A DNA stretch of 63,883 bases, the filler included, from Octopus bimaculoides (Eukaryota): NCBI RefSeq assembly GCF_001194135.2. It is 4 parts of 4 records of this genome, joined end to end, with 100 filler letters (N's around TTAATTAATTAA, not from the genome) between each part and the next. Parts side by side here need not be neighbours in the genome. Positions count along the whole stretch, not along the records: positions 1 to 29,098 come from NC_068982.1; 3 more parts are not named here. One strand, written 5' to 3'. Shown one piece after another: positions 1 to 63,883 of this stretch (position 1 is its first letter; each line of letters begins with the position of its first letter). Position numbers and translations under genes: made by a program. Under the pieces are notes generated by a model, which worked only from the letters and a program-made list of their open reading frames with translations, had not been told where the DNA came from and did not search any database.

Positions 1-17
1 TATACATATACATACAG

Positions 18-403
18 AAATACATGACAACAGCCGCCCTCATATCGCCAATATAACCAAGGAAGCCATTCAAACGCATGGATGGGAAGTGCTGCCCCAC
101 CTGCCATACTCTCCTGATTTGGCACCAACAGATGTCCACCTCTCTCCATCCCTTTCAAATGCTATGCACAGAGTTTCGTTCAATACTGATGCAAAATTGA
201 GAGCTTTGTTGGATCAATTTTTCGAGTTGAAATCAGGTGATTTCTACCAACGAGGTATTGAAAATCTTGTTGAACGTTGGGAAGAAGTTATAAACAATTG
301 AAGGGTGAATACAGTATTGATTAATTAGTTGTTATTTTTTACTAGACCTTTTAAAAAATTTAAATTTTAAAAAAATGGCGGGATCTTAATTACCAACCCA
401 ATA
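18..403 (+). mobile_element. Mariner transposase C-terminal remnant with right TIR
   Basis: HDNSRPH...GWEVLPHLPYSPDLAPTD...FYQRGIENLVERWEEV; ends ttaccaacccaaTA. Confidence 0.9.
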
Positions 404-537
404 ATTATAATAATGGAAGTGGATGAATCTAATAGTAACTATGTATCCAATTTATTTGTAAGTAGCAATGATATGATTAAAAATAGTAATAATATCAATA
501 AGAACAAGTGCAGAAATATATCCTGAATAAAAATGGA

Positions 538-830
538 TCATCATCATCATCCTCATCATCATCATCGTTTAACGTCTTTGCAGAATCAGTAGCCTAGTTC
601 CCTCTTCATTTCTGGTACTCCCTATTCCAAAGCTATTACCTTCCCAGGAGAGTTTATGCTTATGTGCTTTGCCTGTGAGGTCTCTGGCTGATGATCCTCT
701 CCATCTTACCTCTTGTGCACAACATACATCAACCCGTCTCCATTCAAATATCTCTACAATCTCGCTAGACCTATCTTTCAATGTGCCTACATTTAGAGTG
801 CCAAATCTGAAAGCTGGCAAAGAGGTATTG
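538..830 (-). mobile_element. RTE-clade LINE, APE endonuclease N-terminus fused to the 3' (GAT)n tail
   Basis: RFGTLNVGTLKDRSSEIVEIF...VDVCCAQEVRWRG followed directly by gacgttaaacgatgatgatg. Confidence 0.8.
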
Positions 831-1577
831 GAGATAACACAGGAAGGAGAGATCTTATTCAGTACCAGAAAAGAAGGTTCCCATGAACTTTGGTAACAGG
901 GATCATAATAGTTGTTGCTTTTAACCTACCTTCATTCAAATATGTTAGAGCTGTTAAGATTGTTATCTCTACTTGAGTGAGGAAACATTGAATATGAAAG
1001 TGTTGGGAGTGCTGTAAATATAATCGTAATGAGCCTAATGGGTGAAGCATCACTGACACTGAAAATATGTGTAAATAGATAAAAAATAATGAGTGGTCTA
1101 GAAAGAGATTTCCGGGTGGGCTGATACAAAAAGTCATTTTATGGGCTAGATCAAACAAGGAGTTATTTTAGAGAAAAGTATGAGATAAGTATATACATGT
1201 GGCCAAGAAACAGGTTAGTCATTGTGGGATTAGAAGAAACAAGAAAGAATTATTTTCAGAAGATAGATGAATTTGAATGAATGAGGTAATTAAGAAAAAA
1301 ACAAAAGAGATTCTTAACTTAGGTGTGCATATTTTCAAGTGTCATCAGCTGTCGAATGCATGGAATAAACTAACAAAGTCTGAGAGAGGTAGGGGGCAGG
1401 TGTGGAGACAACAGCCAGAAATGGATGAAGTAGGCAGCCTTAGCCTCAGGCTTCAAGGAGGAATAGCAGGGAATAGCCATTACAACAAGAGATAAGAGAG
1501 ATACAGACAGGAAAGAAATTATTTTCGTGAATGCTATGGAAAGGTTATTTTAAGGGCTAGAGCAAACAAGAAGGAGT

Positions 1578-1625
<48 letters not shown>

Positions 1626-2130
1626 GATATATATATATAAACAAAACACAACTCTCAATTTCATGCATCCTAATCTTTCTAACTATTATCTACATGGATT
1701 ACCATTGAACTTTAAAAGCTCAAAGACAATATAATGTATTAGTATATTTATTTTTTTATATATTATATTTTTCTATATTATTTTTTACTTTTTTGTAAAA
1801 AACATTTTCATTCTCCCTCTTCTTGAAAATTTGCCATGCAATGAAAGCCGGTTAGAAATCCTTTTTACACATCTATATTAATATATGCTTTCNNNNNNNN
1901 NNNNNNNNNNNNNNNNNNNNNNNNNNNNNNNNNNNNNNNNNNNNNNNNNNNNNNNNNNNNNNNNNNNNNNNNNNNNNNNNNNNNNNNNNNNNNNNNNNNN
2001 NNNNNNNNNNNNNNNNNNNNNNNNNNNNNNNNNNNNNNNNNNNNNNNNNNNNNNNNNNNNNNNNNNNNNNNNNNNNNNNNNNNNNNNNNNNNNNNNNNNN
2101 NNNNNNNNNNNNNNNNNNNNNNNNNNNNNN

Positions 2131-2171
<41 letters not shown>

Positions 2172-2261
2172 ATGTCTATGATCCTATATGTATTTTACAA
2201 ATGGGAGGACTGTTTCGGTGAAATATATTTGCTATATTCTCCATGCATGTTTACATACACG

Positions 2262-2421
2262 TGCAGGAGTGGCAGTGCAGTAAGTAACTTGCTTACCAGC
2301 CACATGATCCCAGGTTCAGTCCCACTTCATGCCACCTTGGGCGAGTGTCTTCTACTATAGCCTTGGGCAACCAAAGCCTTGTGAGTGGATTTGGTAGACG
2401 GAAACTGAAAGAAGCCAGTTG

Positions 2422-2461
<40 letters not shown>

Positions 2462-2685
2462 TATATATGTATATGTTTGTGTGTGTCTCTGTTTGTCCCC
2501 CCACCCTCGCTTGATAACCAATGTTGGTATGCTTATGTCCCCGTAACTTAGCAGTTCAGCAAAACAGACTAGTAGAATAAGTGCTAGGCTTACAAAGACT
2601 AAGTCCTGGGTTCGATTTGTTCGACTAAAGGCGGTGCTCCAGCATGGCCACAGTCAAATGACTGAAACAAATAGAATAAAAGAAT
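2262..2685 (+). mobile_element. tRNA-derived SINE family A, near full length, internal (TA/CA/TG)n
   Basis: A/B-box-like head (ggttcagtccca), body ccttgggc..gtgtcttctactatagcc, tail gactgaaacaa.taaaagaata; many other copies in the window. Confidence 0.85.
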
Positions 2686-2839
2686 ATATATATATTCCAT
2701 CACTACTACTATCCACAACGGGTCATTGTCAGGGCACTTGACCATTTAACATACTACTATCATAGCACTCCTGCATTCTTCTTCTTCTTCTTCTTCTTCT
2801 TCTTCTTCTTCTTCTCCTCCTCCTCCTCCCACCCTCCTC

Positions 2840-3665
2840 TGTATATGCACACTGGCATTATCTATCCAATACAGCATACTAGCTTCATTTCTTCGAAACC
2901 TTTGCATATCTTCAGTAGTCATAGTCCATATCTCACTCCATTTAGCATAGCTGATTGTACACAGGCATCGTACAATCTGCCTTTCACTCTGAGGTAATAG
3001 CTCTGAACTTCACCCCACCTATTCTTATTCTAGCTGCTGTACTTTCAGAACAACCACCCCCATTTATAACTTGGTTACCCAAGTAACAGAAACTGTCCGC
3101 CACTTCTGAGGATCACCCCTGACATTTGAGGGAGTGTGTTTTTTGCACATTCTTTCTGTTTAATGTATCTGGACATTTTCCACATGTAAAGACTACTTTC
3201 TGCTAATCTTCCAGTGGTACTGCTGCACCTCTGATGTGTCCATAGCTTGTACTCAGTGGACTGTATGGAGTTTCTCTTGACACCTTTTGTAAATCTCGAG
3301 CCGGGCCATCTCCCGGAAAGGATCTGTGATTCTCCTACTTATTAATATTTTAGTCTTTGTTAAATTAGCTTTAAGGCTCTTTGATTCCAGTCTGTGATTC
3401 CTTACCTGCAATATCTTCTCGACTTCTGGTAGTGATTCAGCAATAAGAACAAGGTCATCGGTATATAGAAGCTCACAAAGCAGCCAGTCTTAAATTCCAC
3501 ACTTACAGCCTGGACGACTATGATAAACAAGAAGGAGCTAAGAACTGACCCCTGGTGGACTCCTTGTACACTAAACTCCTATACTCAATGGTGTTTCTCA
3601 CCTTATTGACAACATCCCTGTACATGGCTTGTACAGCCCTCACCAACCACTCATCTATCCCTAGC
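2840..3665 (-). mobile_element. RTE-clade LINE reverse transcriptase remnant
   Basis: Frameshifted EWLVRAVQAMY, HQGSVLSPLLFII, LLY(A)DDL, DSFCYLGNQV..GGGCSES..ARIRIG. Confidence 0.85.
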
Positions 3666-4309
3666 CTCCACTTTATCTCCAGCTAAGGAATCGGGATACC
3701 TGGATGATATTTTCCACCAAGATATTACAACTGTATCTGATTTTTCAAGTGCTTCAATTCTGTGTGTATACATATATATTTACTAGATTGCTGACATTTA
3801 TCAATGATTCTTCTGTTGTACTGATGGGCCATTTCCTATCATTAATGAAACTGTCATCATTCTTGTTGACATCGGTATGCTAGTGAAATAAGAAACCATA
3901 TCCCGTTTTCAACCATTGTGTTACATTCTGTTTCAAACAGGTTTATCTGACTTCCTTTTAGATCTTTCTACATTCCAATCTAATGATTCACAGTTATTTC
4001 AAATCAAAATATATCGCATATCTTGATTTAATATTCAGCTATTGAAATAACCTGTGTTCTGATATGTACACTCTTACAGATCAGTCTAAATATATATCTA
4101 TATGAGCACATATAAACAAGCAGTCAACGATAAAAAGTGACTGAGGTATTCACACACATATACACACAAAGAGTCTTTCCAAACTTTGTGGACTGACTCA
4201 CACTACTAAGTTCAGATGGAGAGAAAAGACTTCGGGTGGTGAGGCTCTGTCTATGTAGCCACTTGAGAGTATGCAACTCTTTCACATGAACTTTGGACAC
4301 AAAAATCTG

Positions 4310-4985
4310 CCACCATATCATTATCATCATCATCGTCGTCATCATCATTTAATGTCCATTATCCATGTTGGCATGTGTTAGCTGGTTTGACTAGAGCTGG
4401 TAACCACCTGGTTCCAGTTTGTTTTGGCTTGGTTTCATTCGGCCGAAGTTTACTTATATATCCTTGCTTGCGAAGACCTGTTGGGGCAAGTGAAATTGAA
4501 ATCGTAATTGAACCATATTCAATAACTGGCTCTTGTGCCAGTAGAGCACTAACAGCACTGTCTGAGCGTGCTCATTGCCAGAGCAGCTGTCTGGCTTCCA
4601 TGCTAGTGGCCCGTAAATAGCACCATTTGAGTATGATCGTTACCAGCGTCGCCTTCTGGCACTTGTGCTGGTGGCACGTTAGAAAATCATTCGAGTAAGG
4701 TTGTTGCCAGTGCCGCTGGACTGGCTCTTGTGTGGGTGGCATGTAAAAAACACCATTTTGAGCGTGGCTGTTGCCAGTACCGTGTGACTGTCCCTCGTGC
4801 TGGTGGCATGTAAAAGCACCCACTACACTCTTGGAGTGGTTGGTGTTAGGAAGGGCATCCAGCTGTAGAAACTCTGCCAAATCAGATTGGAGCCTGGTGT
4901 AGCCACCTGGTCCACCAGTCCTCAGTCAAATCATCCAACCCATGCTAGCATGGAAAGTGGACGTTAAACAATGATGATGATGATG
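4310..4985. mobile_element. RTE 3'UTR-derived repeat: plus copy (~4430-4985) with an inverted 3'-end fragment (~4310-4430)
   Basis: catgctagcatggaaagtggacgttaaa(GAT)n tail; tandem gccac/ggcac subrepeats; inverted tail on the left. Confidence 0.8.
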
Positions 4986-4991
4986 ATTTGT

Positions 4992-5660
4992 ATCATAAAA
5001 GTATTAATGCTAAATTAATATGAATGTCCATTCTAATCAGCAAATTTATCGCATAAACATTTTGCAATGAGAAGGGGAGTCTGGCTGAAATTCAAATGAA
5101 ATTATACATGGTCTTGGCAAACAAGATATTGAAAGTGGGGGAAATCCTAGATTCATTAACTAAGTCACATTTGAATAATAATAATAATAACAAGAACTTA
5201 GCTGTTGATTCAAAAAAGTGTGAGCGATCGAGCAGATGATTCATGAATGGCAGCAAAGAAACAACAGACGCTGGACACAGACCTTGTGCAAAATCAGTTT
5301 ACAGACACTAGACACAAACTAAGTTTACATAGTACATAGCTAGATGGCCTTAGAAGAAAAGCTGGAGTTTATAATTATTATTATTATTATTATTATCATG
5401 AAAATATTGATACTAAATTAATATAAGTGTACATTTTAATTGACAAATTTATCGCATAAGCATTTTGAAAAGAGAAGAAAAGTCTGGCTGAAATTCAAAT
5501 GAAATTACATATGGCCTTGGAAAACTAATTATTGAAAGAAGAGGGTGAAATCCCAGATTCATTAATTAAGTCACATTTGAATGATAATAAGAATTACTTA
5601 GTTGTTGATTCAAGAAAGAGTGACTGATCGAGTAGTTGATTCTTGAATGGTAAGGAAGAA
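4992..5660 (+). repeat. Diverged direct duplication of a ~265-bp unit (4992-5262 and 5396-5660)
   Basis: Shared blocks aaatttatcgcataa.cattttg, agtctggctgaaattcaaatgaaatta, taagtcacatttgaat. Confidence 0.8.
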
Positions 5661-5718
5661 ATGGAACGATATTTGGGAAACTATTTTAAATATACAACCA
5701 ACCGTCCCTCCATCCATC

Positions 5719-6640
5719 TATTGGGTCATCCCATACATAATGCAGTTTTTTTCAATTGCATGAACTAAAAGTCGGAGGGGAACAAGATAAACTACCTGCA
5801 TCAACTTGATATAAAAGCAGGTAGTAATTTTACCTTGGTCTTAGTCTTAGTGCAAGTTTTGAAGAGTGCAGCTTGATTTTAACAGTTATTTTTTCAAATC
5901 TATAATGGAAGTGACAAAGGAGCATGTTCGGCATATTTTGCTTTATATAGTCAATAAAGACAACAATGCAACAGAAAATGCATGCAATATTAATGCAGTA
6001 TATGGGGATCGAACAATAAGCATAAGCCGGTGTCAATGGTCGTTCCACTAATTCCAAGCCAGAAACTATAGCCTAGAAGACAAGTCTCATCCTAGAAGAT
6101 CTGTAGAGCTTGACAAGGATGCCCTGCAAACCCAAGTGGAACAAAATCCCATCGTAACTGTTGAGGAACTAGCAAACAAGCCTGGATTTGGTCATTCAAC
6201 CATTCATTAACATCAGTGCTAGAAGGAAAAAAACGACCATCTTACATTTCAAGATGAAAGCTGTTCTGCCATCTGAATAATGCTCAGCCATATACAGCAA
6301 AGATGACATTCCAAAGGTTGGAGCAGTTTGAATGAGAAACGATGCTCCACCCACCATATTCACTGTACATTGCCCCATCTGATTAATCATTTTCCCCCTG
6401 CAATCTTCAAAATCATTTGAACTGGAAAAATATGAATTTTGTAGTACTGGAGGAGAATTTTTCGTCACAAACAAGTGAATTTTGGAAGAGGGTCCTTGCA
6501 AGTCTACCAAATAGCTGGAAGAGCATAAAAGAAAATGAAGGAGAGTATATTTTAGATAAAAAAAGGAACTTTGTTTATCTTAATTTTGAAAAATAAAAGA
6601 AGTGTTAAAAAAACCACACTATTAATGGGATGACTCAATA
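5719..6640 (+). mobile_element. Mariner element, internally deleted, both TIRs
   Basis: TIRs tattgggtcatcccata / atgggatgactcaata; MEVTKEHVRHILLY..NAVYGD HTH; degenerate HPPYS..APSD. Confidence 0.88.
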
Positions 6641-6644
6641 TATA

Positions 6645-7519
6645 CGAGGTCTGATCAATAAGTATCCGGACTGTTGCCATAGTAATGAAGCTAAAGCATG
6701 CAGAGTAAAGCTGTTTGGCACAGATTGACCTTGAACTCTGTTGGGCATGCACACAAAGTTTTAACATTCTAGCTCACTTCCGCAGTTTACAGCAGTGCTT
6801 CGAAGGAAGGTTTGTAGCATGCGATTGTCGCATTGACCATGATAGAGAAAGTTGCCATGACGATACATGCTCAGAGGCCTAGGCAAAGTTGCAAAAAGTG
6901 TATGGAGAGGAGCCACACACAAAGGTACGAGTGGTTCAGACGTTTCCAAAATGGCCGAAAAATGTCGATATTGATAAACGTTCTGGGAGACCCATAACCA
7001 ACAGAAATGAGAAAAACATCTCAGATGTGCATGCATCTGTGAGTGGAAGTCGTTGAATCACCATACATGAGTTATCAGAGGATGTGCAAATCAGTTACAG
7101 TTCAGTCCATTATCACTGAAGATTTGGGAATAAGATACATGTCTGCGAATTTTGTGCCAAGACCGCTTTCAGCTGATCAAGGAGACACTCAGGTTTTAGT
7201 AACACAAGAGCTCCTGAATTGTATTAAGAACGATGAAAACATTTTGGAAACTTTGCGTAGGCCTCTGAGCAGGTATTGCCAAGATTTTGGCAAAATTTGA
7301 TGCAGATTCTCTGCTCAGTTTTCTCAGTTATGGTAAATGTGACCATCACACGCTACACACTTTCCGACTGAGCACTGATGCAAGCAGCAGAACTGAGCTA
7401 GAATGCTAAAACTTAGTGTGCATGCACAGCAGAGGTCAAACTCAATCTGTGCCAAGCAACTTCACTCTGCAGGCTTTAGCTTCATGACTATGGTCCGAAC
7501 ACTTATTGATCAGACCACA
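6645..7519 (+). mobile_element. Second mariner element, truncated transposase, ~140-bp terminal inverted repeats
   Basis: TA flanks; cgaggtctgatcaataagt... mirrored at 7385-7519; YEWFRRFQNGR, RSGRP, SANFVPRPLS motifs. Confidence 0.88.
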
Positions 7520-7564
7520 TATCTATCTATCTATCTATCTATCTATACATACATATATACATAC

Positions 7565-7620
<56 letters not shown>

Positions 7621-8235
7621 GAAAAATGTGAAATCCTTAGTACAGTTAGGCATATTTGAAAAAGGAAAAGCATGACTTCACCGGTAGTTCTAATTAATTT
7701 AATTTTCTAATAATATAATATAATGGAACCAACAAGAGGACACATTCACAAGCCCTTCATAAATCACTTCTTAAACACCCCACCACCTCCCGACTCTACC
7801 CTCAATCAATTATCTGGTTTTTACCATTCACTACTTCCTGCTCTGATTCNNNNNNNNNNNNNNNNNNNNNNNNNNNNNNNNNNNNNNNNNNNNNNNNNNN
7901 NNNNNNNNNNNNNNNNNNNNNNNNNNNNNNNNNNNNNNNNNNNNNNNNNNNNNNNNNNNNNNNNNNNNNNNNNNNNNNNNNNNNNNNNNNNNNNNNNNNN
8001 NNNNNNNNNNNNNNNNNNNNNNNNNNNNNNNNNNNNNNNNNNNNNNNNNCAGAAAAGTTAAGAACAAATCTTTTAATTAGAACTAACAGTGAAATCATTC
8101 TTTTCCTTTTTCATATATATATGTGTGTGTGTATACACACACACACACAGAAATATATAAATGTATATACAAGTAAAGTAAAGAATAAAATTGAAGGTAC
8201 AATAATAGTCATTTTTTATTGCAAAATTAAGTTAC

Positions 8236-8455
8236 TTAAGGCAAGCCTGGTAACTGATGGTTTAGGGGTCTTGTTGTTTGTAACTTTTGATGAGCCATGG
8301 TGCAACCAACAACATGGTAAAAATCCCTGCCATTAATTTGATGTGGATGAGTAATGTCAAATAATTCCATGAAGTGTGTATCCATGACACTTCCATCACT
8401 TGCCACAGCTTCAAATACCATCACACAAGCAGGATTGTTAGTCTCAGACACAGGG
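8236..8455 (-). mobile_element. Tc1/mariner (maT/DD37D-like) transposase fragment
   Basis: SETNNPACVMVFEAVASDGSVM resembles TKHPASVMV.G.VASDG.VMPP. Confidence 0.55.
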
Positions 8456-9690
8456 GAGACGTCAGAAGGGTGCTATGTAATCATTAGAGAATTTCTGTAA
8501 TTCACCTCAGCATTTATACAGTGGACATCTTATCCACAAATTTGAAAGGGTGATTAATGGAAAATATGAGTGGAAAGGAACAATCTAAAGGATAAAGGAA
8601 GATGTTAAAAGAAGTGGTTTCAGATAGTGGGAGAGATAATTGGTGGCACAGAAAGATATGAATTATGTAGTTCTGCTCTCATTTAATTATAGCAGCTGAA
8701 GAGTGAATTTGTTAGAATAGTGATGAGGGGATAGGGAAGGTTTGACAATGACACATTGGCAAGGGATCCAGATGTATATATACATCATGCTCTAGAACTT
8801 CAGTCTCACAATGATGGGCAGGTCTTATTGAGTACTGTATTTTGCCAGTAATCCCATTTCTTGGTTATCTCATCCACAAGGACCAAAATCCTAAAGTCAA
8901 CCTTTACTAATTTCTTACAAGTCTTTCTGTGTCTTCCTCTTCTGCAAACTCCATCTATCTGTGTAAATTGATTTATCAGTGATATAGGAATAAAACAATA
9001 ATAATAATTGGAGACATAGTTACTTTTTTAAATAAATTTATTTTTACACAGTTTTCAGGATATACAAATATTTTTGTTAAAAATTCTATTTACAAAATTA
9101 ACACTCAATCAAAAATTCTTATCACAGTTCCTTGCACTGCTGATGTAAAAAATGCTGCTTGGCTGAGCTTATAGGGCGTTAGACTATCTATCAAGAGGCT
9201 GCTGATTAATATACCATCATCAGCCATATACATTGCCAAGATTTTTAACCTGTAAATGGCTGACTTAGTCATTTTATTTAGAAATAGGTACTATGGTGTT
9301 ATTACAGTACATCATAGTAAGTAAGAATAATATGAAGTAATTAATATTAGGAGCTCCATTAGCTTGCAATTCTCAGTTCAGATCTTCAAAAAAGCTTCAA
9401 GATAACTTGTAACTGTTTAGAACAAAGTACATTTCTTTCTCAGTCAGATTTGACAAGGGAACTGATATTGATGAAGTTCAGCCTGTTTTGGCCATTATAT
9501 GGTAGACAATTCCATGATAAATTTAAAATAACACATAACTAAAAAAGCCATGCATGCCTCTCAGGATAAGATGATAACTTAAAAGGTGAATAACTATAAT
9601 ATATTAACACTATTTAAAGATATTTTAACAACTATGAAGAGCTTTTGAATAATTCTAATTAGGATTTTATTTGATATTATAACAAAAAAT

Positions 9691-9691
<1 letters not shown>

Positions 9692-9732
<41 letters not shown>

Positions 9733-9870
9733 CGTGTGTGTGTGTGTGTGCATGTGTGTGTGTGTATGCAAAAAATATATATACACACATATATATACAT
9801 ATATGTATACACACATATATATACATATACATACATATATATACATACATACATATATATATATATATAC

Positions 9871-9901
<31 letters not shown>

Positions 9902-9902
9902 C

Positions 9903-9978
<76 letters not shown>

Positions 9979-9998
9979 GTATATATATATATACATAT
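9692..9998. repeat. Compound (TG)n/(TA)n microsatellite
   Basis: Directly visible. Confidence 0.95.
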
Positions 9999-10353
9999 AT
10001 CAAAATAAGCAACAAGGATATCCACAGTAATGCAGTATGATCGTTTCAAGCAACTCCATTTAATTGAACAATGCAATGATTACATCAATTTAAATGCAGA
10101 GCAATCCTCAGCTGCATAAAGACATAGAATTTAATTAAATTAAAACAGGTGGACACATTAGTATAATTTTACCTAAAATCTCCAAGAAGGTAAGGAGAAA
10201 GACAGAGAACATGCTGTCTTCACTTCAGCTTAAAAGCTACTGAGGATTGCTCTACATTTAAACTGATGTAATCATTGCATTGTTCAATTAAATGGAGTTG
10301 CTTGAAACAATTGTACTGCATTACCTCTGGATATCCAAGTTGCTTATTTTGAT
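9999..10353. mobile_element. Fold-back/MITE-like element with ~113-bp inverted arms
   Basis: 9999-10111 is the reverse complement of 10240-10353 with few mismatches. Confidence 0.85.
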
Positions 10354-10449
10354 TTTAATCACCTTATTTTGAAATTGTATGAATAATACCATACTTAATT
10401 CTGGTGCCACAACTCAATTGTACTATATTCATCTGAATCTATATATATG

Positions 10450-10486
<37 letters not shown>

Positions 10487-10566
10487 CCATAAATATATAC
10501 ATATATACATATACATACATATATATATATATATGTATATACATACATATTTATATATATATATGT

Positions 10567-10603
<37 letters not shown>

Positions 10604-10793
10604 TGTGTATACATACATATGTATATATGTATACATATATATATTCATACATATATATACATACATACATATATATATATNNNNNNNNNNAAATATATAC
10701 GTACGCATACATGAATATATTTTTCTAATCAATTATTGATGCAATTTTTTTCATTTTCTTTTACATTCACAAGTAAATAAAATATTTAGCTTG

Positions 10794-11037
10794 TTATACT
10801 TCAGTAGCTTCAACCTCTGGCTCATCTTCTGAATTACCGTAAAGAACTGTAGAATTATTGTTTATCTTGTTCATTTCTGCATCACGTTCTTTGATAACAC
10901 TGTCCAGATCTAATTTGGAGTTGTCTGCTGGCATTGGAAATGCTGTGTCACCATCAAAGTTGTAAAGATTGTTTGGTACAGCATTGATATTTTTATGATA
11001 CATACCATCAAATTCATTGTTAGTGTCTGAATACAAA
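10794..11037 (-). CDS. Cadherin-related protein, terminal coding exon LYSDTNNEFDG...EDEPEVEATEV*
   Basis: Acceptor cttgcttcttgtattattatAG, phase 2 matches the upstream exon; 80 codons then TAA; ends in T-E-V (class I PDZ-type motif). Confidence 0.85.
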
Positions 11038-11216
11038 CTATAATAATACAAGAAGCAAGATGAAAATATGTTAATAAATTAAAACCACAAATGTCATACT
11101 TCTCAAACATGTGCATGCACACACACACACATACATATGTATATATATATAATTGACAGAATGTGATTAAAAAATCCAAGGCTGTGAATAGTTTTCAGAA
11201 CATTTATAAAGAGAAG

Positions 11217-11264
11217 GTCTTACAGCTGTTTCCAGGATATTTTATATATCCCTTCATCAGAGAC
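11217..11264 (-). ncRNA. Minimal type I hammerhead ribozyme (PLE-type)
   Basis: gtct CTGATGA a gggata-tataaaa-tatcct g GAAAC agct GTA agac: stem I gtct/agac, intact core, palindromic stem III ACAGCTGT, GUA triplet. Confidence 0.8.
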
Positions 11265-11784
11265 GGTGTGAGAAAATGTTTGAGTAATAATTATTGTAGA
11301 GAAGATATGAAATACAATGGGAAGTGAAGGAATGAAAATAGAAGTGTGATACATAAGGGTATTGTATTTGCAGTTCCATTATTTAAGCAGAATGGTGTAT
11401 ATATAAGTTTCCTGTACCTTGTGTGCGAGTTCCAATGGTGTTTATATTTGGTCATTCCAAGCATAGAGTCTTGTAAACAGTGTTATTCGATCAAGGATTT
11501 TTTTTTTTTTTTTGGAGTGACTTAACAATTGGGAATGTGTTTATAAGGTAAAAATCAAAAACAGGAAGAGAACAGGAGGAAATAGAAGAAAAAAGGTTGG
11601 GAAATACAACAAATAAGTAAAGAAAGTGAAGATGTGTTAGCTAGTGGTCAGGATAAATGAGAGAAGGAAGGGGGAGAGGTGAGGGGGAGAGAGAGGAAGA
11701 GATGAGAGGGTAAAGAGTAAAAGAGTGTGAGGTATGTGAACAGGAGTGGTGTTATAGAGCTGCATTAAAGGATGGATACTGAAA

Positions 11785-12224
11785 ATCATCATCATCACCA
11801 GCATCATCATCATTTAACGTTCGCTTTCCATGCTAGCATGGGTTGGACGATTTGACTGGGGACTGGCGAACCGGATGGCTACACCAGACTCCAATATGAT
11901 CTGGCAGAGTTTCTACAGCTGGATGCCCTTCTTAATGCCAACCACTCTGAGAGTGTAGTGGGTGCTTTTCACGTACCACCGACATGAGGGTCAGTCCAGC
12001 AGTACGGGCAACGGTCATGCTCAAATGGTGTTTTTTACGTGCCACCTGCACAGGAGTCAGTCCAATGCTTTGTTCACATGCCACCGGCACAAGCGCCAGT
12101 AAGGCGAAGCTGGAAACGATCGCACTCAAATGGTACTTTTTACGTGCCACTGGCATGGGAGCGAGACCACTGCTCTGGCAGTGATCCCGCTTGGATGGTG
12201 CTGTTAGTGCTCCACTGGCACGGG
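11785..12224 (-). mobile_element. RTE 3'UTR-derived repeat
   Basis: (CAT)n ttaacgttcgctttccatgctagcatgggttgg...; inverted homologue of 4560-4985. Confidence 0.85.
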
Positions 12225-12559
12225 TAGAGAGAAAGTAAGGGTAGGGTGATGAGTAAGTGGGAATTAGTTTTGGTAATAAATTTGAGGTGGAATGAAGAAT
12301 ATAAATAATAAAGAATATAAGTCAAGTTGCTATAAATAGACATGTGTGATAGGTGAGCAGGAGAAGGAAGAAAGAATTTATATCTTTCAAGATGTATATA
12401 TACATACATACACATGTATCCATTCACTTATATAGACATAAACATACATTAACACATATATATGCATACAAACCCTTCTATGTTCACACACATTCGTATC
12501 TATTTTTGTATATATAAATTTTTGCATATATAAATGCATGTATGCAGACTCACACATGT

Positions 12560-12960
12560 TACAGTGGCCATTCTGTGGAAATGTTGTGCTCCCCTTACAT
12601 GAGCATCCTACCTCTGTCCCGGGTGTGGGCCTACTTATTAAAATCGTTTTTACCCTAGGTGCACAGATAAAGGAAATTTTCAGGGTATGCTTATTGAATA
12701 TTTTGCTGAATTTATCTGTATGGGAGAAGTATCTATCAACTAAGCTAAGAAAAATCTTACCTACTTGGGTTTTAACATTTAAAGAGAAGGGCGGTATAAA
12801 CCACAATACTTTCTGGTGCCACTTTCACTTGAAGGGGTTAGGTTCTGGTGTGTAATTAATTATATCCTTGAAACTGCTAGCAGCCAGTGCCTCATTGTAG
12901 TGCAGGATGGCAGCATCAAAAATCTCTTTGCTTGAAGATAAGCTGGAGATTCTTCCGCTG
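12560..12960 (-). mobile_element. Penelope-like element, RT thumb/linker remnant
   Basis: LSSSKEIFDAAILHYNEAL; WFIPPFSLNVKTQVGKIFLSLVDRYF...IFNKHTLKISF; CSCK. Confidence 0.8.
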
Positions 12961-13719
12961 ACGACCTTTACCAGGTTCTAGCAAAAGAATCTCCAGCCCC
13001 AACATGACAGACATCTACCAAATAGACTGTTTCCCACCACCTCCAATATAAAGTCCCACACACACATTGTACCCTTATGCTGCATACACACATAAATCCC
13101 CCACAATCTTAACCAATACAGAAATAAAACACTCTAGCAAACATGGTAATGAATGCCTACACCCCTTGCAAAAGTTATACAAACAGTACCACTACAAACA
13201 TCCCATTTCCACATGAATATAAACCTGAAAGACACACACAATTTCCACAAACACTTAACGATAACTCTTTCTGACTTACAGCATGGCCAATCCAGTGGCA
13301 ATGTCTTGGTACAAAGGGACATAACTCTCGACTAAATCCCCTACTTTGTTCGTTTCATCACCTTTTCACAACAATCGCAAACTGGATGTGTCCTTTCACC
13401 TCCAACAATAGAGAACAGTTGCCATATTTCGTTACATATCGGCTACCTCTGGTGAGCATAGGGTTGTATGATTGGATTGTTACCTAACTCTCTGCCATAC
13501 CCCTGGCGAGAAACCAATTGGTAAGATCAGCCGTGATGGTTATATAATACTGTACACTTTGGATAATATAACCACTCTGTTGACAGATATACGAGTGCAT
13601 CTTTTTTCTGACTTATGGACTTTTAGATAACTTACGCATGATATATATATTTATATACAGATGTATATATGTTTATATATATATATATAAATACACACAC
13701 ACATATACATATCTGTGTA

Positions 13720-13855
13720 CAAGATAGGCTTCCCTACAGTTTCCACTAACCTGATGCTACTCACAAGGCATTGGTCAGCCTGTGACAGTAGTAGAAGACA
13801 CTTGCCAAAAGTATCATCCAGCAAGATCAGCCCTAAAGGCACATGGTAGCAAAGC
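13720..13855 (-). mobile_element. SINE family A fragment
   Basis: cacaaggcattggtcagcc..gtagaagacacttgccaa. Confidence 0.7.
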
Positions 13856-14105
13856 AATCACACAGCTACTGCTACACTTATTGCTGATTGATATAATCTA
13901 GTTATGCTACTATTTGTTTTATCTGTTCTAGAATGAAGGAAATTAACTTTACCTTAGTGATATTTGAACTCAGAACACTGATATACCAATTTAGTTCCAA
14001 TAAAACATTCAGCTTCCATCTGTTTTTACCCTTTATCTCATAATAAATTATGGCAAACTTTTTGCAACAAACTTTTCATTTTAAAATTTGTTTTGTAAAA
14101 CATAC

Positions 14106-14171
14106 CTCTCTTTGTCTGGTAAGGGACTACCCATGTCATTTTCATCGAAATTGTTGTATAATGGATTAATC
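14106..14171 (-). CDS. Cadherin-related protein, cytoplasmic exon INPLYNNFDENDMGSPLPDKE(S)
   Basis: Acceptor atttttcAG, donor GTatgt; 66 nt, phase 2 to 2; NPLY motif. Confidence 0.88.
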
Positions 14172-15382
14172 CTGAAAAATATTTATATAAAACACAAATT
14201 TTTTGAAAACTTTTGTTATTGATAAATAAATATGTTTTTTCAGAGTTTTACTTCACAAAAGATATATAAAAAAATTTCTGAGAAAATTCTTCTTCCTCTT
14301 ATGTCACTGGCAATGTAAACATATATTATTACATTATTGACAGCGTAAATAATATAAACATATAAAACTTTCTATTTGGATAATGCAAAATTAATGATAT
14401 GCACCTTGACATGGAGTTTCAAATTTTGAACAGTTATTTTTCCTCTGCTTTCTTAGAAATTGGTAGATGTATAAGAGAGAAGTTTTGTCTCAAAACACAC
14501 AACCTTAATTAGCAGCAAATTGCATGAAAAAATTCTATCTGCTATGAATACTCTTTGGATCCTTTTATTGAGGAATGAATTATTATGAAATCAGGACTTC
14601 TAAATGCAGACACTGATGCATGACTAGATAATTTAGAGTTGGATGCCTTTCTGTAAATAAGTACTCAACAGTGAAAGAGAAGTGGAACCTGTTACAAAGT
14701 TATGCTTTCTAAAAGGGACATATAATTGCTACAACAGATTTTGAGCAGACTTACAAATAGAAAGTTTGTTTTGGTAGAATATATCATCAGAGTATCAGAA
14801 TATATTAGGCACAAGCTTGGAATGCTCTGCAAAATTGCAGGCAGCTNNNNNNNNNNNNNNNNNNNNNNNNNNNNNNNNNNNNNNNNNNNNNNNNNNNNNN
14901 NNNNNNNNNNNNNNNNNNNNNNNNNNNNNNNNNNNNNNNNNNNNNNNNNNNNNNNNNNNNNNNNNNNNNNNNNNNNNNNNNNNNNNTCAGAGTTCAATAC
15001 AACTACAGTGATTACTGTCTTTGACACAAAGCTACAAATATGTAGCGGAGAGAACTCAGATTGTAGTCATGGAAGATATACAACAAAGCATTTTCTTTGA
15101 TGCTTCAAAAATTCTACTGATCCTTAATAACAAGTTTCTAATTTGGTTCAAAGCAAGAAAATTCAGGGATAGGGCAAGTGACTTAAAACAATACCAGTAC
15201 ATGACTGGTACTTTATCTTATCAATTCTGGACTGAGGAAATGTAAAGATTGGTTGTTGTCATAGTTATGGAACCAATTATAACCTACATGTAATTAAATA
15301 ATCAAACATTTATAAAAAATAATAGGAGTTAGAAAGGAGAGAGAAGGAGGAAAAGGGGAGCAAGAGAGAAAGAAAAACATAC

Positions 15383-15440
15383 TGTCCATCTGAAAACAAA
15401 TTGGTTCCAGGGAATGCATCTTCAGCTATTTCATCTGATG
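15383..15440 (-). CDS. Cadherin-related protein, cytoplasmic exon SDEIAEDAFPGTNLFSDG(Q)
   Basis: Acceptor atatcattgcAG, donor GTatgt; 58 nt, phase 1 to 2, the only open frame; PGTN motif as in the CDHR2 tail. Confidence 0.88.
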
Positions 15441-15732
15441 CTGCAATGATATAAATATTAAATAATGACCATAGTTTTCTTTGACAGATGAAATTCTTTC
15501 ATGCACTGAATACACAGACAAACACAATTTAGAATACATATACAAAATAGAAAGTGCAAAATTAAATTATTAAAAGAAATGCAAAAATGGATATGAAGTG
15601 ATGATCAGTCTAACTAGTTCAATTAAATTCAATGCATATATATAGATATATATATATATAATAAAAACAAATGTCCAAAGTATATATTAGCTGTAAAACA
15701 AATCAGTCAGTCAGTCTGTCTGTTTGTGTATA

Positions 15733-15930
15733 TACAGGGTGCATAAGGTATTTGAGAACATACCTTTTTTTGGTCATTGCTGCATTTTTTGCTGACTCCA
15801 TATAATCTTTGTTTCAGAAAATAATAATGGCAGATTCTCAGCTTACTCAAGAAATGAAGAGGCATGCTGTTATTGTGGTTATAAAGGCTGAACATAGTGA
15901 TTTAGAAATATCTCATTGCTTTTTCTGGTT
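15733..15930 (+). mobile_element. maT-like transposon 5' end
   Basis: TAcagggtg terminus; MADSQLTQEMKRHAVIVVIKAEHSDLEIS N-terminus. Confidence 0.6.
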
Positions 15931-16334
15931 ACATTCGTTTTACTTGTCCCACAGCTTTTTGATATCATCACTTGTTACTTGTTCATTTTCCCTGTCACTC
16001 CTGCCTTGTTGCTTAGCAGTTATCTCTTCTTTCTTCCCTAAATAGATACTAGCTAGTCCTAACTGGGAATTATGCTTGGTAGAGGGATCATTTTATGTAA
16101 CTGACATCATTGTAATTTGTTTCTTAATTTTAATGTCAATCTGAAAATAATTAATAATTTAAGAAAAGGATTGCATCTTTTGTCAGGCAAAAACTAATTG
16201 ATTACAACCATATCTTTATCTTTTATATTTTGCTTGTTACAGTCATTAAACTGCAGCCATGCTGAGGTACTGCCTTGAAGAATTTTTTTAGCTGAATGAA
16301 TTGACCCTAGATTTTTTTTTTTTGTACTTACTCT

Positions 16335-16562
16335 GTCAGTGCTTTTACCAAACCATTAAATTACGGGGACGTAAACAGATACACAATGACACACACACAT
16401 ATATGACAGGTATCTTTCAGTTTCTGACTAACCAAATACACTCACAAGGCTTTGGTTGGCCTGAGGCTATAGTAGAAGACACTTGCCCAAGGTGCCCTGC
16501 AGTGGGAATGAACCTGGAACCCTGTAGTTGGGAACCAAGCTCCTTTACCTCACAGCCATGTC
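16335..16562 (-). mobile_element. SINE family A, 5' half
   Basis: cacaaggctttggttggcc..agtagaagacacttgcccaaggtgcc..cagtggga; CpG-depleted. Confidence 0.8.
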
Positions 16563-16841
16563 TATCTGTTTTTGTGGTAAGGAAAAGTACAAAAAATGTT
16601 TTTCATGCTCTTACTGAGTGAGAGATGGCTAATTTGCTAGCTGACTCCATCATTGATTAATATTGTTCTTTAAAGCTCCTTGCATTAAATACATTATCAC
16701 TAACTTAACTACTTTGTTTTCCTAGTGGTTAGCATCTCTGAATTATTTATTAAGTAAGGAATTTTTTATCTTCATATGCTAACCACAGGGCCAACCATTG
16801 TGCAATTTTCTTAGTGATTATTTAATTGCTACTTCAACAAG

Positions 16842-17690
16842 CAGGGCTGGCCTTAGGAAGTGCAGGACCCAATTGGGAACAATGTTGGTGGGCCCCAATT
16901 TCCCAGTCAACTTGCACCAAGGTATCCAGCTGTTAAAACCATGGTCCCGTATGGTGCCACATAAAAACACACAGTCCACACCATAAAGCAGTGGCATTAG
17001 GAAGGACATCCAGCTAAACCAAATGGGTGCCAGACATTGTCCCTGGATTGTCAGCCCCTGTCAAACCATTCAACCCATGCCAGCATGGAAAACAGACGTT
17101 AAATGATGATGACAATGATGATATGCATATATATATATATACATATTATGTATATATTTATATGTATGTATATATATATATGTGTNNNNNNNNNNNNNNN
17201 NNNNNNNNNNNNNNNNNNNNNNNNNNNNNNNNNNNNNNNNNNNNNNNNNNNNNNNNNNNNNNNNNNNNNNNNNNNNNNNNNNNNNNNNNNNNNNNNNNNN
17301 NNNNNNNNNNNNNNNNNNNNNNNNNNNNNNNNNNNNNNNNNNNNNNNNNNNNNNNNNNNNNNNNNNNNNNNNNNNNNNNNNNNNNNNNNNNNNNNNNNNN
17401 NNNNNNNNNNNNNNNNNNNNNNNNNNNNNNNNNATATATACAGGGGTTGGACAAAATAATAGAAACATCTAGCATCATAGCACCATAATTTTTAAATATC
17501 TATAAAACCATCACAAGCTTGTTTATTTTTAAATCCAGTATGTTTTTTCTTTCTTTTTTGAAAGAACATGTAAATTTTTTAAGACTTCAGGGAGACCACC
17601 TTTATGAAATGTTGCAGCATAGAATGTGGTCCCCCTGAGCACAGGGCCTGATTGGGAGCAATTGCTCCAGTTGGCTTAAGGTCAGCCCTG
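16842..17690. mobile_element. hAT-type MITE with nested insertions
   Basis: TIRs cagggctggccttag / cttaaggtcagccctg; 8-bp TSD tcaacaag/tcaacaat; contains an RTE tail, a microsatellite and a Tc1-like end (cagggGttggacaaaataat). Confidence 0.75.
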
Positions 17691-17977
17691 TCAACAATTA
17701 CATCGAGGCTTGCTTTGCCGATGAGATTAGAATAACTCCACATGATAGTTATATACAACTCTACATTGATCTCATTAGTCTTTGGGAGAGAAGTTAAAGA
17801 TTATGGATGCTGGCCTGCTTTTCTAGAATATAATACATAAAAAAAAAATTTTGAAAGCCAGTGTAAGTTAAAAACCATATCCCACAAATACAGGACATCT
17901 CAAAGGTCAACTTTGCAACCAAAAAGTTGACACTGCATTCATTCCAAACCAAAGATATAGACATTAAAACAACTTAC

Positions 17978-18018
17978 GATTTGTAGTGGTTTTAGCTGCT
18001 CTTAATTTCCTGGTATAT
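17978..18018 (-). CDS. Cadherin-related protein, cytoplasmic exon YTRKLRAAKTTTN(P)
   Basis: Strong acceptor tttttttcccatttctcttcAG and donor GTaagt; 41 nt, phase 2 to 1, the only open frame; resembles CDHR2 YNRKLQAMK. Confidence 0.9.
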
Positions 18019-18267
18019 CTGAAGAGAAATGGGAAAAAAAGCAATGAACAGACAAATAAATATATCATTGAGAGAGAGAGAAAGAGAGAGAGAGGAAGGA
18101 ATATTTTAGTGGAGATGCTTATATTTTCCAACAATAAATGTAGATGTGCATACGAACGTAAGGTACATGGCATACTATAATCTTTGTATTTGTCAGGATG
18201 GCAATCTTTTAGCTTTAATTTCTAAATGTACATGCTTTAAATGGTAAACTAGTTTACCATTTAATGT

Positions 18268-18510
18268 ATGGTAGACAAATGTAAGAAATCAACCACAGCA
18301 TACATTGGTGTGACAGTCAGAATTTTACCAGAGCAAACAGAAGTACATTGGAGTAGATACCATATTGAGAAATGTACATTGTTACTCAATCTACATACCA
18401 ATGATAAACATAATAGCATGCTCAACAACACTCATGTTGAAGTCATTTCACTACATCCATATGACTCTTCATTTCAACAGATACAGGAGTTTATTCAAAT
18501 AAATGAATAG
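18268..18510 (+). mobile_element. PLE GIY-YIG endonuclease remnant (type 1)
   Basis: CKKSTTAYIGVTVRIL resembles the YIG motif with an upstream Cys; decayed. Confidence 0.5.
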
Positions 18511-18579
18511 AAACCAATAAGAAGAATGCTGGTAGAATGGATAGACCGCATCACCACTTGGGACTTAGGCTTGGAGCTG

Positions 18580-18925
18580 TTACCAAGGTTGTTTAATGCC
18601 CTTAAGGTATTTGAACATGCAGCTAATCTTATGCATACAGGAAAGGCGAAGGTCTAGTTTATTATTTAATAAATTTTCACTATTAGATCTTAAAATTTCA
18701 AACAGTTCCATGAAGTAAAGTTTGCATCCACATCTATCGTTTAAGTATGGTTTTATGTCCCAACTTAAATCAAATTTAACATCGTCATTTTTGAGATCCC
18801 AGATCTTCATGGCTACAGACGTCTTGCCAGTCCTGCATCTTAATTTAAAAGATGAATAGTGGTTGTGTAAGCACTCCTTAAAATTTACAGTGCAGCCAAT
18901 ATAAGTGTAAGTATTGGTCGCTGTA
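18580..18925 (-). mobile_element. PLE GIY-YIG endonuclease remnant (type 2)
   Basis: TYIGCTVNFKECLHNHYSSF...IWDLK...SWDIKPY...CGCKL...LLN..SCMH. Confidence 0.8.
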
Positions 18926-19330
18926 GTATATATATATTGGTTAGTTGTCCATAAGTTAGAAGTAGAGGTGTCCAACAGTAACAGTAACAAAAGGAAACAT
19001 ACACAAAAATATGTTGGAGCAATAGAGGTTCCTTTAAAGCCAAGGTTAAATAATCATAGTTCCTCTTTTAGGATCCCAGAGATGTGCAATGTAACAGTAT
19101 TACCCAGCAACATACGGCGATTAAAAAAAGAGAGAATGCCATACAAAATTAACTGGAAGCTGCTTGAACAATCAGGACCATACCTCAATGGAAGCAGATA
19201 CTGCAAACTTGCCGTGGCAGAGAGGAAAATGACTAAAAAATTCGCATGACCTAGAAGTCTTCTTGAATTCATATAGTGATGTTTTTAGCTGATGCCCTCA
19301 TGACAGAAAATTTGCTTTGGAAATGTGGTC
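18914..19330 (+). mobile_element. PLE GIY-YIG endonuclease remnant (type 3)
   Basis: KYVGAIEVPLKPRLNNHSSSF...YKINWKLL...PYLNGSRYCKL..AE. Confidence 0.8.
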
Positions 19331-19633
19331 TCCATTTGCAGATTAGGGAACAGAAAGAGCATACACAAACTGACCCATTTCTGCTACAGCATAAATCGTT
19401 GAAGGGGAGGTAACTTTCTCAAAGAGTTTTCTCATTTCGGTTTTTTCCACTACCAAACTGACCCAAACTGTATATTCCATTGGTAAAGAAGCTAAACGCT
19501 TCCAGCCAGTAGATCAGAATAGTTGCCTGTATCACTAAGTGCAATAGTAGATGTGAAGCCAATGGTAACTTTTTCACTGGTAATATACCATAACCAAGGA
19601 TATACTACTCAGCTATGTACATAAAATAATATA

Positions 19634-19893
19634 TATATATATATATATATATATTACGGAGATGTACTTGCATAGCAAGTGACCTGATCTGAGATCGTGT
19701 GCTGGAACGAAAACAATTGCAGTGTGGAAGGTGTTTATAAGCCATTTAAAATAACACACAAAAGCCGTCAGATTCACTTCAACATTTAAATTTAATTTGT
19801 CAAAATATTTTTTTCGCTTGGAGACCGCGACCTGTTCACTGACAAAATTCTGTGCAGCACAGAATTTTGTCAGTGAACAGGTCGCGGTCTCAA
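19634..19893 (+). mobile_element. Unclassified interspersed repeat ending in a perfect 35-bp-arm palindrome
   Basis: gagatgtacttgcatagcaagtgacctgatctgagatc also present inverted at 59831-59903. Confidence 0.7.
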
Positions 19894-20107
19894 NNNNNNN
19901 NNNNNNNNNNNNNNNNNNNNNNNNNNNNNNNNNNNNNNNNNNNNNNNNNNNNNNNNNNNNNNNNNNNNNNNNNNNNNNNNNNNNNNNNNNNNNNNNNNNN
20001 NNNNNNNNNNNNNNNNNNNNNNNNNNNNNNNNNNNNNNNNNNNNNNNNNNNNNNNNNNNNNNNNNNNNNNNNNNNNNNNNNNNNTATATATATATATATA
20101 TATATCC

Positions 20108-20310
20108 TAATCATCATCATTTAAAGTCTGTTGTCCATGCTAGCAAGGGTTGGACTGTTTAACCAGGACTTGTAAGCTGAGGGGCTGTACCAGACTCCAG
20201 TCTGATTTGGCATGGCTTCTACTGCTGGATGCTCTTCCTAACACCAATCACTCTGAGAGTGTAATGGGTGTTTTTGCATGCCATCAACATGGGTGTTAGT
20301 TATATGACAT
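20108..20310 (-). mobile_element. RTE 3'UTR-derived repeat
   Basis: (CAT)n tttaa..ccatgctagcaagggttgg...gctggatgctcttcctaacaccaa. Confidence 0.8.
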
Positions 20311-20319
20311 TGAGCTCAC

Positions 20320-20560
20320 CAAAAGTCATTAGTCCCACAAGATACTATATTGGGCCCACTTCTCTTCTTTATTTACATCAATGACATTATTTACATCATC
20401 AAACATGACAGCATTTGAACTTTTGCAGATGACTCTAAGCTTCTGAAGGTCATCGACAGGAGAGGGGATCAAGCAAAAATCCAATCAGACTTGCTCATTG
20501 TTATCCAATAGATAGAAAAACACAATATGCAGCTACAAGCAGATCATCTGTGCATGCTGT
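20320..20560 (+). mobile_element. CR1/L2-type LINE RT fragment
   Basis: TILGPLLFFIYINDI...FADDSKL...QSDL. Confidence 0.85.
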
Positions 20561-21024
20561 TCACCTTGGAATGACAGAAATGTTTTTCTTGGATCTGAGA
20601 GACTACCATTAATTAATAAACATCCAACTATCTTATGGTTTTCAAAATAACTACAGAATATCCGTGGGTACTGTTGCTAGTAATGCTTCTCTTTTATCAG
20701 CTCTTTAAAATGTGTTAATAAAAAAGGTAACAAAAAGAAGGAAAAAGATTAATGTAAATTTTAAACTATTGAAATAACAACATAGCAACAGAAAATTGTT
20801 TCGTTTTGCTTATTTTATAAAAACAAAAACACCTCCATTGAGTGATCCAAATCAGTTGACAACATGTATCCTACTTAAACATCATCACTGTTGCATCCAT
20901 AACTTCATCATGTTTATCAATGCCAATTTTGTCACACTTACCTATCTTTCATAGAATCTATTTTGGGGTGACACATGACATTTCAATATTCTGTAATCTT
21001 TTTAACTCTTATAATAACAACCCA

Positions 21025-21250
21025 CATGAGACTGCCCCTGGTTCTATGATATAAACTTCCTGTTAAAAATAATCTAAATTAAATCTTCCATTGTTAAACA
21101 CCACTTTAATTACTTTAAACTTCCTGTTTAAAGTAATCTAAATTAAATCATTCATGTTAAACACCACTTTAATGATAAAGTTATTTTTCTAAATTCTTTG
21201 TTAAGTTCAAACTTAATTGAAACAAAGGCCATTGTATTTCAACAGAAATA
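21025..21250 (+). mobile_element. AT-rich interspersed repeat with an internal ~60-bp tandem duplication
   Basis: aaacttcctgtt.aa.taatctaaattaaatc..catgttaaacaccactttaat twice; related copy at ~57130-57320. Confidence 0.6.
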
Positions 21251-22232
21251 AGTTAAGAAAAGGCTTAAACATTATTTTAAAATATGAATGTCTTGTGGAT
21301 CATAATTCTCTCTGTTTCAAATTTTGTCAATGCAATCTCATTAGCTGCAACCAAGGCATACTACCTGAATGCATAACTTACTGTTTCTGGAACTTCACTA
21401 TATCTTGAACACTATCATTCAAATGTTATACAATGTCTTGAGAGTCTGCACAAATAAAGTGAGCTTGTCAGTAAGCAGTCCAAGGTTTTTGTTGACCTGT
21501 AAGGATATAGCTTGACCCTGCCTGAGATTTGAAACCAAATCTACCTGCTTGTTGCTTGTCAAAACGATAGGGAAATCCTCTCCACACCAGATGACTGATG
21601 AAGAAACACTCGAACCCCTAGGACTTGGGCTGGACAAGGAAAAGTCAGTCTTTTGTTTAAGGTTTGACCTACATTACTGACCATAGTCTATATAACAAAG
21701 AAAATCTCCTATATCTTCCTCTTTTGTGTCAGCCAGACCAAGGAGCAACACACTCTTTTGCATCAGCCATACAAGAGCAGCACTTTCCTTGGCCACAAGA
21801 AAGACGATGCCACCTCTATCCTTTCTTCCTTTCTAGTCAGCACTGTGCATTCCTTACTCTTTCACTCTCTACTGACTGACAACCTTTTTCTATACTATCA
21901 ACTACTAACTGGCGAGCCAACCTTGTCATCATCACTAGAATTGCTACTGTCTCTTTAAGTACCTGTTGGGAAAACGAATAAACATATGTAAAGAATATTT
22001 CAGCCTTTTTGGTGTTTATTCTTAATCTGACGCAAGTATCTTGAAGCATTACATCGACATGCTACATTTGGTAGACGGCTACATTCCAACCCAAAGCATA
22101 ACATTAGCCGCTAAAGACCCAACCGAAGAGGGGCACAACACACGCATGTTATTGCTTAAAAGTACTAATGTGTATAAGATATGTGAACCAATTTAAAAAA
22201 AAAATAAAATTCATTTCTATATTTAAGAGTTG

Positions 22233-22868
22233 AGGTGTCTTGTGGAAATTTAGAACCTGGGTTCTCATTCCTAAGGTATTTTTCGATGTTAATATTATTA
22301 TTATTCAGCTCACTGCTTGGAATCGAACTCGGAATCTTGGGGTACTAACCCCAGGATTCCAAGTTCTTAACCACTATGCCATATTCCCATGGGCATTTAT
22401 GGAGTGAATTTTAGGGCTTATAAATCTAATATTTTCGTATCATTCCTTAATACCAGTTCCCACATGCTACTCATATCTGCACTCGGTCTACTTAGGAGAT
22501 TGTTGTGTCCTAGCATATGTGCTGCTTCTTTTAATTTTCGTATTTTCCAGCGGTGACCTATGTCTATTATTTTAACTTCATCCCACAGGGGCAGGTGGTC
22601 TCCATTTTTCCACACATCATCAGCTACCCCCAATTTATCAATATCTCCTCGTGTCACAGCTTTGCGATGTTCGTTTAACCTTATTTTGAGGGGGTGTCAT
22701 TGTTTTGCCTTTGTATAACCTACCACAGCTCAATGGGATGGAGTAAATACAGTCTTTGGTCATATTCTCTTCTATTGGTGGTTTTACTCAAAGGAGATAT
22801 TTACGAAGTGTTGTATTACTCTTGAATCTTTTCGGAGAGGCCTTTCACATAGGGTAGACAGACTGTGG
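22233..22868 (-). mobile_element. Penelope-like element 3' region, inverted arm
   Basis: STVCLPYVKGLSEKIQ, GIY-YIG C-half ...LPLWDEVKIID..HRWKIRKLKEAAHM; mirror of 22869-23487. Confidence 0.9.
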
Positions 22869-23350
22869 ATACAAAAGATATGCGGCCCATATGACATCAG
22901 GACAACATTCAAGAGTAATACAACACTTCATAAATATCTCCTTTGAGTAAAACCACCAATAGAAGAGAATACGACCAAAGACTGAGTGTACTCCATCCCA
23001 CTGAGCTGTGGTAGGTTATACAAAGGCAAAACATGCCACCCCCTCAAAATAAGGGTAGATGAACATCGCAAAACTGTGACATGAGGAGATATTGATAAAT
23101 CGGGTGTAGGTGATGATGTATGGAAAAATGGAGACCACCTCCCCCTGTGGGATGAAGTTAAGATAATAGACAGAGAACACCAAAGGAAAATACAAAAACT
23201 AAAAGAAGCAGCACATATGCTAGGACACAACAACCTTCTAAGTAGACTGAGTGCAGATATGAGTAGCATGTGGGAACCGGTATTAAGGAAGGATAGGAAA
23301 ATATTAGATTTATAAGCCCTAAAATTCACTCCATAATTGCCACAAGAATA

Positions 23351-23399
23351 TGGCGTAGTGGTTAAGAGCTACTAACCTGAAGATTCCCAATTCGATTCC
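23351..23399 (+). promoter_or_regulatory. tRNA-like Pol III A-box/B-box within the PLE 3' region
   Basis: A-box TGGCGTAGTGG; B-box (a)TTCGATTCC, and GAGTTCGATTCC in the inverted arm at 22319-22330. Confidence 0.6.
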
Positions 23400-23480
23400 A
23401 AGGAGTGACCTGAATAATAATAATAATAATAACATCAAAAAATACCTTAGGAATGAGAACCAGGTTCTAAATTTCCCCAA

Positions 23481-23526
23481 GACACCTGATGAAGGTTGGA
23501 GGGTATATCAGCTGAAACGTTGTTAA
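23481..23526 (+). ncRNA. Minimal hammerhead ribozyme, stem I partly degenerate
   Basis: gacac CTGATGA a ggttg-gagggtatat-cagct GAAAC GTT gtt; palindromic AACGTT stem III. Confidence 0.7.
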
Positions 23527-23845
23527 CAACAAACAAGATGAGGACAAATATCCGTCAAATGTAAATAATGTAAAAATAAAATTATACTCCAATTTTGAAT
23601 TAACAGCTTCTCAAATAAATTCGTACTCCCTTCCACAATATTACAATTCACTTGGAAAGTCGTCCTAAATGTCAATGTTACAAAACTTGTTAGTAATATT
23701 TTACCTCATCTATGAATGTATTTTAACTTTCATTTCAGAACACAAAAGTTTCTTTGAATTGAAATTATTCCATATGAAATTTTCAAAAGTTTATATCTAG
23801 TAAATATTTTTTTAAAATTAGTTCATCAGTTTAAGAACTACCAAC

Positions 23846-23970
23846 CTGCGATTACTTGCATAAAATAGAATCATCGTAATGGTCAATATGAAAACCAACA
23901 CCACAATGACCGTAATAAAAACTATGAAATTCTTCTCCTTGTTGTCAACAGTTACAAATGGTTCAGATTC
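23846..23970 (-). CDS. Cadherin-related protein, transmembrane exon ESEPFVTVDNKEKNFIVFITVIVVLVFILTITMILFYASNR(R)
   Basis: Acceptor tttcttgctcttctAG, donor GTtggt; 125 nt, phase 0 to 2; ~23-residue hydrophobic helix followed by basic residues. Confidence 0.9.
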
Positions 23971-24059
23971 CTAGAAGAGCAAGAAATATCAATCAACAAT
24001 GATTTTTACAGAAAAATAAACATAAACATAAAAATCACATAAGAATGACATCAATAATT

Positions 24060-24260
24060 AAATAATAATTTCCAACTGAGGCAATTTGTTGGATGGGGAT
24101 TAGTTAATTAAACTGATCCTTGTACTTCATTGGTACTTTATTTCATTGCTTCTGGAGGGATGAACAGCAAAGATTTGACTTCAGAATGTAAAGAACCAAT
24201 GCAAACACCACAAGGATTTTGTCTCTGACACTGTAATGATTTTGACAATCAACTGCCCTA
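24060..24260 (-). mobile_element. tRNA-derived SINE family B, decayed
   Basis: tggtactttatttcattg..ggatgaa..gcaaag..tttgacttcagaa, inverted family B core. Confidence 0.65.
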
Positions 24261-24513
24261 ACAATAACAACAGAGGCAACAACAACAAAAACAACAACCA
24301 CAATCTATAAAAATTGTAACTGTGGTAATTGGTGCATTAGAGACGGTGTATAGATAAAGAAGGTTGGAATGGAATCTCCTGTAGAGCTTCTATAGAAAAT
24401 TTGACTCCTAGGAGCAGGGAAGATTATCAAAGGGGTTTTGAGCATTTAATGATTTATCATAAATTCTCCCAGGAATAAGATTAATCCTGAATCAAAACAA
24501 CAACAACAACAAC

Positions 24514-24567
<54 letters not shown>

Positions 24568-26072
24568 CATTTAACATTTGCTTTCCATGCTGGCATGGGT
24601 TGGATGGTTTGACAAAAATCTGGTAAGTTGGGGGGGGGGGCTGCACTAGGTCCCAGTCTGATATAGTAAGGTTTCTATGGTTGGTGCCCTTCCCAATGTC
24701 AACCACTTCAAAAGTGTAGCGGGTGGTTTTTTATGTGCCAATGATCTGACACTGGCATCAGCCATGACTACGGTCTCACTTGGCTTGACAGGTCTACACA
24801 AGCATGGTATATCATCACCAAAGGTCTTAGTCACCTGTCGCTGCTTCCATGAGGCATAATGCTCAAATGGTGCTTTTTACATGCCACCAACATGGGTGCC
24901 AGTCAGATGGCACAGGCATTGGCCACAACTAAGATTTCACTCGGTTTGACAGGTCTTCACAAGTACAGCATATCGCCCAACGATTGAAGGTGCTTTTAAT
25001 GAGCCAGTTATGTGCCACTGGCATGGGTACTGGTCAGACAGCACTGGCATTGACCATGACTACAATTTCGTTCGGTTTGACAGGACTTCACAAGCAAAGC
25101 ATATAGCCCAATGATTGAAGGGTTCTTTCAATGGGTCACTTACACAACATTGGCAGTGACAACGATTCCGATATCACTTGGCTTGATGGGTCTTCTCAAG
25201 CATGACATATCTCCAAAGGTCTCGGTCACTTGTCATTGTCTCTGTGAGGACCAACATTCGATGATCGTGCTTCACCACCTCACCCCATGTCTTCCTGGGT
25301 CTACCTCTTCCACAGGTTCCCTCTACTGTCCTCATCCATGTGCATCACATGACCATACCAGTGCAGTCATCTCTCTTGCACACCATATCTGATGCTTCTT
25401 ATGTCCAAATTTTCTCTTAGGATGCTTACACTCTGTTGTGGATGCACACTGACATTACACATCAAGCAGAGCATGCTAGCTTCATTTCTTTTTAGCATGG
25501 CTGTTCGCAAATATGTGTCATACAGACTGCCTTTCACTCCAAGTGAGAAGTCCTTTGTTACCAGCAGCTCTTTGTTATCAGGAGCTCTCTGAACTTTGCC
25601 CAGCCTTCTCTTATTTTAGCAGCTATGCTTTCAGAGAATCCACCTGAACTACTGACTTGGTCACCTAGGTAACAGAAGCTATCAACTTCTTGTAATTTTT
25701 CCCCTGGAATGTGATGGAATCTATTTTCTGTACATTTTTGGTGTTTATTGTACCTGCACACCTTCCACACACAAAAACTATTTTCCCTGTTAACCTTCCT
25801 CTAATATTGCTAAACCTCTTATGTAGCCCTAGCTTACACAGCAGACACCTTTTGGAGTTTCTCTCTATGCCTTTTCTACTGGCCAAGCAGGACCATATAC
25901 CTGAAGGAATTTATGATTTGTCTGCCTTCCTACTTAGTAAGACTTTGATTTTTGCTAGGTTAACTCTAATGCACTTTGATTCTAGACGTTGCTTCCACAC
26001 CTGAATCTTCTTCTCTAGTTCTGGTAGTGATTCAGCTATTAGAGAAAGGTCATCAGAATAGAGGAGCTCCCA
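24568..26072 (-). mobile_element. 5'-truncated RTE LINE: RT C-terminus contiguous with a ~700-bp subrepeated 3'UTR and tail
   Basis: WELLYSDDLSLIAESLPELEKKIQVWK..., VDSFCYLGDQVSSSGG, WYGHVM, RGRPRKTW, then the UTR repeat. Confidence 0.9.
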
Positions 26073-26131
<59 letters not shown>

Positions 26132-26135
<4 letters not shown>

Positions 26136-26255
26136 GAAAGTATTAAATAGCTGAAAAGACTGAACAGCATGATACTGTAGGCTGCAGGTAGTAAGCCTGC
26201 TATGCATGCAAGACTCCAGAAGCTCCAACAAAACCTGTGATAAAGAGATAATAGC

Positions 26256-26256
<1 letters not shown>
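26132..26256 (+). mobile_element. Very short 3' end of an R4/Dong-like LINE flanked by (TAA)n
   Basis: RKVLNS* followed by a UTR similar to 61975-62060 (gtagtaa..cc..cta). Confidence 0.5.
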
Positions 26257-26315
<59 letters not shown>

Positions 26316-26319
<4 letters not shown>

Positions 26320-26720
26320 TAGAAATTAGAAAAATGTGGAATCTGAAGACGAAAACAATACCTATTGTCATAGGTGCCCTGGGAATGACAGCGAAACGGG
26401 CTGATTACTACCTAGCTCAGATACCAGGAAACCCCAAAATGGCTGAAGTTCAAAAGATAGTGCTCATGGGAACTGCCCATATCCTACGTAAAATACTGTC
26501 TATGTGATCTCAAATTTTAAAGCAAACACATAATTTTCTTATGGTTTCTTAAACATTCACTTGAACAAAACTGTACAAATCCAAATATATGGTACCCTAG
26601 GCATAACACCTACATGAACTTCTAACTTGTTGTCTCTTGAGGTCTCTGGGTGAGACTTGGATCCAACTTGTACAAATGCAAAACAAAAGTCAAACATAAA
26701 ATAATAATAATAATAATAAA
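26316..26720 (+). mobile_element. R4/Dong-like (restriction-like endonuclease) LINE 3' end
   Basis: KIEIRKMWNLKTKTIPIVIGALG...VQKIVLMGTAHILRKILSM*; 3'UTR ending in (TAA)n. Confidence 0.88.
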
Positions 26721-26721
26721 T

Positions 26722-27336
26722 ACACTGATGCAGTACCAAGCAGTGGCTCTCATGGCTTCTGATCTAAACTGATTGGAAGTGTTATCATGTACATTGTTTT
26801 GTCTTGGTATAAATGATGGACTACAGCAAATATTCTGCTCAATACCACAGATTTGCTTGTCAATTGTTTGACCATAACTAGTTGAGCATGTCCCTTAGTG
26901 GCTGACGATATGTGCATCTCTGATCACAAGCAGAAGTAGTTGGGGAGCATCATAGGTATGTGTTGAGAGGAATTCTTTGGGGTTTGAATAGGATATGGGC
27001 AGTTCCCATGAGCACTATCTTTTGAACTTCAGCCATGGGGTTTGAATAATTCACCTCTGGAAACAAGGATGTTTCCTTCATCATCCTTAAAAAAACCTTA
27101 TTCTGGAACCTTTTGAATGGAATGGGCTACTTGACCAGAAAAAAATTCTAACTGGGCCCCATATGTAAGGTCAGGCACTGTTTATCTTGATAAAAGATCA
27201 GCATGTCGTGCACATATGGCTGTGATGCATGTGCCTGGTGTATCTTTATGAGATGGGTAGTTATGATGGGTATACTAGAGCTCATATATTTTACCCTAGT
27301 GCCACTTTGATGACATGCACTGCTCTCTTGCTCAGT
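26722..27336 (+). mobile_element. Family D (TAA)n-embedded element, copy 1 (interrupted by a short duplication)
   Basis: c.ctgatgcagtacca.gc ... gcactgctctc; homologous to 34040 and 54418. Confidence 0.85.
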
Positions 27337-27337
27337 G

Positions 27338-27388
<51 letters not shown>

Positions 27389-27406
27389 TTAATAATAATA
27401 ATAAAT

Positions 27407-27450
<44 letters not shown>

Positions 27451-27514
27451 TAATAATAATAATAAATGATAATAATAATAATAAATGATAATAATAATAA
27501 TAATAAATAATAAT

Positions 27515-27726
27515 TCTTTCTACTGGAAGCACATAGCCTCAAATTTGGGGGAAGGGATTAAGTCGATTACATCGACTCCAGTGCATAACTGGTGCTTATT
27601 TAATCAAACCTGAAAGGATGAAAAGCAAAATCGTCCTCGGTGGAATTTGAACTCAGAACATAATGGCAGATGAAATACTGCTAAATATTTCACCTGGCAA
27701 GCTAACTTTTCTGCCAGCTTGGTGCC

Positions 27727-27728
<2 letters not shown>
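27515..27728 (-). mobile_element. SINE family B within (TAA)n
   Basis: gagctggcagaa..ttagc..gttctgagttcaaattcc..gcttttcatcctttc..taagcacca. Confidence 0.85.
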
Positions 27729-27804
<76 letters not shown>

Positions 27805-27861
27805 GTAGTAGTACTAGTAGTAGTAGTAGTAGTAGTAGCAGCGGCGGCGGCGGCGGCGATG

Positions 27862-27935
<74 letters not shown>

Positions 27936-27945
27936 AAGAAGAGTG
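27729..27945. repeat. Compound trinucleotide tract (TAA)-(TAG)-(GCG)-(GGT)-(TAG)-(AAG)
   Basis: Directly visible. Confidence 0.95.
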
Positions 27946-28109
27946 AAGGAGGAGGGGGACAATACAAAACAGGCATAAGGGGTTTACATATAAGGGAATG
28001 TTAAAAAAAATAGGTAAAGGAAAAGTATGCAAGGTATACATTAAAAGAAGGGAAGTATACATAGTATATAGCACTAAGAAGAAGAAGAAAGAATAATAAA
28101 AAAAATCAT

Positions 28110-28400
28110 AGTGATGGAGTCCTCTTGATACAGGTGGGCCTCTTGGGATAATAATGGAATCTCACCATCTAAGATCACCCTGAATACCAAGGACAAGTAA
28201 TCTTTCCAATTCCTTTCCTCCAGTTCACAAGTCTAAACTTTGAGCAGTACCATCCACTCTTGCCATTTTCACAACTTTTGATAAATTTACTCGAGGACAG
28301 CAGCTCCCTCTCCACCCTCATTTTCTTTTTCAAGTGAAACTTGAAAAAGTCGATGAGGGTTTTACCAAAGAAGAATGTCTCTGTCTTCATTCCTTTCAAC
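28110..28400 (-). mobile_element. Tx1/L1-like LINE 3' end
   Basis: KGMKTETFF.GKTLIDFFKFHLKKKMRVERELLSS; related to 62345-62830. Confidence 0.65.
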
Positions 28401-28489
28401 CACGTTTACCAGACAACCTCTTTCACCACTTTTACAAGAGGAACACAAAACATTTACCATTCAAAATCTGAAATCAAACAGTTTCCTAC

Positions 28490-28556
28490 CTTAACTCTTT
28501 CTACTGCAAAATTTTCAAACTTCTCTGCATTTAAAACTCTTTTCATATCAAGGATT
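28490..28556 (-). CDS. Cadherin-related protein, juxtamembrane exon (x)ILDMKRVLNAEKFENFAVERVK
   Basis: Acceptor ttttcattaatatatAG, donor GTagga; 67 nt, phase 2 to 0; joins in frame to the TM exon. Confidence 0.75.
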
Positions 28557-29142
28557 CTATATATTAATGAAAAAAAATCAAACATGAATTTAGTAGCTTC
28601 TTGGTTTTCTACATATTTTCTACATAAAGTAAAGTAAAATTCATTATATAGTTATTCATGAAGTATATAATGGAACTTCATACAAATATAAAATATATAA
28701 GTATTCTTTTATTGTCTTAGAAGGAACAGTTTACCTTTAAGAAACACATGCATTGGTTCTATTCCATTTCTTTACTCAACTAGAGATTCAATTAACCAAT
28801 AAACTAATTGGTTTTTCGAGAAATTGTACAGTCAGTCAATCAATCAGCTGGTTTATCAAAATCTTTTCATAACCATTTTCCATTTCATCAAATTTGCTCC
28901 TTTCTCTCCAATGAGGTAGACCTGAATTTTATTGATGAGACTGCATATAGGGATGAAAGTCCTTGGTGAAATAGAACCAGCGTGTGTAGTTCTTATTAGC
29001 AAAATGACCCCCACCAAAAAATACAAACAACATCTGTTTCAATATACAATTTTGCATCATGAATCTTGCAAAAATGAAATAAAAGCATTTTATTTAATNN
29101 NNNNNNNNNNNNNNNNNNNNNNNNNNNNNNNNNNNNNNNNNN

Positions 29143-29154
29143 TTAATTAATTAA
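29143..29154. other. Artificial scaffolding linker TTAATTAATTAA
   Basis: 44 N + linker + 44 N = 100 bp; stop codons in all six frames. Confidence 0.92.
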
Positions 29155-29198
29155 NNNNNNNNNNNNNNNNNNNNNNNNNNNNNNNNNNNNNNNNNNNN

Positions 29199-29241
<43 letters not shown>

Positions 29242-30944
29242 GTATACTACAAACAACATCCCACAATCACGATGATAACTCAAAAGAAAATGGATCATTT
29301 CAAAAATGTATACATGTTGACATACATTAAATGTACATGAAGAACAAGAACAATAAGTTTATGTAACCTAATTTGATCACAAATATACATTTATGTATAT
29401 GCTAATTCAGTTATGTAAATATAATGAGAAAAAAATAATTTGACAACACTTGTATGTATGTATAAAATATGCATGTATATGTACAGGTGTATCTGTAAAA
29501 TATATAACATCTATGAAAACTAAATTTATACATATATATGTATGTATATTCAATTTTATTTTACATACAATAATGTGTATTCATATCGCATAATAATATC
29601 CCATCTATCTATTTATACACATGCATGTATGTATATAATTCTGTGTGCCTGAATGTATGCATGTGTGTGTGTGTGTGTGTGTGCATATGTGTGTGTGTAT
29701 ACATATATATATATATATATATATATATCTGCATGTTAAAAAATAATATATATCTTTTCTCGACACACACATATTCAATGTGTTAGATGAATAAACTACT
29801 GCATAATATCATTACGTGCACACACACACATACATACACACACATACACACACACACACATACACACACACACAAACACACACATACACACATTAAATTT
29901 TACGAAGAAAAGCTTGGTAGTGTCTGAGAAGTTTCAGGTGACTCGCCTTCATCAGGCATTTTGATGACGACGGCAAAGCAAGCTCGGATTTCAGGGTCAC
30001 TGCCAGACTTTTCCACTGTAAAAATTCATAAATAGGTAATCTAATAAACGATACATAATTCGATTGATGACTGATTAGCTTTGTTGACTGGCAGTGGTAT
30101 GGAATGGGATAGTATATCGGTGTAACTTGTTGGAAACTCCCTCAGAATAACCCTTGCAGTATAAGATACGCACTCACGTTGGATAGACCAAGGCTATAGT
30201 TTACCTTACAAACTTGAGAATTCACTAGACCCATGTCTCACAGGAGCAAACCAAAATTGTTCTTGAATGTGCAATTGTGAGTGGATCCACACACACACAC
30301 ATATATATGTATGTATATAATTACATACATACATATATATATATATATATGTGCATATACATGTATGTATATATGTTGTATATATATGAATACATGAGTT
30401 TAATATAGTCAACAAATATGTGTGTATCTATCCATCTATCTATCTATATATATATATATATATATATGTAAGTATGTATACACACATATATACACATATA
30501 AATTATTTTACGAATCAAAGCATAATGAAAATTGTCATCGAAATGGGGTGTGGATGAAGGGGGACTTGACAGAGCAAACAGACTGCATATAATATTTAAA
30601 ATAAATAAACATAACAATAATATACATATTTATATATATATATATATATGTATATATATGTATATATATGTATGTATGTATGTGTTAATGTTAAGTGATA
30701 ATGATATAAAATATACACAAGTCAAAAACAACACATCCTAATTTTCTAAATGAATATACTGATTTCTTAAGTCAATCATGCCACCGTCAAAATCCCGATG
30801 ACCACCACCTCCTCCTCCTCATCATCATCATTTTTACTGTTTTCTTCATCAGTCTTAAGATTTCAACATCTGTTATCATCATCATCATCATCATCATCAT
30901 CATCGTCATTATTATTATTATTATTATTGTTGTTGTTGTTATCG

Positions 30945-31170
30945 AGGTGGTAAGCTGGCAGGATCAATTGCATGTCGGAGAAAAATGCTTAGTGGCATTT
31001 CTTCTGGTACTTTACATTCTGAGTTCAAATTCCACTGAGGTTGACTTTGTATTTTTTTTTCTTCATTTCGGATGTTGATGAAATAAAGTTCTTCTCATGT
31101 ACTAAGGTAGATATAATTGACTTTTTCCCCCCTTTTGCTAAAAAAAAACTGTTGGCCCTATGCCAGAATT
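30945..31170 (+). mobile_element. SINE family B
   Basis: aagctggcagga..aaaatgcttagtggcatttc..ttctgagttcaaattcc; (TTA)n flanks. Confidence 0.8.
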
Positions 31171-31235
31171 TGAAATAATTATCATTATTGTTATTATTAT
31201 TAATATTATTATTATTATTATTGTTATTGTTGTTA

Positions 31236-31269
<34 letters not shown>

Positions 31270-32871
31270 GCTATGAGCAGTAGGTACCCAGCAGTTGCCT
31301 GAATATTGTATCAATGTAAACAGGACTCTACTGACGGAGGCAGTTTGAGAGGGAATCGGCTGCTATGTCATGACATATCTAGCTAACTTATTTTTTAAAG
31401 GTCTTGGTCATTGGTTCAGGCTCACCTGATAACCATTTCTGTCAACCTAATTTCACCCCCACAGGAGTTCGCATGAATCCCAAGAACTGAAATCATAACT
31501 ACTTTCCCAAGATACCAATCCAGTGGAATTGAATTTGAGACCTCATGGTTGCAAACTGAATTTCTTAACCACTGAACCATTCCTGTGTGTATTATCGTTA
31601 GGTGAATAGGTAAACAGATCTGGGACTGTTTTAGTAGCAATATAGGCCCCTGGACAAATCAGTGCATTGAACCCTATAATATTTGCTTATTGACAGCAAG
31701 CCACGACATGCATAGATCAGAATTGGGGCCTTAGACCCATAAAGCTCCTGGTCAGTTCAATGTACTGGGCCCTGTAATATTTATTTATTTGACCTCAAGC
31801 TACAGCATACATCAATCATAATTGAGCCCTTAGACTTGTAAGCCCCCAGGCAACTGTCCAATGTGCTCATGCATTAAGACAGCAGTAAACACATCTCAAA
31901 TCCTCAATCAGCCCCCTGCAGTACCAGAATGTGAAATTAGAATCTCCTTTTGAATTCTTCTCACGACATTCCACATAATAACCACATTCCAACAATGACC
32001 CATTCCATGTTTTATTGGTTTTTTTATTTTTGTTTTGTTTCTGCGGGCAGGGAATGTATGTTTTTCTATTTTTTTTTGTGTGTGTTTTGGTGGGGGTGGG
32101 ATTTTGCGCTTGGAGAATAATTTAAATTGACTTGGAATTTAGCTCTGTCATAATCCCTAAGCCCTAGGACTCGTAAGACCAGAGCTTATGAATCTCCATG
32201 GTGTTTAAATGACTGAAATTGCAAGACTCCTCCCTTGATAGGACACCAGTCCCTCACAATGTTAACTTCCCAGATATTGCTGGAACTCATTTACAGCTCA
32301 ATGGAGTGGGTTAATGTGAAATTAAGAGATTTTTTTCTTTTTTTGCTCATAAATACAATGCACCATCTGGTTGGGAATTGAAACTGTGATCTTTTAATCA
32401 CTAGTGCATCACCCTAACCCAAACATGGGCAGGTTTTTTGAAGGAGCAAGCTGCATAAGACATGGCCCGTCATCAGGCGGGCTGCATTACTAAAAAATAA
32501 AATTCAATTTTCGTTAAGCGTGCCATTCAGTAAGTCCCCACAGATCGCAGTTTGCTCGAGACAGCCATAACCACTTGACCACAAGCCTCCACTAATCCAA
32601 ATAATATTGTAAAATAGAAATTTTTGAAGTCCTGTGATCTCTAATAAGACATGGGATATTGATGTTAAATATGATCCATGGCATAAATATTTGATGTTAG
32701 TCATGGTGGTGGTGATGGGTTGTGTGTGTGTGTAGGTTGGGTAGGAGGATACTGGTTTGATTAAATGGGTATGGAGGGGGAGGTGATGTTTTATTGGTAA
32801 CTAGAAAATCCTTCACATTCATTAACACTTCACAACCCCTCCCATCCATCCATCCATCCCCTACCTGGCAG

Positions 32872-33010
32872 CTGAGGGTAAATGAATACCAGCATATTAC
32901 TGGTATTGCCTTTCTAAAACCCTGCCGAGAGATGAAAGTCAACGCTGACTTCAGTGGGAATTGAACTCAGAACGTTAGGACATGCTACCATCTTCTTAAC
33001 AACAACCACA
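32872..33010 (-). mobile_element. SINE family B fragment
   Basis: gatgaaagtcaacgctgacttcagtgggaattgaactcagaacg. Confidence 0.6.
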
Positions 33011-34039
33011 ACAACAGCAATAATAATACTGATCATAAAGACAACAACAACATTAACGTAATTCTTGAAATTTTGGAGGTGGGGGTTAGTTGATAACATC
33101 AACTCCAGTCCATGGCTAGTGCGTTGTGTAATAATGATAATAATAATTAATAATATTAATAATAATAAATGCCAAAGAAATGAGGATTTCTCTAGTCATT
33201 AAATCTGCTAGAAATAGCAGCCAAACCATGCTCATAATAAAAAATATTGAAGGCAAAAAGGAATGCTCAAACTACAGGTTAATGTTAGTTCTAGATGTAT
33301 ACAAATAGATGACATTGTCATGGCTGGAATGTCTTTGCACATATGAATGTCTGCTAGACCAGGGATTATAGTGTCAATAATATGATGTCTAAGAACAAAT
33401 CTTTATTTCATTACTCTCGCTATTCGTAATAGTAGCTAAATCTCCCTCAGATCACATAGCGTTGTCTTAGAGAAGGAAAAGACACATCAGACAGATAAGT
33501 TAGTCCCTAGGCATATTTTTTTTACACATCCATTGACCTAAAGAAGACAAGGTGGTTACACCTGGAATACTTTTGATTCCTGTTGAACTGGGGCTAAAAG
33601 CAAAAGTAAAAAAAAAAACAACAAAAAGAAAACAGACTTTCGAGGGTCTGCTCAGTCATGGGTTGGCATGATATAAGAGAGGGACAGCATAAGGACCTAC
33701 ATAAGCATAAAATATTTTGCAACCTTTTATTATGGGAACAATATATAGAAAGCCCCAATATTAAGTTGACTCCAAATCATGAGCGCACTGTTCATGGGAC
33801 TGAGATAGGCAGACAGGGAGAGAGAGAGAGAGAACGAGAGAGAGAGAATGACAAAACCCCAATTATGGGTGTTGCAAGTAACTAGAATTTTCGGTTTCTA
33901 TCCTGAAAGTTTTGAGATTCGAGGCAGACATATTGTTAAATCCCAAGGCATTTCTCTACTGGTGTATAAACCTTTGTTGATATGATGATAATAATAGTAA
34001 TAATAATAATAATAATATTAATAATAATTATAATAATAA

Positions 34040-34595
34040 ATGCCCTGATGTAATACCAGGCACTTGCTCTCATGGCTTCTGTTCTTAACTGATTGGAAGT
34101 GTTATCATATACATGTTTTGTCTTGGTATTAAAGATGGGCTACAGCAAATATTCTGCTCAGTACCACAGATTTGCTTGTCAGTTGCTTGACCTCGACCAC
34201 CTGAGTATGTCTCTTAGGGGCTAACGACATGTGCATCTCTGATCACGAGCAGAAGTAGTGGGGGAGCATCATAGCCATGTGTTGAAAGGAATTCTGTGGG
34301 GTTTGAATAATCCACCTCTGTAAATATGGGTATTTTGTTCATCATCCTTAAACAACCTTTATTCAGGGACCTTTTGAGCAGGGTGGGCTACTCGACCTGA
34401 TGAAAATTCTAACTGGGCCCCACTTGCAAGATCACATGGTGTTTATCTTGATATGAGATCACCATGTCGCGCACATATGGTTGTGATGCATGTGCCTGGT
34501 GTACACTTACCAGATGGGTAGTCACGATGGGTAGGTATACTGGGCTTTGTATATCTGGGTCACTTTGATGGCATGTGCTGCTCTCTCACTCTATG
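34040..34595 (+). mobile_element. Family D (TAA)n-embedded element, copy 2
   Basis: gccctgatgtaataccaggc...gctctctcactc. Confidence 0.85.
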
Positions 34596-34604
34596 ATAAT
34601 AATA

Positions 34605-34780
34605 ACCATTCTTTCTGTTATAGGCCCCAGTGTTCGACTTGTGCTCATTTTATCAGCCCTGAAAGAATAAAAGGCGAAGTCAACCTTGCCAGTATTTGAA
34701 CTCAGAACCTATAGGTAGAAGGAATGTTAAGCATTATGTCCAGCATGCTAACAATTCTACCATCTCACTACCTTAGTAAT
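34605..34780 (-). mobile_element. SINE family B
   Basis: aaaggcgaagtcaacctt..atttgaactcagaac..gcatgctaacaattc. Confidence 0.7.
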
Positions 34781-35848
34781 AATATACCAATACTAATAAT
34801 AATTATAATATGGGGAACAAAGCTAAGAATTTTGTGGAGGGGGTACAGATGATTACATCAGCCTTAGTACCTGACAGGTGCACTTTAAGTACTTTATCCT
34901 CAGAAATATAAAAACCAAGGTGGATCTAGGCAGTTGAGATCTCAAGGCTGAAGATAAGCCATCCCCTTCCTTGTACCTTCTTGGTGAAAAGCACTTTTAG
35001 GGACTACTCTTCTTTTTCCAAATGAACCCATTAACATACATAGAATTTCCGAAAAGAATCGAGGTTTTGTAATAGTACCAAGAACAACTGTCGGAATAGT
35101 TGCTTAACATAACTGATTCATTTTACTAGGCAAAAAGACCTTCTTTGAAGTGTGTGTATACATGGAAGAAGCTTTTCTATTTGCTGTGAAAAGATTTCAA
35201 CCACCCCCATGTGACTAAAAGTGGACTGACATATTACTATAAATTAAAGAACTGTGAGCCGTTGGCAGAGAGCGCTTAACCTCGTGTAATAGTCATGAGA
35301 ATAGTTTTTTCCCCCTGCTTCATTAAAATATATCCAACACCAGGATATAAAACTATTTAATCACACTGACTATCCAGTATATTATTGGAATCTTTATATA
35401 TTTATTTATTTATTTGTGAGTGACACCTGGAGTGAAATACAATCACCTCCAGCAGGACTTGAACTCAGAAATCAGAAATGCTGACTGTAACAGAAGCTCA
35501 GCATACATGACAAAATATATATTTAGTCTGACTTCTCCACCATCTTATCCCATGATCAAAGAACATGCATATATACATACACAATAACCCCATAGAATAT
35601 CCATATATATATATACACATATATGTATATAGCTTAAATTATGTGATTGTCATGTATGAGACGAGCACTCAATGTCAGGTTCACTAAGTATATTATAATA
35701 TAATTGACAAGAATCACAATGAATTATTTTGTGACATTATCTCATAGTTGTATGATTCATATATAAGGTGTACTAACAACCTACGAGTGTTTGAATAAAA
35801 ATGTAGCTTCCATCAATTATATTATATCATAAATATATATATATGTAC

Positions 35849-35895
<47 letters not shown>

Positions 35896-36293
35896 TACAG
35901 ACATACATACATATATGCATATATATGTGTATATATCTATGACTGTTTTTAACCAAATTGGTCAATTGAAAATGCAGATATCTTGCATTTTTCTAGAACC
36001 AGTAACTTTTGCTAGTTTGGTTTTAGACAGCCAAATTGAATTATTTATATTCTACTTCTAGTAAGGAGGACTTCTTCTTCCAATTGTCACCATCTATGGA
36101 TGTATATATGTGTGTGTGTGTGTGTACATACACACAAACACACACAAATATATATTGTATATATTATGCATATATGCTGCGTCACCAACCCAAAATGAGT
36201 AGTGATGTCATGAGTCAGGTCATCAACTTGTAAAAAATCTACTCTACAATGCATATTGAGCACTTATGTTTCTACATTAACCTTCTATGTATG

Positions 36294-36338
<45 letters not shown>

Positions 36339-36550
36339 NNNNNNNNNNNNNNNNNNNNNNNNNNNNNNNNNNNNNNNNNNNNNNNNNNNNNNNNNNNNNN
36401 NNNNNNNNNNNNNNNNNNNNNNNNNNNNNNNNNNNNNNNNNNNNNNNNNNNNNNNNNNNNNNNNNNNNNNNNNNNNNNNNNNNNNNNNNNNNNNNNNNNN
36501 NNNNNNNNNNNNNNNNNNNNNNNNNNNNNNNNNNNNNNNNNNNNNNNNNN

Positions 36551-36582
<32 letters not shown>

Positions 36583-37322
36583 CCCCTAATGAATAGTGCT
36601 ACTAATGATAATATCTAATCACATCAACAATAACAATAATAATAATAATTACAATAACAATGCCAAATAAAAGTGTTTAAATAATGAACTCCTTCCAACT
36701 GATATAAAAATAAACAAACACACAATCCCTTAACCATCAACATCATTTCACTATCACCATTATTGTCAATAAGGGTACCACCACCACCACCACCATCATC
36801 CTCATTGTTATCATCACCATCATTCATTTTCTAAAATCCAGGTTGGGTGCTGCTACTATTTCTACTACTACTACTACTACTACTAAAACAATTACAACAC
36901 CTGTTTTCCTTTTGTTTTTTTTTGTTTTTTTTACAAAATATATTATTTATTATTGATTTCTCCCCTCCCCATCCATTTATATTTGCTGTTCTGTTTTTAA
37001 TTAACAAAGAAAAAAAAATTGTAGGAATCTATTGTAAAACAAAATGAAAAACAAAACATCCAGAAACAACAACAAAAATTGCAGTAATAGCAAGTACTTC
37101 ATTAGCAACAACAGCAACAACATATAACAAAGATGAAAATATAAGTGACAACAGAAGATATAAAGTAAAGAAAAAAAATTCAAACATTCCAGAACTTTAT
37201 GTAAAAAAGCAATTGCAGGATATACATACATACATATATATATATATATATTGTGATGTTTCACATTGCAAGCACCAGTTTGAAATTGAAATGAAAAACA
37301 GGCTGCCCAACTAATGGGTTGA

Positions 37323-37377
<55 letters not shown>

Positions 37378-37874
37378 GTATATTGCTTACTTGGCAGTCC
37401 TGCTTTACAAATGACATTACAGAGTGCCTGTTAATCCCATGTCTCTCTCCCTTTCTCTCTCTCAAATAACATACATGAATATATTTTTCTTTGGAATGGT
37501 TTACCTTACTATTTCTATAAAAGAATCAGTCAATTGTTAAGTGCAACAGGACAGATTAAACTTCATCTGTATACATATTACTAACATAACCTATTCTACA
37601 CTCCAGTTACAAACATAAGTCACCCGCCCTGACATTGATTCTATATGTATGACCAGAAATATATGTATATAATATATATATATATTATTATTATTATTAT
37701 TATTGAAATTATTTTTTTTTTTGTTTCACAAATACTTTTTTTTGTTTGTTTACATTTGTTTTGTTTTGTTTGTCTGTTTGCATAGTTTGGACTTTGACTT
37801 CTCTTCCCCCTATCCCTTCTCCACTTGACATCATTTACACACAAAGCATCTCTATAGAAATGTATAGGTGTGTC

Positions 37875-37905
<31 letters not shown>

Positions 37906-39876
37906 GTATATACATGTCTACAAGCATGCTTTATACATATATATATAGTTCTATGTATATATTTACATTAATAAGGAAATCCTTATATATGTATATATAG
38001 ACACACACACACAAAAATGCATAAATCATATTATATATAAACACAAATATATATATATGTATATATATATATGTATGTTTATGTACAACAGATATATATA
38101 TATAATCAGTCTATATCATGATTATATAACCTCAATATATATAACTACAACGGGAGATTACACACAAATTTCATACCACACAAAATATCTTTATATGAAA
38201 AGTTTACAAATGAAAAAAAATGTTATAATTTTTTTAACATTTTTCTTAATTTTATTTTCATTATTATTAATTAATTTTTTTTTTCATTTACATTCTTTTG
38301 TTGATTTACAATTTTTTTTTTTTTTTTCAAATGATGAAAAGAATATTTCTGTGAGATATACTTTTCATATCGACCATCTTTCCTTTTACAGAGCGCCGAC
38401 GATAAAAATTCTTCATTTGAATTTCTGTTTCACTGACTTCTTCACCTGTTTTTTTTCTCTCTATTATTTTTTTTTTATATAGAAAAAGAGTTTCTAATTT
38501 CTAATTAACATTTATTAAATAATTNNNNNNNNNNNNNNNNNNNNNNNNNNNNNNNNNNNNNNNNNNNNNNNNNNNNNNNNNNNNNNNNNNNNNNNNNNNN
38601 NNNNNNNNNNNNNNNNNNNNNNNNNNNNNNNNNNNNNNNNNNNNNNNNNNNNNNNNNNNNNNNNNNNNNNNNNNNNNNNNNNNNNNNNNNNNNNNNNNNN
38701 NNNNNNNNNNNNNNNNNNNNNNNNNNNNNNNNNNNNNNNNNNNNNNNNNNNNNNNNNNNNNNNNNNNNNNNNNNNNNNNNNNNNNNNNNNNNNNNNNNNN
38801 NNNNNNNNNNNNNNNNNNNNNNNNNNNNNNNNNNNNNNNNNNNNNNNNNNNNNNNNNNNNNNNNNNNNNNNNNNNNNNNNNNNNNNNNNNNNNNNNNNNN
38901 NNNNNNNNNNNNNNNNNNNNNNNNNNNNNNNNNNNNNNNNNNNNNNNNNNNNNNNNNNNNNNNNNNNNNNNNNNNNNNNNNNNNNNNNNNNNNNNNNNNN
39001 NNNNNNNNNNNNNNNNNNNNNNNNNNNNNNNNNNNNNNNNNNNNNNNNNNNNNNNNNNNNNNNNNNNNNNNNNNNNNNNNNNNNNNNNNNNNNNNNNNNN
39101 NNNNNNNNNNNNNNNNNNNNNNNNNNNNNNNNNNTATATATATATACTTATGTATGTATGTGTGTATGTATATATATATATATATAAGTTTAAACAGTTT
39201 CACATTTTTTTTCCTCCACACCCCTATCTGTTTATAGAGCTAGCTATCATAATATGTAACTCATATACCTACACCCTACCTACCTACATACATAAATACA
39301 TACATATATACATTCATGTATGTATATACATATAGGGCAGTGGAGGAGATGCAAGAGATAACAAACGTAATCTAACTGCTTGGGTAACATTTAAGCCATA
39401 TCTTAAACTTCCAATGTTGAATCACTGTGAGCAGTACCAGTAATTCACTGAAATCCTTTCACACAACTTACGACCATGTCCTTGCATACCTGGTCAAAAT
39501 ATACGAGCATATATATGCTTATACACATAAATACAGGCATATATATTTATGTATATACACTCACATGCATATATACAAACATACACATACATGCATGTAC
39601 TTATGATGGCAGATAAACCAAACCTTCGAAGTCACTATCATGAGCATTCTTTTCCTTGTTAAAATATTTAAATATGGTATTCTATGGAAAAGTATTGAGT
39701 GACCCTTCAGTTTCATGGTGGGTTCGATGGTTTTTATATGTGACATTATATACGTGAACACCTGTATGTATATGTTTATATTCATTTGCATACGTGTGCA
39801 AATACATTTGTGTGTGCAAATAAATAAAAAAACAAACATACATATATACTTACATTTACATACACAGATAAATCCA

Positions 39877-39919
<43 letters not shown>

Positions 39920-41459
39920 NNNNNNNNNNNNNNNNNNNNNNNNNNNNNNNNNNNNNNNNNNNNNNNNNNNNNNNNNNNNNNNNNNNNNNNNNNNNNNNNN
40001 NNNNNNNNNNNNNNNNNNNNNNNNNNNNNNNNNNNNNNNNNNNNNNNNNNNNNNNNNNNNNNNNNNNNNNNNNNNNNNNNNNNNNNNNNNNNNNNNNNNN
40101 NNNNNNNNNNNNNNNNNNNNNNNNNNNNNNNNNNNNNNNNNNNNNNNNNNNNNNNNNNNNNNNNNNNNNNNNNNNNNNNNNNNNNNNNNNNNNNNNNNNN
40201 NNNNNNNNNNNNNNNNNNNNNNNNNNNNNNNNNNNNNNNNNNNNNNNNNNNNNNNNNNNNNNNNNNNNNNNNNNNNNNNNNNNNNNNNNNNNNNNNNNNN
40301 NNNNNNNNNNNNNNNNNNNNNNNNNNNNNNNNNNNNNNNNNNNNNNNNNNNNNNNNNNNNNNNNNNNNNNNNNNNNNNNNNNNNNNNNNNNNNNNNNNNN
40401 NNNNNNNNNNNNNNNNNNNNNNNNNNNNNNNNNNNNNNGTATATATATTCTGCATATGCATATATGTATGTACATAGCTGTATATCTACCCATTATGATA
40501 GCTGGTTCCACCACCTTTCTATGAGACATGTTGAAGAATTTCTGAAATAAAAAAAAAAAAAGGAAAGAAGAAAAAATGTTTAATAATAATACTAATAATA
40601 ATGATAATAACAAGAACAAATATAATAATATCACAAAAAAGAAAAATAAATAAAATCTGAAACAAAAAAAAAACAAAAAAGAAATACAGAACTAAATAAA
40701 TATACAAACAAAAGATTTTCCCCTTGCTGTGTATGTTTTTAAATCTTGAAGTTTTAATTTATAAAAATACCTTTCAGAAATCTAAATAAATTATAAAACT
40801 ATTTCTTGCTTGTTTTTGTGAGTTTATTATTATTCCTTTTATTTCTACTATTTTTCTCTAGTTTTTAATCTTTATAAAGAATTTACTTTTGAAACTCAGC
40901 ATGATTTTAATATCTATGTTCTCTGAGAATTTGAGAAAGGACCTCTTCTGTACAGTGGTTGAATCAGTGTTGTCTTAAGGTTCTTTTACTTGGGAAAGCT
41001 TGAAACTATACTGGATGCATTGAGCACACAGTTCCTATAATTTTGAATATATCTCAGAAAGAACATTCCCTAATAAAGAAAAATTGTAGAAGAATCTTAG
41101 AAAAGAAATTGCTTTCCTGGACACTGCTGAATTAAAGGGGAGCTGGTTAGCAGTACCCTATTCTGGGTACTCCAACATGGTCTTAATCACAGTTTCTGCC
41201 CTGCAAAGTCATACATTGATCGAGAGGAGTAGTCAAATGCAATGATAGAGATAAGAAGAGTTCTATGTGAATTGGAATTAACTTGATATAGATAATGGCT
41301 CGAAGATTTATTTCATCACCTGGTCTAACATCATCTGACCTTTTGGTGTCTTTGTTTTTCGTTTTACTGTTTAGTCAAAGAGAGAAGGGCAACTCTACCC
41401 TACTACACTAATTGATAATAACCTCTCCTCCATAAAAAAAAAAAAAGTGAGGGCAGACA

Positions 41460-41846
41460 TTGTTATTGTTGTTGGCACTCTGTCGCTTACGACGTCGAGG
41501 ATTCCAGTTGATCCGATCAACGGAACAGCCTGCTCGTGAAATTAACGTGCAAGTGGTTGAGCACTCCACAGACACGTGTACCCTTAACGTAGTTCTCGGG
41601 GATATTCAGCGTGACACAGTGTAACAAGGCTGGCCTTTTGAATTACAGGCACAACAGAAACAGGAAGAAAGAGTGAGAGATAGTTGTGGTGAAAGGGTAC
41701 AGCAGGGTTTGCCACCATCCGCTGCCGGAGCCTCGTGGAGCTTTAGGTGTTTTCGCTCAATAAACACTCACAACGCCCGCTCTGGGAATCGAAACCGCGA
41801 TCCTATGACCGCGAGTCCGCTGCCCTAACCACTGGGCCATTGCGCC
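41460..41846 (-). mobile_element. tRNA-derived SINE family E with (CAA)n tail, full length, CpG-rich
   Basis: Head ggcgcaatggcccagtggttagggcagcggactcg..ggtttcgattccc; inverted homologue of 44760-45142. Confidence 0.88.
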
Positions 41847-42495
41847 CCCACAAGGGCAGAAATTAATGGAACTAAAATGAAACTTTACATGTTCTGATTC
41901 TTTTTGCATGGTGATCCAGTTTTCCATCACACAGAGTAAAAGAACAGGATGCTCATGGCTGGAATATCTTTGAGCATAGGTCTATTCAATCAATGTTGAC
42001 TTGGAGCTTAACAGCACAGCAATCGAAATCATATTACCTACCCTGGTGCAATTTGGAACTAATTTCGAATTTGATATTACCCGCTTCATTGTCTATATTG
42101 TGTACTTCTTGATTTAGATAAAATGATAAATTATTATGGCTCTCACTCAGTCACAGTGTGTGTGTTTGGGTTTTGTACTGAATTCTAGCGCTAACATCGC
42201 TCAATTGCTCTAAGTATACTTTATAAAACCTTACACAACATACATACATACACAAGAATCACCTTTTAAATTACTTACAGAGATCTCTGAAGTTTTTTTG
42301 CAGCCAAACGGGAATAAGACTATTGAACTATAGCAGTGTGAGCAGCGTTTACAGTTGCATTAAAAACGTATGCTGTGACTTCTGGAAAGACCAGTTTGAA
42401 TAATTAAGCGTAGTAGCACTGGAATCCAGTAGATTGTTCCCTTGTGTTCTGCTCAGTGGAAAATTGATGATAAAATAGGTTCCCAGCCCAAATAC

Positions 42496-42526
<31 letters not shown>

Positions 42527-43446
42527 NNNNNNNNNNNNNNNNNNNNNNNNNNNNNNNNNNNNNNNNNNNNNNNNNNNNNNNNNNNNNNNNNNNNNNNNNN
42601 NNNNNNNNNNNNNNNNNNNNNNNNNNNNNNNNNNNNNNNNNNNNNNNNNNNNNNNNNNNNNNNNNNNNNNNNNNNNNNNNNNNNNNNNNNNNNNNNNNNN
42701 NNNNNNNNNNNNNNNNNNNNNNNNNNNNNNNNNNNNNNNNNNNNNNNNNNNNNNNNNNNNNNNNNNNNNNNNNNNNNNNNNNNNNNNNNNNNNNNNNNNN
42801 NNNNNNNNNNNNNNNNNNNNNNNNNNNNNNNNNNNNNNNNNNNNNNNNNNNNNNNNNNNNNNNNNNNNNNNNNNNNNNNNNNNNNNNNNNNNNNNNNNNN
42901 NNNNNNNNNNNNNNNNNNNNNNNNNNNNNNNNNNNNNNNNNNNNNNNNNNNNNNNNNNNNNNNNNNNNNNNNNNNNNNNNNNNNNNNNNNNNNNNNNNNN
43001 NNNNNNNNNNNNNNNNNNNNNNNNNNNNNNNNNNNNNNNNNNNNNNNNNNNNNNNNNNNNNNNNNNNNNNNNNNNNNNNNNNNNNNNNNNNNNNNNNNNN
43101 NNNNNNNNNNNNNNNNNNNNNNNNNNNNNNNNNNNNNNNNNNNNNNNNNNNNNNNNNNNNNNNNNNNNNNNNNNNNNNNNNNNNNNNNNNNNNNNNNNNN
43201 NNNNNNNNNNNNNNNNNNNNNNNNNATATGTTTAATCTTGGCGTACCTGTTGACGAAGACTCCGCCTAGCAAATTATTTTATTTGCTAATATAGAGTCAT
43301 GAACCATGGTCCAGGAGATAGATGGTAAATGTTTTTATTTTTTATTCCCTTCGAAATTTATCCCTAATAGTGGTTTGGATTTTGGCTATTCCTTCTAGCA
43401 TGCCAGGTATCCTATGATGGTTACCTCTTATGTGTTTAAATGTACA

Positions 43447-43480
<34 letters not shown>

Positions 43481-43574
43481 ACATACATACATGCAATTCT
43501 GCGTGTAGTATGTATGTCAAGCAGTGGGAGGAGGGACAGAAACACAAAGACACACATACATACACACACACACA

Positions 43575-43735
43575 CACACGACGAGTGTCTTTCAGTTTCC
43601 ATCTACCAAATTCAGTTATGGCTTTGGTTGACCTGATATTACAATACAAAACACTTGGCCAAGGTGTCATGCAGTGGGACTGATTCCGGAACCATGTGGG
43701 CTGGGATGCAAACTTATTAAGCACACACCCACTCC
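43575..43735 (-). mobile_element. SINE family A 5' fragment
   Basis: tttcagtttccatctaccaaatt..cacttggccaaggtgtcatgcagtgggactga. Confidence 0.75.
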
Positions 43736-43791
43736 TGCACTTCTCTCTCTATATATATGTGAGTGCGTGTGTTTGTGTGTGTGTATGTGCA

Positions 43792-43822
<31 letters not shown>

Positions 43823-44077
43823 TGAAAACTGATACGTGGAATTCGTTTAATACGTACGTTTCGGGTTTGCGTACTATATAATAGAAAAAGCATTCATTAC
43901 GTAAACTTTCCTCAGTTAAAGCATTTCAAAACTATGTGGAATCTCTAATAACCATTTGGAGTAGTTTGCTACTGTGCATCGCTTCTTTGCGTAACACAAA
44001 ATATCTAAAAATGCAACTGTCCGACGAACGGGAATGTGAAACTCTGAGTAACAGTTTGTGAAATTTTTTTCGGTATG

Positions 44078-44122
<45 letters not shown>

Positions 44123-44759
44123 NNNNNNNNNNNNNNNNNNNNNNNNNNNNNNNNNNNNNNNNNNNNNNNNNNNNNNNNNNNNNNNNNNNNNNNNNNNNNN
44201 NNNNNNNNNNNNNNNNNNNNNNNNNNNNNNNNNNNNNNNNNNNNNNNNNNNNNNNNNNNNNNNNNNNNNNNNNNNNNNNNNNNNNNNNNNNNNNNNNNNN
44301 NNNNNNNNNNNNNNNNNNNNNNNNNNNNNNNNNNNNNNNNNNNNNNNNNNNNNNNNNNNNNNNNNNNNNNNNNNNNNNNNNNNNNNNNNNNNNNNNNNNN
44401 NNNNNNNNNNNNNNNNNNNNNNNNNNNNNNNNNNNNNNNNNNNNNNNNNNNNNNNNNNNNNNNNNNNNNNNNNNNNNNNNNNNNNNNNNNNNNNNNNNNN
44501 NNNNNNNNNNNNNNNNNNNNNNNNNNNNNNNNNNNNNNNNNNNNNNNNNNNNNNNNNNNNNNNNNNNNNNNNNNNNNNNNNNNNNNNNNNNNNNNNNNNN
44601 NNNNNNNNNNNNNNNNNNNNNNNNNNNNNNNNNNNNNNNNNNNNNNNNNNNNNNNNNNNNNNNNNNNNNNNNNNNNNNNNNNNNNNNNNNNNNNNNNNNN
44701 NNNNNNNNNNNNNNNNNNNNNNNNNNNNNNNNNNNNNNNNNNNNNNNNNNNNNNNNNNN

Positions 44760-45142
44760 AATGGCCCAGTGGTTAGAGCAGCGGACTCGCGATCATAGGA
44801 TCGCGGTTTCGATTCCCAGATCGGGCGTTGTGAGTGTTTATTGAGCGAAAACACCTAAAAGCTCCACGAGGCTCCGGCAGGGGATGGTGGTGAACCCTAC
44901 TGTACTCTTTCACCACAACTTTCTCTCACTCTTACTTCCTGTTTCTGTTGTGCCTGTAATTCAAAGGGTTAGCCTTGTCACACTGTGTCATGCTGAATAT
45001 CCCCGAGAACTACGTTAAGGGTACACGTGTCTGTGGAGTGCTCAGCCACTTGCACGTTAATTTCACGAGCAGGCTGTTCCGTTGATCGGATCAACTGGAA
45101 CCCTCGACGTCGTAAGCGACGGCGTGCCAACAACAACAACAA
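44760..45142 (+). mobile_element. SINE family E
   Basis: atggcccagtggttagagcagcggactcg...gtgccaacaacaacaac. Confidence 0.88.
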
Positions 45143-46299
45143 TAGTTACATATCTAGACATGGTCGTATATATTTAAATGATAATCTTCTGGAGAGTTTT
45201 AAAGATTTATACAGTTCCAGTGATGGATTGGACCAGTAGTCTTCGAATTAGCTTTCTCTTTTCTGGTTTTGTATGTATGTATGTATGTATGTATGTATGT
45301 ACACATACATATATACATACATGTACCTACATTCTTGTCGATTTATGCAGCTTCTTTACTACAGCTGTCTTGAGCAGAATCTCGTAGTAAACACCTAAAT
45401 GTCTGAAAGGAACAATGCAAGATAGTGACAAGGAGAACCAACATAGCAACCAAATCGGAAGGGGGTCGTTTTTTTTTTCNNNNNNNNNNNNNNNNNNNNN
45501 NNNNNNNNNNNNNNNNNNNNNNNNNNNNNNNNNNNNNNNNNNNNNNNNNNNNNNNNNNNNNNNNNNNNNNNNNNNNNNNNNNNNNNNNNNNNNNNNNNNN
45601 NNNNNNNNNNNNNNNNNNNNNNNNNNNNNNNNNNNNNNNNNNNNNNNNNNNNNNNNNNNNNNNNNNNNNNNNNNNNNNNNNNNNNNNNNNNNNNNNNNNN
45701 NNNNNNNNNNNNNNNNNNNNNNNNNNNNNNNNNNNNNNNNNNNNNNNNNNNNNNNNNNNNNNNNNNNNNNNNNNNNNNNNNNNNNNNNNNNNNNNNNNNN
45801 NNNNNNNNNNNNNNNNNNNNNNNNNNNNNNNNNNNNNNNNNNNNNNNNNNNNNNNNNNNNNNNNNNNNNNNNNNNNNNNNNNNNNNNNNNNNNNNNNNNN
45901 NNNNNNNNNNNNNNNNNNNNNNNNNNNNNNNNNNNNNNNNNNNNNNNNNNNNNNNNNNNNNNNNNNNNNNNNNNNNNNNNCATCGCCACCACCACCACCA
46001 CCACCACCACCTCCACCACCACCTCTACTAGTACTACTACCATCACTACCATCACGACAACTATCATCACCTCCGTGACCGCCACCGTCAGTACTAGCGC
46101 CTCTACTACCACCCTCACCACCACCAATACCATCACCATCACCACCATCACCACCATCACTACCTCCACTACCAGAACCACCAACGTGCCATAATCTTCA
46201 CCATCACCACGATCATTATCATCATCATCATCGTCACTAGTACTACCGCAAACACCGCTATTCAACTCAAAATGGCTGACCTTGTTCCTAAGCTTTGAA

Positions 46300-46700
46300 A
46301 GGCGGCCGGCTGGAAGAATCGTTACCAGGCCGGGCAAAAATGCTTAGCGGCATTTCGTCCGTCTTTGCGCTCGGAGCTGAAATTCCGCCGAGGTCGACTC
46401 TGCTTTTTATCCTTTCGGGGTCGATAAATTAAGTACCAGTTATGCACTGGGTCGATGTAATCGACTTAATCCCCTTGTCTGTCCCTGTTTGTCCCCTCTA
46501 TGTTTAGCCCCTTGTGGGCAATAAAGAAATAAGAATCGTTACTCCGTCTTTACGCTCTGAGTTCAAATTCCGCCGAGGTCGACTCTGCCCTTTTATCCTT
46601 TCGGAGGTCGATAACTTAAGTACCAGAGGAGCACTGGGATAGATGTAATCGACTTGTCTCTTCCTCACAAATTTCAGGTTTGTGCCTTTAATATTATTCC
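46300..46700 (+). mobile_element. Two tandem SINE family B copies, CpG-intact
   Basis: aaattccgccgaggtcgactctgc..atcctttcgg.gtcgataa.ttaagtaccag at ~46380 and ~46565. Confidence 0.85.
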
Positions 46701-47119
46701 AAAATTATTATATTTATTTCGATTCGGTAGAGTGAAACTTGAGAGGAAAGTTTTGAATGCTATTTCTAGCCGATCGAACGACCCGGGAGAAGTGGTTTCA
46801 TCGTTGGTTGATTGTGTCGTCTGGTGTGTTTTGTCTTATGTGGTCTGTTTGTTGGCTCCACATGAACGAATCTTTTGTGAGGCTAATTAGCGAAGTGGGT
46901 CGGGAACCAGAGCAACTAGGGCAGAAGAAAGTAACATATATATATATATATGAGAGATAGATAGATGTATAGAGGAAGGGAGAGAGAGAGAGGGAGCGAG
47001 AGGGACAGAGGGAGAGAGAAAGGAAGTGGGTGTATGAAATGCTGGATTGCTGTCATAATTACTTTTATTGCTCTTATCTGTTTCTCATCTCCCATTATGT
47101 TGGAATGGTTTGTGACGGA

Positions 47120-47657
47120 CGAGCGTATCACCACGACGCCTACGACGACTGTGGTGACGGCGACGATGATGACAATGATGACGATGATGGTGATGATGAT
47201 TGTGATAATGATGATGATGATGAGGATGATGATGATAACGATGACGATGATGATGTTTACGGCACGGATGGCCACGACGATAACAACTACACGAAGACGA
47301 CGACGCGATGACACGACGACGACGACTGTGCTGACGGCGACGATGATGACGGCCATGATTGACGGTTGTGTTGGCGGCAGTTGCCGTGGGATAACGACGA
47401 CGACGACGATGATGACGATGATGACGATGATGGTGATGATGATAGTGATGATGATGACGATGATGATGATGATGATGATAATGATGAGAATGATGATGTT
47501 TACGGCACGGATGGCCACGACGACAACAACTACACGAAGACGACGACGACGACACGATTACACGACGACGACGATGATGATGATGACACCAGGGTGACGA
47601 CGATGATGATGGTTATGTTGACTGGCGGTGGTGCGGCAGTAACGATGACAGGATAAC

Positions 47658-47719
<62 letters not shown>

Positions 47720-48130
47720 GGATGATGATGATAGCGATGATGGTGATGTTTACGGCACGGATGGCCACGACGACAACAACTACACGAAGACGACAACGAC
47801 GCGATGACGCGACGACACGATGACACGACGACGACGATGATGATGGTGATGATGACACCAGGGTGACGACGATGATAATGGTAATGCTGACTGCGGTGGT
47901 GCGGCAGTAACGATGACAGGATAACGATGATGATGATGATGATGATGATGATGCTGATGCTGCTGCTGCTGATGATGATGATGATGACGACGACGACGAC
48001 GACGACGACGACGATGATGATGATCATTGTTGTAGTGATAGTGGTAGTTGTGGTGGTGGATTATGATTACAATGCTGATGACAACGACGGCGATGACAAT
48101 AGTGATGATGTTGATACTGCTGCTACTGAT
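47120..48130. repeat. Higher-order (GAT/GAC)n repeat with a ~245-bp period
   Basis: gtttacggcacggatggccacgacga.aacaactacacgaagacgac recurs at ~47255, 47498 and 47748. Confidence 0.85.
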
Positions 48131-48235
48131 GATGAGGAACTGGGTGCGGGGAAATGGCAGAGAGATGACGAGACTTTGGGCTGAAGGAAGGGGACTTATT
48201 CGAGATGTAGATAAGGTAAAAATAGATAACCGTCT

Positions 48236-48236
<1 letters not shown>

Positions 48237-48292
<56 letters not shown>

Positions 48293-48309
48293 CATGTCTG
48301 CCTGCATGT

Positions 48310-48344
<35 letters not shown>

Positions 48345-48385
48345 CATGTCTGCCTGCATGTCTGCCTGCCTGCCTGCATGTCTGT
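48237..48385. repeat. (CCTG)n tetranucleotide tract with CATGTCTG variants
   Basis: Directly visible. Confidence 0.95.
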
Positions 48386-48435
48386 CCAGATGGCTAGCTG
48401 GTTTGTTTGCTGGCTGGCCGGTTAGCTTGATCTGA

Positions 48436-48520
48436 GGAGGCGTGGCTGTGCGGTAAGAAGCTTGCTTCCCAACCACATGGCCTCGGGTTCGGTCCCATTG
48501 CGTGGTACTTTGTGCAAGTA
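48436..48520 (+). mobile_element. SINE family A head
   Basis: gcgtggctgtgcggtaagaagcttgcttcccaaccacatgg..gggttcggtcccattgcgtgg. Confidence 0.75.
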
Positions 48521-48569
48521 TACATATGCACACGCGCGCACACACACCACACAGTGTGCACGTGTACAT

Positions 48570-49325
48570 ATATGCACATACCGAGAAAGCGCAACAGGGA
48601 AGTGGAGTTCTCGCTGTCCCTGGATCTAAATGAATGCGAGTACTGTGAATACTTTCTCTTGAAGTCATTGGCTGTCATGCCCGTATAGTGCCTAGTGATG
48701 CCATCGGATGGTGTAAGGGTGGCTCTGTATACTACAGCCCTAGAGAGGCAGGATCCTCCTAGAGGGCAGGTGGTAGGTTGAGGTTAGGGTTTGTGTGGGT
48801 GCGTTTTTATGTATGTTGGTGCGTGCTATGTTAGATGCGACGTTGTCTAAGCAGGAGTAGCTTACGGGTTGAAGAGTTTGTAATACCTATGGACTCTAGG
48901 GAAATGTTTCTTTATTAACGACAGTAAGCCCATGGCTACCTTGGAAGAAACTTTTAGGTTAAATTGGGGGTTATATCAGATTATTTTCCTTTTCCTAATT
49001 CTCATGGAGTGAAGAGAGGATGTTTAGGGTTCGTGAGCTTCTCAGAAAATCCACTCCTAGCCAAAGCATCGTTGTAGTGGTGGTTGTGGTGGGGCGACCC
49101 GATTAAAGATCTCCATGTTGGCTGCGAGTGTAGACAGCCGTTTGCTAATGCCTGAAACCAGGTTTCTAATTACAGCAGAGGTGCGAGGTTTGAGCTCTTT
49201 CGGATATATACCGTTTCTTCATTAGGCTTTCTGTTGCGGTTGTATTTGCCCGTGTTCAAGTCTAAGGTTACGTCCAAGAACTTGACCGTAGTCAGGTTGG
49301 TAGTAACCGTTATGGATAAGCCGAA
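48570..49325 (-). mobile_element. Penelope-like element: RT C-terminus, linker and GIY-YIG N-half
   Basis: TVKFLDVTLDLNTGKY..KPNEETVYI; II.YNPQFN..LLSLIKKHFP; SYSC; CPLGGSCLSRAVVYRA..YTGMTANDFK. Confidence 0.88.
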
Positions 49326-50444
49326 TTCTTATATATATGTATATATGTATATATAAACCATAAAACTCAAGACAATGGGTATGAGAGTTATATGAGAAAA
49401 TACATTTACTTAATTGCGTGTCGCACTTAAGGTTACAGCCGTTTCGCAACTTTCTTCATGTAGTATCGATTTCAGTGTTGAAGAAAAATATACCCACAAG
49501 TTTGTATTAATATGTATGCTCGGCATTATACAGTATAGTTGTATATTTACAAATCAACGTAAATAAAGAAAGCCAGCTCATCAAGTCACCAGAACATCAA
49601 AGTTGTACCAACTACTCAACTGTAAGTATACACAGAATTTTCTCTTTATTTGTACAATGTATGGAAGACCGAGGTGAGATAAAATTAACATGGTTTGGTA
49701 TGTAAAGATAAAAATATGTTGCTTCGTATCAATTCAAGGAACTGACTATCCTTAATGAATAAAAAAATAAAAAATAAAAAAAAAACCTAGGAATCATTGG
49801 TCAGAAGAGAAGTAGTTAGAAAACTATTTAAAAAGTATGTAAAAAGATATAATATCTATTGACTTTTAGTCAAAGTAGTTATATGAATGGGTAAGTGGGA
49901 AGAAAAACAAACAGCTGGAGATTTAAAGATTAAACCGAGAAAAATAGTGAGCTACAAATAAGGTTAAAAGTCAAAGACCTCGCGTTTAGACTTTCAAATT
50001 TTAATCACACTTTACAACCACACCTCAGAAATATATTCCGGATTTTCTGGATTCCAGCTGCATTTGCCCTCTACATTACCTTTCACAGTTTTAGATTACC
50101 GAGTGGACTATTAGCCGAGTCCGTAAGAGGAGCTCCCTGTGGTAACCAAACGATTTTCTGAATCCAGTATCACCGAAGCCGCATGGCTGAAACGATCAGA
50201 AGTATAAAAAAAATAAAAGAATATGATACACGTGCTTTCTCCGGACTGTCTGGTTGTTCCGCCTTTTCCTTTTCTCTGGATGTTTTCCTCTAGAGCCAAA
50301 CTCCAAAAGTCATTTCTACTCCTATTTTCCCGTCTAAAACTTTTCATTGAGTATCAGTCTAATATATCGAACTGTGTACGTCTCATTGATCTTTGATGCT
50401 TTATCTGTTTTTTAATTTTATTTTGCATTTGCCTATCTTTTATT

Positions 50445-50803
50445 TGTTTCAGTAATTTGACTGCGGCCATACTGGAGCACCACCTTTAGTCGAAGAAATC
50501 GACCCCAGGACTTATTCTTTGTAAGCCTAGTACTTATTCTATCGGTCTCTTTTGCCGAACCACTAATTTACGGAGACGTAAACACACCAACATCGGTTGT
50601 CAAGCGATAGTGGGGGTCAAACACAGACACACAAACACACACATATACGTATATACATACGGTGGGCTTCTTTCAGTTTCCGTCTACCAAATCGACTCAC
50701 AAGGCTTTGGTCGGCCCGAGGCTGTAGTAGAAGACACTTGCCCAAGGTGCCACGCAGTGGGACTGAACCCGGAGTCATGTGGTTGGTAAGCAAGCTATTT
50801 ACC
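50445..50803 (-). mobile_element. SINE family A, near full length, CpG-intact
   Basis: Reverse complement of 2262-2685 with CpGs retained. Confidence 0.88.
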
Positions 50804-51984
50804 ANNNNNNNNNNNNNNNNNNNNNNNNNNNNNNNNNNNNNNNNNNNNNNNNNNNNNNNNNNNNNNNNNNNNNNNNNNNNNNNNNNNNNNNNNNNNNNNN
50901 NNNNNNNNNNNNNNNNNNNNNNNNNNNNNNNNNNNNNNNNNNNNNNNNNNNNNNNNNNNNNNNNNNNNNNNNNNNNNNNNNNNNNNNNNNNNNNNNNNNN
51001 NNNNNNNNNNNNNNNNNNNNNNNNNNNNNNNNNNNNNNNNNNNNNNNNNNNNNNNNNNNNNNNNNNNNNNNNNNNNNNNNNNNNNNNNNNNNNNNNNNNN
51101 NNNNNNNNNNNNNNNNNNNNNNNNNNNNNNNNNNNNNNNNNNNNNNNNNNNNNNNNNNNNNNNNNNNNNNNNNNNNNNNNNNNNNNNNNNNNNNNNNNNN
51201 NNNNNNNNNNNNNNNNNNNNNNNNNNNNNNNNNNNNNNNNNNNNNNNNNNNNNNNNNNNNNNNNNNNNNNNNNNNNNNNNNNNNNNNNNNNNNNNNNNNN
51301 NNNNNNNNNNNNNNNNNNNNNNNNNNNNNNNNNNNNNNNNNNNNNNNNNNNNNNNNNNNNNNNNNNNNNNNNNNNNNNNNNNNNNNNNNNNNNNNNNNNN
51401 NNNNNNNNNNNNNNNNNNNNNNNNNNNNNNNNNNNNNNNNNNNNNNNNNNNNNNNNNNNNNNNNNNNNNNNNNNNNNNNNNNNNNNNNNNNNNNNNNNNN
51501 NNNNNNNNNNNNNNNNNNNNNNNNNNNNNNNNNNNNNNNNNNNNNNNNNNNNNNNNNNNNNNNNNNNNNNNNNNNNNNNNNNNNNNNNNNNNNNNNNNNN
51601 NNNNNNNNNNNNNNNNNNNNNNNNNNNNNNNNNNTATACATATATGTATGTATGTATATGCGTATGTATATGTATGTATATGCGTATGCACAAGGTAAGG
51701 TGGATATGAGCATATACATAGATATATAGATACAGATCTATATATCTATGTATATGCTCATATCCACCTTACCTTGTGCATACGCATACATATACATATG
51801 TAAATACGTATACAAACACACACACACACACACAAACAAACACGTGTACACTTAAAACACATGTCCTACACTTGCGCGTACACAAGAGACAATATTTGCC
51901 AAGCCAAATCACAAACGTTTCTTCCGATATTTCAAAACCATTAGCAATTTCTTCCTTTTAGAAGCAATTTTTCCCGAAAAAGAA

Positions 51985-51985
51985 A

Positions 51986-52024
<39 letters not shown>

Positions 52025-52102
52025 GCATCAAAACCCTCAAAAAAATCAAACAATAACTATCATAATAACTGCAACAACAATAATTATAATAGCAAAATTA
52101 AC

Positions 52103-52175
<73 letters not shown>

Positions 52176-52540
52176 CAAACAATAATGTTATCTTAATTTG
52201 AGCTTTGATTTCATTTCTTGTATTTTGATGTGTTTAATATCACTTGTGGTTATTTTCTTCTTCTTTTCTTTTTGTCTTCCTTCCTTTCTTTCTTTCTTTC
52301 TTTCTTTTTTTCTTTCTTTCTTTCTCTATTTCTTTCTCTCTTTGTTTGTTTGTTTGTTTCTTTCTTTCTTTCTTTCTTCGTTTTTGTTTCGTTTCAATTC
52401 TTTTTCTCTCTGAAAAACCAGTCAGTCCATTTGTCTGTCTCTGTTACACGACATATTTATCAATCAAACGGTCAATCAATCGATTAGTCAATCAATCACA
52501 CTGTCTCTCAGTCTGTCATTCTGTCTTTCTTTCTATCTAC

Positions 52541-52583
<43 letters not shown>

Positions 52584-52814
52584 CCTGTCTCTCTGTCTGC
52601 CTGTTTGTCTTTCTGTCTATATATCAATCAATCTGTCTGTCTGTGGGTTCTCTCTCCCTCTCTCTCTCCCTCTCTCTCCCCCCTCCCTCTCTCCCTCTCT
52701 CTTCCCCCTCTCTCTGTGTCAATCTCATCTCGTCCCCCATTCTCAAAGCACTTTCTCATCCTTTTTCTCCTCTCACTACATCTCTTTATCCCTCAACCTT
52801 CCCTTCTCTCTACG

Positions 52815-52850
<36 letters not shown>

Positions 52851-52929
52851 TTTTTCTTCTTCCCTCTTGTCCCCTCACGTCTTTCTCACCTTCACCTTCA
52901 GGTTTTCTCTCCTACAAATCGCTATCCAC

Positions 52930-53020
<91 letters not shown>

Positions 53021-53322
53021 GACATACACAAACATATACACATATCACCAAATGCACAAACACCTAAAATAAAAAAAACACACACCTATACTCACACACA
53101 CACACACATGCATGTACGAACAGACACACACATGCGCAAACGCCCACACATAATAAATAGACACAAAGGCGTATAAACGCAGGCACGCTCTCAAATAACC
53201 TCACAACCATATACACAAATGCACACATACTCTAAAACACACACGCACACACACATAGACACATGTGTCTGCTATCAAGTTACATGCACTCGCACACAAA
53301 CTGTCACACACACATACATACA

Positions 53323-53365
<43 letters not shown>

Positions 53366-54232
53366 ACACGCACATACATATATATAGATACACATGGTCT
53401 GCTATCAAGTTACATGCATACACACCCAAACACTGGCACATACATACATACATACATACATACGTACATACATACATACATACATACACGCACATATGCT
53501 TANNNNNNNNNNNNNNNNNNNNNNNNNNNNNNNNNNNNNNNNNNNNNNNNNNNNNNNNNNNNNNNNNNNNNNNNNNNNNNNNNNNNNNNNNNNNNNNNNN
53601 NNNNNNNNNNNNNNNNNNNNNNNNNNNNNNNNNNNNNNNNNNNNNNNNNNNNNNNNNNNNNNNNNNNNNNNNNNNNNNNNNNNNNNNGATCTTATACAAA
53701 CATACATAATTACATACACATACATACATACATACATACATACACACAAACACTCACACACACATATATGTATAAACACATTTCCTGCTATCGATTTACA
53801 TACACACGCAGAAAAGCACTCATACACACACATAACATTCACAAACACTCACACACGCAAGCACACATTTGACCCACCCTCAGGTAGGCACACAAATGCA
53901 CACACATACATATACACACATGTCCTAATTATCAAATACACACACACACTAAAATGCGCACACACTGAAAAACACACATTTATACAAACACACACTCGCG
54001 CGCGCGCTTACTCACATACACACACGCACAAACACATACACATACACACACAGACAAACATGTTGGCATAAACACACAAACACGCGCAAATATAAATACA
54101 TACACACACAAATACACACATATACAAACACACACATACCACACCACAAATACACATATACAAGCACACACACACACACACAAACTCCCCCACAAACACA
54201 TGCAAAAACACACACACACACATACACACACA
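51985..54232. repeat. Extended low-complexity block: (TAA)n, (TTTC)n, (TCTA)n, (TC)n, (CA)n
   Basis: Directly visible; source of many spurious ORFs. Confidence 0.9.
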
Positions 54233-54276
54233 NNNNNNNNNNNNNNNNNNNNNNNNNNNNNNNNNNNNNNNNNNNN

Positions 54277-54288
54277 TTAATTAATTAA
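54277..54288. other. Artificial scaffolding linker TTAATTAATTAA
   Basis: Inside a 100-bp N gap. Confidence 0.92.
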
Positions 54289-54332
54289 NNNNNNNNNNNN
54301 NNNNNNNNNNNNNNNNNNNNNNNNNNNNNNNN

Positions 54333-54417
<85 letters not shown>

Positions 54418-54418
<1 letters not shown>

Positions 54419-54972
54419 CCCTGATGCAGTACCAGGCATTGACTTTCATGGCTTCTGATTTTAACTGATTGGAAGTGTTATCATTTACATTGTTTTGTCT
54501 TGGTATAAAAGATGGGCTACCACAAATATTTTGCTCAATAACACAGATTTGCATGTCAGTTGGTTGACTATAACCATTTGAGCATGTCCCTTAGTGGCTA
54601 ATGATATGTGCATCTCTTATCACAAGCAGAAATAGTTGGAGAGTATCATAGCTATGTGTTGAGAGGAATTCTTTGGGGTTTGAATAATTCATTGCTGGAA
54701 ACATGGGTGCTTCATTCAACATCTTTAAATAACCATTATTCAAGGACCTTTTGAGCAGGATGGGCTACTTGACCTGACGAAAATTCTAACTGGGACCCAC
54801 CTACAAGATTATGTGCCATTTATCTTGATATAAGATCACCACATCACGCACATATGGTTGTGATGAAAGGTGCCTGGTGTACCCTTATCAGACGGGTAAT
54901 CATGATGGGTATACTGGGCTTTGTATATTTTACTCGTATTTCTTTGATGGCATACACTGCTCTCTCACTCAA
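54418..54972 (+). mobile_element. Family D (TAA)n-embedded element, copy 3
   Basis: (TAA)n-gccctgatgcagtaccaggc...ctctctcactc-aat(GAT)n(AAT)n. Confidence 0.87.
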
Positions 54973-54998
54973 TGATGATGATGATGATGATGATGATG

Positions 54999-55053
<55 letters not shown>

Positions 55054-55084
55054 TAAAAATGATAATAATAATAATATAATGATA

Positions 55085-55134
<50 letters not shown>

Positions 55135-56382
55135 CATCATCGTCATTATCATTATCATTATTATTATTATTAAGGCAGCGAGCTGGCAGAATCTTTAGCG
55201 CACTGGATGAAATGCTTAGTAGTATTTCACCTTGGATTTTGGGGAACTTGGTTTCCATATTGTCCATGTCATGTCTTATAGTCTTTATAGTGTTCACTGA
55301 GCATTGAGCCATGATGTTGGCAATTTGATACCAGATGTGAATCATCATGATACAAGTAAGGCTTTTCCAATATTCAAATAGATTCCAGTCCTCCACATTA
55401 GCGAACTTTTTCTCAATTACAACTTTAATCTTTATGCTCTCCAACATTGTTGACTGTTCACCACAACATCAAGCTGTTCCTGAAAAAAGGAAGACATAAA
55501 AAAAATTGTCATATTTATCCCAAATACCCTTTATTATCAGTAATTCCCATCTCACGAACTAATTGTCACCTAGATAACAGAGTTTATTTTCCTTCATCCA
55601 GTGAACCATTTGAAGAACTGAAAATAAAAATAAATGTTTTAAAATAGCAAGATGATTTCATTATTATAATCCTACAAAAATATATCAGCTCAAGGTAACA
55701 TGTATTATTTTTGTGATTTCAAGCTTCACCAATCAGACAATTTTATGAAGCTTTCAAGCAGTGTAGCGGAACCTCCAGCAAATGGAAAACATTTATTTCC
55801 ACAGTTGGTTGACTGTTTAGCCATAGAACAACTCTGCTCAAGCAGACCTATGATCAAGTGTTCCAGCCATGATCATCCTACCATTTTCTTTTTATTTTTG
55901 TGCAAAAAAAGCAATTTCTTGTATTATTTCCTACATACCAATAAAAAAATAGACTTTTTCCTATCTAGTTGGTAGAAACAAGCAATAAAATAACACAGTA
56001 TGTGGTTTGAGAATACATGTTAAACTAGGATAGAATTCAAACATAGAAAATGTAATGCATTTAATGTACTACTTCAATCAAGACAAGTTTACATAAATAT
56101 ATTTGTGAAAAAGTACATAATTATTTTTGTATTAACAAAATCATTTAAAGAATGTCTTGTTAAAAGTATTACAGGAAAGTAGTGTTCTAGCATGGCCACA
56201 GTCCAATGACTGAAAACAAGTAAAAGAGATACATATTTTTATGCTTTACAAAGTCAATTGGATAATGTGCAATAAAAAGAAATGTAGAGATATAGTTTCT
56301 TGTTCTACAAACCCAATGGAATAGTATGCTGGAGGGTCAAATATGAGCAAACAAATAAATGACTTTCAAGATAGGGGCAGAT

Positions 56383-56537
56383 GTAGCTGTGTGGTAAGAA
56401 GTTTGTTTCCCAGCTACATGGTTCTGGTTTCAGTCCCACTGCATGGCACTTTGGGAAAGTGTCTTCTACTGTAACCTTGGGCTAACCAAATCATGTGAGT
56501 GGATTCAGTTGATGGAAACTGAAAGAAACCTGTTGTA

Positions 56538-56576
<39 letters not shown>

Positions 56577-56828
56577 GTGCGTGCGTGCACGCTTGTGTGT
56601 TTGTGTTTGTGTGTATGTATATGTGTTCATTCCCCACCACCACTTGACAACCGGTGTTGGTGTGTTTAAGTCCTTGTAACTTAGTGGTTTGGAAAAAGAG
56701 ACTGATAAAATGAGTACCAGGCTTTACAAAAAATAATAAGTACAGGGTTGATAAATTCAACTAAAATTCTTCAAGGCAGTACTCTAGCATGGTCACAGTT
56801 AAATGATTGGAACAAGTAAAGGATAAAA
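56383..56828 (+). mobile_element. SINE family A, near full length, internal (TG)n, CpG-depleted
   Basis: Same head, body and tail as 2262-2685. Confidence 0.85.
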
Positions 56829-57324
56829 GTTGAAAACTAGAGAAAAATCACTTATACATGTCTTTTTACTGGAAGAAGTTATTCTATAATAGTAACCAGG
56901 CCAAGGGCAAAGTTTATTGCTGATAAAAGCTGAGTATGGTGAGTAAAGTAAAATATGACAGCAAAAACGAAAAAGGATGAAGCAGTCATATATTCTCTTA
57001 AATAGCCAAAGTGTGACTCACTAAACACTGATTAGCTAAAATACCTGATTGGCTAAAATTTCTGATAAGCTACAATAATACATAATAATAGTAGCGTATT
57101 ATGTGAATTCATTTGTCACCAAACCATTGAAGATTGCCTCTAATTCTGTGGCATAAACTTCCAGGTTTAAAGTGATCTAAATTATAATTTTTCAGCAAAT
57201 TTTCAAGTTAATTTATGTTCCAAACACCAGCTTAATAATGCCAAAGTTATTGTATTAAATTCTTTATCTTTAAAATTAAATTAAACAAAAGCAATGCTTT
57301 CCAATAGAAATATTAATTTCAAAT

Positions 57325-57530
57325 TTTGGTACAAGGCCAACAATTTCGGGGAGCGGTAAGTTGGCTGCATCAATCCCAGTGATCAACTGGTACTTATCTT
57401 ATCAACCCTGAAAGAGTGAAAGGCAAAGCCACCCCCAGTGGAATTTAATCACAGAATGTAAAGACCAATGAAATATTGTTAAACATTTTGTCTGGCATGC
57501 TAGTAATTCTACCAGCTTGCTGCCCGTATT
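57325..57530 (-). mobile_element. SINE family B
   Basis: tggtacttatcttatcaaccctgaaagagtgaaaggcaaag.. Confidence 0.75.
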
Positions 57531-57992
57531 TTAACAGAAATATATTAACAGAAGAATTGTCTAGTGACAAGCATGACTGATAGCCTACTAATCACTAACT
57601 GGTTAAAATAAAACACATGACAAAACAGTGAAACTAAACTGTTGCTTGCATAAGGTTGCTACATGTCTTACTTTTCTAATGATGATATGGTGTTATTTAA
57701 AGGAAATCTAACCGCTTTTTGTAGCAGATCAAGTGACTTTGTAGCAGCTCATTTGTTGATTCTCACTTTCATTCTATGTATTATGTATTGATAAATCAGA
57801 GTTCATACCAAAGGACAACAGTTCACTTGAATCTGTAAAAAAGACATTTAGCTGCTCAGAATGAACACAAGTGAAGTAACCAGTGACAACATGTGGCAGT
57901 CACTAGCTGAGTGAGTTTTTTTTTTCTTCAATGATAGCAATACAACTAAGTCATATGTGCCCTTCTATGCTGTTATACTGTTATTACCTTTG

Positions 57993-58100
57993 TCCCATGT
58001 CTTCCTGGGTCTACCTCTTCCACAGGTTCCCTTCACTGTTAGCAATTGGCACTTCTTTACACAGCTGTCCTCATCCACATGCTTCACATGACCATACCAT
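57993..58100 (-). mobile_element. RTE RT C-terminal fragment
   Basis: WYGHVKHVDEDSCVKKCQLLTVKGTCGRGRPRKTWD. Confidence 0.8.
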
Positions 58101-58539
58101 ATATCAATGACACTGAGAATAGAACTTCTAAGACAAGGCTCTTATACAAGAGTGTAATAGATTTTTCTACCTTAATATTATATATACAAATGATTAAACT
58201 TCTTTGTAGATAATAACAATCTTATAATAATGAGGCTTCAATTGAGAGCTTAATTAAAATATGCTGACATTAATGAAGCAACTTCAGATAACTTGGTAAA
58301 ATAGGATCAGGGATGGTCTTAGGATGTTTAATTTTATTGAAAGAGTTAAGAACATCTGAGATGATAATTTTCATTTAATGTATTATCTAAATTTACTGTC
58401 GATTACTCTTGCATATTTTTATGATTTTACACCACTCCTGCAAGTAAGTGCACCAGGCAGCCCAAAACAAAACAAAATATCATGGAAAAAATAACACTAT
58501 GTAGAAAAAAACAGTATACTCCAAAAAATAGCACACATG

Positions 58540-59280
58540 TGTTCAACTAAATATATCATAGAAACAAGCCGTTCAACAAAATTGTTCCCGACTCCAGAGA
58601 TAATCACAGAGGTAACTGCATGCCAACTCAGATGGCCTCCATCTTTGCACCCATCCCCTACTCACACCTATAAATCCTTAACACTTCAGAGCTGCTGGTT
58701 GGTCTCATCCTTTGACATTTCCCTTGATACAGCTGTCCAGAGGGTCCAAATTATACTTACCCTTTCACCCTGAGCTATGCACTTGATCCAGAACTTGACC
58801 ACCATATCCAAGATCTCAATGCAGGTGATGGCAATGAACCTTAGGCCCTACAGAAAGAAGTGAGGCAGTTTGACATGGCCCTCATTGTTCACGTTTTCCA
58901 GGACTGTCAGAGATGATAGGAACTTGCTGACCCTTATTATAGGCTACCAATGTGCCTTACAGGTCCATCCATCATTTCTCCTGTTCTTCCTTCTATTCCT
59001 GAACATAGTTTTCATCAGTAAGAACCAGAGCATGATGGCTTTCTAGAGGTAACTGAGTACTTCAGCAAGCACTTTAACTAGATCACACAGCTGATATGCC
59101 AGATATAAACATATCTCATTACATAGGATTTATATCCAACATCACTGTGCACAACACTTCTGGAGTGGACTCTGTTCAACAGTGGTTCTCATCAACCTGT
59201 TGGGGTTGTTTTTCCTTAGATCCTAGACCTGCTGAATGAAGAGATCAGGCCTCTGAGAATGGTTCCTTCTCTTGACAGCA
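58540..59280 (-). mobile_element. maT/DD37D-like Tc1/mariner transposase, deleted and decayed
   Basis: VVHSDVGYKSYVMR; SKF.SSLTVLENVNNEGHV..PHFF..GLR..I.ILDMVVKFWI. Confidence 0.72.
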
Positions 59281-59830
59281 GATGACACATCCCCACCAAA
59301 GGCAAGAGAAGTAAAGTGTCTTGCTCAAGGATATATTTCATTACCAGGAATTGGACGCACAACCTTCTAATCATGAGCCAAATACCCTTGCCACTAAGCC
59401 ATACACCTTCTCATACACACATGTGTGTGTGTGTGTGTCTGTAATTCTGCCTACACAACATTTTGAGTTCTTCATTTAGTATATGGTTCGCCATGTCAAA
59501 ATATACAACTCAAACTAGCTATTGTTTTTGATTTTGTGGAAAATGGCATGGCTCTTGTTCTCCCACCCATGTCAATCCTGATGATACAGACCTTTAATCA
59601 AGGGCATTACATGGCCAACTCTTCTTTTATTCAATCATTGTGTTATCTAGGACCACATTATCTAATGTGTCTTTCCTTTTTTTTAAGATGGTAAAGGAAA
59701 TGAGGGAGATTTGTCCACTATTTCTAGCGACCAAAGCAACCATGCAGGAGACCCATTGTGATATGAATAGCTGTATGTTGATGTTGCTTGGAACAGAGTT
59801 TACTTCATATCTGATATATATATATATATA

Positions 59831-59903
59831 TTGCAGCGTTGTTTTCATTCTAGTACATGATCTCAGATCAGGTCACTTGCTATGCAAGTACATCTCTGTA
59901 ATA
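59831..59903 (-). mobile_element. Fragment of the repeat at 19634
   Basis: gatctcagatcaggtcacttgctatgcaagtacatctc. Confidence 0.75.
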
Positions 59904-60640
59904 TATATATATATATATATATTGTCAGCAGTCCAATCCATGCCAGCATGGAAGATGGACGTTAAAGGATGATGATGATATATATATGTAAGGTATGAAT
60001 ATGAGATTTTGTCTGGCTGCAATACTTCTGTTTTGAATTAGTTTTTAGACTTCTTTCTTGCTTTTTGGGTATGTCATGGAAGGTGGGGAAGAACTGGCTG
60101 CTATTTAATGCAAAGACCCACAAGACACTCACTAGTTGGCATCGGCTTGATTTTAAGGCATGTGTCATTAAGAATGAGCCAGAGAGGTATTTCCTGATCA
60201 ATATTAAGAAGTTATACTGTTTACTTTGTAACGCTTGACTCCATGTTTACACAGAATCAGAAGGTGGGCTAGATGGTGCTCCATTTTTGTTTTTTCTTTC
60301 CTCCTCTCCCATATATTTTTCGTGATTCATATTTTGGAAGATACTTGATATTTTCATTCCATTCTCTGTGTCAGTCTCTCCATGCATCATTGCAGGTTAA
60401 AGTAACAGAGAGGAATGTGTCTCTTATCAGAACACACATGAAAAACATGTTTCGTTTCTATACAGTTAATTTTATATACATACACAAGCACGCGCATACA
60501 CACACACACACACACACACACAATTTGAAAAACCTCATTAAGCACACTGCTATCTCACTTTCTCTATTCTCTTCTTGTGTATGTATATATATGTGTATAC
60601 ATACATATACATACATATATATGTATATGTATACACACAT

Positions 60641-60682
<42 letters not shown>

Positions 60683-60768
60683 GTGTGTATGTATGTATGT
60701 GTGTGTATAAATCATATATAATATNNNNNNNNNNNNNNNNNNNNNNNNNNNNNNNNNNNNNNNNNNNN

Positions 60769-60780
60769 TTAATTAATTAA
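60769..60780. other. Artificial scaffolding linker TTAATTAATTAA
   Basis: Inside a 100-bp N gap. Confidence 0.92.
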
Positions 60781-60824
60781 NNNNNNNNNNNNNNNNNNNN
60801 NNNNNNNNNNNNNNNNNNNNNNNN

Positions 60825-60858
<34 letters not shown>

Positions 60859-60989
60859 CATCATCATTTAACGTCCACTTTCCATGTTTCCATGCTGGCA
60901 TGAGTTGGATGGTTTGGCTGAAGACAAGGAGAATAAGAAAATTATTGCAATCTGAATTCAAAAAATCTTATTGAAGCCATAAATTTAAG

Positions 60990-62104
60990 AACAGTACCCT
61001 TAATCGGATATAGAGCTGGAATTCTAGACTGGACCAAAAACAACATAGAGTAACTTGACAAAAAAACTAGGAAATTGTTGATGATGTATGGAGCCCACCA
61101 TCCGAAAGCTGATATCAACCACCTGTACTTGAGGAGAGACTAGGGTGGAAGAGACTTAATAGCAGTAGAAGAATGTGTATAGATGGAGAGAAAAAGTCTA
61201 GTTGAGTATTTACAGAGTAGCACAGAAAAACTATTAAAGACAGTTTATAAAGAACAAGTGATGAAGTGGGTAATAGGAGAACGCGACAAGCATGAAATAC
61301 AAAGGGAACACATCAGACAGATTGAAGAGAAACTTCTGCATGGCCAATTTTGGAGAGCTATTGAAGGGGTATGTGGAACAAAATCCTGGGCTTGGTTAAA
61401 AAAAGGGGCAATTATAAAAAGAAAAAGTGAGCCTAATTGTAGGAGCCCAAGATCAAGTGATAAAAACAAACAACTTGAGAAAAAATATATATGGAGAGAA
61501 TGTGTCAGAAAAATATAGAGCCTGTGGAACTTGGAATGAGACAGTGACACACATTGTGGCAGAATGCCCCAAGTTGGCACACAAAGAATATAAGAAATGG
61601 ATGCACAAGCAGGTTGCAAAGTTTTACACTGTCAACTTTGAGAGACTTTTCTATTCAAACAGACAAAAAGTTAGAAAATAATAGACCAGACATAACAATT
61701 ATAGAAGAGGAAAAGCAAAGCTGCTTACTTATCAACCCATCATGCCTGTTTGGTTCCAGGATTGTAAAGAAAGAGGAAGAAAAACAAAAAAATACAATCA
61801 CTTAAAATTTGAAATAGGAAAGATTTGGAGTATATGAACAGTAAAGGTTGTGCCTGTAATAACATGCATTGGGAACAGTAAGCAAAGATATAGACAAATG
61901 GCTGAAGGAGATTGAAATAGAATACCCATTAGCACTCCTACAGAAAGTTTGTCTCTTAGGGACGGCAAGATTATCAGGAGGGTTCTAAGCACTTGAAAAG
62001 CTGCTGAAAACTTGTGGATACCTAAAATTACAAGTAGTAACCCACTACCCACATAAATCCTACCAGGAATAAGACCAAACCTGAGCCAAACCAAAATAAT
62101 AATA
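60990..62104 (+). mobile_element. R4/Dong-like LINE 3' portion (RT end, zinc knuckle, restriction-like endonuclease)
   Basis: HHPKADINHLYL.R..GGR.L; LHGQF; AQDQ; RACG..NETVTHIVAECP; DFSIQTDKKLENNRPDI; ends aataataataat. Confidence 0.9.
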
Positions 62105-62322
62105 ATCCTTTCTACTAAAGGCACAAAGCCTGATATTTTGGGGGAGGGAACTAGTCAATTGCATTGACTCCCAGTGTTGCATTGGTACTTAGTTTATTGA
62201 CCCTGAAAGGACAAAAGGCAAAGTTGACCTTGGTGGAATTTGAACTCAGAACGTAATGGCAGATGAAATACTGCTAAGCATTTTGCCTGGTGTACTAACA
62301 ATTCTGTCAGCTCACCGCCTTA
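62105..62322 (-). mobile_element. SINE family B, CpG-depleted
   Basis: aaggcggtgagctgacagaa...gttctgagttcaaattcc..; TAA flanks. Confidence 0.85.
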
Positions 62323-62344
62323 ATAATAATAATGATAATAATAA

Positions 62345-62830
62345 CTTTTTATTGGCCACAGGAGCATAGATGAGGGGAACATCCCAATGACAATTTATGT
62401 GGGGATTTACATAAAGGATGGAGAGAAAGAAATGTAAAAGACGGTGAAATATGATAAAAGTATATATAGCCTGCAAAGTATGTGATAACATGAATGATGC
62501 AGTCCTCCCGATACAGGAGAAACTTCAACTAGGGCCAATCAAGGAACCCCACAGATCCAGGATTACCGTGACCACCTAAGGCACAAGCACTCTCTCATAT
62601 TCTCCAACCTACAGGTACATAGGGCCATTTTTGCCACAGTCACCCATCTTTTCACAAATTCACTGAAATGTAGCACTTCCCTCTTCATCACTTCCCTTTC
62701 CAATGAGAGCTTGACTGAAGAGAAGATGTCTTTCCTCAATCCTTTCAGCTTCATCCATCACACAACCTCTTTCACCATAGCCACTGGACAGAGGAACATC
62801 GCCTGCCCTGCCTTGTGAAAGATGGGTGGT
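62345..62830 (-). mobile_element. Tx1/L1-like LINE 3' end with UTR
   Basis: KLKGLRKDIFSS..LEREVMKREVL..SEFVKRWVTVAKMA; (ATT)n-type end. Confidence 0.65.
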
Positions 62831-62986
62831 GGAGCAATTTTCACAATGGATTCAGCTAATAGTTGGATTCATCCTACAAGTGATAACAGCTATTTGACAT
62901 AACTCAGCATTATTCAGATGCTGCATGAGTGCATGCATAACAGTTTTGTCGTTCTGTATGCATCTCTGAAAGTCCCATCCGACAGA

Positions 62987-63201
62987 ACTGCCAGGTGAGG
63001 GATTTTTGGAAGTTATCCATGGTAGTACTGGGCCAGTAATGATCATAACACATGCAGAGACACATGCATACATGTGTGTGTGTGTGTGTTTTGTGTGTGT
63101 GTACACACACATATATGTATGCATGTGTCTGTACATGTGTTATGATCATTATGAGCCCGGTACTACCATAGATAGCTTCCAGAAATCCCTTGCCTGACAG
63201 T
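62987..63201. repeat. Fold-back element, ~85-bp inverted arms around (TG)n/(CA)n
   Basis: 62987-63072 mirrors 63115-63201. Confidence 0.8.
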
Positions 63202-63883
63202 GCTACTGATGAGCAATGCCAGTTCAAGATAAACGCTGCAAACATGGAAGTTCTGTCAGAGTGGACTGTCAGAGATGCAGGTTGATGTCCAGCATGCTGG
63301 AAGACCACTGGGAATGAGGCACCCCTTAGTGTTTGTTAAAGCATGGCTCTAGGAGAAGGTCACTCTGATATATAACCAGATATGTAGGGAATGGCATTGA
63401 ACATTTTGGGGATCTTTTGCTTGTGCTTCAAATCATGGTACTCCCACATTCCTGAGCTTGTGACCAATATTGGCACGGGATATCTTGCCCTGACTTGTTT
63501 CTGGATCATGTCAGTAAAGTGGAGAAAGTCTGTGAGGTGCTGTGCAAGCCTCGTTGGACCTAAAATTTTAGGTTGTGCAATCACCAGCAAGGTAACTATC
63601 CAATGCTCATTTGAGTAGGAGGGTGCTGCAGCAAGCATGTAAGCCATGGATGTAAGCCCAGGTGAAGCCAACTCCTGATGTAATAACCACATGCATGGGC
63701 AATGGTCAGTGATGATCTTCCTCGGTTATGAGTCAAGAACCATCATCATATATATATATATATATATATTATCATTATCTTATGATATTTACTTTGTATT
63801 ATTTTATGCTTATTTACTTATTAATTTTTCTATAATGTGACTGGATTTTCATCGATGAGTTCATGAAACTTAGTTCTTTTCCC

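What the first reader, a model, noticed from the sequence alone, without database searches (positions are those of the whole stretch)
10794..28556. Hidden six-exon 3' end of a CDHR2/CDH23-type cadherin with NPLY and a PDZ-binding tail
Seen: six minus-strand GT-AG exons splice in consistent phases (2-0-2-1-2-2) into ILDMK...TM...RRYTRKLRAAK...FPGTNLFSDGQINPLY...EVEATEV*. The ORF track misses five of them. Known: the human CDHR2 tail has YNRKL..PGTN..NP and ends TTDL; CDH23 ends ITEL; both bind harmonin PDZ domains in microvillar or stereociliary links. Inference: a cephalopod member of that link system, possibly in rhabdomeric microvilli, statocyst hair cells or gut.
Basis: partly seen in the sequence, partly recalled or inferred. 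Interest (0 to 1): 0.7.

Follow-up and report, generated by a model that had tools for sequence, protein, structure and literature searches.

The report
Last six exons of octopus cadherin-23-like gene
The six small minus-strand exons are real and encode the membrane-adjacent end, the membrane anchor and the cytoplasmic tail of a cadherin-23/CDHR2-type adhesion protein of an octopus, which is a correct but fairly ordinary gene-annotation result.

Summary
Six minus-strand exons (28556-28490, 23970-23846, 18018-17978, 15440-15383, 14171-14106, 11037-10794) have canonical AG/GT sites and intron phases 2-0-2-1-2-2. They splice into the 199-aa peptide ILDMK...EVEATEV*. The three N gaps lie in introns and hide no coding sequence.

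The peptide is 82% identical, without gaps, to the C-terminus of Octopus sinensis LOC115232682. The whole window is collinear with that locus, introns included, and all six exons and their splice sites are conserved there.

The cadherin assignment is supported, but not by the tail. The O. sinensis ortholog aligns with mouse cadherin-23 EC27-MAD28 (PDB 8TRI, E 9e-14), and that alignment runs through the window's first exon. [quoted passage not shown] Argonauta, Lingula and Lottia relatives carry 7 to 12 or more cadherin repeats and the same tail motifs: RKLxAA, PGTN, NPx[Y/F], a short helix and a C-terminal T-[D/E]-[V/I].

The tail evolves fast (dN/dS about 1) but keeps its reading frame. Verdict: a new member of a known kind, of modest interest.

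The parts
28490..28556 (-). Exon A (67 nt, enters in phase 2). It encodes (x)ILDMKRVLNAEKFENFAVERVK, the end of the last helix and the last beta-strand of the membrane-adjacent domain (MAD).
   Evidence: Acceptor and donor. Matches O. sinensis P0010 residues 201-223. The equivalent P0002 residues 201-222 align with mouse CDH23 MAD28 residues 430-451 and lie in helix 196-216 and strand 219-224 of the model. Exon and AG/GT are conserved in L001 42873-42939.
23846..23970 (-). Transmembrane exon (125 nt, phase 0 in, phase 2 out). It encodes the stalk ESEPFVTVDNKEKN, the TM helix FIVFITVIVVLVFILTITMILFY (23928-23860) and the start of the basic stop-transfer ASNR(R).
   Evidence: 90% identical to P0010 residues 224-265. 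The model of the ortholog has a helix at 233-276.
17978..18018 (-). Exon 3 (41 nt). It encodes the juxtamembrane basic motif (R)YTRKLRAAKTTTN; RKLxAA is invariant from octopus to Lingula and Lottia.
15383..15440 (-). Exon 4 (58 nt). It encodes (P)SDEIAEDAFPGTNLFSDG(Q); the PGTN motif (15411-15400) is invariant in all relatives.
14106..14171 (-). Exon 5 (66 nt). It encodes (Q)INPLYNNFDENDMGSPLPDKE; the NPLY motif (14167-14156) is an NPx[Y/F] motif, seen as NPLF in Lingula and NPIY in Lottia.
10794..11037 (-). Terminal coding exon (244 nt including the TAA stop at 10796-10794). It encodes an acidic, Asn-rich disordered tail, the conserved helix motif DLDSVIKERDAEMN (10910-10869) and the C-terminal class I PDZ-binding motif A-T-E-V (10808-10797).
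   Evidence: A low-confidence helix is predicted at 360-381 of the ortholog. T at -2 and V/I at 0 are invariant in 6 of 6 relatives.

Best explanation
The window holds the last six coding exons of a large, multi-exon cadherin-related gene of an octopod. It is orthologous to Octopus sinensis LOC115232682 and O. bimaculoides LOC106877917. The gene belongs to the cadherin-23/CDHR2 (Cr-2) type, in which a ferredoxin-like membrane-adjacent domain sits directly on a single transmembrane helix.

Shown here: the exons encode the C-terminal helix and strand of that domain, a short stalk, the transmembrane helix, a basic juxtamembrane stretch, and a roughly 140-residue acidic, mostly disordered tail. 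The tail carries four short sequence islands conserved across lophotrochozoans (RKLxAA, PGTN, NPx[Y/F], and a short amphipathic helix D-L-x-x-[VA]-[IL]-x-E-[RH]-[DE]-A). It ends in a class I PDZ-binding C-terminus, T-[D/E]-[V/I].

Inferred, not shown: the ectodomain, encoded upstream of the window, forms a filamentous Ca2+-dependent link between membranes of actin-based protrusions. The tail anchors that link to the actin core by docking a PDZ scaffold (a harmonin-like protein) on the C-terminus. A PTB/FERM-type domain, such as a class VII myosin tail, may dock on the NPxY motif. This would mirror what CDH23 and CDHR2 do in stereocilia and brush-border microvilli.
For: Exon structure:
- Canonical splice sites and consistent phases.
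- Each exon hits the orthologous proteins on its own.
- Gap-free 82% identity to O. sinensis P0010 residues 202-400.

Orthology of the locus:
- The window is collinear with O. sinensis CM016860.1 (L001) through introns and the 3' flank, at 82-90% nucleotide identity.
- All six exons and their AG/GT dinucleotides are conserved, with no indel in 601 nt. Well-aligned flanking introns show about 1.5 gap events per 100 nt.

A cadherin, not a small protein:
- O. sinensis has ...KELLK|ILDKNRV... running straight into exon A.
- Argonauta P0005 has 7 Pfam Cadherin stretches plus a weak PCDH15_12th (MAD) match just before the tail.
- Cadherin exons lie upstream of the NCBI model's start in L001.

Cr-2 type:
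- P0002 residues 3-222 align with mouse CDH23 EC27-MAD28, E 8.7e-14.
- The last 485 ectodomain residues of Lingula P0006 are collinear with 8TRI residues 3-452 at 165 bits. PCDH15 EC9-MAD12 reaches only 74-94 bits.
- Lingula EC1-2 aligns in register with CDH23 and CDHR2 EC1-2.
[quoted passage not shown] Foldseek ranks 8TRI first (2.5e-15), then PCDH15 MAD12 and Nup54.

Tail:
- The motifs and the T-x-[VI] C-terminus are invariant in octopus, Argonauta, Lingula and Lottia.
- CDH23 ends in the PDZ-binding motif ITEL, and CDH23, CDHR2 and CDHR5 tails bind harmonin (PMC2928128; PMC5493754; PMC10916864).
Against: - No cadherin repeat lies inside the window, so the family assignment rests on orthologs.
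- The octopus tail found no vertebrate protein at E<1e-3 among 1.84 billion representatives. Pfam and PDB searches with the tail gave nothing.
- Between the window and O. sinensis the 199 codons give dN 0.082, dS 0.078 and omega about 1.05 (37 nonsynonymous against 9 synonymous differences). Exon nucleotide identity (92.3%) is no higher than in the best-aligned flanking introns. Most of the tail is therefore under little amino-acid constraint.
- Removing ITEL did not weaken CDH23-harmonin binding in vitro (PMC2928128), so a PDZ-binding motif alone does not prove the anchoring mechanism.
- Lingula and Lottia relatives have an ectodomain long enough for roughly 15 cadherin repeats, judged from length. 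That is neither the 27 of CDH23 nor the 9 of CDHR2.
- No expression data were available.
Confidence: 0.85

Rival explanations
1. A stand-alone small single-pass membrane protein of about 196 aa, starting at the ATG in exon A (MKRVLNAEKF...). NCBI models it this way in O. bimaculoides (LOC106877917, 191 aa). Alternatively, a short isoform made from an internal promoter in addition to the long cadherin.
For: P0001 starts MQTVLNAEKF, aligned exactly with M4 of the window peptide. The window also has Met at that position. Whether CDH23-type genes make short cytoplasmic isoforms rests on my own recollection and was not checked here.
Against: - O. sinensis has Lys, not Met, at that position (ILDKNRV), and its protein continues upstream through a full MAD.
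- Argonauta also continues upstream (FLDSRRL).
- A newer O. bimaculoides model (XP_052821843.1, P0003) already joins the same tail exons to cadherin repeats.
- Homology to O. sinensis begins exactly at the predicted acceptor.
Confidence: 0.07
2. A decaying or redundant duplicate copy: the exons are intact by chance but no longer under selection, that is, an incipient pseudogene.
For: - Omega is about 1.05 against O. sinensis, and exon substitution divergence is similar to that of the well-aligned flanking introns.
- O. sinensis has a second locus (L002) sharing 98%-identical 3' exons, so duplication occurs in this gene family.
Against: - No indel, stop codon or lost splice site in 601 nt in either species. 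About 9 indel events would be expected at the intronic rate.
- With O. bimaculoides as reference, the window lineage carries fewer changes (11) than the O. sinensis lineage (19).
- Substitutions avoid the motif islands, which are conserved as far as brachiopods.
- The window is the collinear counterpart of the chromosomal O. sinensis locus.
Confidence: 0.06
3. The tail belongs to a different cadherin subfamily, as the automatic names of relatives suggest (dachsous, protocadherin Fat 4-like), or to the PCDH15 side of the link pair.
For: - NCBI names: 'protein dachsous' (P0003) and 'protocadherin Fat 4-like' (P0005).
- Pfam's only MAD model is named after PCDH15 and hits P0005 and P0006 weakly.
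- The highest total PDB scores for the EC repeats go to CELSR1 and clustered protocadherins.
Against: - Those high scores are sums over many non-collinear repeats. The only collinear membrane-proximal match is CDH23 EC25-MAD28 (165 bits), against 74-94 bits for PCDH15.
- In FAT and CELSR the MAD is followed by EGF/LamG modules. Here it is followed directly by the transmembrane helix.
- Other automatic names point the other way: 'cadherin-related family member 2-like' (P0004) and 'cadherin-23' (P0006).
Confidence: 0.04

Closest known systems
Cadherin-23 (CDH23, otocadherin; upper tip-link cadherin, Cr-2 subfamily)
   Same: - The last EC repeat and the membrane-adjacent domain lie directly before a single transmembrane helix. 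This region is significantly similar in sequence to mouse CDH23 EC27-MAD28 and is the top structural match.
- The C-terminus is a class I PDZ-binding motif of the form x-T-E-[V/L] (ATEV here, ITEL in CDH23).
- The EC1-2 tip of the Lingula relative aligns in register with CDH23 EC1-2.
   Different: - The relatives with complete N-termini (Lingula 1903 aa, Lottia 1934 aa) have room for about 15 EC repeats rather than 27.
- No detectable sequence similarity of the cytoplasmic tail to any vertebrate protein.
- Orthology versus paralogy is not resolved, and the octopus N-terminus is unknown.
CDHR2 / protocadherin-24 (intermicrovillar adhesion complex of the brush border, Cr-2 subfamily)
   Same: - The same architecture class: EC repeats, MAD, TM, and a tail ending in a PDZ-binding motif that binds harmonin.
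- NCBI names one O. sinensis paralog 'cadherin-related family member 2-like'.
- Lingula EC1-2 aligns in register with CDHR2 EC1-2/3 at 76-87 bits.
   Different: - CDHR2 has 9 EC repeats.
- The in-register tip scores are lower than for CDH23 (100-110 bits).
- CDHR2 MAD10 has no solved structure to compare with.
Protocadherin-15 (PCDH15; its Drosophila counterpart Cad99C is named from my own knowledge and was not checked here)
   Same: It has a MAD next to the membrane, and the predicted fold of the ortholog matches PCDH15 EC11-MAD12 (Foldseek E about 1e-11). It belongs to the same functional world of links between actin protrusions.
   Different: Sequence similarity of the membrane-proximal region is much weaker than to CDH23. 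The MAD-plus-tail query found no PCDH15 chain at E<=10. The literature read here places CDHR5 in the Cr-3 subfamily and describes it as tip-similar to PCDH15, the binding partner of CDH23.
Predicted octopus proteins XP_036370891.1 / XP_029658562.1 (O. sinensis LOC115232682) and O. bimaculoides LOC106877917 / XP_052821843.1
   Same: They are direct orthologs: 82% and 73% amino-acid identity, the same six-exon structure, and collinear introns.
   Different: - Different species.
- The public models are fragmentary or misnamed: 'uncharacterized protein' of 400 aa and 191 aa, and 'protein dachsous' of 691 aa, which skips exon A, the transmembrane exon and exon 3.

Membership tests
Cadherin superfamily | Tandem extracellular cadherin (EC) repeats (Pfam PF00028) in the ectodomain | tested here: met
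   Met through orthologs, not inside the window, which starts after the repeats. P0004 (O. sinensis) has 2 PF00028 stretches, P0003 (O. bimaculoides) 2, P0005 (Argonauta) 7, Lingula 12 and Lottia 11. Cadherin-coding exons lie upstream in the collinear O. sinensis locus.
Cr-2 cadherins (CDH23 / CDHR2) | A ferredoxin-like membrane-adjacent domain (MAD) immediately before the single transmembrane helix | tested here: met
   - Exon A is the C-terminal end of this domain.
- P0002 residues 3-222 align with CDH23 EC27-MAD28, E 8.7e-14.
[quoted passage not shown]
- Foldseek ranks 8TRI, PCDH15 MAD12 and Nup54 first.
- The transmembrane exon follows directly.
Cr-2 cadherins (CDH23 / CDHR2) | An EC1-2 'tip' similar to CDH23 and CDHR2, which is the basis of the subfamily definition | tested here: inconclusive
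   Lingula P0006 EC1-2 aligns in register with CDH23 (100-110 bits) and CDHR2 (76-87 bits). No octopus N-terminus is known; all octopus and Argonauta models are 5'-truncated.
Cr-2 cadherins (CDH23 / CDHR2) | A C-terminal class I PDZ-binding motif (x-[S/T]-x-hydrophobic-COOH) | tested here: met
   The window ends A-T-E-V followed by the stop codon. Thr at -2, an acidic residue at -1 and V/I at 0 are conserved in octopus, Argonauta, Lingula and Lottia. CDH23 ends in ITEL.
Cr-2 cadherins (CDH23 / CDHR2) | Sequence homology of the cytoplasmic tail to vertebrate CDH23 or CDHR2 tails | tested here: inconclusive
   phmmer of P0001 against 1.84 billion representatives found no vertebrate hit at E<1e-3. 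No direct comparison was possible, because no vertebrate tail sequence could be retrieved.
Cr-2 cadherins (CDH23 / CDHR2) | The tail binds harmonin (USH1C) and is linked to a class VII myosin | not testable with these tools
   Known for CDH23 and CDHR2. For the octopus protein this is only an inference from the PDZ-binding motif.
CDH23 proper or CDHR2 proper (strict orthology) | 27 EC repeats + MAD28 (CDH23) or 9 EC repeats + MAD10 (CDHR2) | tested here: inconclusive
   Lingula and Lottia relatives with signal peptides are 1903 and 1934 aa, with the transmembrane helix near residue 1735. That leaves room for about 15 EC repeats plus a MAD, which fits neither. The number of repeats in octopus is unknown.
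PCDH15 / Cr-3 | MAD12-type membrane-proximal sequence | tested here: not met
   PCDH15 EC9-MAD12 scores 74-94 bits against 165 bits for CDH23 over the same collinear region. The MAD-plus-tail query found no PCDH15 chain at E<=10.
FAT / CELSR / Dachsous (names given to relatives by automatic annotation) | The MAD is followed by EGF/LamG modules (FAT, CELSR) or a 7TM domain (CELSR) | tested here: not met
   The MAD is followed after 14 residues by one transmembrane helix and the tail. Pfam finds no EGF, LamG or 7TM in P0002, P0005, P0006 or P0008.
Classical / type I-II cadherins | Catenin-binding cytoplasmic domain (Pfam Cadherin_C, PF01049) | tested here: not met
   No such Pfam hit for the 199-aa peptide even at E<=10, nor for any relative.

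The most novel reading that the evidence does not exclude
The lophotrochozoan proteins (octopus, Argonauta, Lottia, Lingula) may define a distinct, so far undescribed third Cr-2 cadherin with roughly 15 EC repeats plus a MAD. Its tail code would be RKLxAA - PGTN - NPx[Y/F] - helix - T[D/E][V/I]. On this reading the tail is the ancestral form of the CDHR2/CDH23 tail, so the cadherin-harmonin-myosin VII link machinery of microvilli would predate the split of protostomes and deuterostomes. In cephalopods it might serve rhabdomeric or statocyst microvilli. A related possibility comes from O. sinensis, where two loci have different ectodomain and transmembrane exons but 98%-identical exons 4-6. Tail exons may be shared or homogenised among paralogs.
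Probability: 0.2. Interest if true: 0.55.

Novelty: new member of a known kind. Interest (0 to 1): 0.3.

Why it matters
The result gives a correct gene structure for the 3' end of a cadherin-23/CDHR2-type gene that public octopus annotations represent only as fragments. Those fragments are labelled 'uncharacterized protein', 'protein dachsous' or 'CDHR2-like, partial'.

It also defines a short set of tail motifs conserved from brachiopod to octopus. These motifs are obvious candidates for docking PDZ and PTB/FERM proteins.

If the tail does recruit a harmonin/myosin-VII-type complex, the Usher and brush-border link machinery could be studied in cephalopod microvillar photoreceptors, statocysts or gut. 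As it stands, this is a solid annotation result rather than a surprise.

Tried and rejected
- Word-indexed protein search. Three searches were run: the peptide, a tail profile, and a MAD-plus-tail profile. They returned only short octopus or gastropod proteins. They missed sequences that were themselves in the query alignment (P0005, P0006, P0008). This index is therefore blind to C-terminal tails of long proteins, and its silence on vertebrate CDHR2 and CDH23 means nothing.
- Pfam on the 199-aa peptide gave only sub-threshold transmembrane-driven noise.
- PDB sequence searches with the peptide and with the tail profile found nothing relevant.
P0001 alone was used instead.
- Literature searches for the CDHR2 tail sequence found nothing (Cad87A+CDHR2, TTDL+harmonin). 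Pan et al. 2009 on the CDH23-harmonin complex is not held.
- No further exon lies in 28557-29098 or elsewhere in the window. In O. sinensis the next upstream exon is 2.3 kb 5' of exon A, which would fall beyond the window's end.
- The idea that M4 is the true start was considered and rejected; see the first rival.
- The idea that the N gaps hide exons was rejected, because the ortholog alignment is gap-free.
- The O. sinensis isoform difference LY versus YT at the junction of the transmembrane exon and exon 3 could not be derived from canonical alternative sites in the window or in L001.
- There are no tRNAs or Rfam families in the window.

Full report
**Observation**

I recovered the missing transmembrane exon by an exhaustive search for an AG...GT segment that opens in phase 0, closes in phase 2 and is hydrophobic. 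The six exons are:
- 28556-28490
- 23970-23846
- 18018-17978
- 15440-15383
- 14171-14106
- 11037-10794

Every acceptor is AG behind a pyrimidine/AT-rich tract. Every donor is GT, and three of them are GTAAGT or GTATGT. The phases are 2-0-2-1-2-2. The product is the 199-aa peptide ILDMKRVLNAEKFENFAVERVK|ESEPFVTVDNKEKNFIVFITVIVVLVFILTITMILFYASNR|RYTRKLRAAKTTTN|PSDEIAEDAFPGTNLFSDG|QINPLYNNFDENDMGSPLPDKE|SLYSD...EVEATEV*.

**Assembly gaps**

The three N runs inside the finding (14847-14986, 17186-17433, 19894-20084) all fall in introns of this model. The peptide aligns to the O. sinensis ortholog over 199 columns without a single gap. Each exon's tblastn match ends at the predicted boundary or within one to a few codons of it. 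No coding sequence is therefore hidden in a gap, and the frame is continuous across them.

**Relatives**

The word-indexed search found only one protein, O. bimaculoides LOC106877917. It is 191 aa, 73% identical, and starts at a Met aligned with M4 of the window peptide. This raised the possibility of a small stand-alone gene.

An exhaustive phmmer search of that protein against 1.84 billion representatives settled the matter. The tail is the C-terminus of longer proteins:

| Protein | Species | Length | Identity or E-value (to the octopus tail P0001) |
|---|---|---|---|
| P0002/P0010 | O. sinensis | 400 aa | 72% (82% to the window peptide) |
| P0004 | O. sinensis | 462 aa | 65% |
| P0003 | O. 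bimaculoides | 691 aa | 99% over the shared tail exons |
| P0005 | Argonauta hians | 1136 aa | 45% |
| P0006 | Lingula | 1903 aa | E about 1e-4 |
| P0008 | Lottia | 1934 aa | E about 1e-4 |

Pfam finds 2 to 12 cadherin domains in all of them except the 400-aa fragment. O. sinensis reads ...VVPPKELLK|ILDKNRVLNAERF..., so exon A continues upstream and M4 is not conserved as Met. The automatic names are inconsistent: 'uncharacterized', 'protein dachsous', 'cadherin-related family member 2-like', 'protocadherin Fat 4-like', 'cadherin-23'.

**Which cadherin**

- The O. sinensis fragment aligns over residues 3-222 with mouse cadherin-23 EC27-MAD28 (PDB 8TRI residues 233-451, E 8.7e-14). The alignment runs through the residues that correspond to the window's exon A (ILDKNRVLNAERFENFAVERV against MIDENKEQLRNLFRNYNVLDV).
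- The Lingula MAD is more similar still (E 4e-16).
- The last 485 ectodomain residues of Lingula are collinear with the whole of 8TRI at 165 bits. PCDH15 EC9-MAD12 reaches 74-94 bits.
- Lingula's EC1-2 aligns from its first mature residue with CDH23 EC1-2 (100-110 bits) and CDHR2 EC1-2/3 (76-87 bits).
[quoted passage not shown] Its alignment was shallow and its mean pLDDT is only 59, with the confident part confined to the MAD and the transmembrane helix.
- Foldseek puts CDH23 EC25-MAD28 first (2.5e-15), followed by PCDH15 EC11-MAD12 and the Nup54 ferredoxin-like domain. Nup54 is the known structural relative of MADs.
- According to the Sotomayor laboratory papers, CDH23 and PCDH24/CDHR2 form the Cr-2 subfamily and both carry a MAD next to the membrane. 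In FAT and CELSR the MAD is followed by EGF/LamG modules.

Among solved structures, CDH23 is the nearest.

**Synteny and selection**

The O. sinensis locus (L001, CM016860.1:86575730-86652389) is collinear with the window through introns and the 3' flank at 82-90% nucleotide identity. The window is thus the orthologous locus of another octopod.

- All six exons and every AG/GT are conserved, with no indel in 601 nt.
- Well-aligned flanking introns carry about 1.5 gap events per 100 nt, so roughly nine would be expected in the exons under neutrality.
- Substitutions, by contrast, look nearly neutral: 37 nonsynonymous and 9 synonymous differences, dN 0.082, dS 0.078. Exon identity (92.3%) is similar to that of the well-aligned intron flanks.
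- With O. bimaculoides as reference, the window lineage has fewer changes (11) than the O. sinensis lineage (19). This speaks against decay of this particular copy.
- The substitutions cluster in linkers and spare the motif islands.

This is the usual behaviour of a disordered tail built of short linear motifs. I record it as a real caveat.

Argonauta and O. bimaculoides cadherin repeats hit L001 upstream of the NCBI model's first codon, so that model is 5'-truncated. In O. sinensis the next exon upstream lies 2.3 kb 5' of exon A, which in the window would fall beyond position 29098. Accordingly, no further exon is found in 28557-29098.

**Anatomy of the encoded part and likely mechanism**

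Shown:
- the end of the MAD (exon A)
- a 14-residue stalk
- a 23-residue transmembrane helix
- a positive-inside stretch, NRRYTRKLRAAK
- a 140-residue tail with net charge -15, rich in Asn, Asp and Glu

Conserved from octopus to Lingula and Lottia:
- R-K-L-x-A-A
- P-G-T-N
- N-P-x-[Y/F]
- S-L
- D-L-x-x-[VA]-[IL]-x-E-[RH]-[DE]-A, predicted helical at low confidence
- the C-terminus T-[D/E]-[V/I]

Inferred: the C-terminus is a class I PDZ ligand. By analogy with CDH23 (ITEL) and CDHR2/CDHR5, it would dock a harmonin-like scaffold. The NPxY motif is of the kind read by PTB and FERM-F3 domains, which is general knowledge rather than something tested here. The helix might correspond to an internal scaffold-binding helix, which is speculation. 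Note that deletion of ITEL did not reduce CDH23-harmonin affinity in vitro, so the motif's presence does not prove the mechanism.

**Rivals**

- A stand-alone 196-aa protein is contradicted by the O. sinensis and Argonauta sequences and by the structural incompleteness of a MAD starting at M4.
- An incipient pseudogene is contradicted by frame, splice-site and motif conservation.
- A FAT, dachsous or PCDH15 affiliation is contradicted by the architecture and by collinear scores.

**Not established**

- Homology of the tail to any vertebrate tail.
- Strict orthology to CDH23 versus CDHR2.
- Expression, tissue and binding partners.

**Verdict**

The finding is real and its interpretation is essentially right. 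It is a new member of a known kind: the unannotated or poorly annotated 3' end of a Cr-2 cadherin. Its interest is moderate to low, lying mainly in the conserved lophotrochozoan tail motifs and in the poor state of the public octopus gene models.

Noticed in passing
window 22260-23461: A large palindrome lies inside the intron between the transmembrane exon and exon 3. Its arms, 22260-22833 and 22901-23461, are 87-96% complementary. Each arm carries ORF fragments with a GIY-YIG-like 'YSIPLSCGRLYKGKT' motif. It probably represents two head-to-head Penelope-like element fragments.
   Followed up: partly
window 89-301(+), 569-820(-), 18580-18990(-), 25911-26231(-): Transposon remnants occur in the introns and the 3' flank. 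They are: a mariner-like transposase C-terminus (LPHLPYSPDLAPTD), a LINE-type endonuclease N-terminus, a weak GIY-YIG hit (E 0.005) and a weak reverse-transcriptase hit (E 0.003). The first two gave no Pfam hit at E<=0.01.
   Followed up: partly
window 9693-10000 and 10473-10680; N gap 10681-10690: Long TG and AT microsatellites and a 10-N gap start about 105 nt 3' of the stop codon. The first ATTAAA is 437 nt and the first AATAAA 1125 nt after the stop, so the 3' UTR end is undefined.
   Followed up: no
L002 (O. sinensis VCDQ01000384.1) 22752-40507 versus L001 57699-76660: O. sinensis has a second locus, which encodes 'CDHR2-like, partial' P0004. Its exons 4-6 and 3' flank are 94-98% identical to LOC115232682. 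Its transmembrane exon is only about 85% identical, and its upstream part encodes different EC repeats joined to the transmembrane helix without a MAD. This could be a segmental duplication with conversion, a haplotig, or a chimeric scaffold.
   Followed up: partly
L001 788-1000 and 9881-10117: Cadherin-repeat coding sequence lies upstream of, and overlaps, the first codon of the NCBI model of O. sinensis LOC115232682, so that 400-aa model is 5'-truncated. The O. bimaculoides model XP_052821843.1 ('protein dachsous') skips exon A, the transmembrane exon and exon 3, and contains what looks like a non-cadherin insert.
   Followed up: partly
window 23846-23837 and 18018-18006; P0002 versus P0010 residues 266-267: O. 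sinensis isoforms X1 and X2 differ only by LY versus YT at the junction of the transmembrane exon and exon 3. O. bimaculoides has LY, and the window reads YT. The donor region has tandem GTs (AG|GTTG|GTAG). I could not derive the LY form from canonical sites.
   Followed up: partly
window 24891-25133: A 131-bp unit is repeated 1.8 times (81% match) inside the first intron. ORFs across 24646-25392 look like degenerate repeats of one short element.
   Followed up: no

What the first reader, a model, noticed from the sequence alone, without database searches (positions are those of the whole stretch)
11217..11264. Near-canonical hammerhead ribozyme in sense orientation in the cadherin's last intron
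Seen: the minus strand has an intact CUGAUGA/GAAA core, stem I gtct/agac, a 6-7-bp stem II and a GUA triplet. It lies ~180 nt upstream of the terminal exon's acceptor, on the same strand as the pre-mRNA. Stem III (ACAGCUGU) is palindromic, which is the dimer-dependent minimal form known from Penelope-like pLTRs. An A.G mismatch closes stem II. Inference: a PLE relic that could cleave the host pre-mRNA and influence last-exon inclusion or 3' end formation.
Basis: partly seen in the sequence, partly recalled or inferred. Interest (0 to 1): 0.75.

Follow-up and report, generated by a model that had tools for sequence, protein, structure and literature searches.

The report
Fossil hammerhead ribozyme in cadherin intron
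The hammerhead ribozyme motif is really there, in the sense strand of the last intron of an octopus cadherin gene, but it is one old copy of a roughly 335-base mobile repeat and shows no sign of working for the host gene.

Summary
Observation confirmed. Minus strand 11264-11217 reads GUCU|CUGAUGA|A|GGGAUAU-AUAAA-AUAUCCU|G|GAAA|CAGCUG|UA|AGAC. That is an intact hammerhead core with a GUA cleavage triplet, a 4-bp helix I, a 7-bp helix II and a palindromic helix III. It lies in the sense strand of the 3,068-nt last intron (14105-11038) of a cadherin-family gene, 178 nt upstream of the acceptor.

It is neither a chance motif nor a host-selected element. It belongs to a ~335-nt dispersed repeat (window 11484-11147). 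I found further copies in O. vulgaris (a head-to-head inverted pair), in O. bimaculoides, and at the same intron position of the syntenic O. sinensis gene. Its architecture matches the minimal, dimer-dependent hammerheads described for Penelope-like elements.

In O. sinensis the core carries G8-to-A plus two stem-breaking changes. Divergence inside the motif equals that of the rest of the element. The intact state in the window is compatible with drift (P=0.30). The window holds one copy only, so there is no dimer partner. The monomer is predicted to misfold.

Verdict: an ordinary fossil of a known kind. The idea that it regulates the gene is not supported.

The parts
11217..11264 (-). Type I minimal hammerhead motif: helix I 11264-11261/11220-11217; core CUGAUGA 11260-11254; unpaired A 11253; helix II 11252-11246/11240-11234 with loop 11245-11241; unpaired G 11233; GAA 11232-11230; helix III palindrome ACAGCUGU 11229-11222; A17 at 11221; predicted cleavage between 11221 and 11220
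   Evidence: family alignment
11147..11484 (-). Full-length copy of a ~335-nt dispersed repeat that carries the hammerhead about 60-70 nt from its 3' end; 33% G+C, no reading frame
   Evidence: nhmmer with the family profile covers model positions 1-335; independent copies in L001 (two), L007, and at the same position in L005/L006
11108..11150 (.). (TA)n(TG)n microsatellite abutting the 3' end of the repeat; the copies in L001 and L005/L006 also abut (CA)n or (TA)n tracts
11492..11505 (-). Poly(A) tail of a different, upstream retroposed sequence; it marks the 5' boundary of the hammerhead repeat
11038..14105 (-). Last intron of the cadherin-family gene (3,068 nt; GT at 14105-14104, AG at 11039-11038). 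Besides the hammerhead repeat it holds a SINE (~12230-11785) and a GIY-YIG fragment (12977-12560)
10794..11037 (-). Last exon, coding part (SLYSDTNNEFDGMYHK...EATEV, stop at 10796-10794)
14106..14171 (-). Penultimate exon (INPLYNNFDENDMGSPLPDKE)
15382..15447 (-). Cytoplasmic exon (ASDEIAEDAFPGTNLFSDGQ); exact ends not determined
23842..23970 (-). Transmembrane exon (ESEPFVTVDNKEKNFIVFITVIVVLVFILTITMILFYASNRRL); exact ends not determined

Best explanation
The motif is the hammerhead of one solo, full-length copy of a ~335-nt non-coding retroelement of the Penelope-like world. The unit resembles a pLTR or a retrozyme monomer.

The copy inserted next to a microsatellite in the last intron of a cadherin-family gene. 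This happened before the window's lineage and Octopus sinensis separated. Since then it has drifted neutrally.

In the source element the ribozyme presumably processed tandem or multimeric element transcripts. It would do so by forming a double hammerhead through the 8-nt palindromic helix III (inferred from the literature on this ribozyme class).

In this intron there is a single copy. As a monomer it is predicted to fold into an inactive alternative, and it most likely does nothing for the host gene. That it still reads as intact is survival by chance.
For: Shown:
- The motif belongs to a repeat family. Window 11484-11147 matches L001 6917-7257(+), L001 6924-6651(-), L007 8840-9168 and L005/L006, with E-values from 1e-56 to 1e-102.
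- Two independent insertions (window and L007) start within a few bases of each other, so the unit is discrete, about 335 nt.
- The O. vulgaris copies form a head-to-head inverted pair of 5'-truncated units. That arrangement is described as typical of PLEs (PMC8557442).
- Every copy with a readable 3' flank abuts a microsatellite.
- The architecture fits the published PLE minimal hammerhead (PMC4209133): helix I 4 bp, helix II 7 bp, an extra nucleotide after A9, a palindromic helix III.
- A canonical PLE in the same window and in L001 carries a min-HHR at a similar distance from its 3' end.
- The window and O. sinensis locus L005 are collinear over about 10 kb at 85-94% identity, and the repeat sits at the same place.
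- The O. sinensis copy has CUGAUAA (G8 to A), plus G-to-A changes in helix I and helix II.
- Identity between window and L005 is 93.8% in the motif, 92.2% in the 5' part of the element, 84.5% in the 3' part and 86.2% in the upstream intron.
- Polarised changes: the window lineage has 0 in the motif against 1.2 expected (P=0.30). The O. sinensis lineage has 3 against 2.2 expected.
- The hammerhead fold of the monomer scores -5.0 kcal/mol against an MFE of -10.3 kcal/mol, and the MFE pairs CUG of the core with CAG of helix III. Two copies cofold at -25.9 kcal/mol with an 8-bp intermolecular helix III.
- There is no second copy in the window, nor in the whole 56-kb O. sinensis gene.

From the literature: monomers of such min-HHRs gave no detectable cleavage in vitro, and dimers gave low activity (PMC4209133).
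Against: - No RT/GIY-YIG reading frame was found next to any copy, so the link to PLEs rests on architecture and arrangement.
- Only five sequences were available. They show no compensatory base-pair changes, so there is no covariation support that the family's ribozyme was ever active.
- The 10.1/11.1 position is A.G, U.G or U.U in all copies rather than the G-C of published PLE hammerheads.
- Whether L005 is the strict orthologue or a close paralogue is not settled, and the window's species is unknown. The O. bimaculoides homologue L007 matches better in some segments and has a 3.9-kb gap in this intron.
- No cleavage or expression data exist.
Confidence: 0.8

Rival explanations
1. Domesticated intronic ribozyme. 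The hammerhead cleaves the cadherin pre-mRNA co-transcriptionally and modulates splicing to the last exon or 3' end formation. This would resemble what is proposed for the conserved intronic hammerheads of amniotes.
For: The motif is in the sense strand, 178 nt upstream of the last acceptor. The core is intact and identical to the subfamily consensus. The window lineage has no derived change in the 48 nt.
Against: - The copy at the same position in O. sinensis has an inactivating G8A and two broken pairs.
- There is no excess conservation.
- It is a single copy of a dimer-dependent form, and the monomer misfolds by 5.3 kcal/mol.
- There is no Watson-Crick 10.1-11.1 pair and no loop-loop contacts.
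- Monomeric min-HHRs are inactive in vitro (PMC4209133).
Confidence: 0.04
2. This is the 3' end of a 5'-truncated autonomous Penelope-like element (a true PLE relic), not a discrete non-autonomous unit.
For: The hammerhead lies 60-90 nt from the 3' end, as in the canonical PLE of the same window. 5'-truncated copies in inverted pairs occur. The flank is a microsatellite.
Against: Two independent insertions share the same 5' end at about 335 nt. No copy extends into a reading frame. The translated 5' part shows no similarity to the PLE endonuclease.
Confidence: 0.13
3. A chance match to the hammerhead consensus in AT-rich intron DNA.
For: There is no Rfam hit. The folding z-score is only -0.54. 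Tens of such matches are expected per whole genome by chance.
Against: The same motif, with the same helices, sits in homologous repeat copies at three other loci in three other species. Hammerhead-descriptor hits are about 50-fold enriched in the 291 kb of octopus DNA examined.
Confidence: 0.01

Closest known systems
Minimal hammerheads (min-HHRs) of Penelope-like elements (Cervera and de la Pena 2014, PMC4209133)
   Same: Type I topology. Helix I of 4-5 bp without a defined loop 1. Long helix II (7-8 bp). An extra nucleotide between A9 and helix II. A short, palindromic helix III that implies a dimeric active form. Many divergent copies per genome, most of them solo. Position near the element's 3' end.
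   Different: There is also an unpaired nucleotide on the 3' side of helix II, so the usual G10.1-C11.1 pair next to the core is replaced by A.G, U.G or U.U. No RT-EN reading frame was found next to any copy.
Non-LTR retrozymes of animals (Cervera and de la Pena 2020, PMC7229834; Li et al. 2026 preprint, 10.64898/2026.07.22.740005)
   Same: A non-coding unit of about 300 bp, low G+C (33%), with a type I hammerhead. Solo monomers are known. The preprint derives these elements from PLE pLTRs.
   Different: No tandem arrangement appears in any of the four insertions seen. The ribozyme is of the minimal rather than the canonical type I form. The preprint reports depletion of retrozymes from introns in Xenopus, whereas this copy is intronic.
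Sm-alpha, the hammerhead-bearing SINE-like repeat of Schistosoma (as summarised in PMC6155905)
   Same: A short, dispersed, non-autonomous repeat with an internal type I hammerhead.
   Different: There is no sequence relationship. The Sm-alpha ribozyme is a canonical, active type I hammerhead with loop-loop contacts.
Conserved intronic hammerheads of amniotes (RECK, CTCL, DTNB; PMC6155905)
   Same: Intronic, in the sense strand, and derived from retroelement hammerheads.
   Different: Those are conserved, in one case totally, across birds and mammals. This one is already mutated in the core in a congeneric species and shows neutral divergence.

Membership tests
Hammerhead ribozyme, type I | Conserved core C3-U4-G5-A6-N7-G8-A9 ... 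G12-A13-A14, with the A15.1-U16.1 pair and H17 | tested here: met
   CUGAUGA, GAA, A...U and A17 are all present
Hammerhead ribozyme, type I | Three helices around the core, with helix I open (type I) | tested here: met
   Helix I 4 bp, helix II 7 bp, helix III 2 bp plus a 4-nt loop, or 8 bp as a dimer
Hammerhead ribozyme, type I | Watson-Crick 10.1-11.1 pair (usually G-C) stacked on the core | tested here: not met
   A.G in the window and L005, U.G in L007, U.U in the L001 copies
Hammerhead ribozyme, type I | Match to a curated covariance model (Rfam Hammerhead families) | tested here: inconclusive
   No hit even at E up to 10 on 91 nt. The models also miss an intact PLE min-HHR in L001
Hammerhead ribozyme, type I | Site-specific self-cleavage | not testable with these tools
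   Needs in vitro transcription or RNA end mapping
PLE minimal hammerhead (PMC4209133) | Helix I 4-5 bp, helix II 7-8 bp, an extra nucleotide between position 9 and 10.1 | tested here: met
   4 bp, 7 bp, and A at 11253
PLE minimal hammerhead (PMC4209133) | Palindromic 15.2-16.2 and loop 3, giving a dimeric helix III | tested here: met
   ACAGCUGU is invariant in all five copies. Cofolding gives an 8-bp intermolecular helix
PLE minimal hammerhead (PMC4209133) | Belongs to a multi-copy consensus family within the genome | tested here: met
   Four independent insertions in about 230 kb of octopus DNA
PLE minimal hammerhead (PMC4209133) | Compensatory changes between copies | tested here: not met
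   0 pairs with changes on both sides among five sequences. The sample is too small to weigh heavily
Penelope-like element | Reading frame for RT plus GIY-YIG endonuclease flanked by pLTRs | tested here: not met
   No reading frame adjoins any copy. The translated 5' part shows no similarity to the PLE endonuclease
Penelope-like element | Inverted pairs of 5'-truncated copies, and insertion next to microsatellites | tested here: met
   Head-to-head pair in L001 at 6651-6924(-) and 6917-7257(+). Microsatellite flanks
Non-LTR retrozyme | Tandem repeats of 150-450-bp units, each with a type I hammerhead | tested here: not met
   All copies are solo or inverted, none tandem. The unit size of 335 nt and 33% G+C do fit
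Non-LTR retrozyme | Expression as small circular RNAs | not testable with these tools
   No transcriptome access
Domesticated intronic hammerhead (amniote type) | Conservation at the orthologous intron beyond neutral divergence | tested here: not met
   The O. sinensis copy has G8A and two broken pairs. Identity is 93.8% in the motif against 92.2% in the adjacent part of the element. P=0.30 for zero changes in the window lineage

The most novel reading that the evidence does not exclude
In the window's lineage the still-intact copy has been co-opted. Slow co-transcriptional self-cleavage, helped by a chaperone or by pairing through the palindromic helix III with transcripts of other family copies, would lower splicing to the last exon or change 3' end choice of this cadherin gene. 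O. sinensis, with its dead core, would then be a natural loss-of-function comparison.
Probability: 0.03. Interest if true: 0.7.

Novelty: new member of a known kind. Interest (0 to 1): 0.2.

Why it matters
The result has modest value.

It adds an octopus example to the known class of minimal hammerheads spread by Penelope-type retroelements. It delimits a ~335-nt hammerhead-bearing repeat shared by at least four Octopus genomes.

It also shows that an intact-looking ribozyme in the sense strand of an intron can be explained by neutral survival. For genome scans the practical lesson is that Rfam's hammerhead models do not detect this class.

If the ribozyme did act on the host transcript, it would be an invertebrate case of a domesticated intronic hammerhead. 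The evidence points the other way.

Tried and rejected
- Rfam at gathering and at permissive thresholds gave no hammerhead. A control on L001 shows the models miss this class.
- Self-BLAST of the flanks found no second copy in the window.
- The word-indexed protein search with the last-exon peptide found nothing, and a regex for cadherin-repeat motifs found none in the window. For a while this suggested that the 'cadherin' context was wrong. The exhaustive phmmer search, Pfam and tblastn overturned that. The window holds only the juxtamembrane, transmembrane and cytoplasmic exons.
- I tested the idea that the 5' part of the repeat is a decayed endonuclease C-terminus. No similarity was found.
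- CTGATGA...GAAA at 23486-23525 first looked like a junction artefact. Alignment with L001 copies shows it is the degenerate hammerhead of a second PLE family.
- An exact-pattern scan of the metagenome collection for the family found 0 matches.
- The ENA assembly loci L002 and L003 share only the PLE with the window and hold no copy of the family.
- ARAGORN found no tRNA.
- Absence of the element in O. bimaculoides L007 cannot be judged because of a 3.9-kb assembly gap.

Full report
WHAT IS IN THE SEQUENCE

On the minus strand, 11264 to 11217 reads GUCU CUGAUGA A GGGAUAU AUAAA AUAUCCU G GAAA CAGCUG U A AGAC. This is a type I hammerhead:
- helix I is GUCU/AGAC;
- both core boxes are intact;
- helix II has 7 bp, closed by G.U;
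- one unpaired nucleotide sits on each side of helix II, which can also be read as an A.G pair at 10.1/11.1;
- A15.1-U16.1 and C15.2-G16.2 flank AGCU, so ACAGCUGU is an 8-nt palindrome;
- the cleavage triplet is GUA, with the scissile bond between 11221 and 11220.

A descriptor scan that I wrote finds this as the only such motif in the window. I ran the same scan on 40 Mb of random sequence with the window's dinucleotide make-up, both strands. It gave 4 hits with helix I of at least 4 bp and helix II of at least 5 bp, and none with helix II of at least 7 bp. The motif is therefore far beyond chance for a 29-kb window, though not for a whole genome.

Rfam 15 reports no hammerhead at the gathering threshold, nor at E up to 10 on 91 nt. 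It also fails on an intact Penelope-type minimal hammerhead that I found later in locus L001. The negative Rfam result is therefore uninformative.

GENE CONTEXT

A word-indexed protein search with the putative last-exon peptide found nothing, and no cadherin-repeat motifs occur in any frame.

The exhaustive phmmer search changed that. The 80-residue peptide matches the extreme C-termini of four proteins at 67-77% identity. Two of these (P0123, P0125) contain Pfam Cadherin domains.

tblastn places six collinear exons on the minus strand:

| Exon | Coordinates |
|---|---|
| upstream exon | 28558-28490 |
| transmembrane exon | 23970-23842 |
| small exon | about 18020-17985 |
| cytoplasmic exon | 15447-15382 |
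| penultimate exon | 14171-14106 |
| last exon | 11037-10797 |

The last intron runs from GT at 14105 to AG at 11039-11038. It is 3,068 nt long, and a serine codon is split AG|T across it. The cadherin-repeat exons lie outside this piece.

THE MOTIF BELONGS TO A REPEAT FAMILY

A 20-kb O. vulgaris locus, fetched for another reason (L001), contains two copies of the sequence around the hammerhead. They lie head to head: 6924-6651 on the minus strand and 6917-7257 on the plus strand.

Loci fetched through the cadherin homologues added three more copies:
- one in O. bimaculoides at an unrelated place (L007 8840-9168);
- two in O. sinensis (L005 65975-66305 and L006 31280-31610).

With a profile built from five copies, the window copy spans 11484-11147 and covers model positions 1-335. 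The window copy and the independent L007 copy begin within a few bases of each other. This argues for a discrete unit of about 335 nt rather than randomly truncated ends of a long element.

The unit has 33% G+C and no reading frame. The hammerhead ends about 60-70 nt before its 3' end. Every copy with a readable 3' flank abuts a (TA)n, (TG)n or (CA)n tract.

The hammerhead, together with the 20-30 nt after it, is the best conserved part of the unit. GAAACAGCUGUAAGAC is invariant in all five copies.

WHICH KIND OF ELEMENT

The architecture is the one described for the minimal hammerheads of Penelope-like elements (PMC4209133): helix I of 4-5 bp, helix II of 7-8 bp, an extra nucleotide after A9, and a palindromic 15.2-16.2/loop 3.

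Head-to-head pairs of 5'-truncated copies, and insertion next to microsatellites, are described as PLE hallmarks (PMC8557442).

The window also holds a canonical PLE of another family. It is an inverted pair, 22392-22705(-) and 23028-23569(+). Its relatives carry the RT C-terminus followed by a GIY-YIG endonuclease. That element has its own minimal hammerhead about 170 nt after the stop codon. The hammerhead is degenerate in the window (23486-23525) and intact in L001: GACAC CUGAUGA A GGCUG...CAGCC GAAA CG UU GUGUU. Octopus PLEs therefore do carry such ribozymes near their 3' ends.

No copy of the 335-nt family adjoins a reading frame, and none is tandem. The family thus fails the defining test for an autonomous PLE and also the tandem criterion of non-LTR retrozymes (PMC7229834). 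A recent preprint derives retrozymes from PLE pLTRs (10.64898/2026.07.22.740005). I file the unit as a PLE-type non-autonomous element, pLTR-like or retrozyme-like, and I mark this as an inference.

One departure from the published consensus is worth noting. All copies have an unpaired nucleotide on both sides of helix II. The G10.1-C11.1 pair is thus replaced by A.G, U.G or U.U.

Five sequences give no compensatory changes.

DOES IT WORK FOR THE HOST?

The window and O. sinensis L005 are collinear over about 10 kb, including the last three exons, the introns and the 3' flank. Identity is 85-94%. The repeat occupies the same position, about 100 nt before the acceptor. The insertion therefore predates the split of these two sequences.

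In O. sinensis the motif reads AUCU CUGAUAA A GAGAUAU...:
- G8 of the core is A, with no compensating change at C3;
- one helix I pair is broken;
- one helix II pair is broken.

Identity between the window and L005:

| Segment | Identity |
|---|---|
| hammerhead motif | 93.8% (45 of 48) |
| 5' part of the element | 92.2% |
| 3' part of the element | 84.5% |
| upstream intron | 86.2% |
| last-exon coding sequence | 90.1% |

I polarised the changes with the L007 copy as outgroup. The window lineage has 7 derived changes in 280 nt outside the motif and 0 inside, where 1.2 are expected (P=0.30). The O. sinensis lineage has 13 outside and 3 inside, where 2.2 are expected. Nothing here departs from neutrality.

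The O. bimaculoides homologue L007 cannot be scored, because its last intron has a 3.9-kb gap.

FOLDING

The monomer's minimum-free-energy structure (-10.3 kcal/mol) keeps helices I and II. It pairs CUG of the core with CAG of helix III. The hammerhead fold scores -5.0 kcal/mol.

Two copies cofold at -25.9 kcal/mol with an 8-bp intermolecular helix III. This is the double-hammerhead arrangement.

The folding energy of the region is not unusual (z = -0.54).

No second copy exists in the window, nor in the whole 56-kb O. sinensis gene.

Published tests of such minimal hammerheads found no detectable cleavage for single motifs, and low activity for dimers, mostly at non-physiological Mg2+ (PMC4209133).

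CONCLUSION

The functional inference does not hold. This is a neutral fossil of a known class of ribozyme-bearing retroelement.

The closest functional analogy, the conserved intronic hammerheads of amniotes (PMC6155905), differs in the feature that matters, which is conservation.

CAVEATS
- The window's species is unknown.
- L005 may be a close paralogue rather than the strict orthologue.
- Only five family members could be examined.
- No experimental data bear on cleavage.

Noticed in passing
window 22392-22705 (-) and 23028-23569 (+); L001 10073-10640 and 11830-11994: [quoted passage not shown] It lies in the intron downstream of the cadherin transmembrane exon. Relatives (P0019, P0084) carry the RT C-terminus plus the endonuclease.
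   Followed up: partly
window 23486-23525 (+); L001 11925-11878 (-): A second minimal hammerhead that belongs to that PLE, about 170 nt after its stop codon. The window copy is degenerate (a 2-nt deletion weakens helix I) and is antisense to the gene. The O. vulgaris copy is intact (GACAC CUGAUGA A GGCUG..CAGCC GAAA CG UU GUGUU). Rfam misses it.
   Followed up: yes
window 12977-12560 (-); 18583-19053 (-) and 18911-19246 (+): Fragments of a different GIY-YIG protein family (WFIPPFS...KIFNK...CSCK...; YIGCT...), possibly remnants of N-terminal-endonuclease (Naiad-type) PLEs. One lies inside the last intron and one forms an inverted pair. The Pfam GIY-YIG match is only E=0.005.
   Followed up: partly
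window 23344-23400 (+) and 22385-22325 (-): A stretch with tRNA-like A and B boxes (GGCGTAGTGGTTAAGAGC...TTCGATTCC) inside the 3' region of the PLE. ARAGORN calls no tRNA.
   Followed up: partly
L007 77371-77410 (+): Another hammerhead-like motif, of a different family, in O. bimaculoides: CCA CUGAUGA G GUCACA GAAG UGUGAC GAAA GAAC UC UGG. It lies in the 3' flank of the cadherin homologue.
   Followed up: no
window plus loci L001-L007 (291 kb): The relaxed hammerhead descriptor gives 5 hits in 291 kb, against about 0.1 expected from random sequence. This suggests that hammerhead-bearing repeats are very abundant in Octopus genomes.
   Followed up: partly
window 12230-11785 (-), 4311-4391, 20083-20275, 24533-24613: Copies of an abundant octopus SINE with a (CAT)n/(ATG)n end; one lies inside the last intron. 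In O. bimaculoides L007 another copy sits directly upstream of the last acceptor region (71618-71778).
   Followed up: no
window 2-298 (+), 572-925 (-), 3256-3682 (-), 25561-26411 (-): Fragments of a mariner-type transposase, an AP-endonuclease-type LINE ORF and LINE reverse transcriptases. Numerous N runs (assembly gaps) and long TA/TG/AAT microsatellites are also present.
   Followed up: no
window 10797-11037 versus L005, L006, L007: The cadherin homologues are mosaics. The window's penultimate exon is closest to O. bimaculoides L007 (95%), while its transmembrane and last exons are closest to O. sinensis L005 (91% and 78%). This suggests paralogy or gene conversion in a cadherin gene cluster. 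All tails end in the PDZ-ligand-like EATEV.
   Followed up: no
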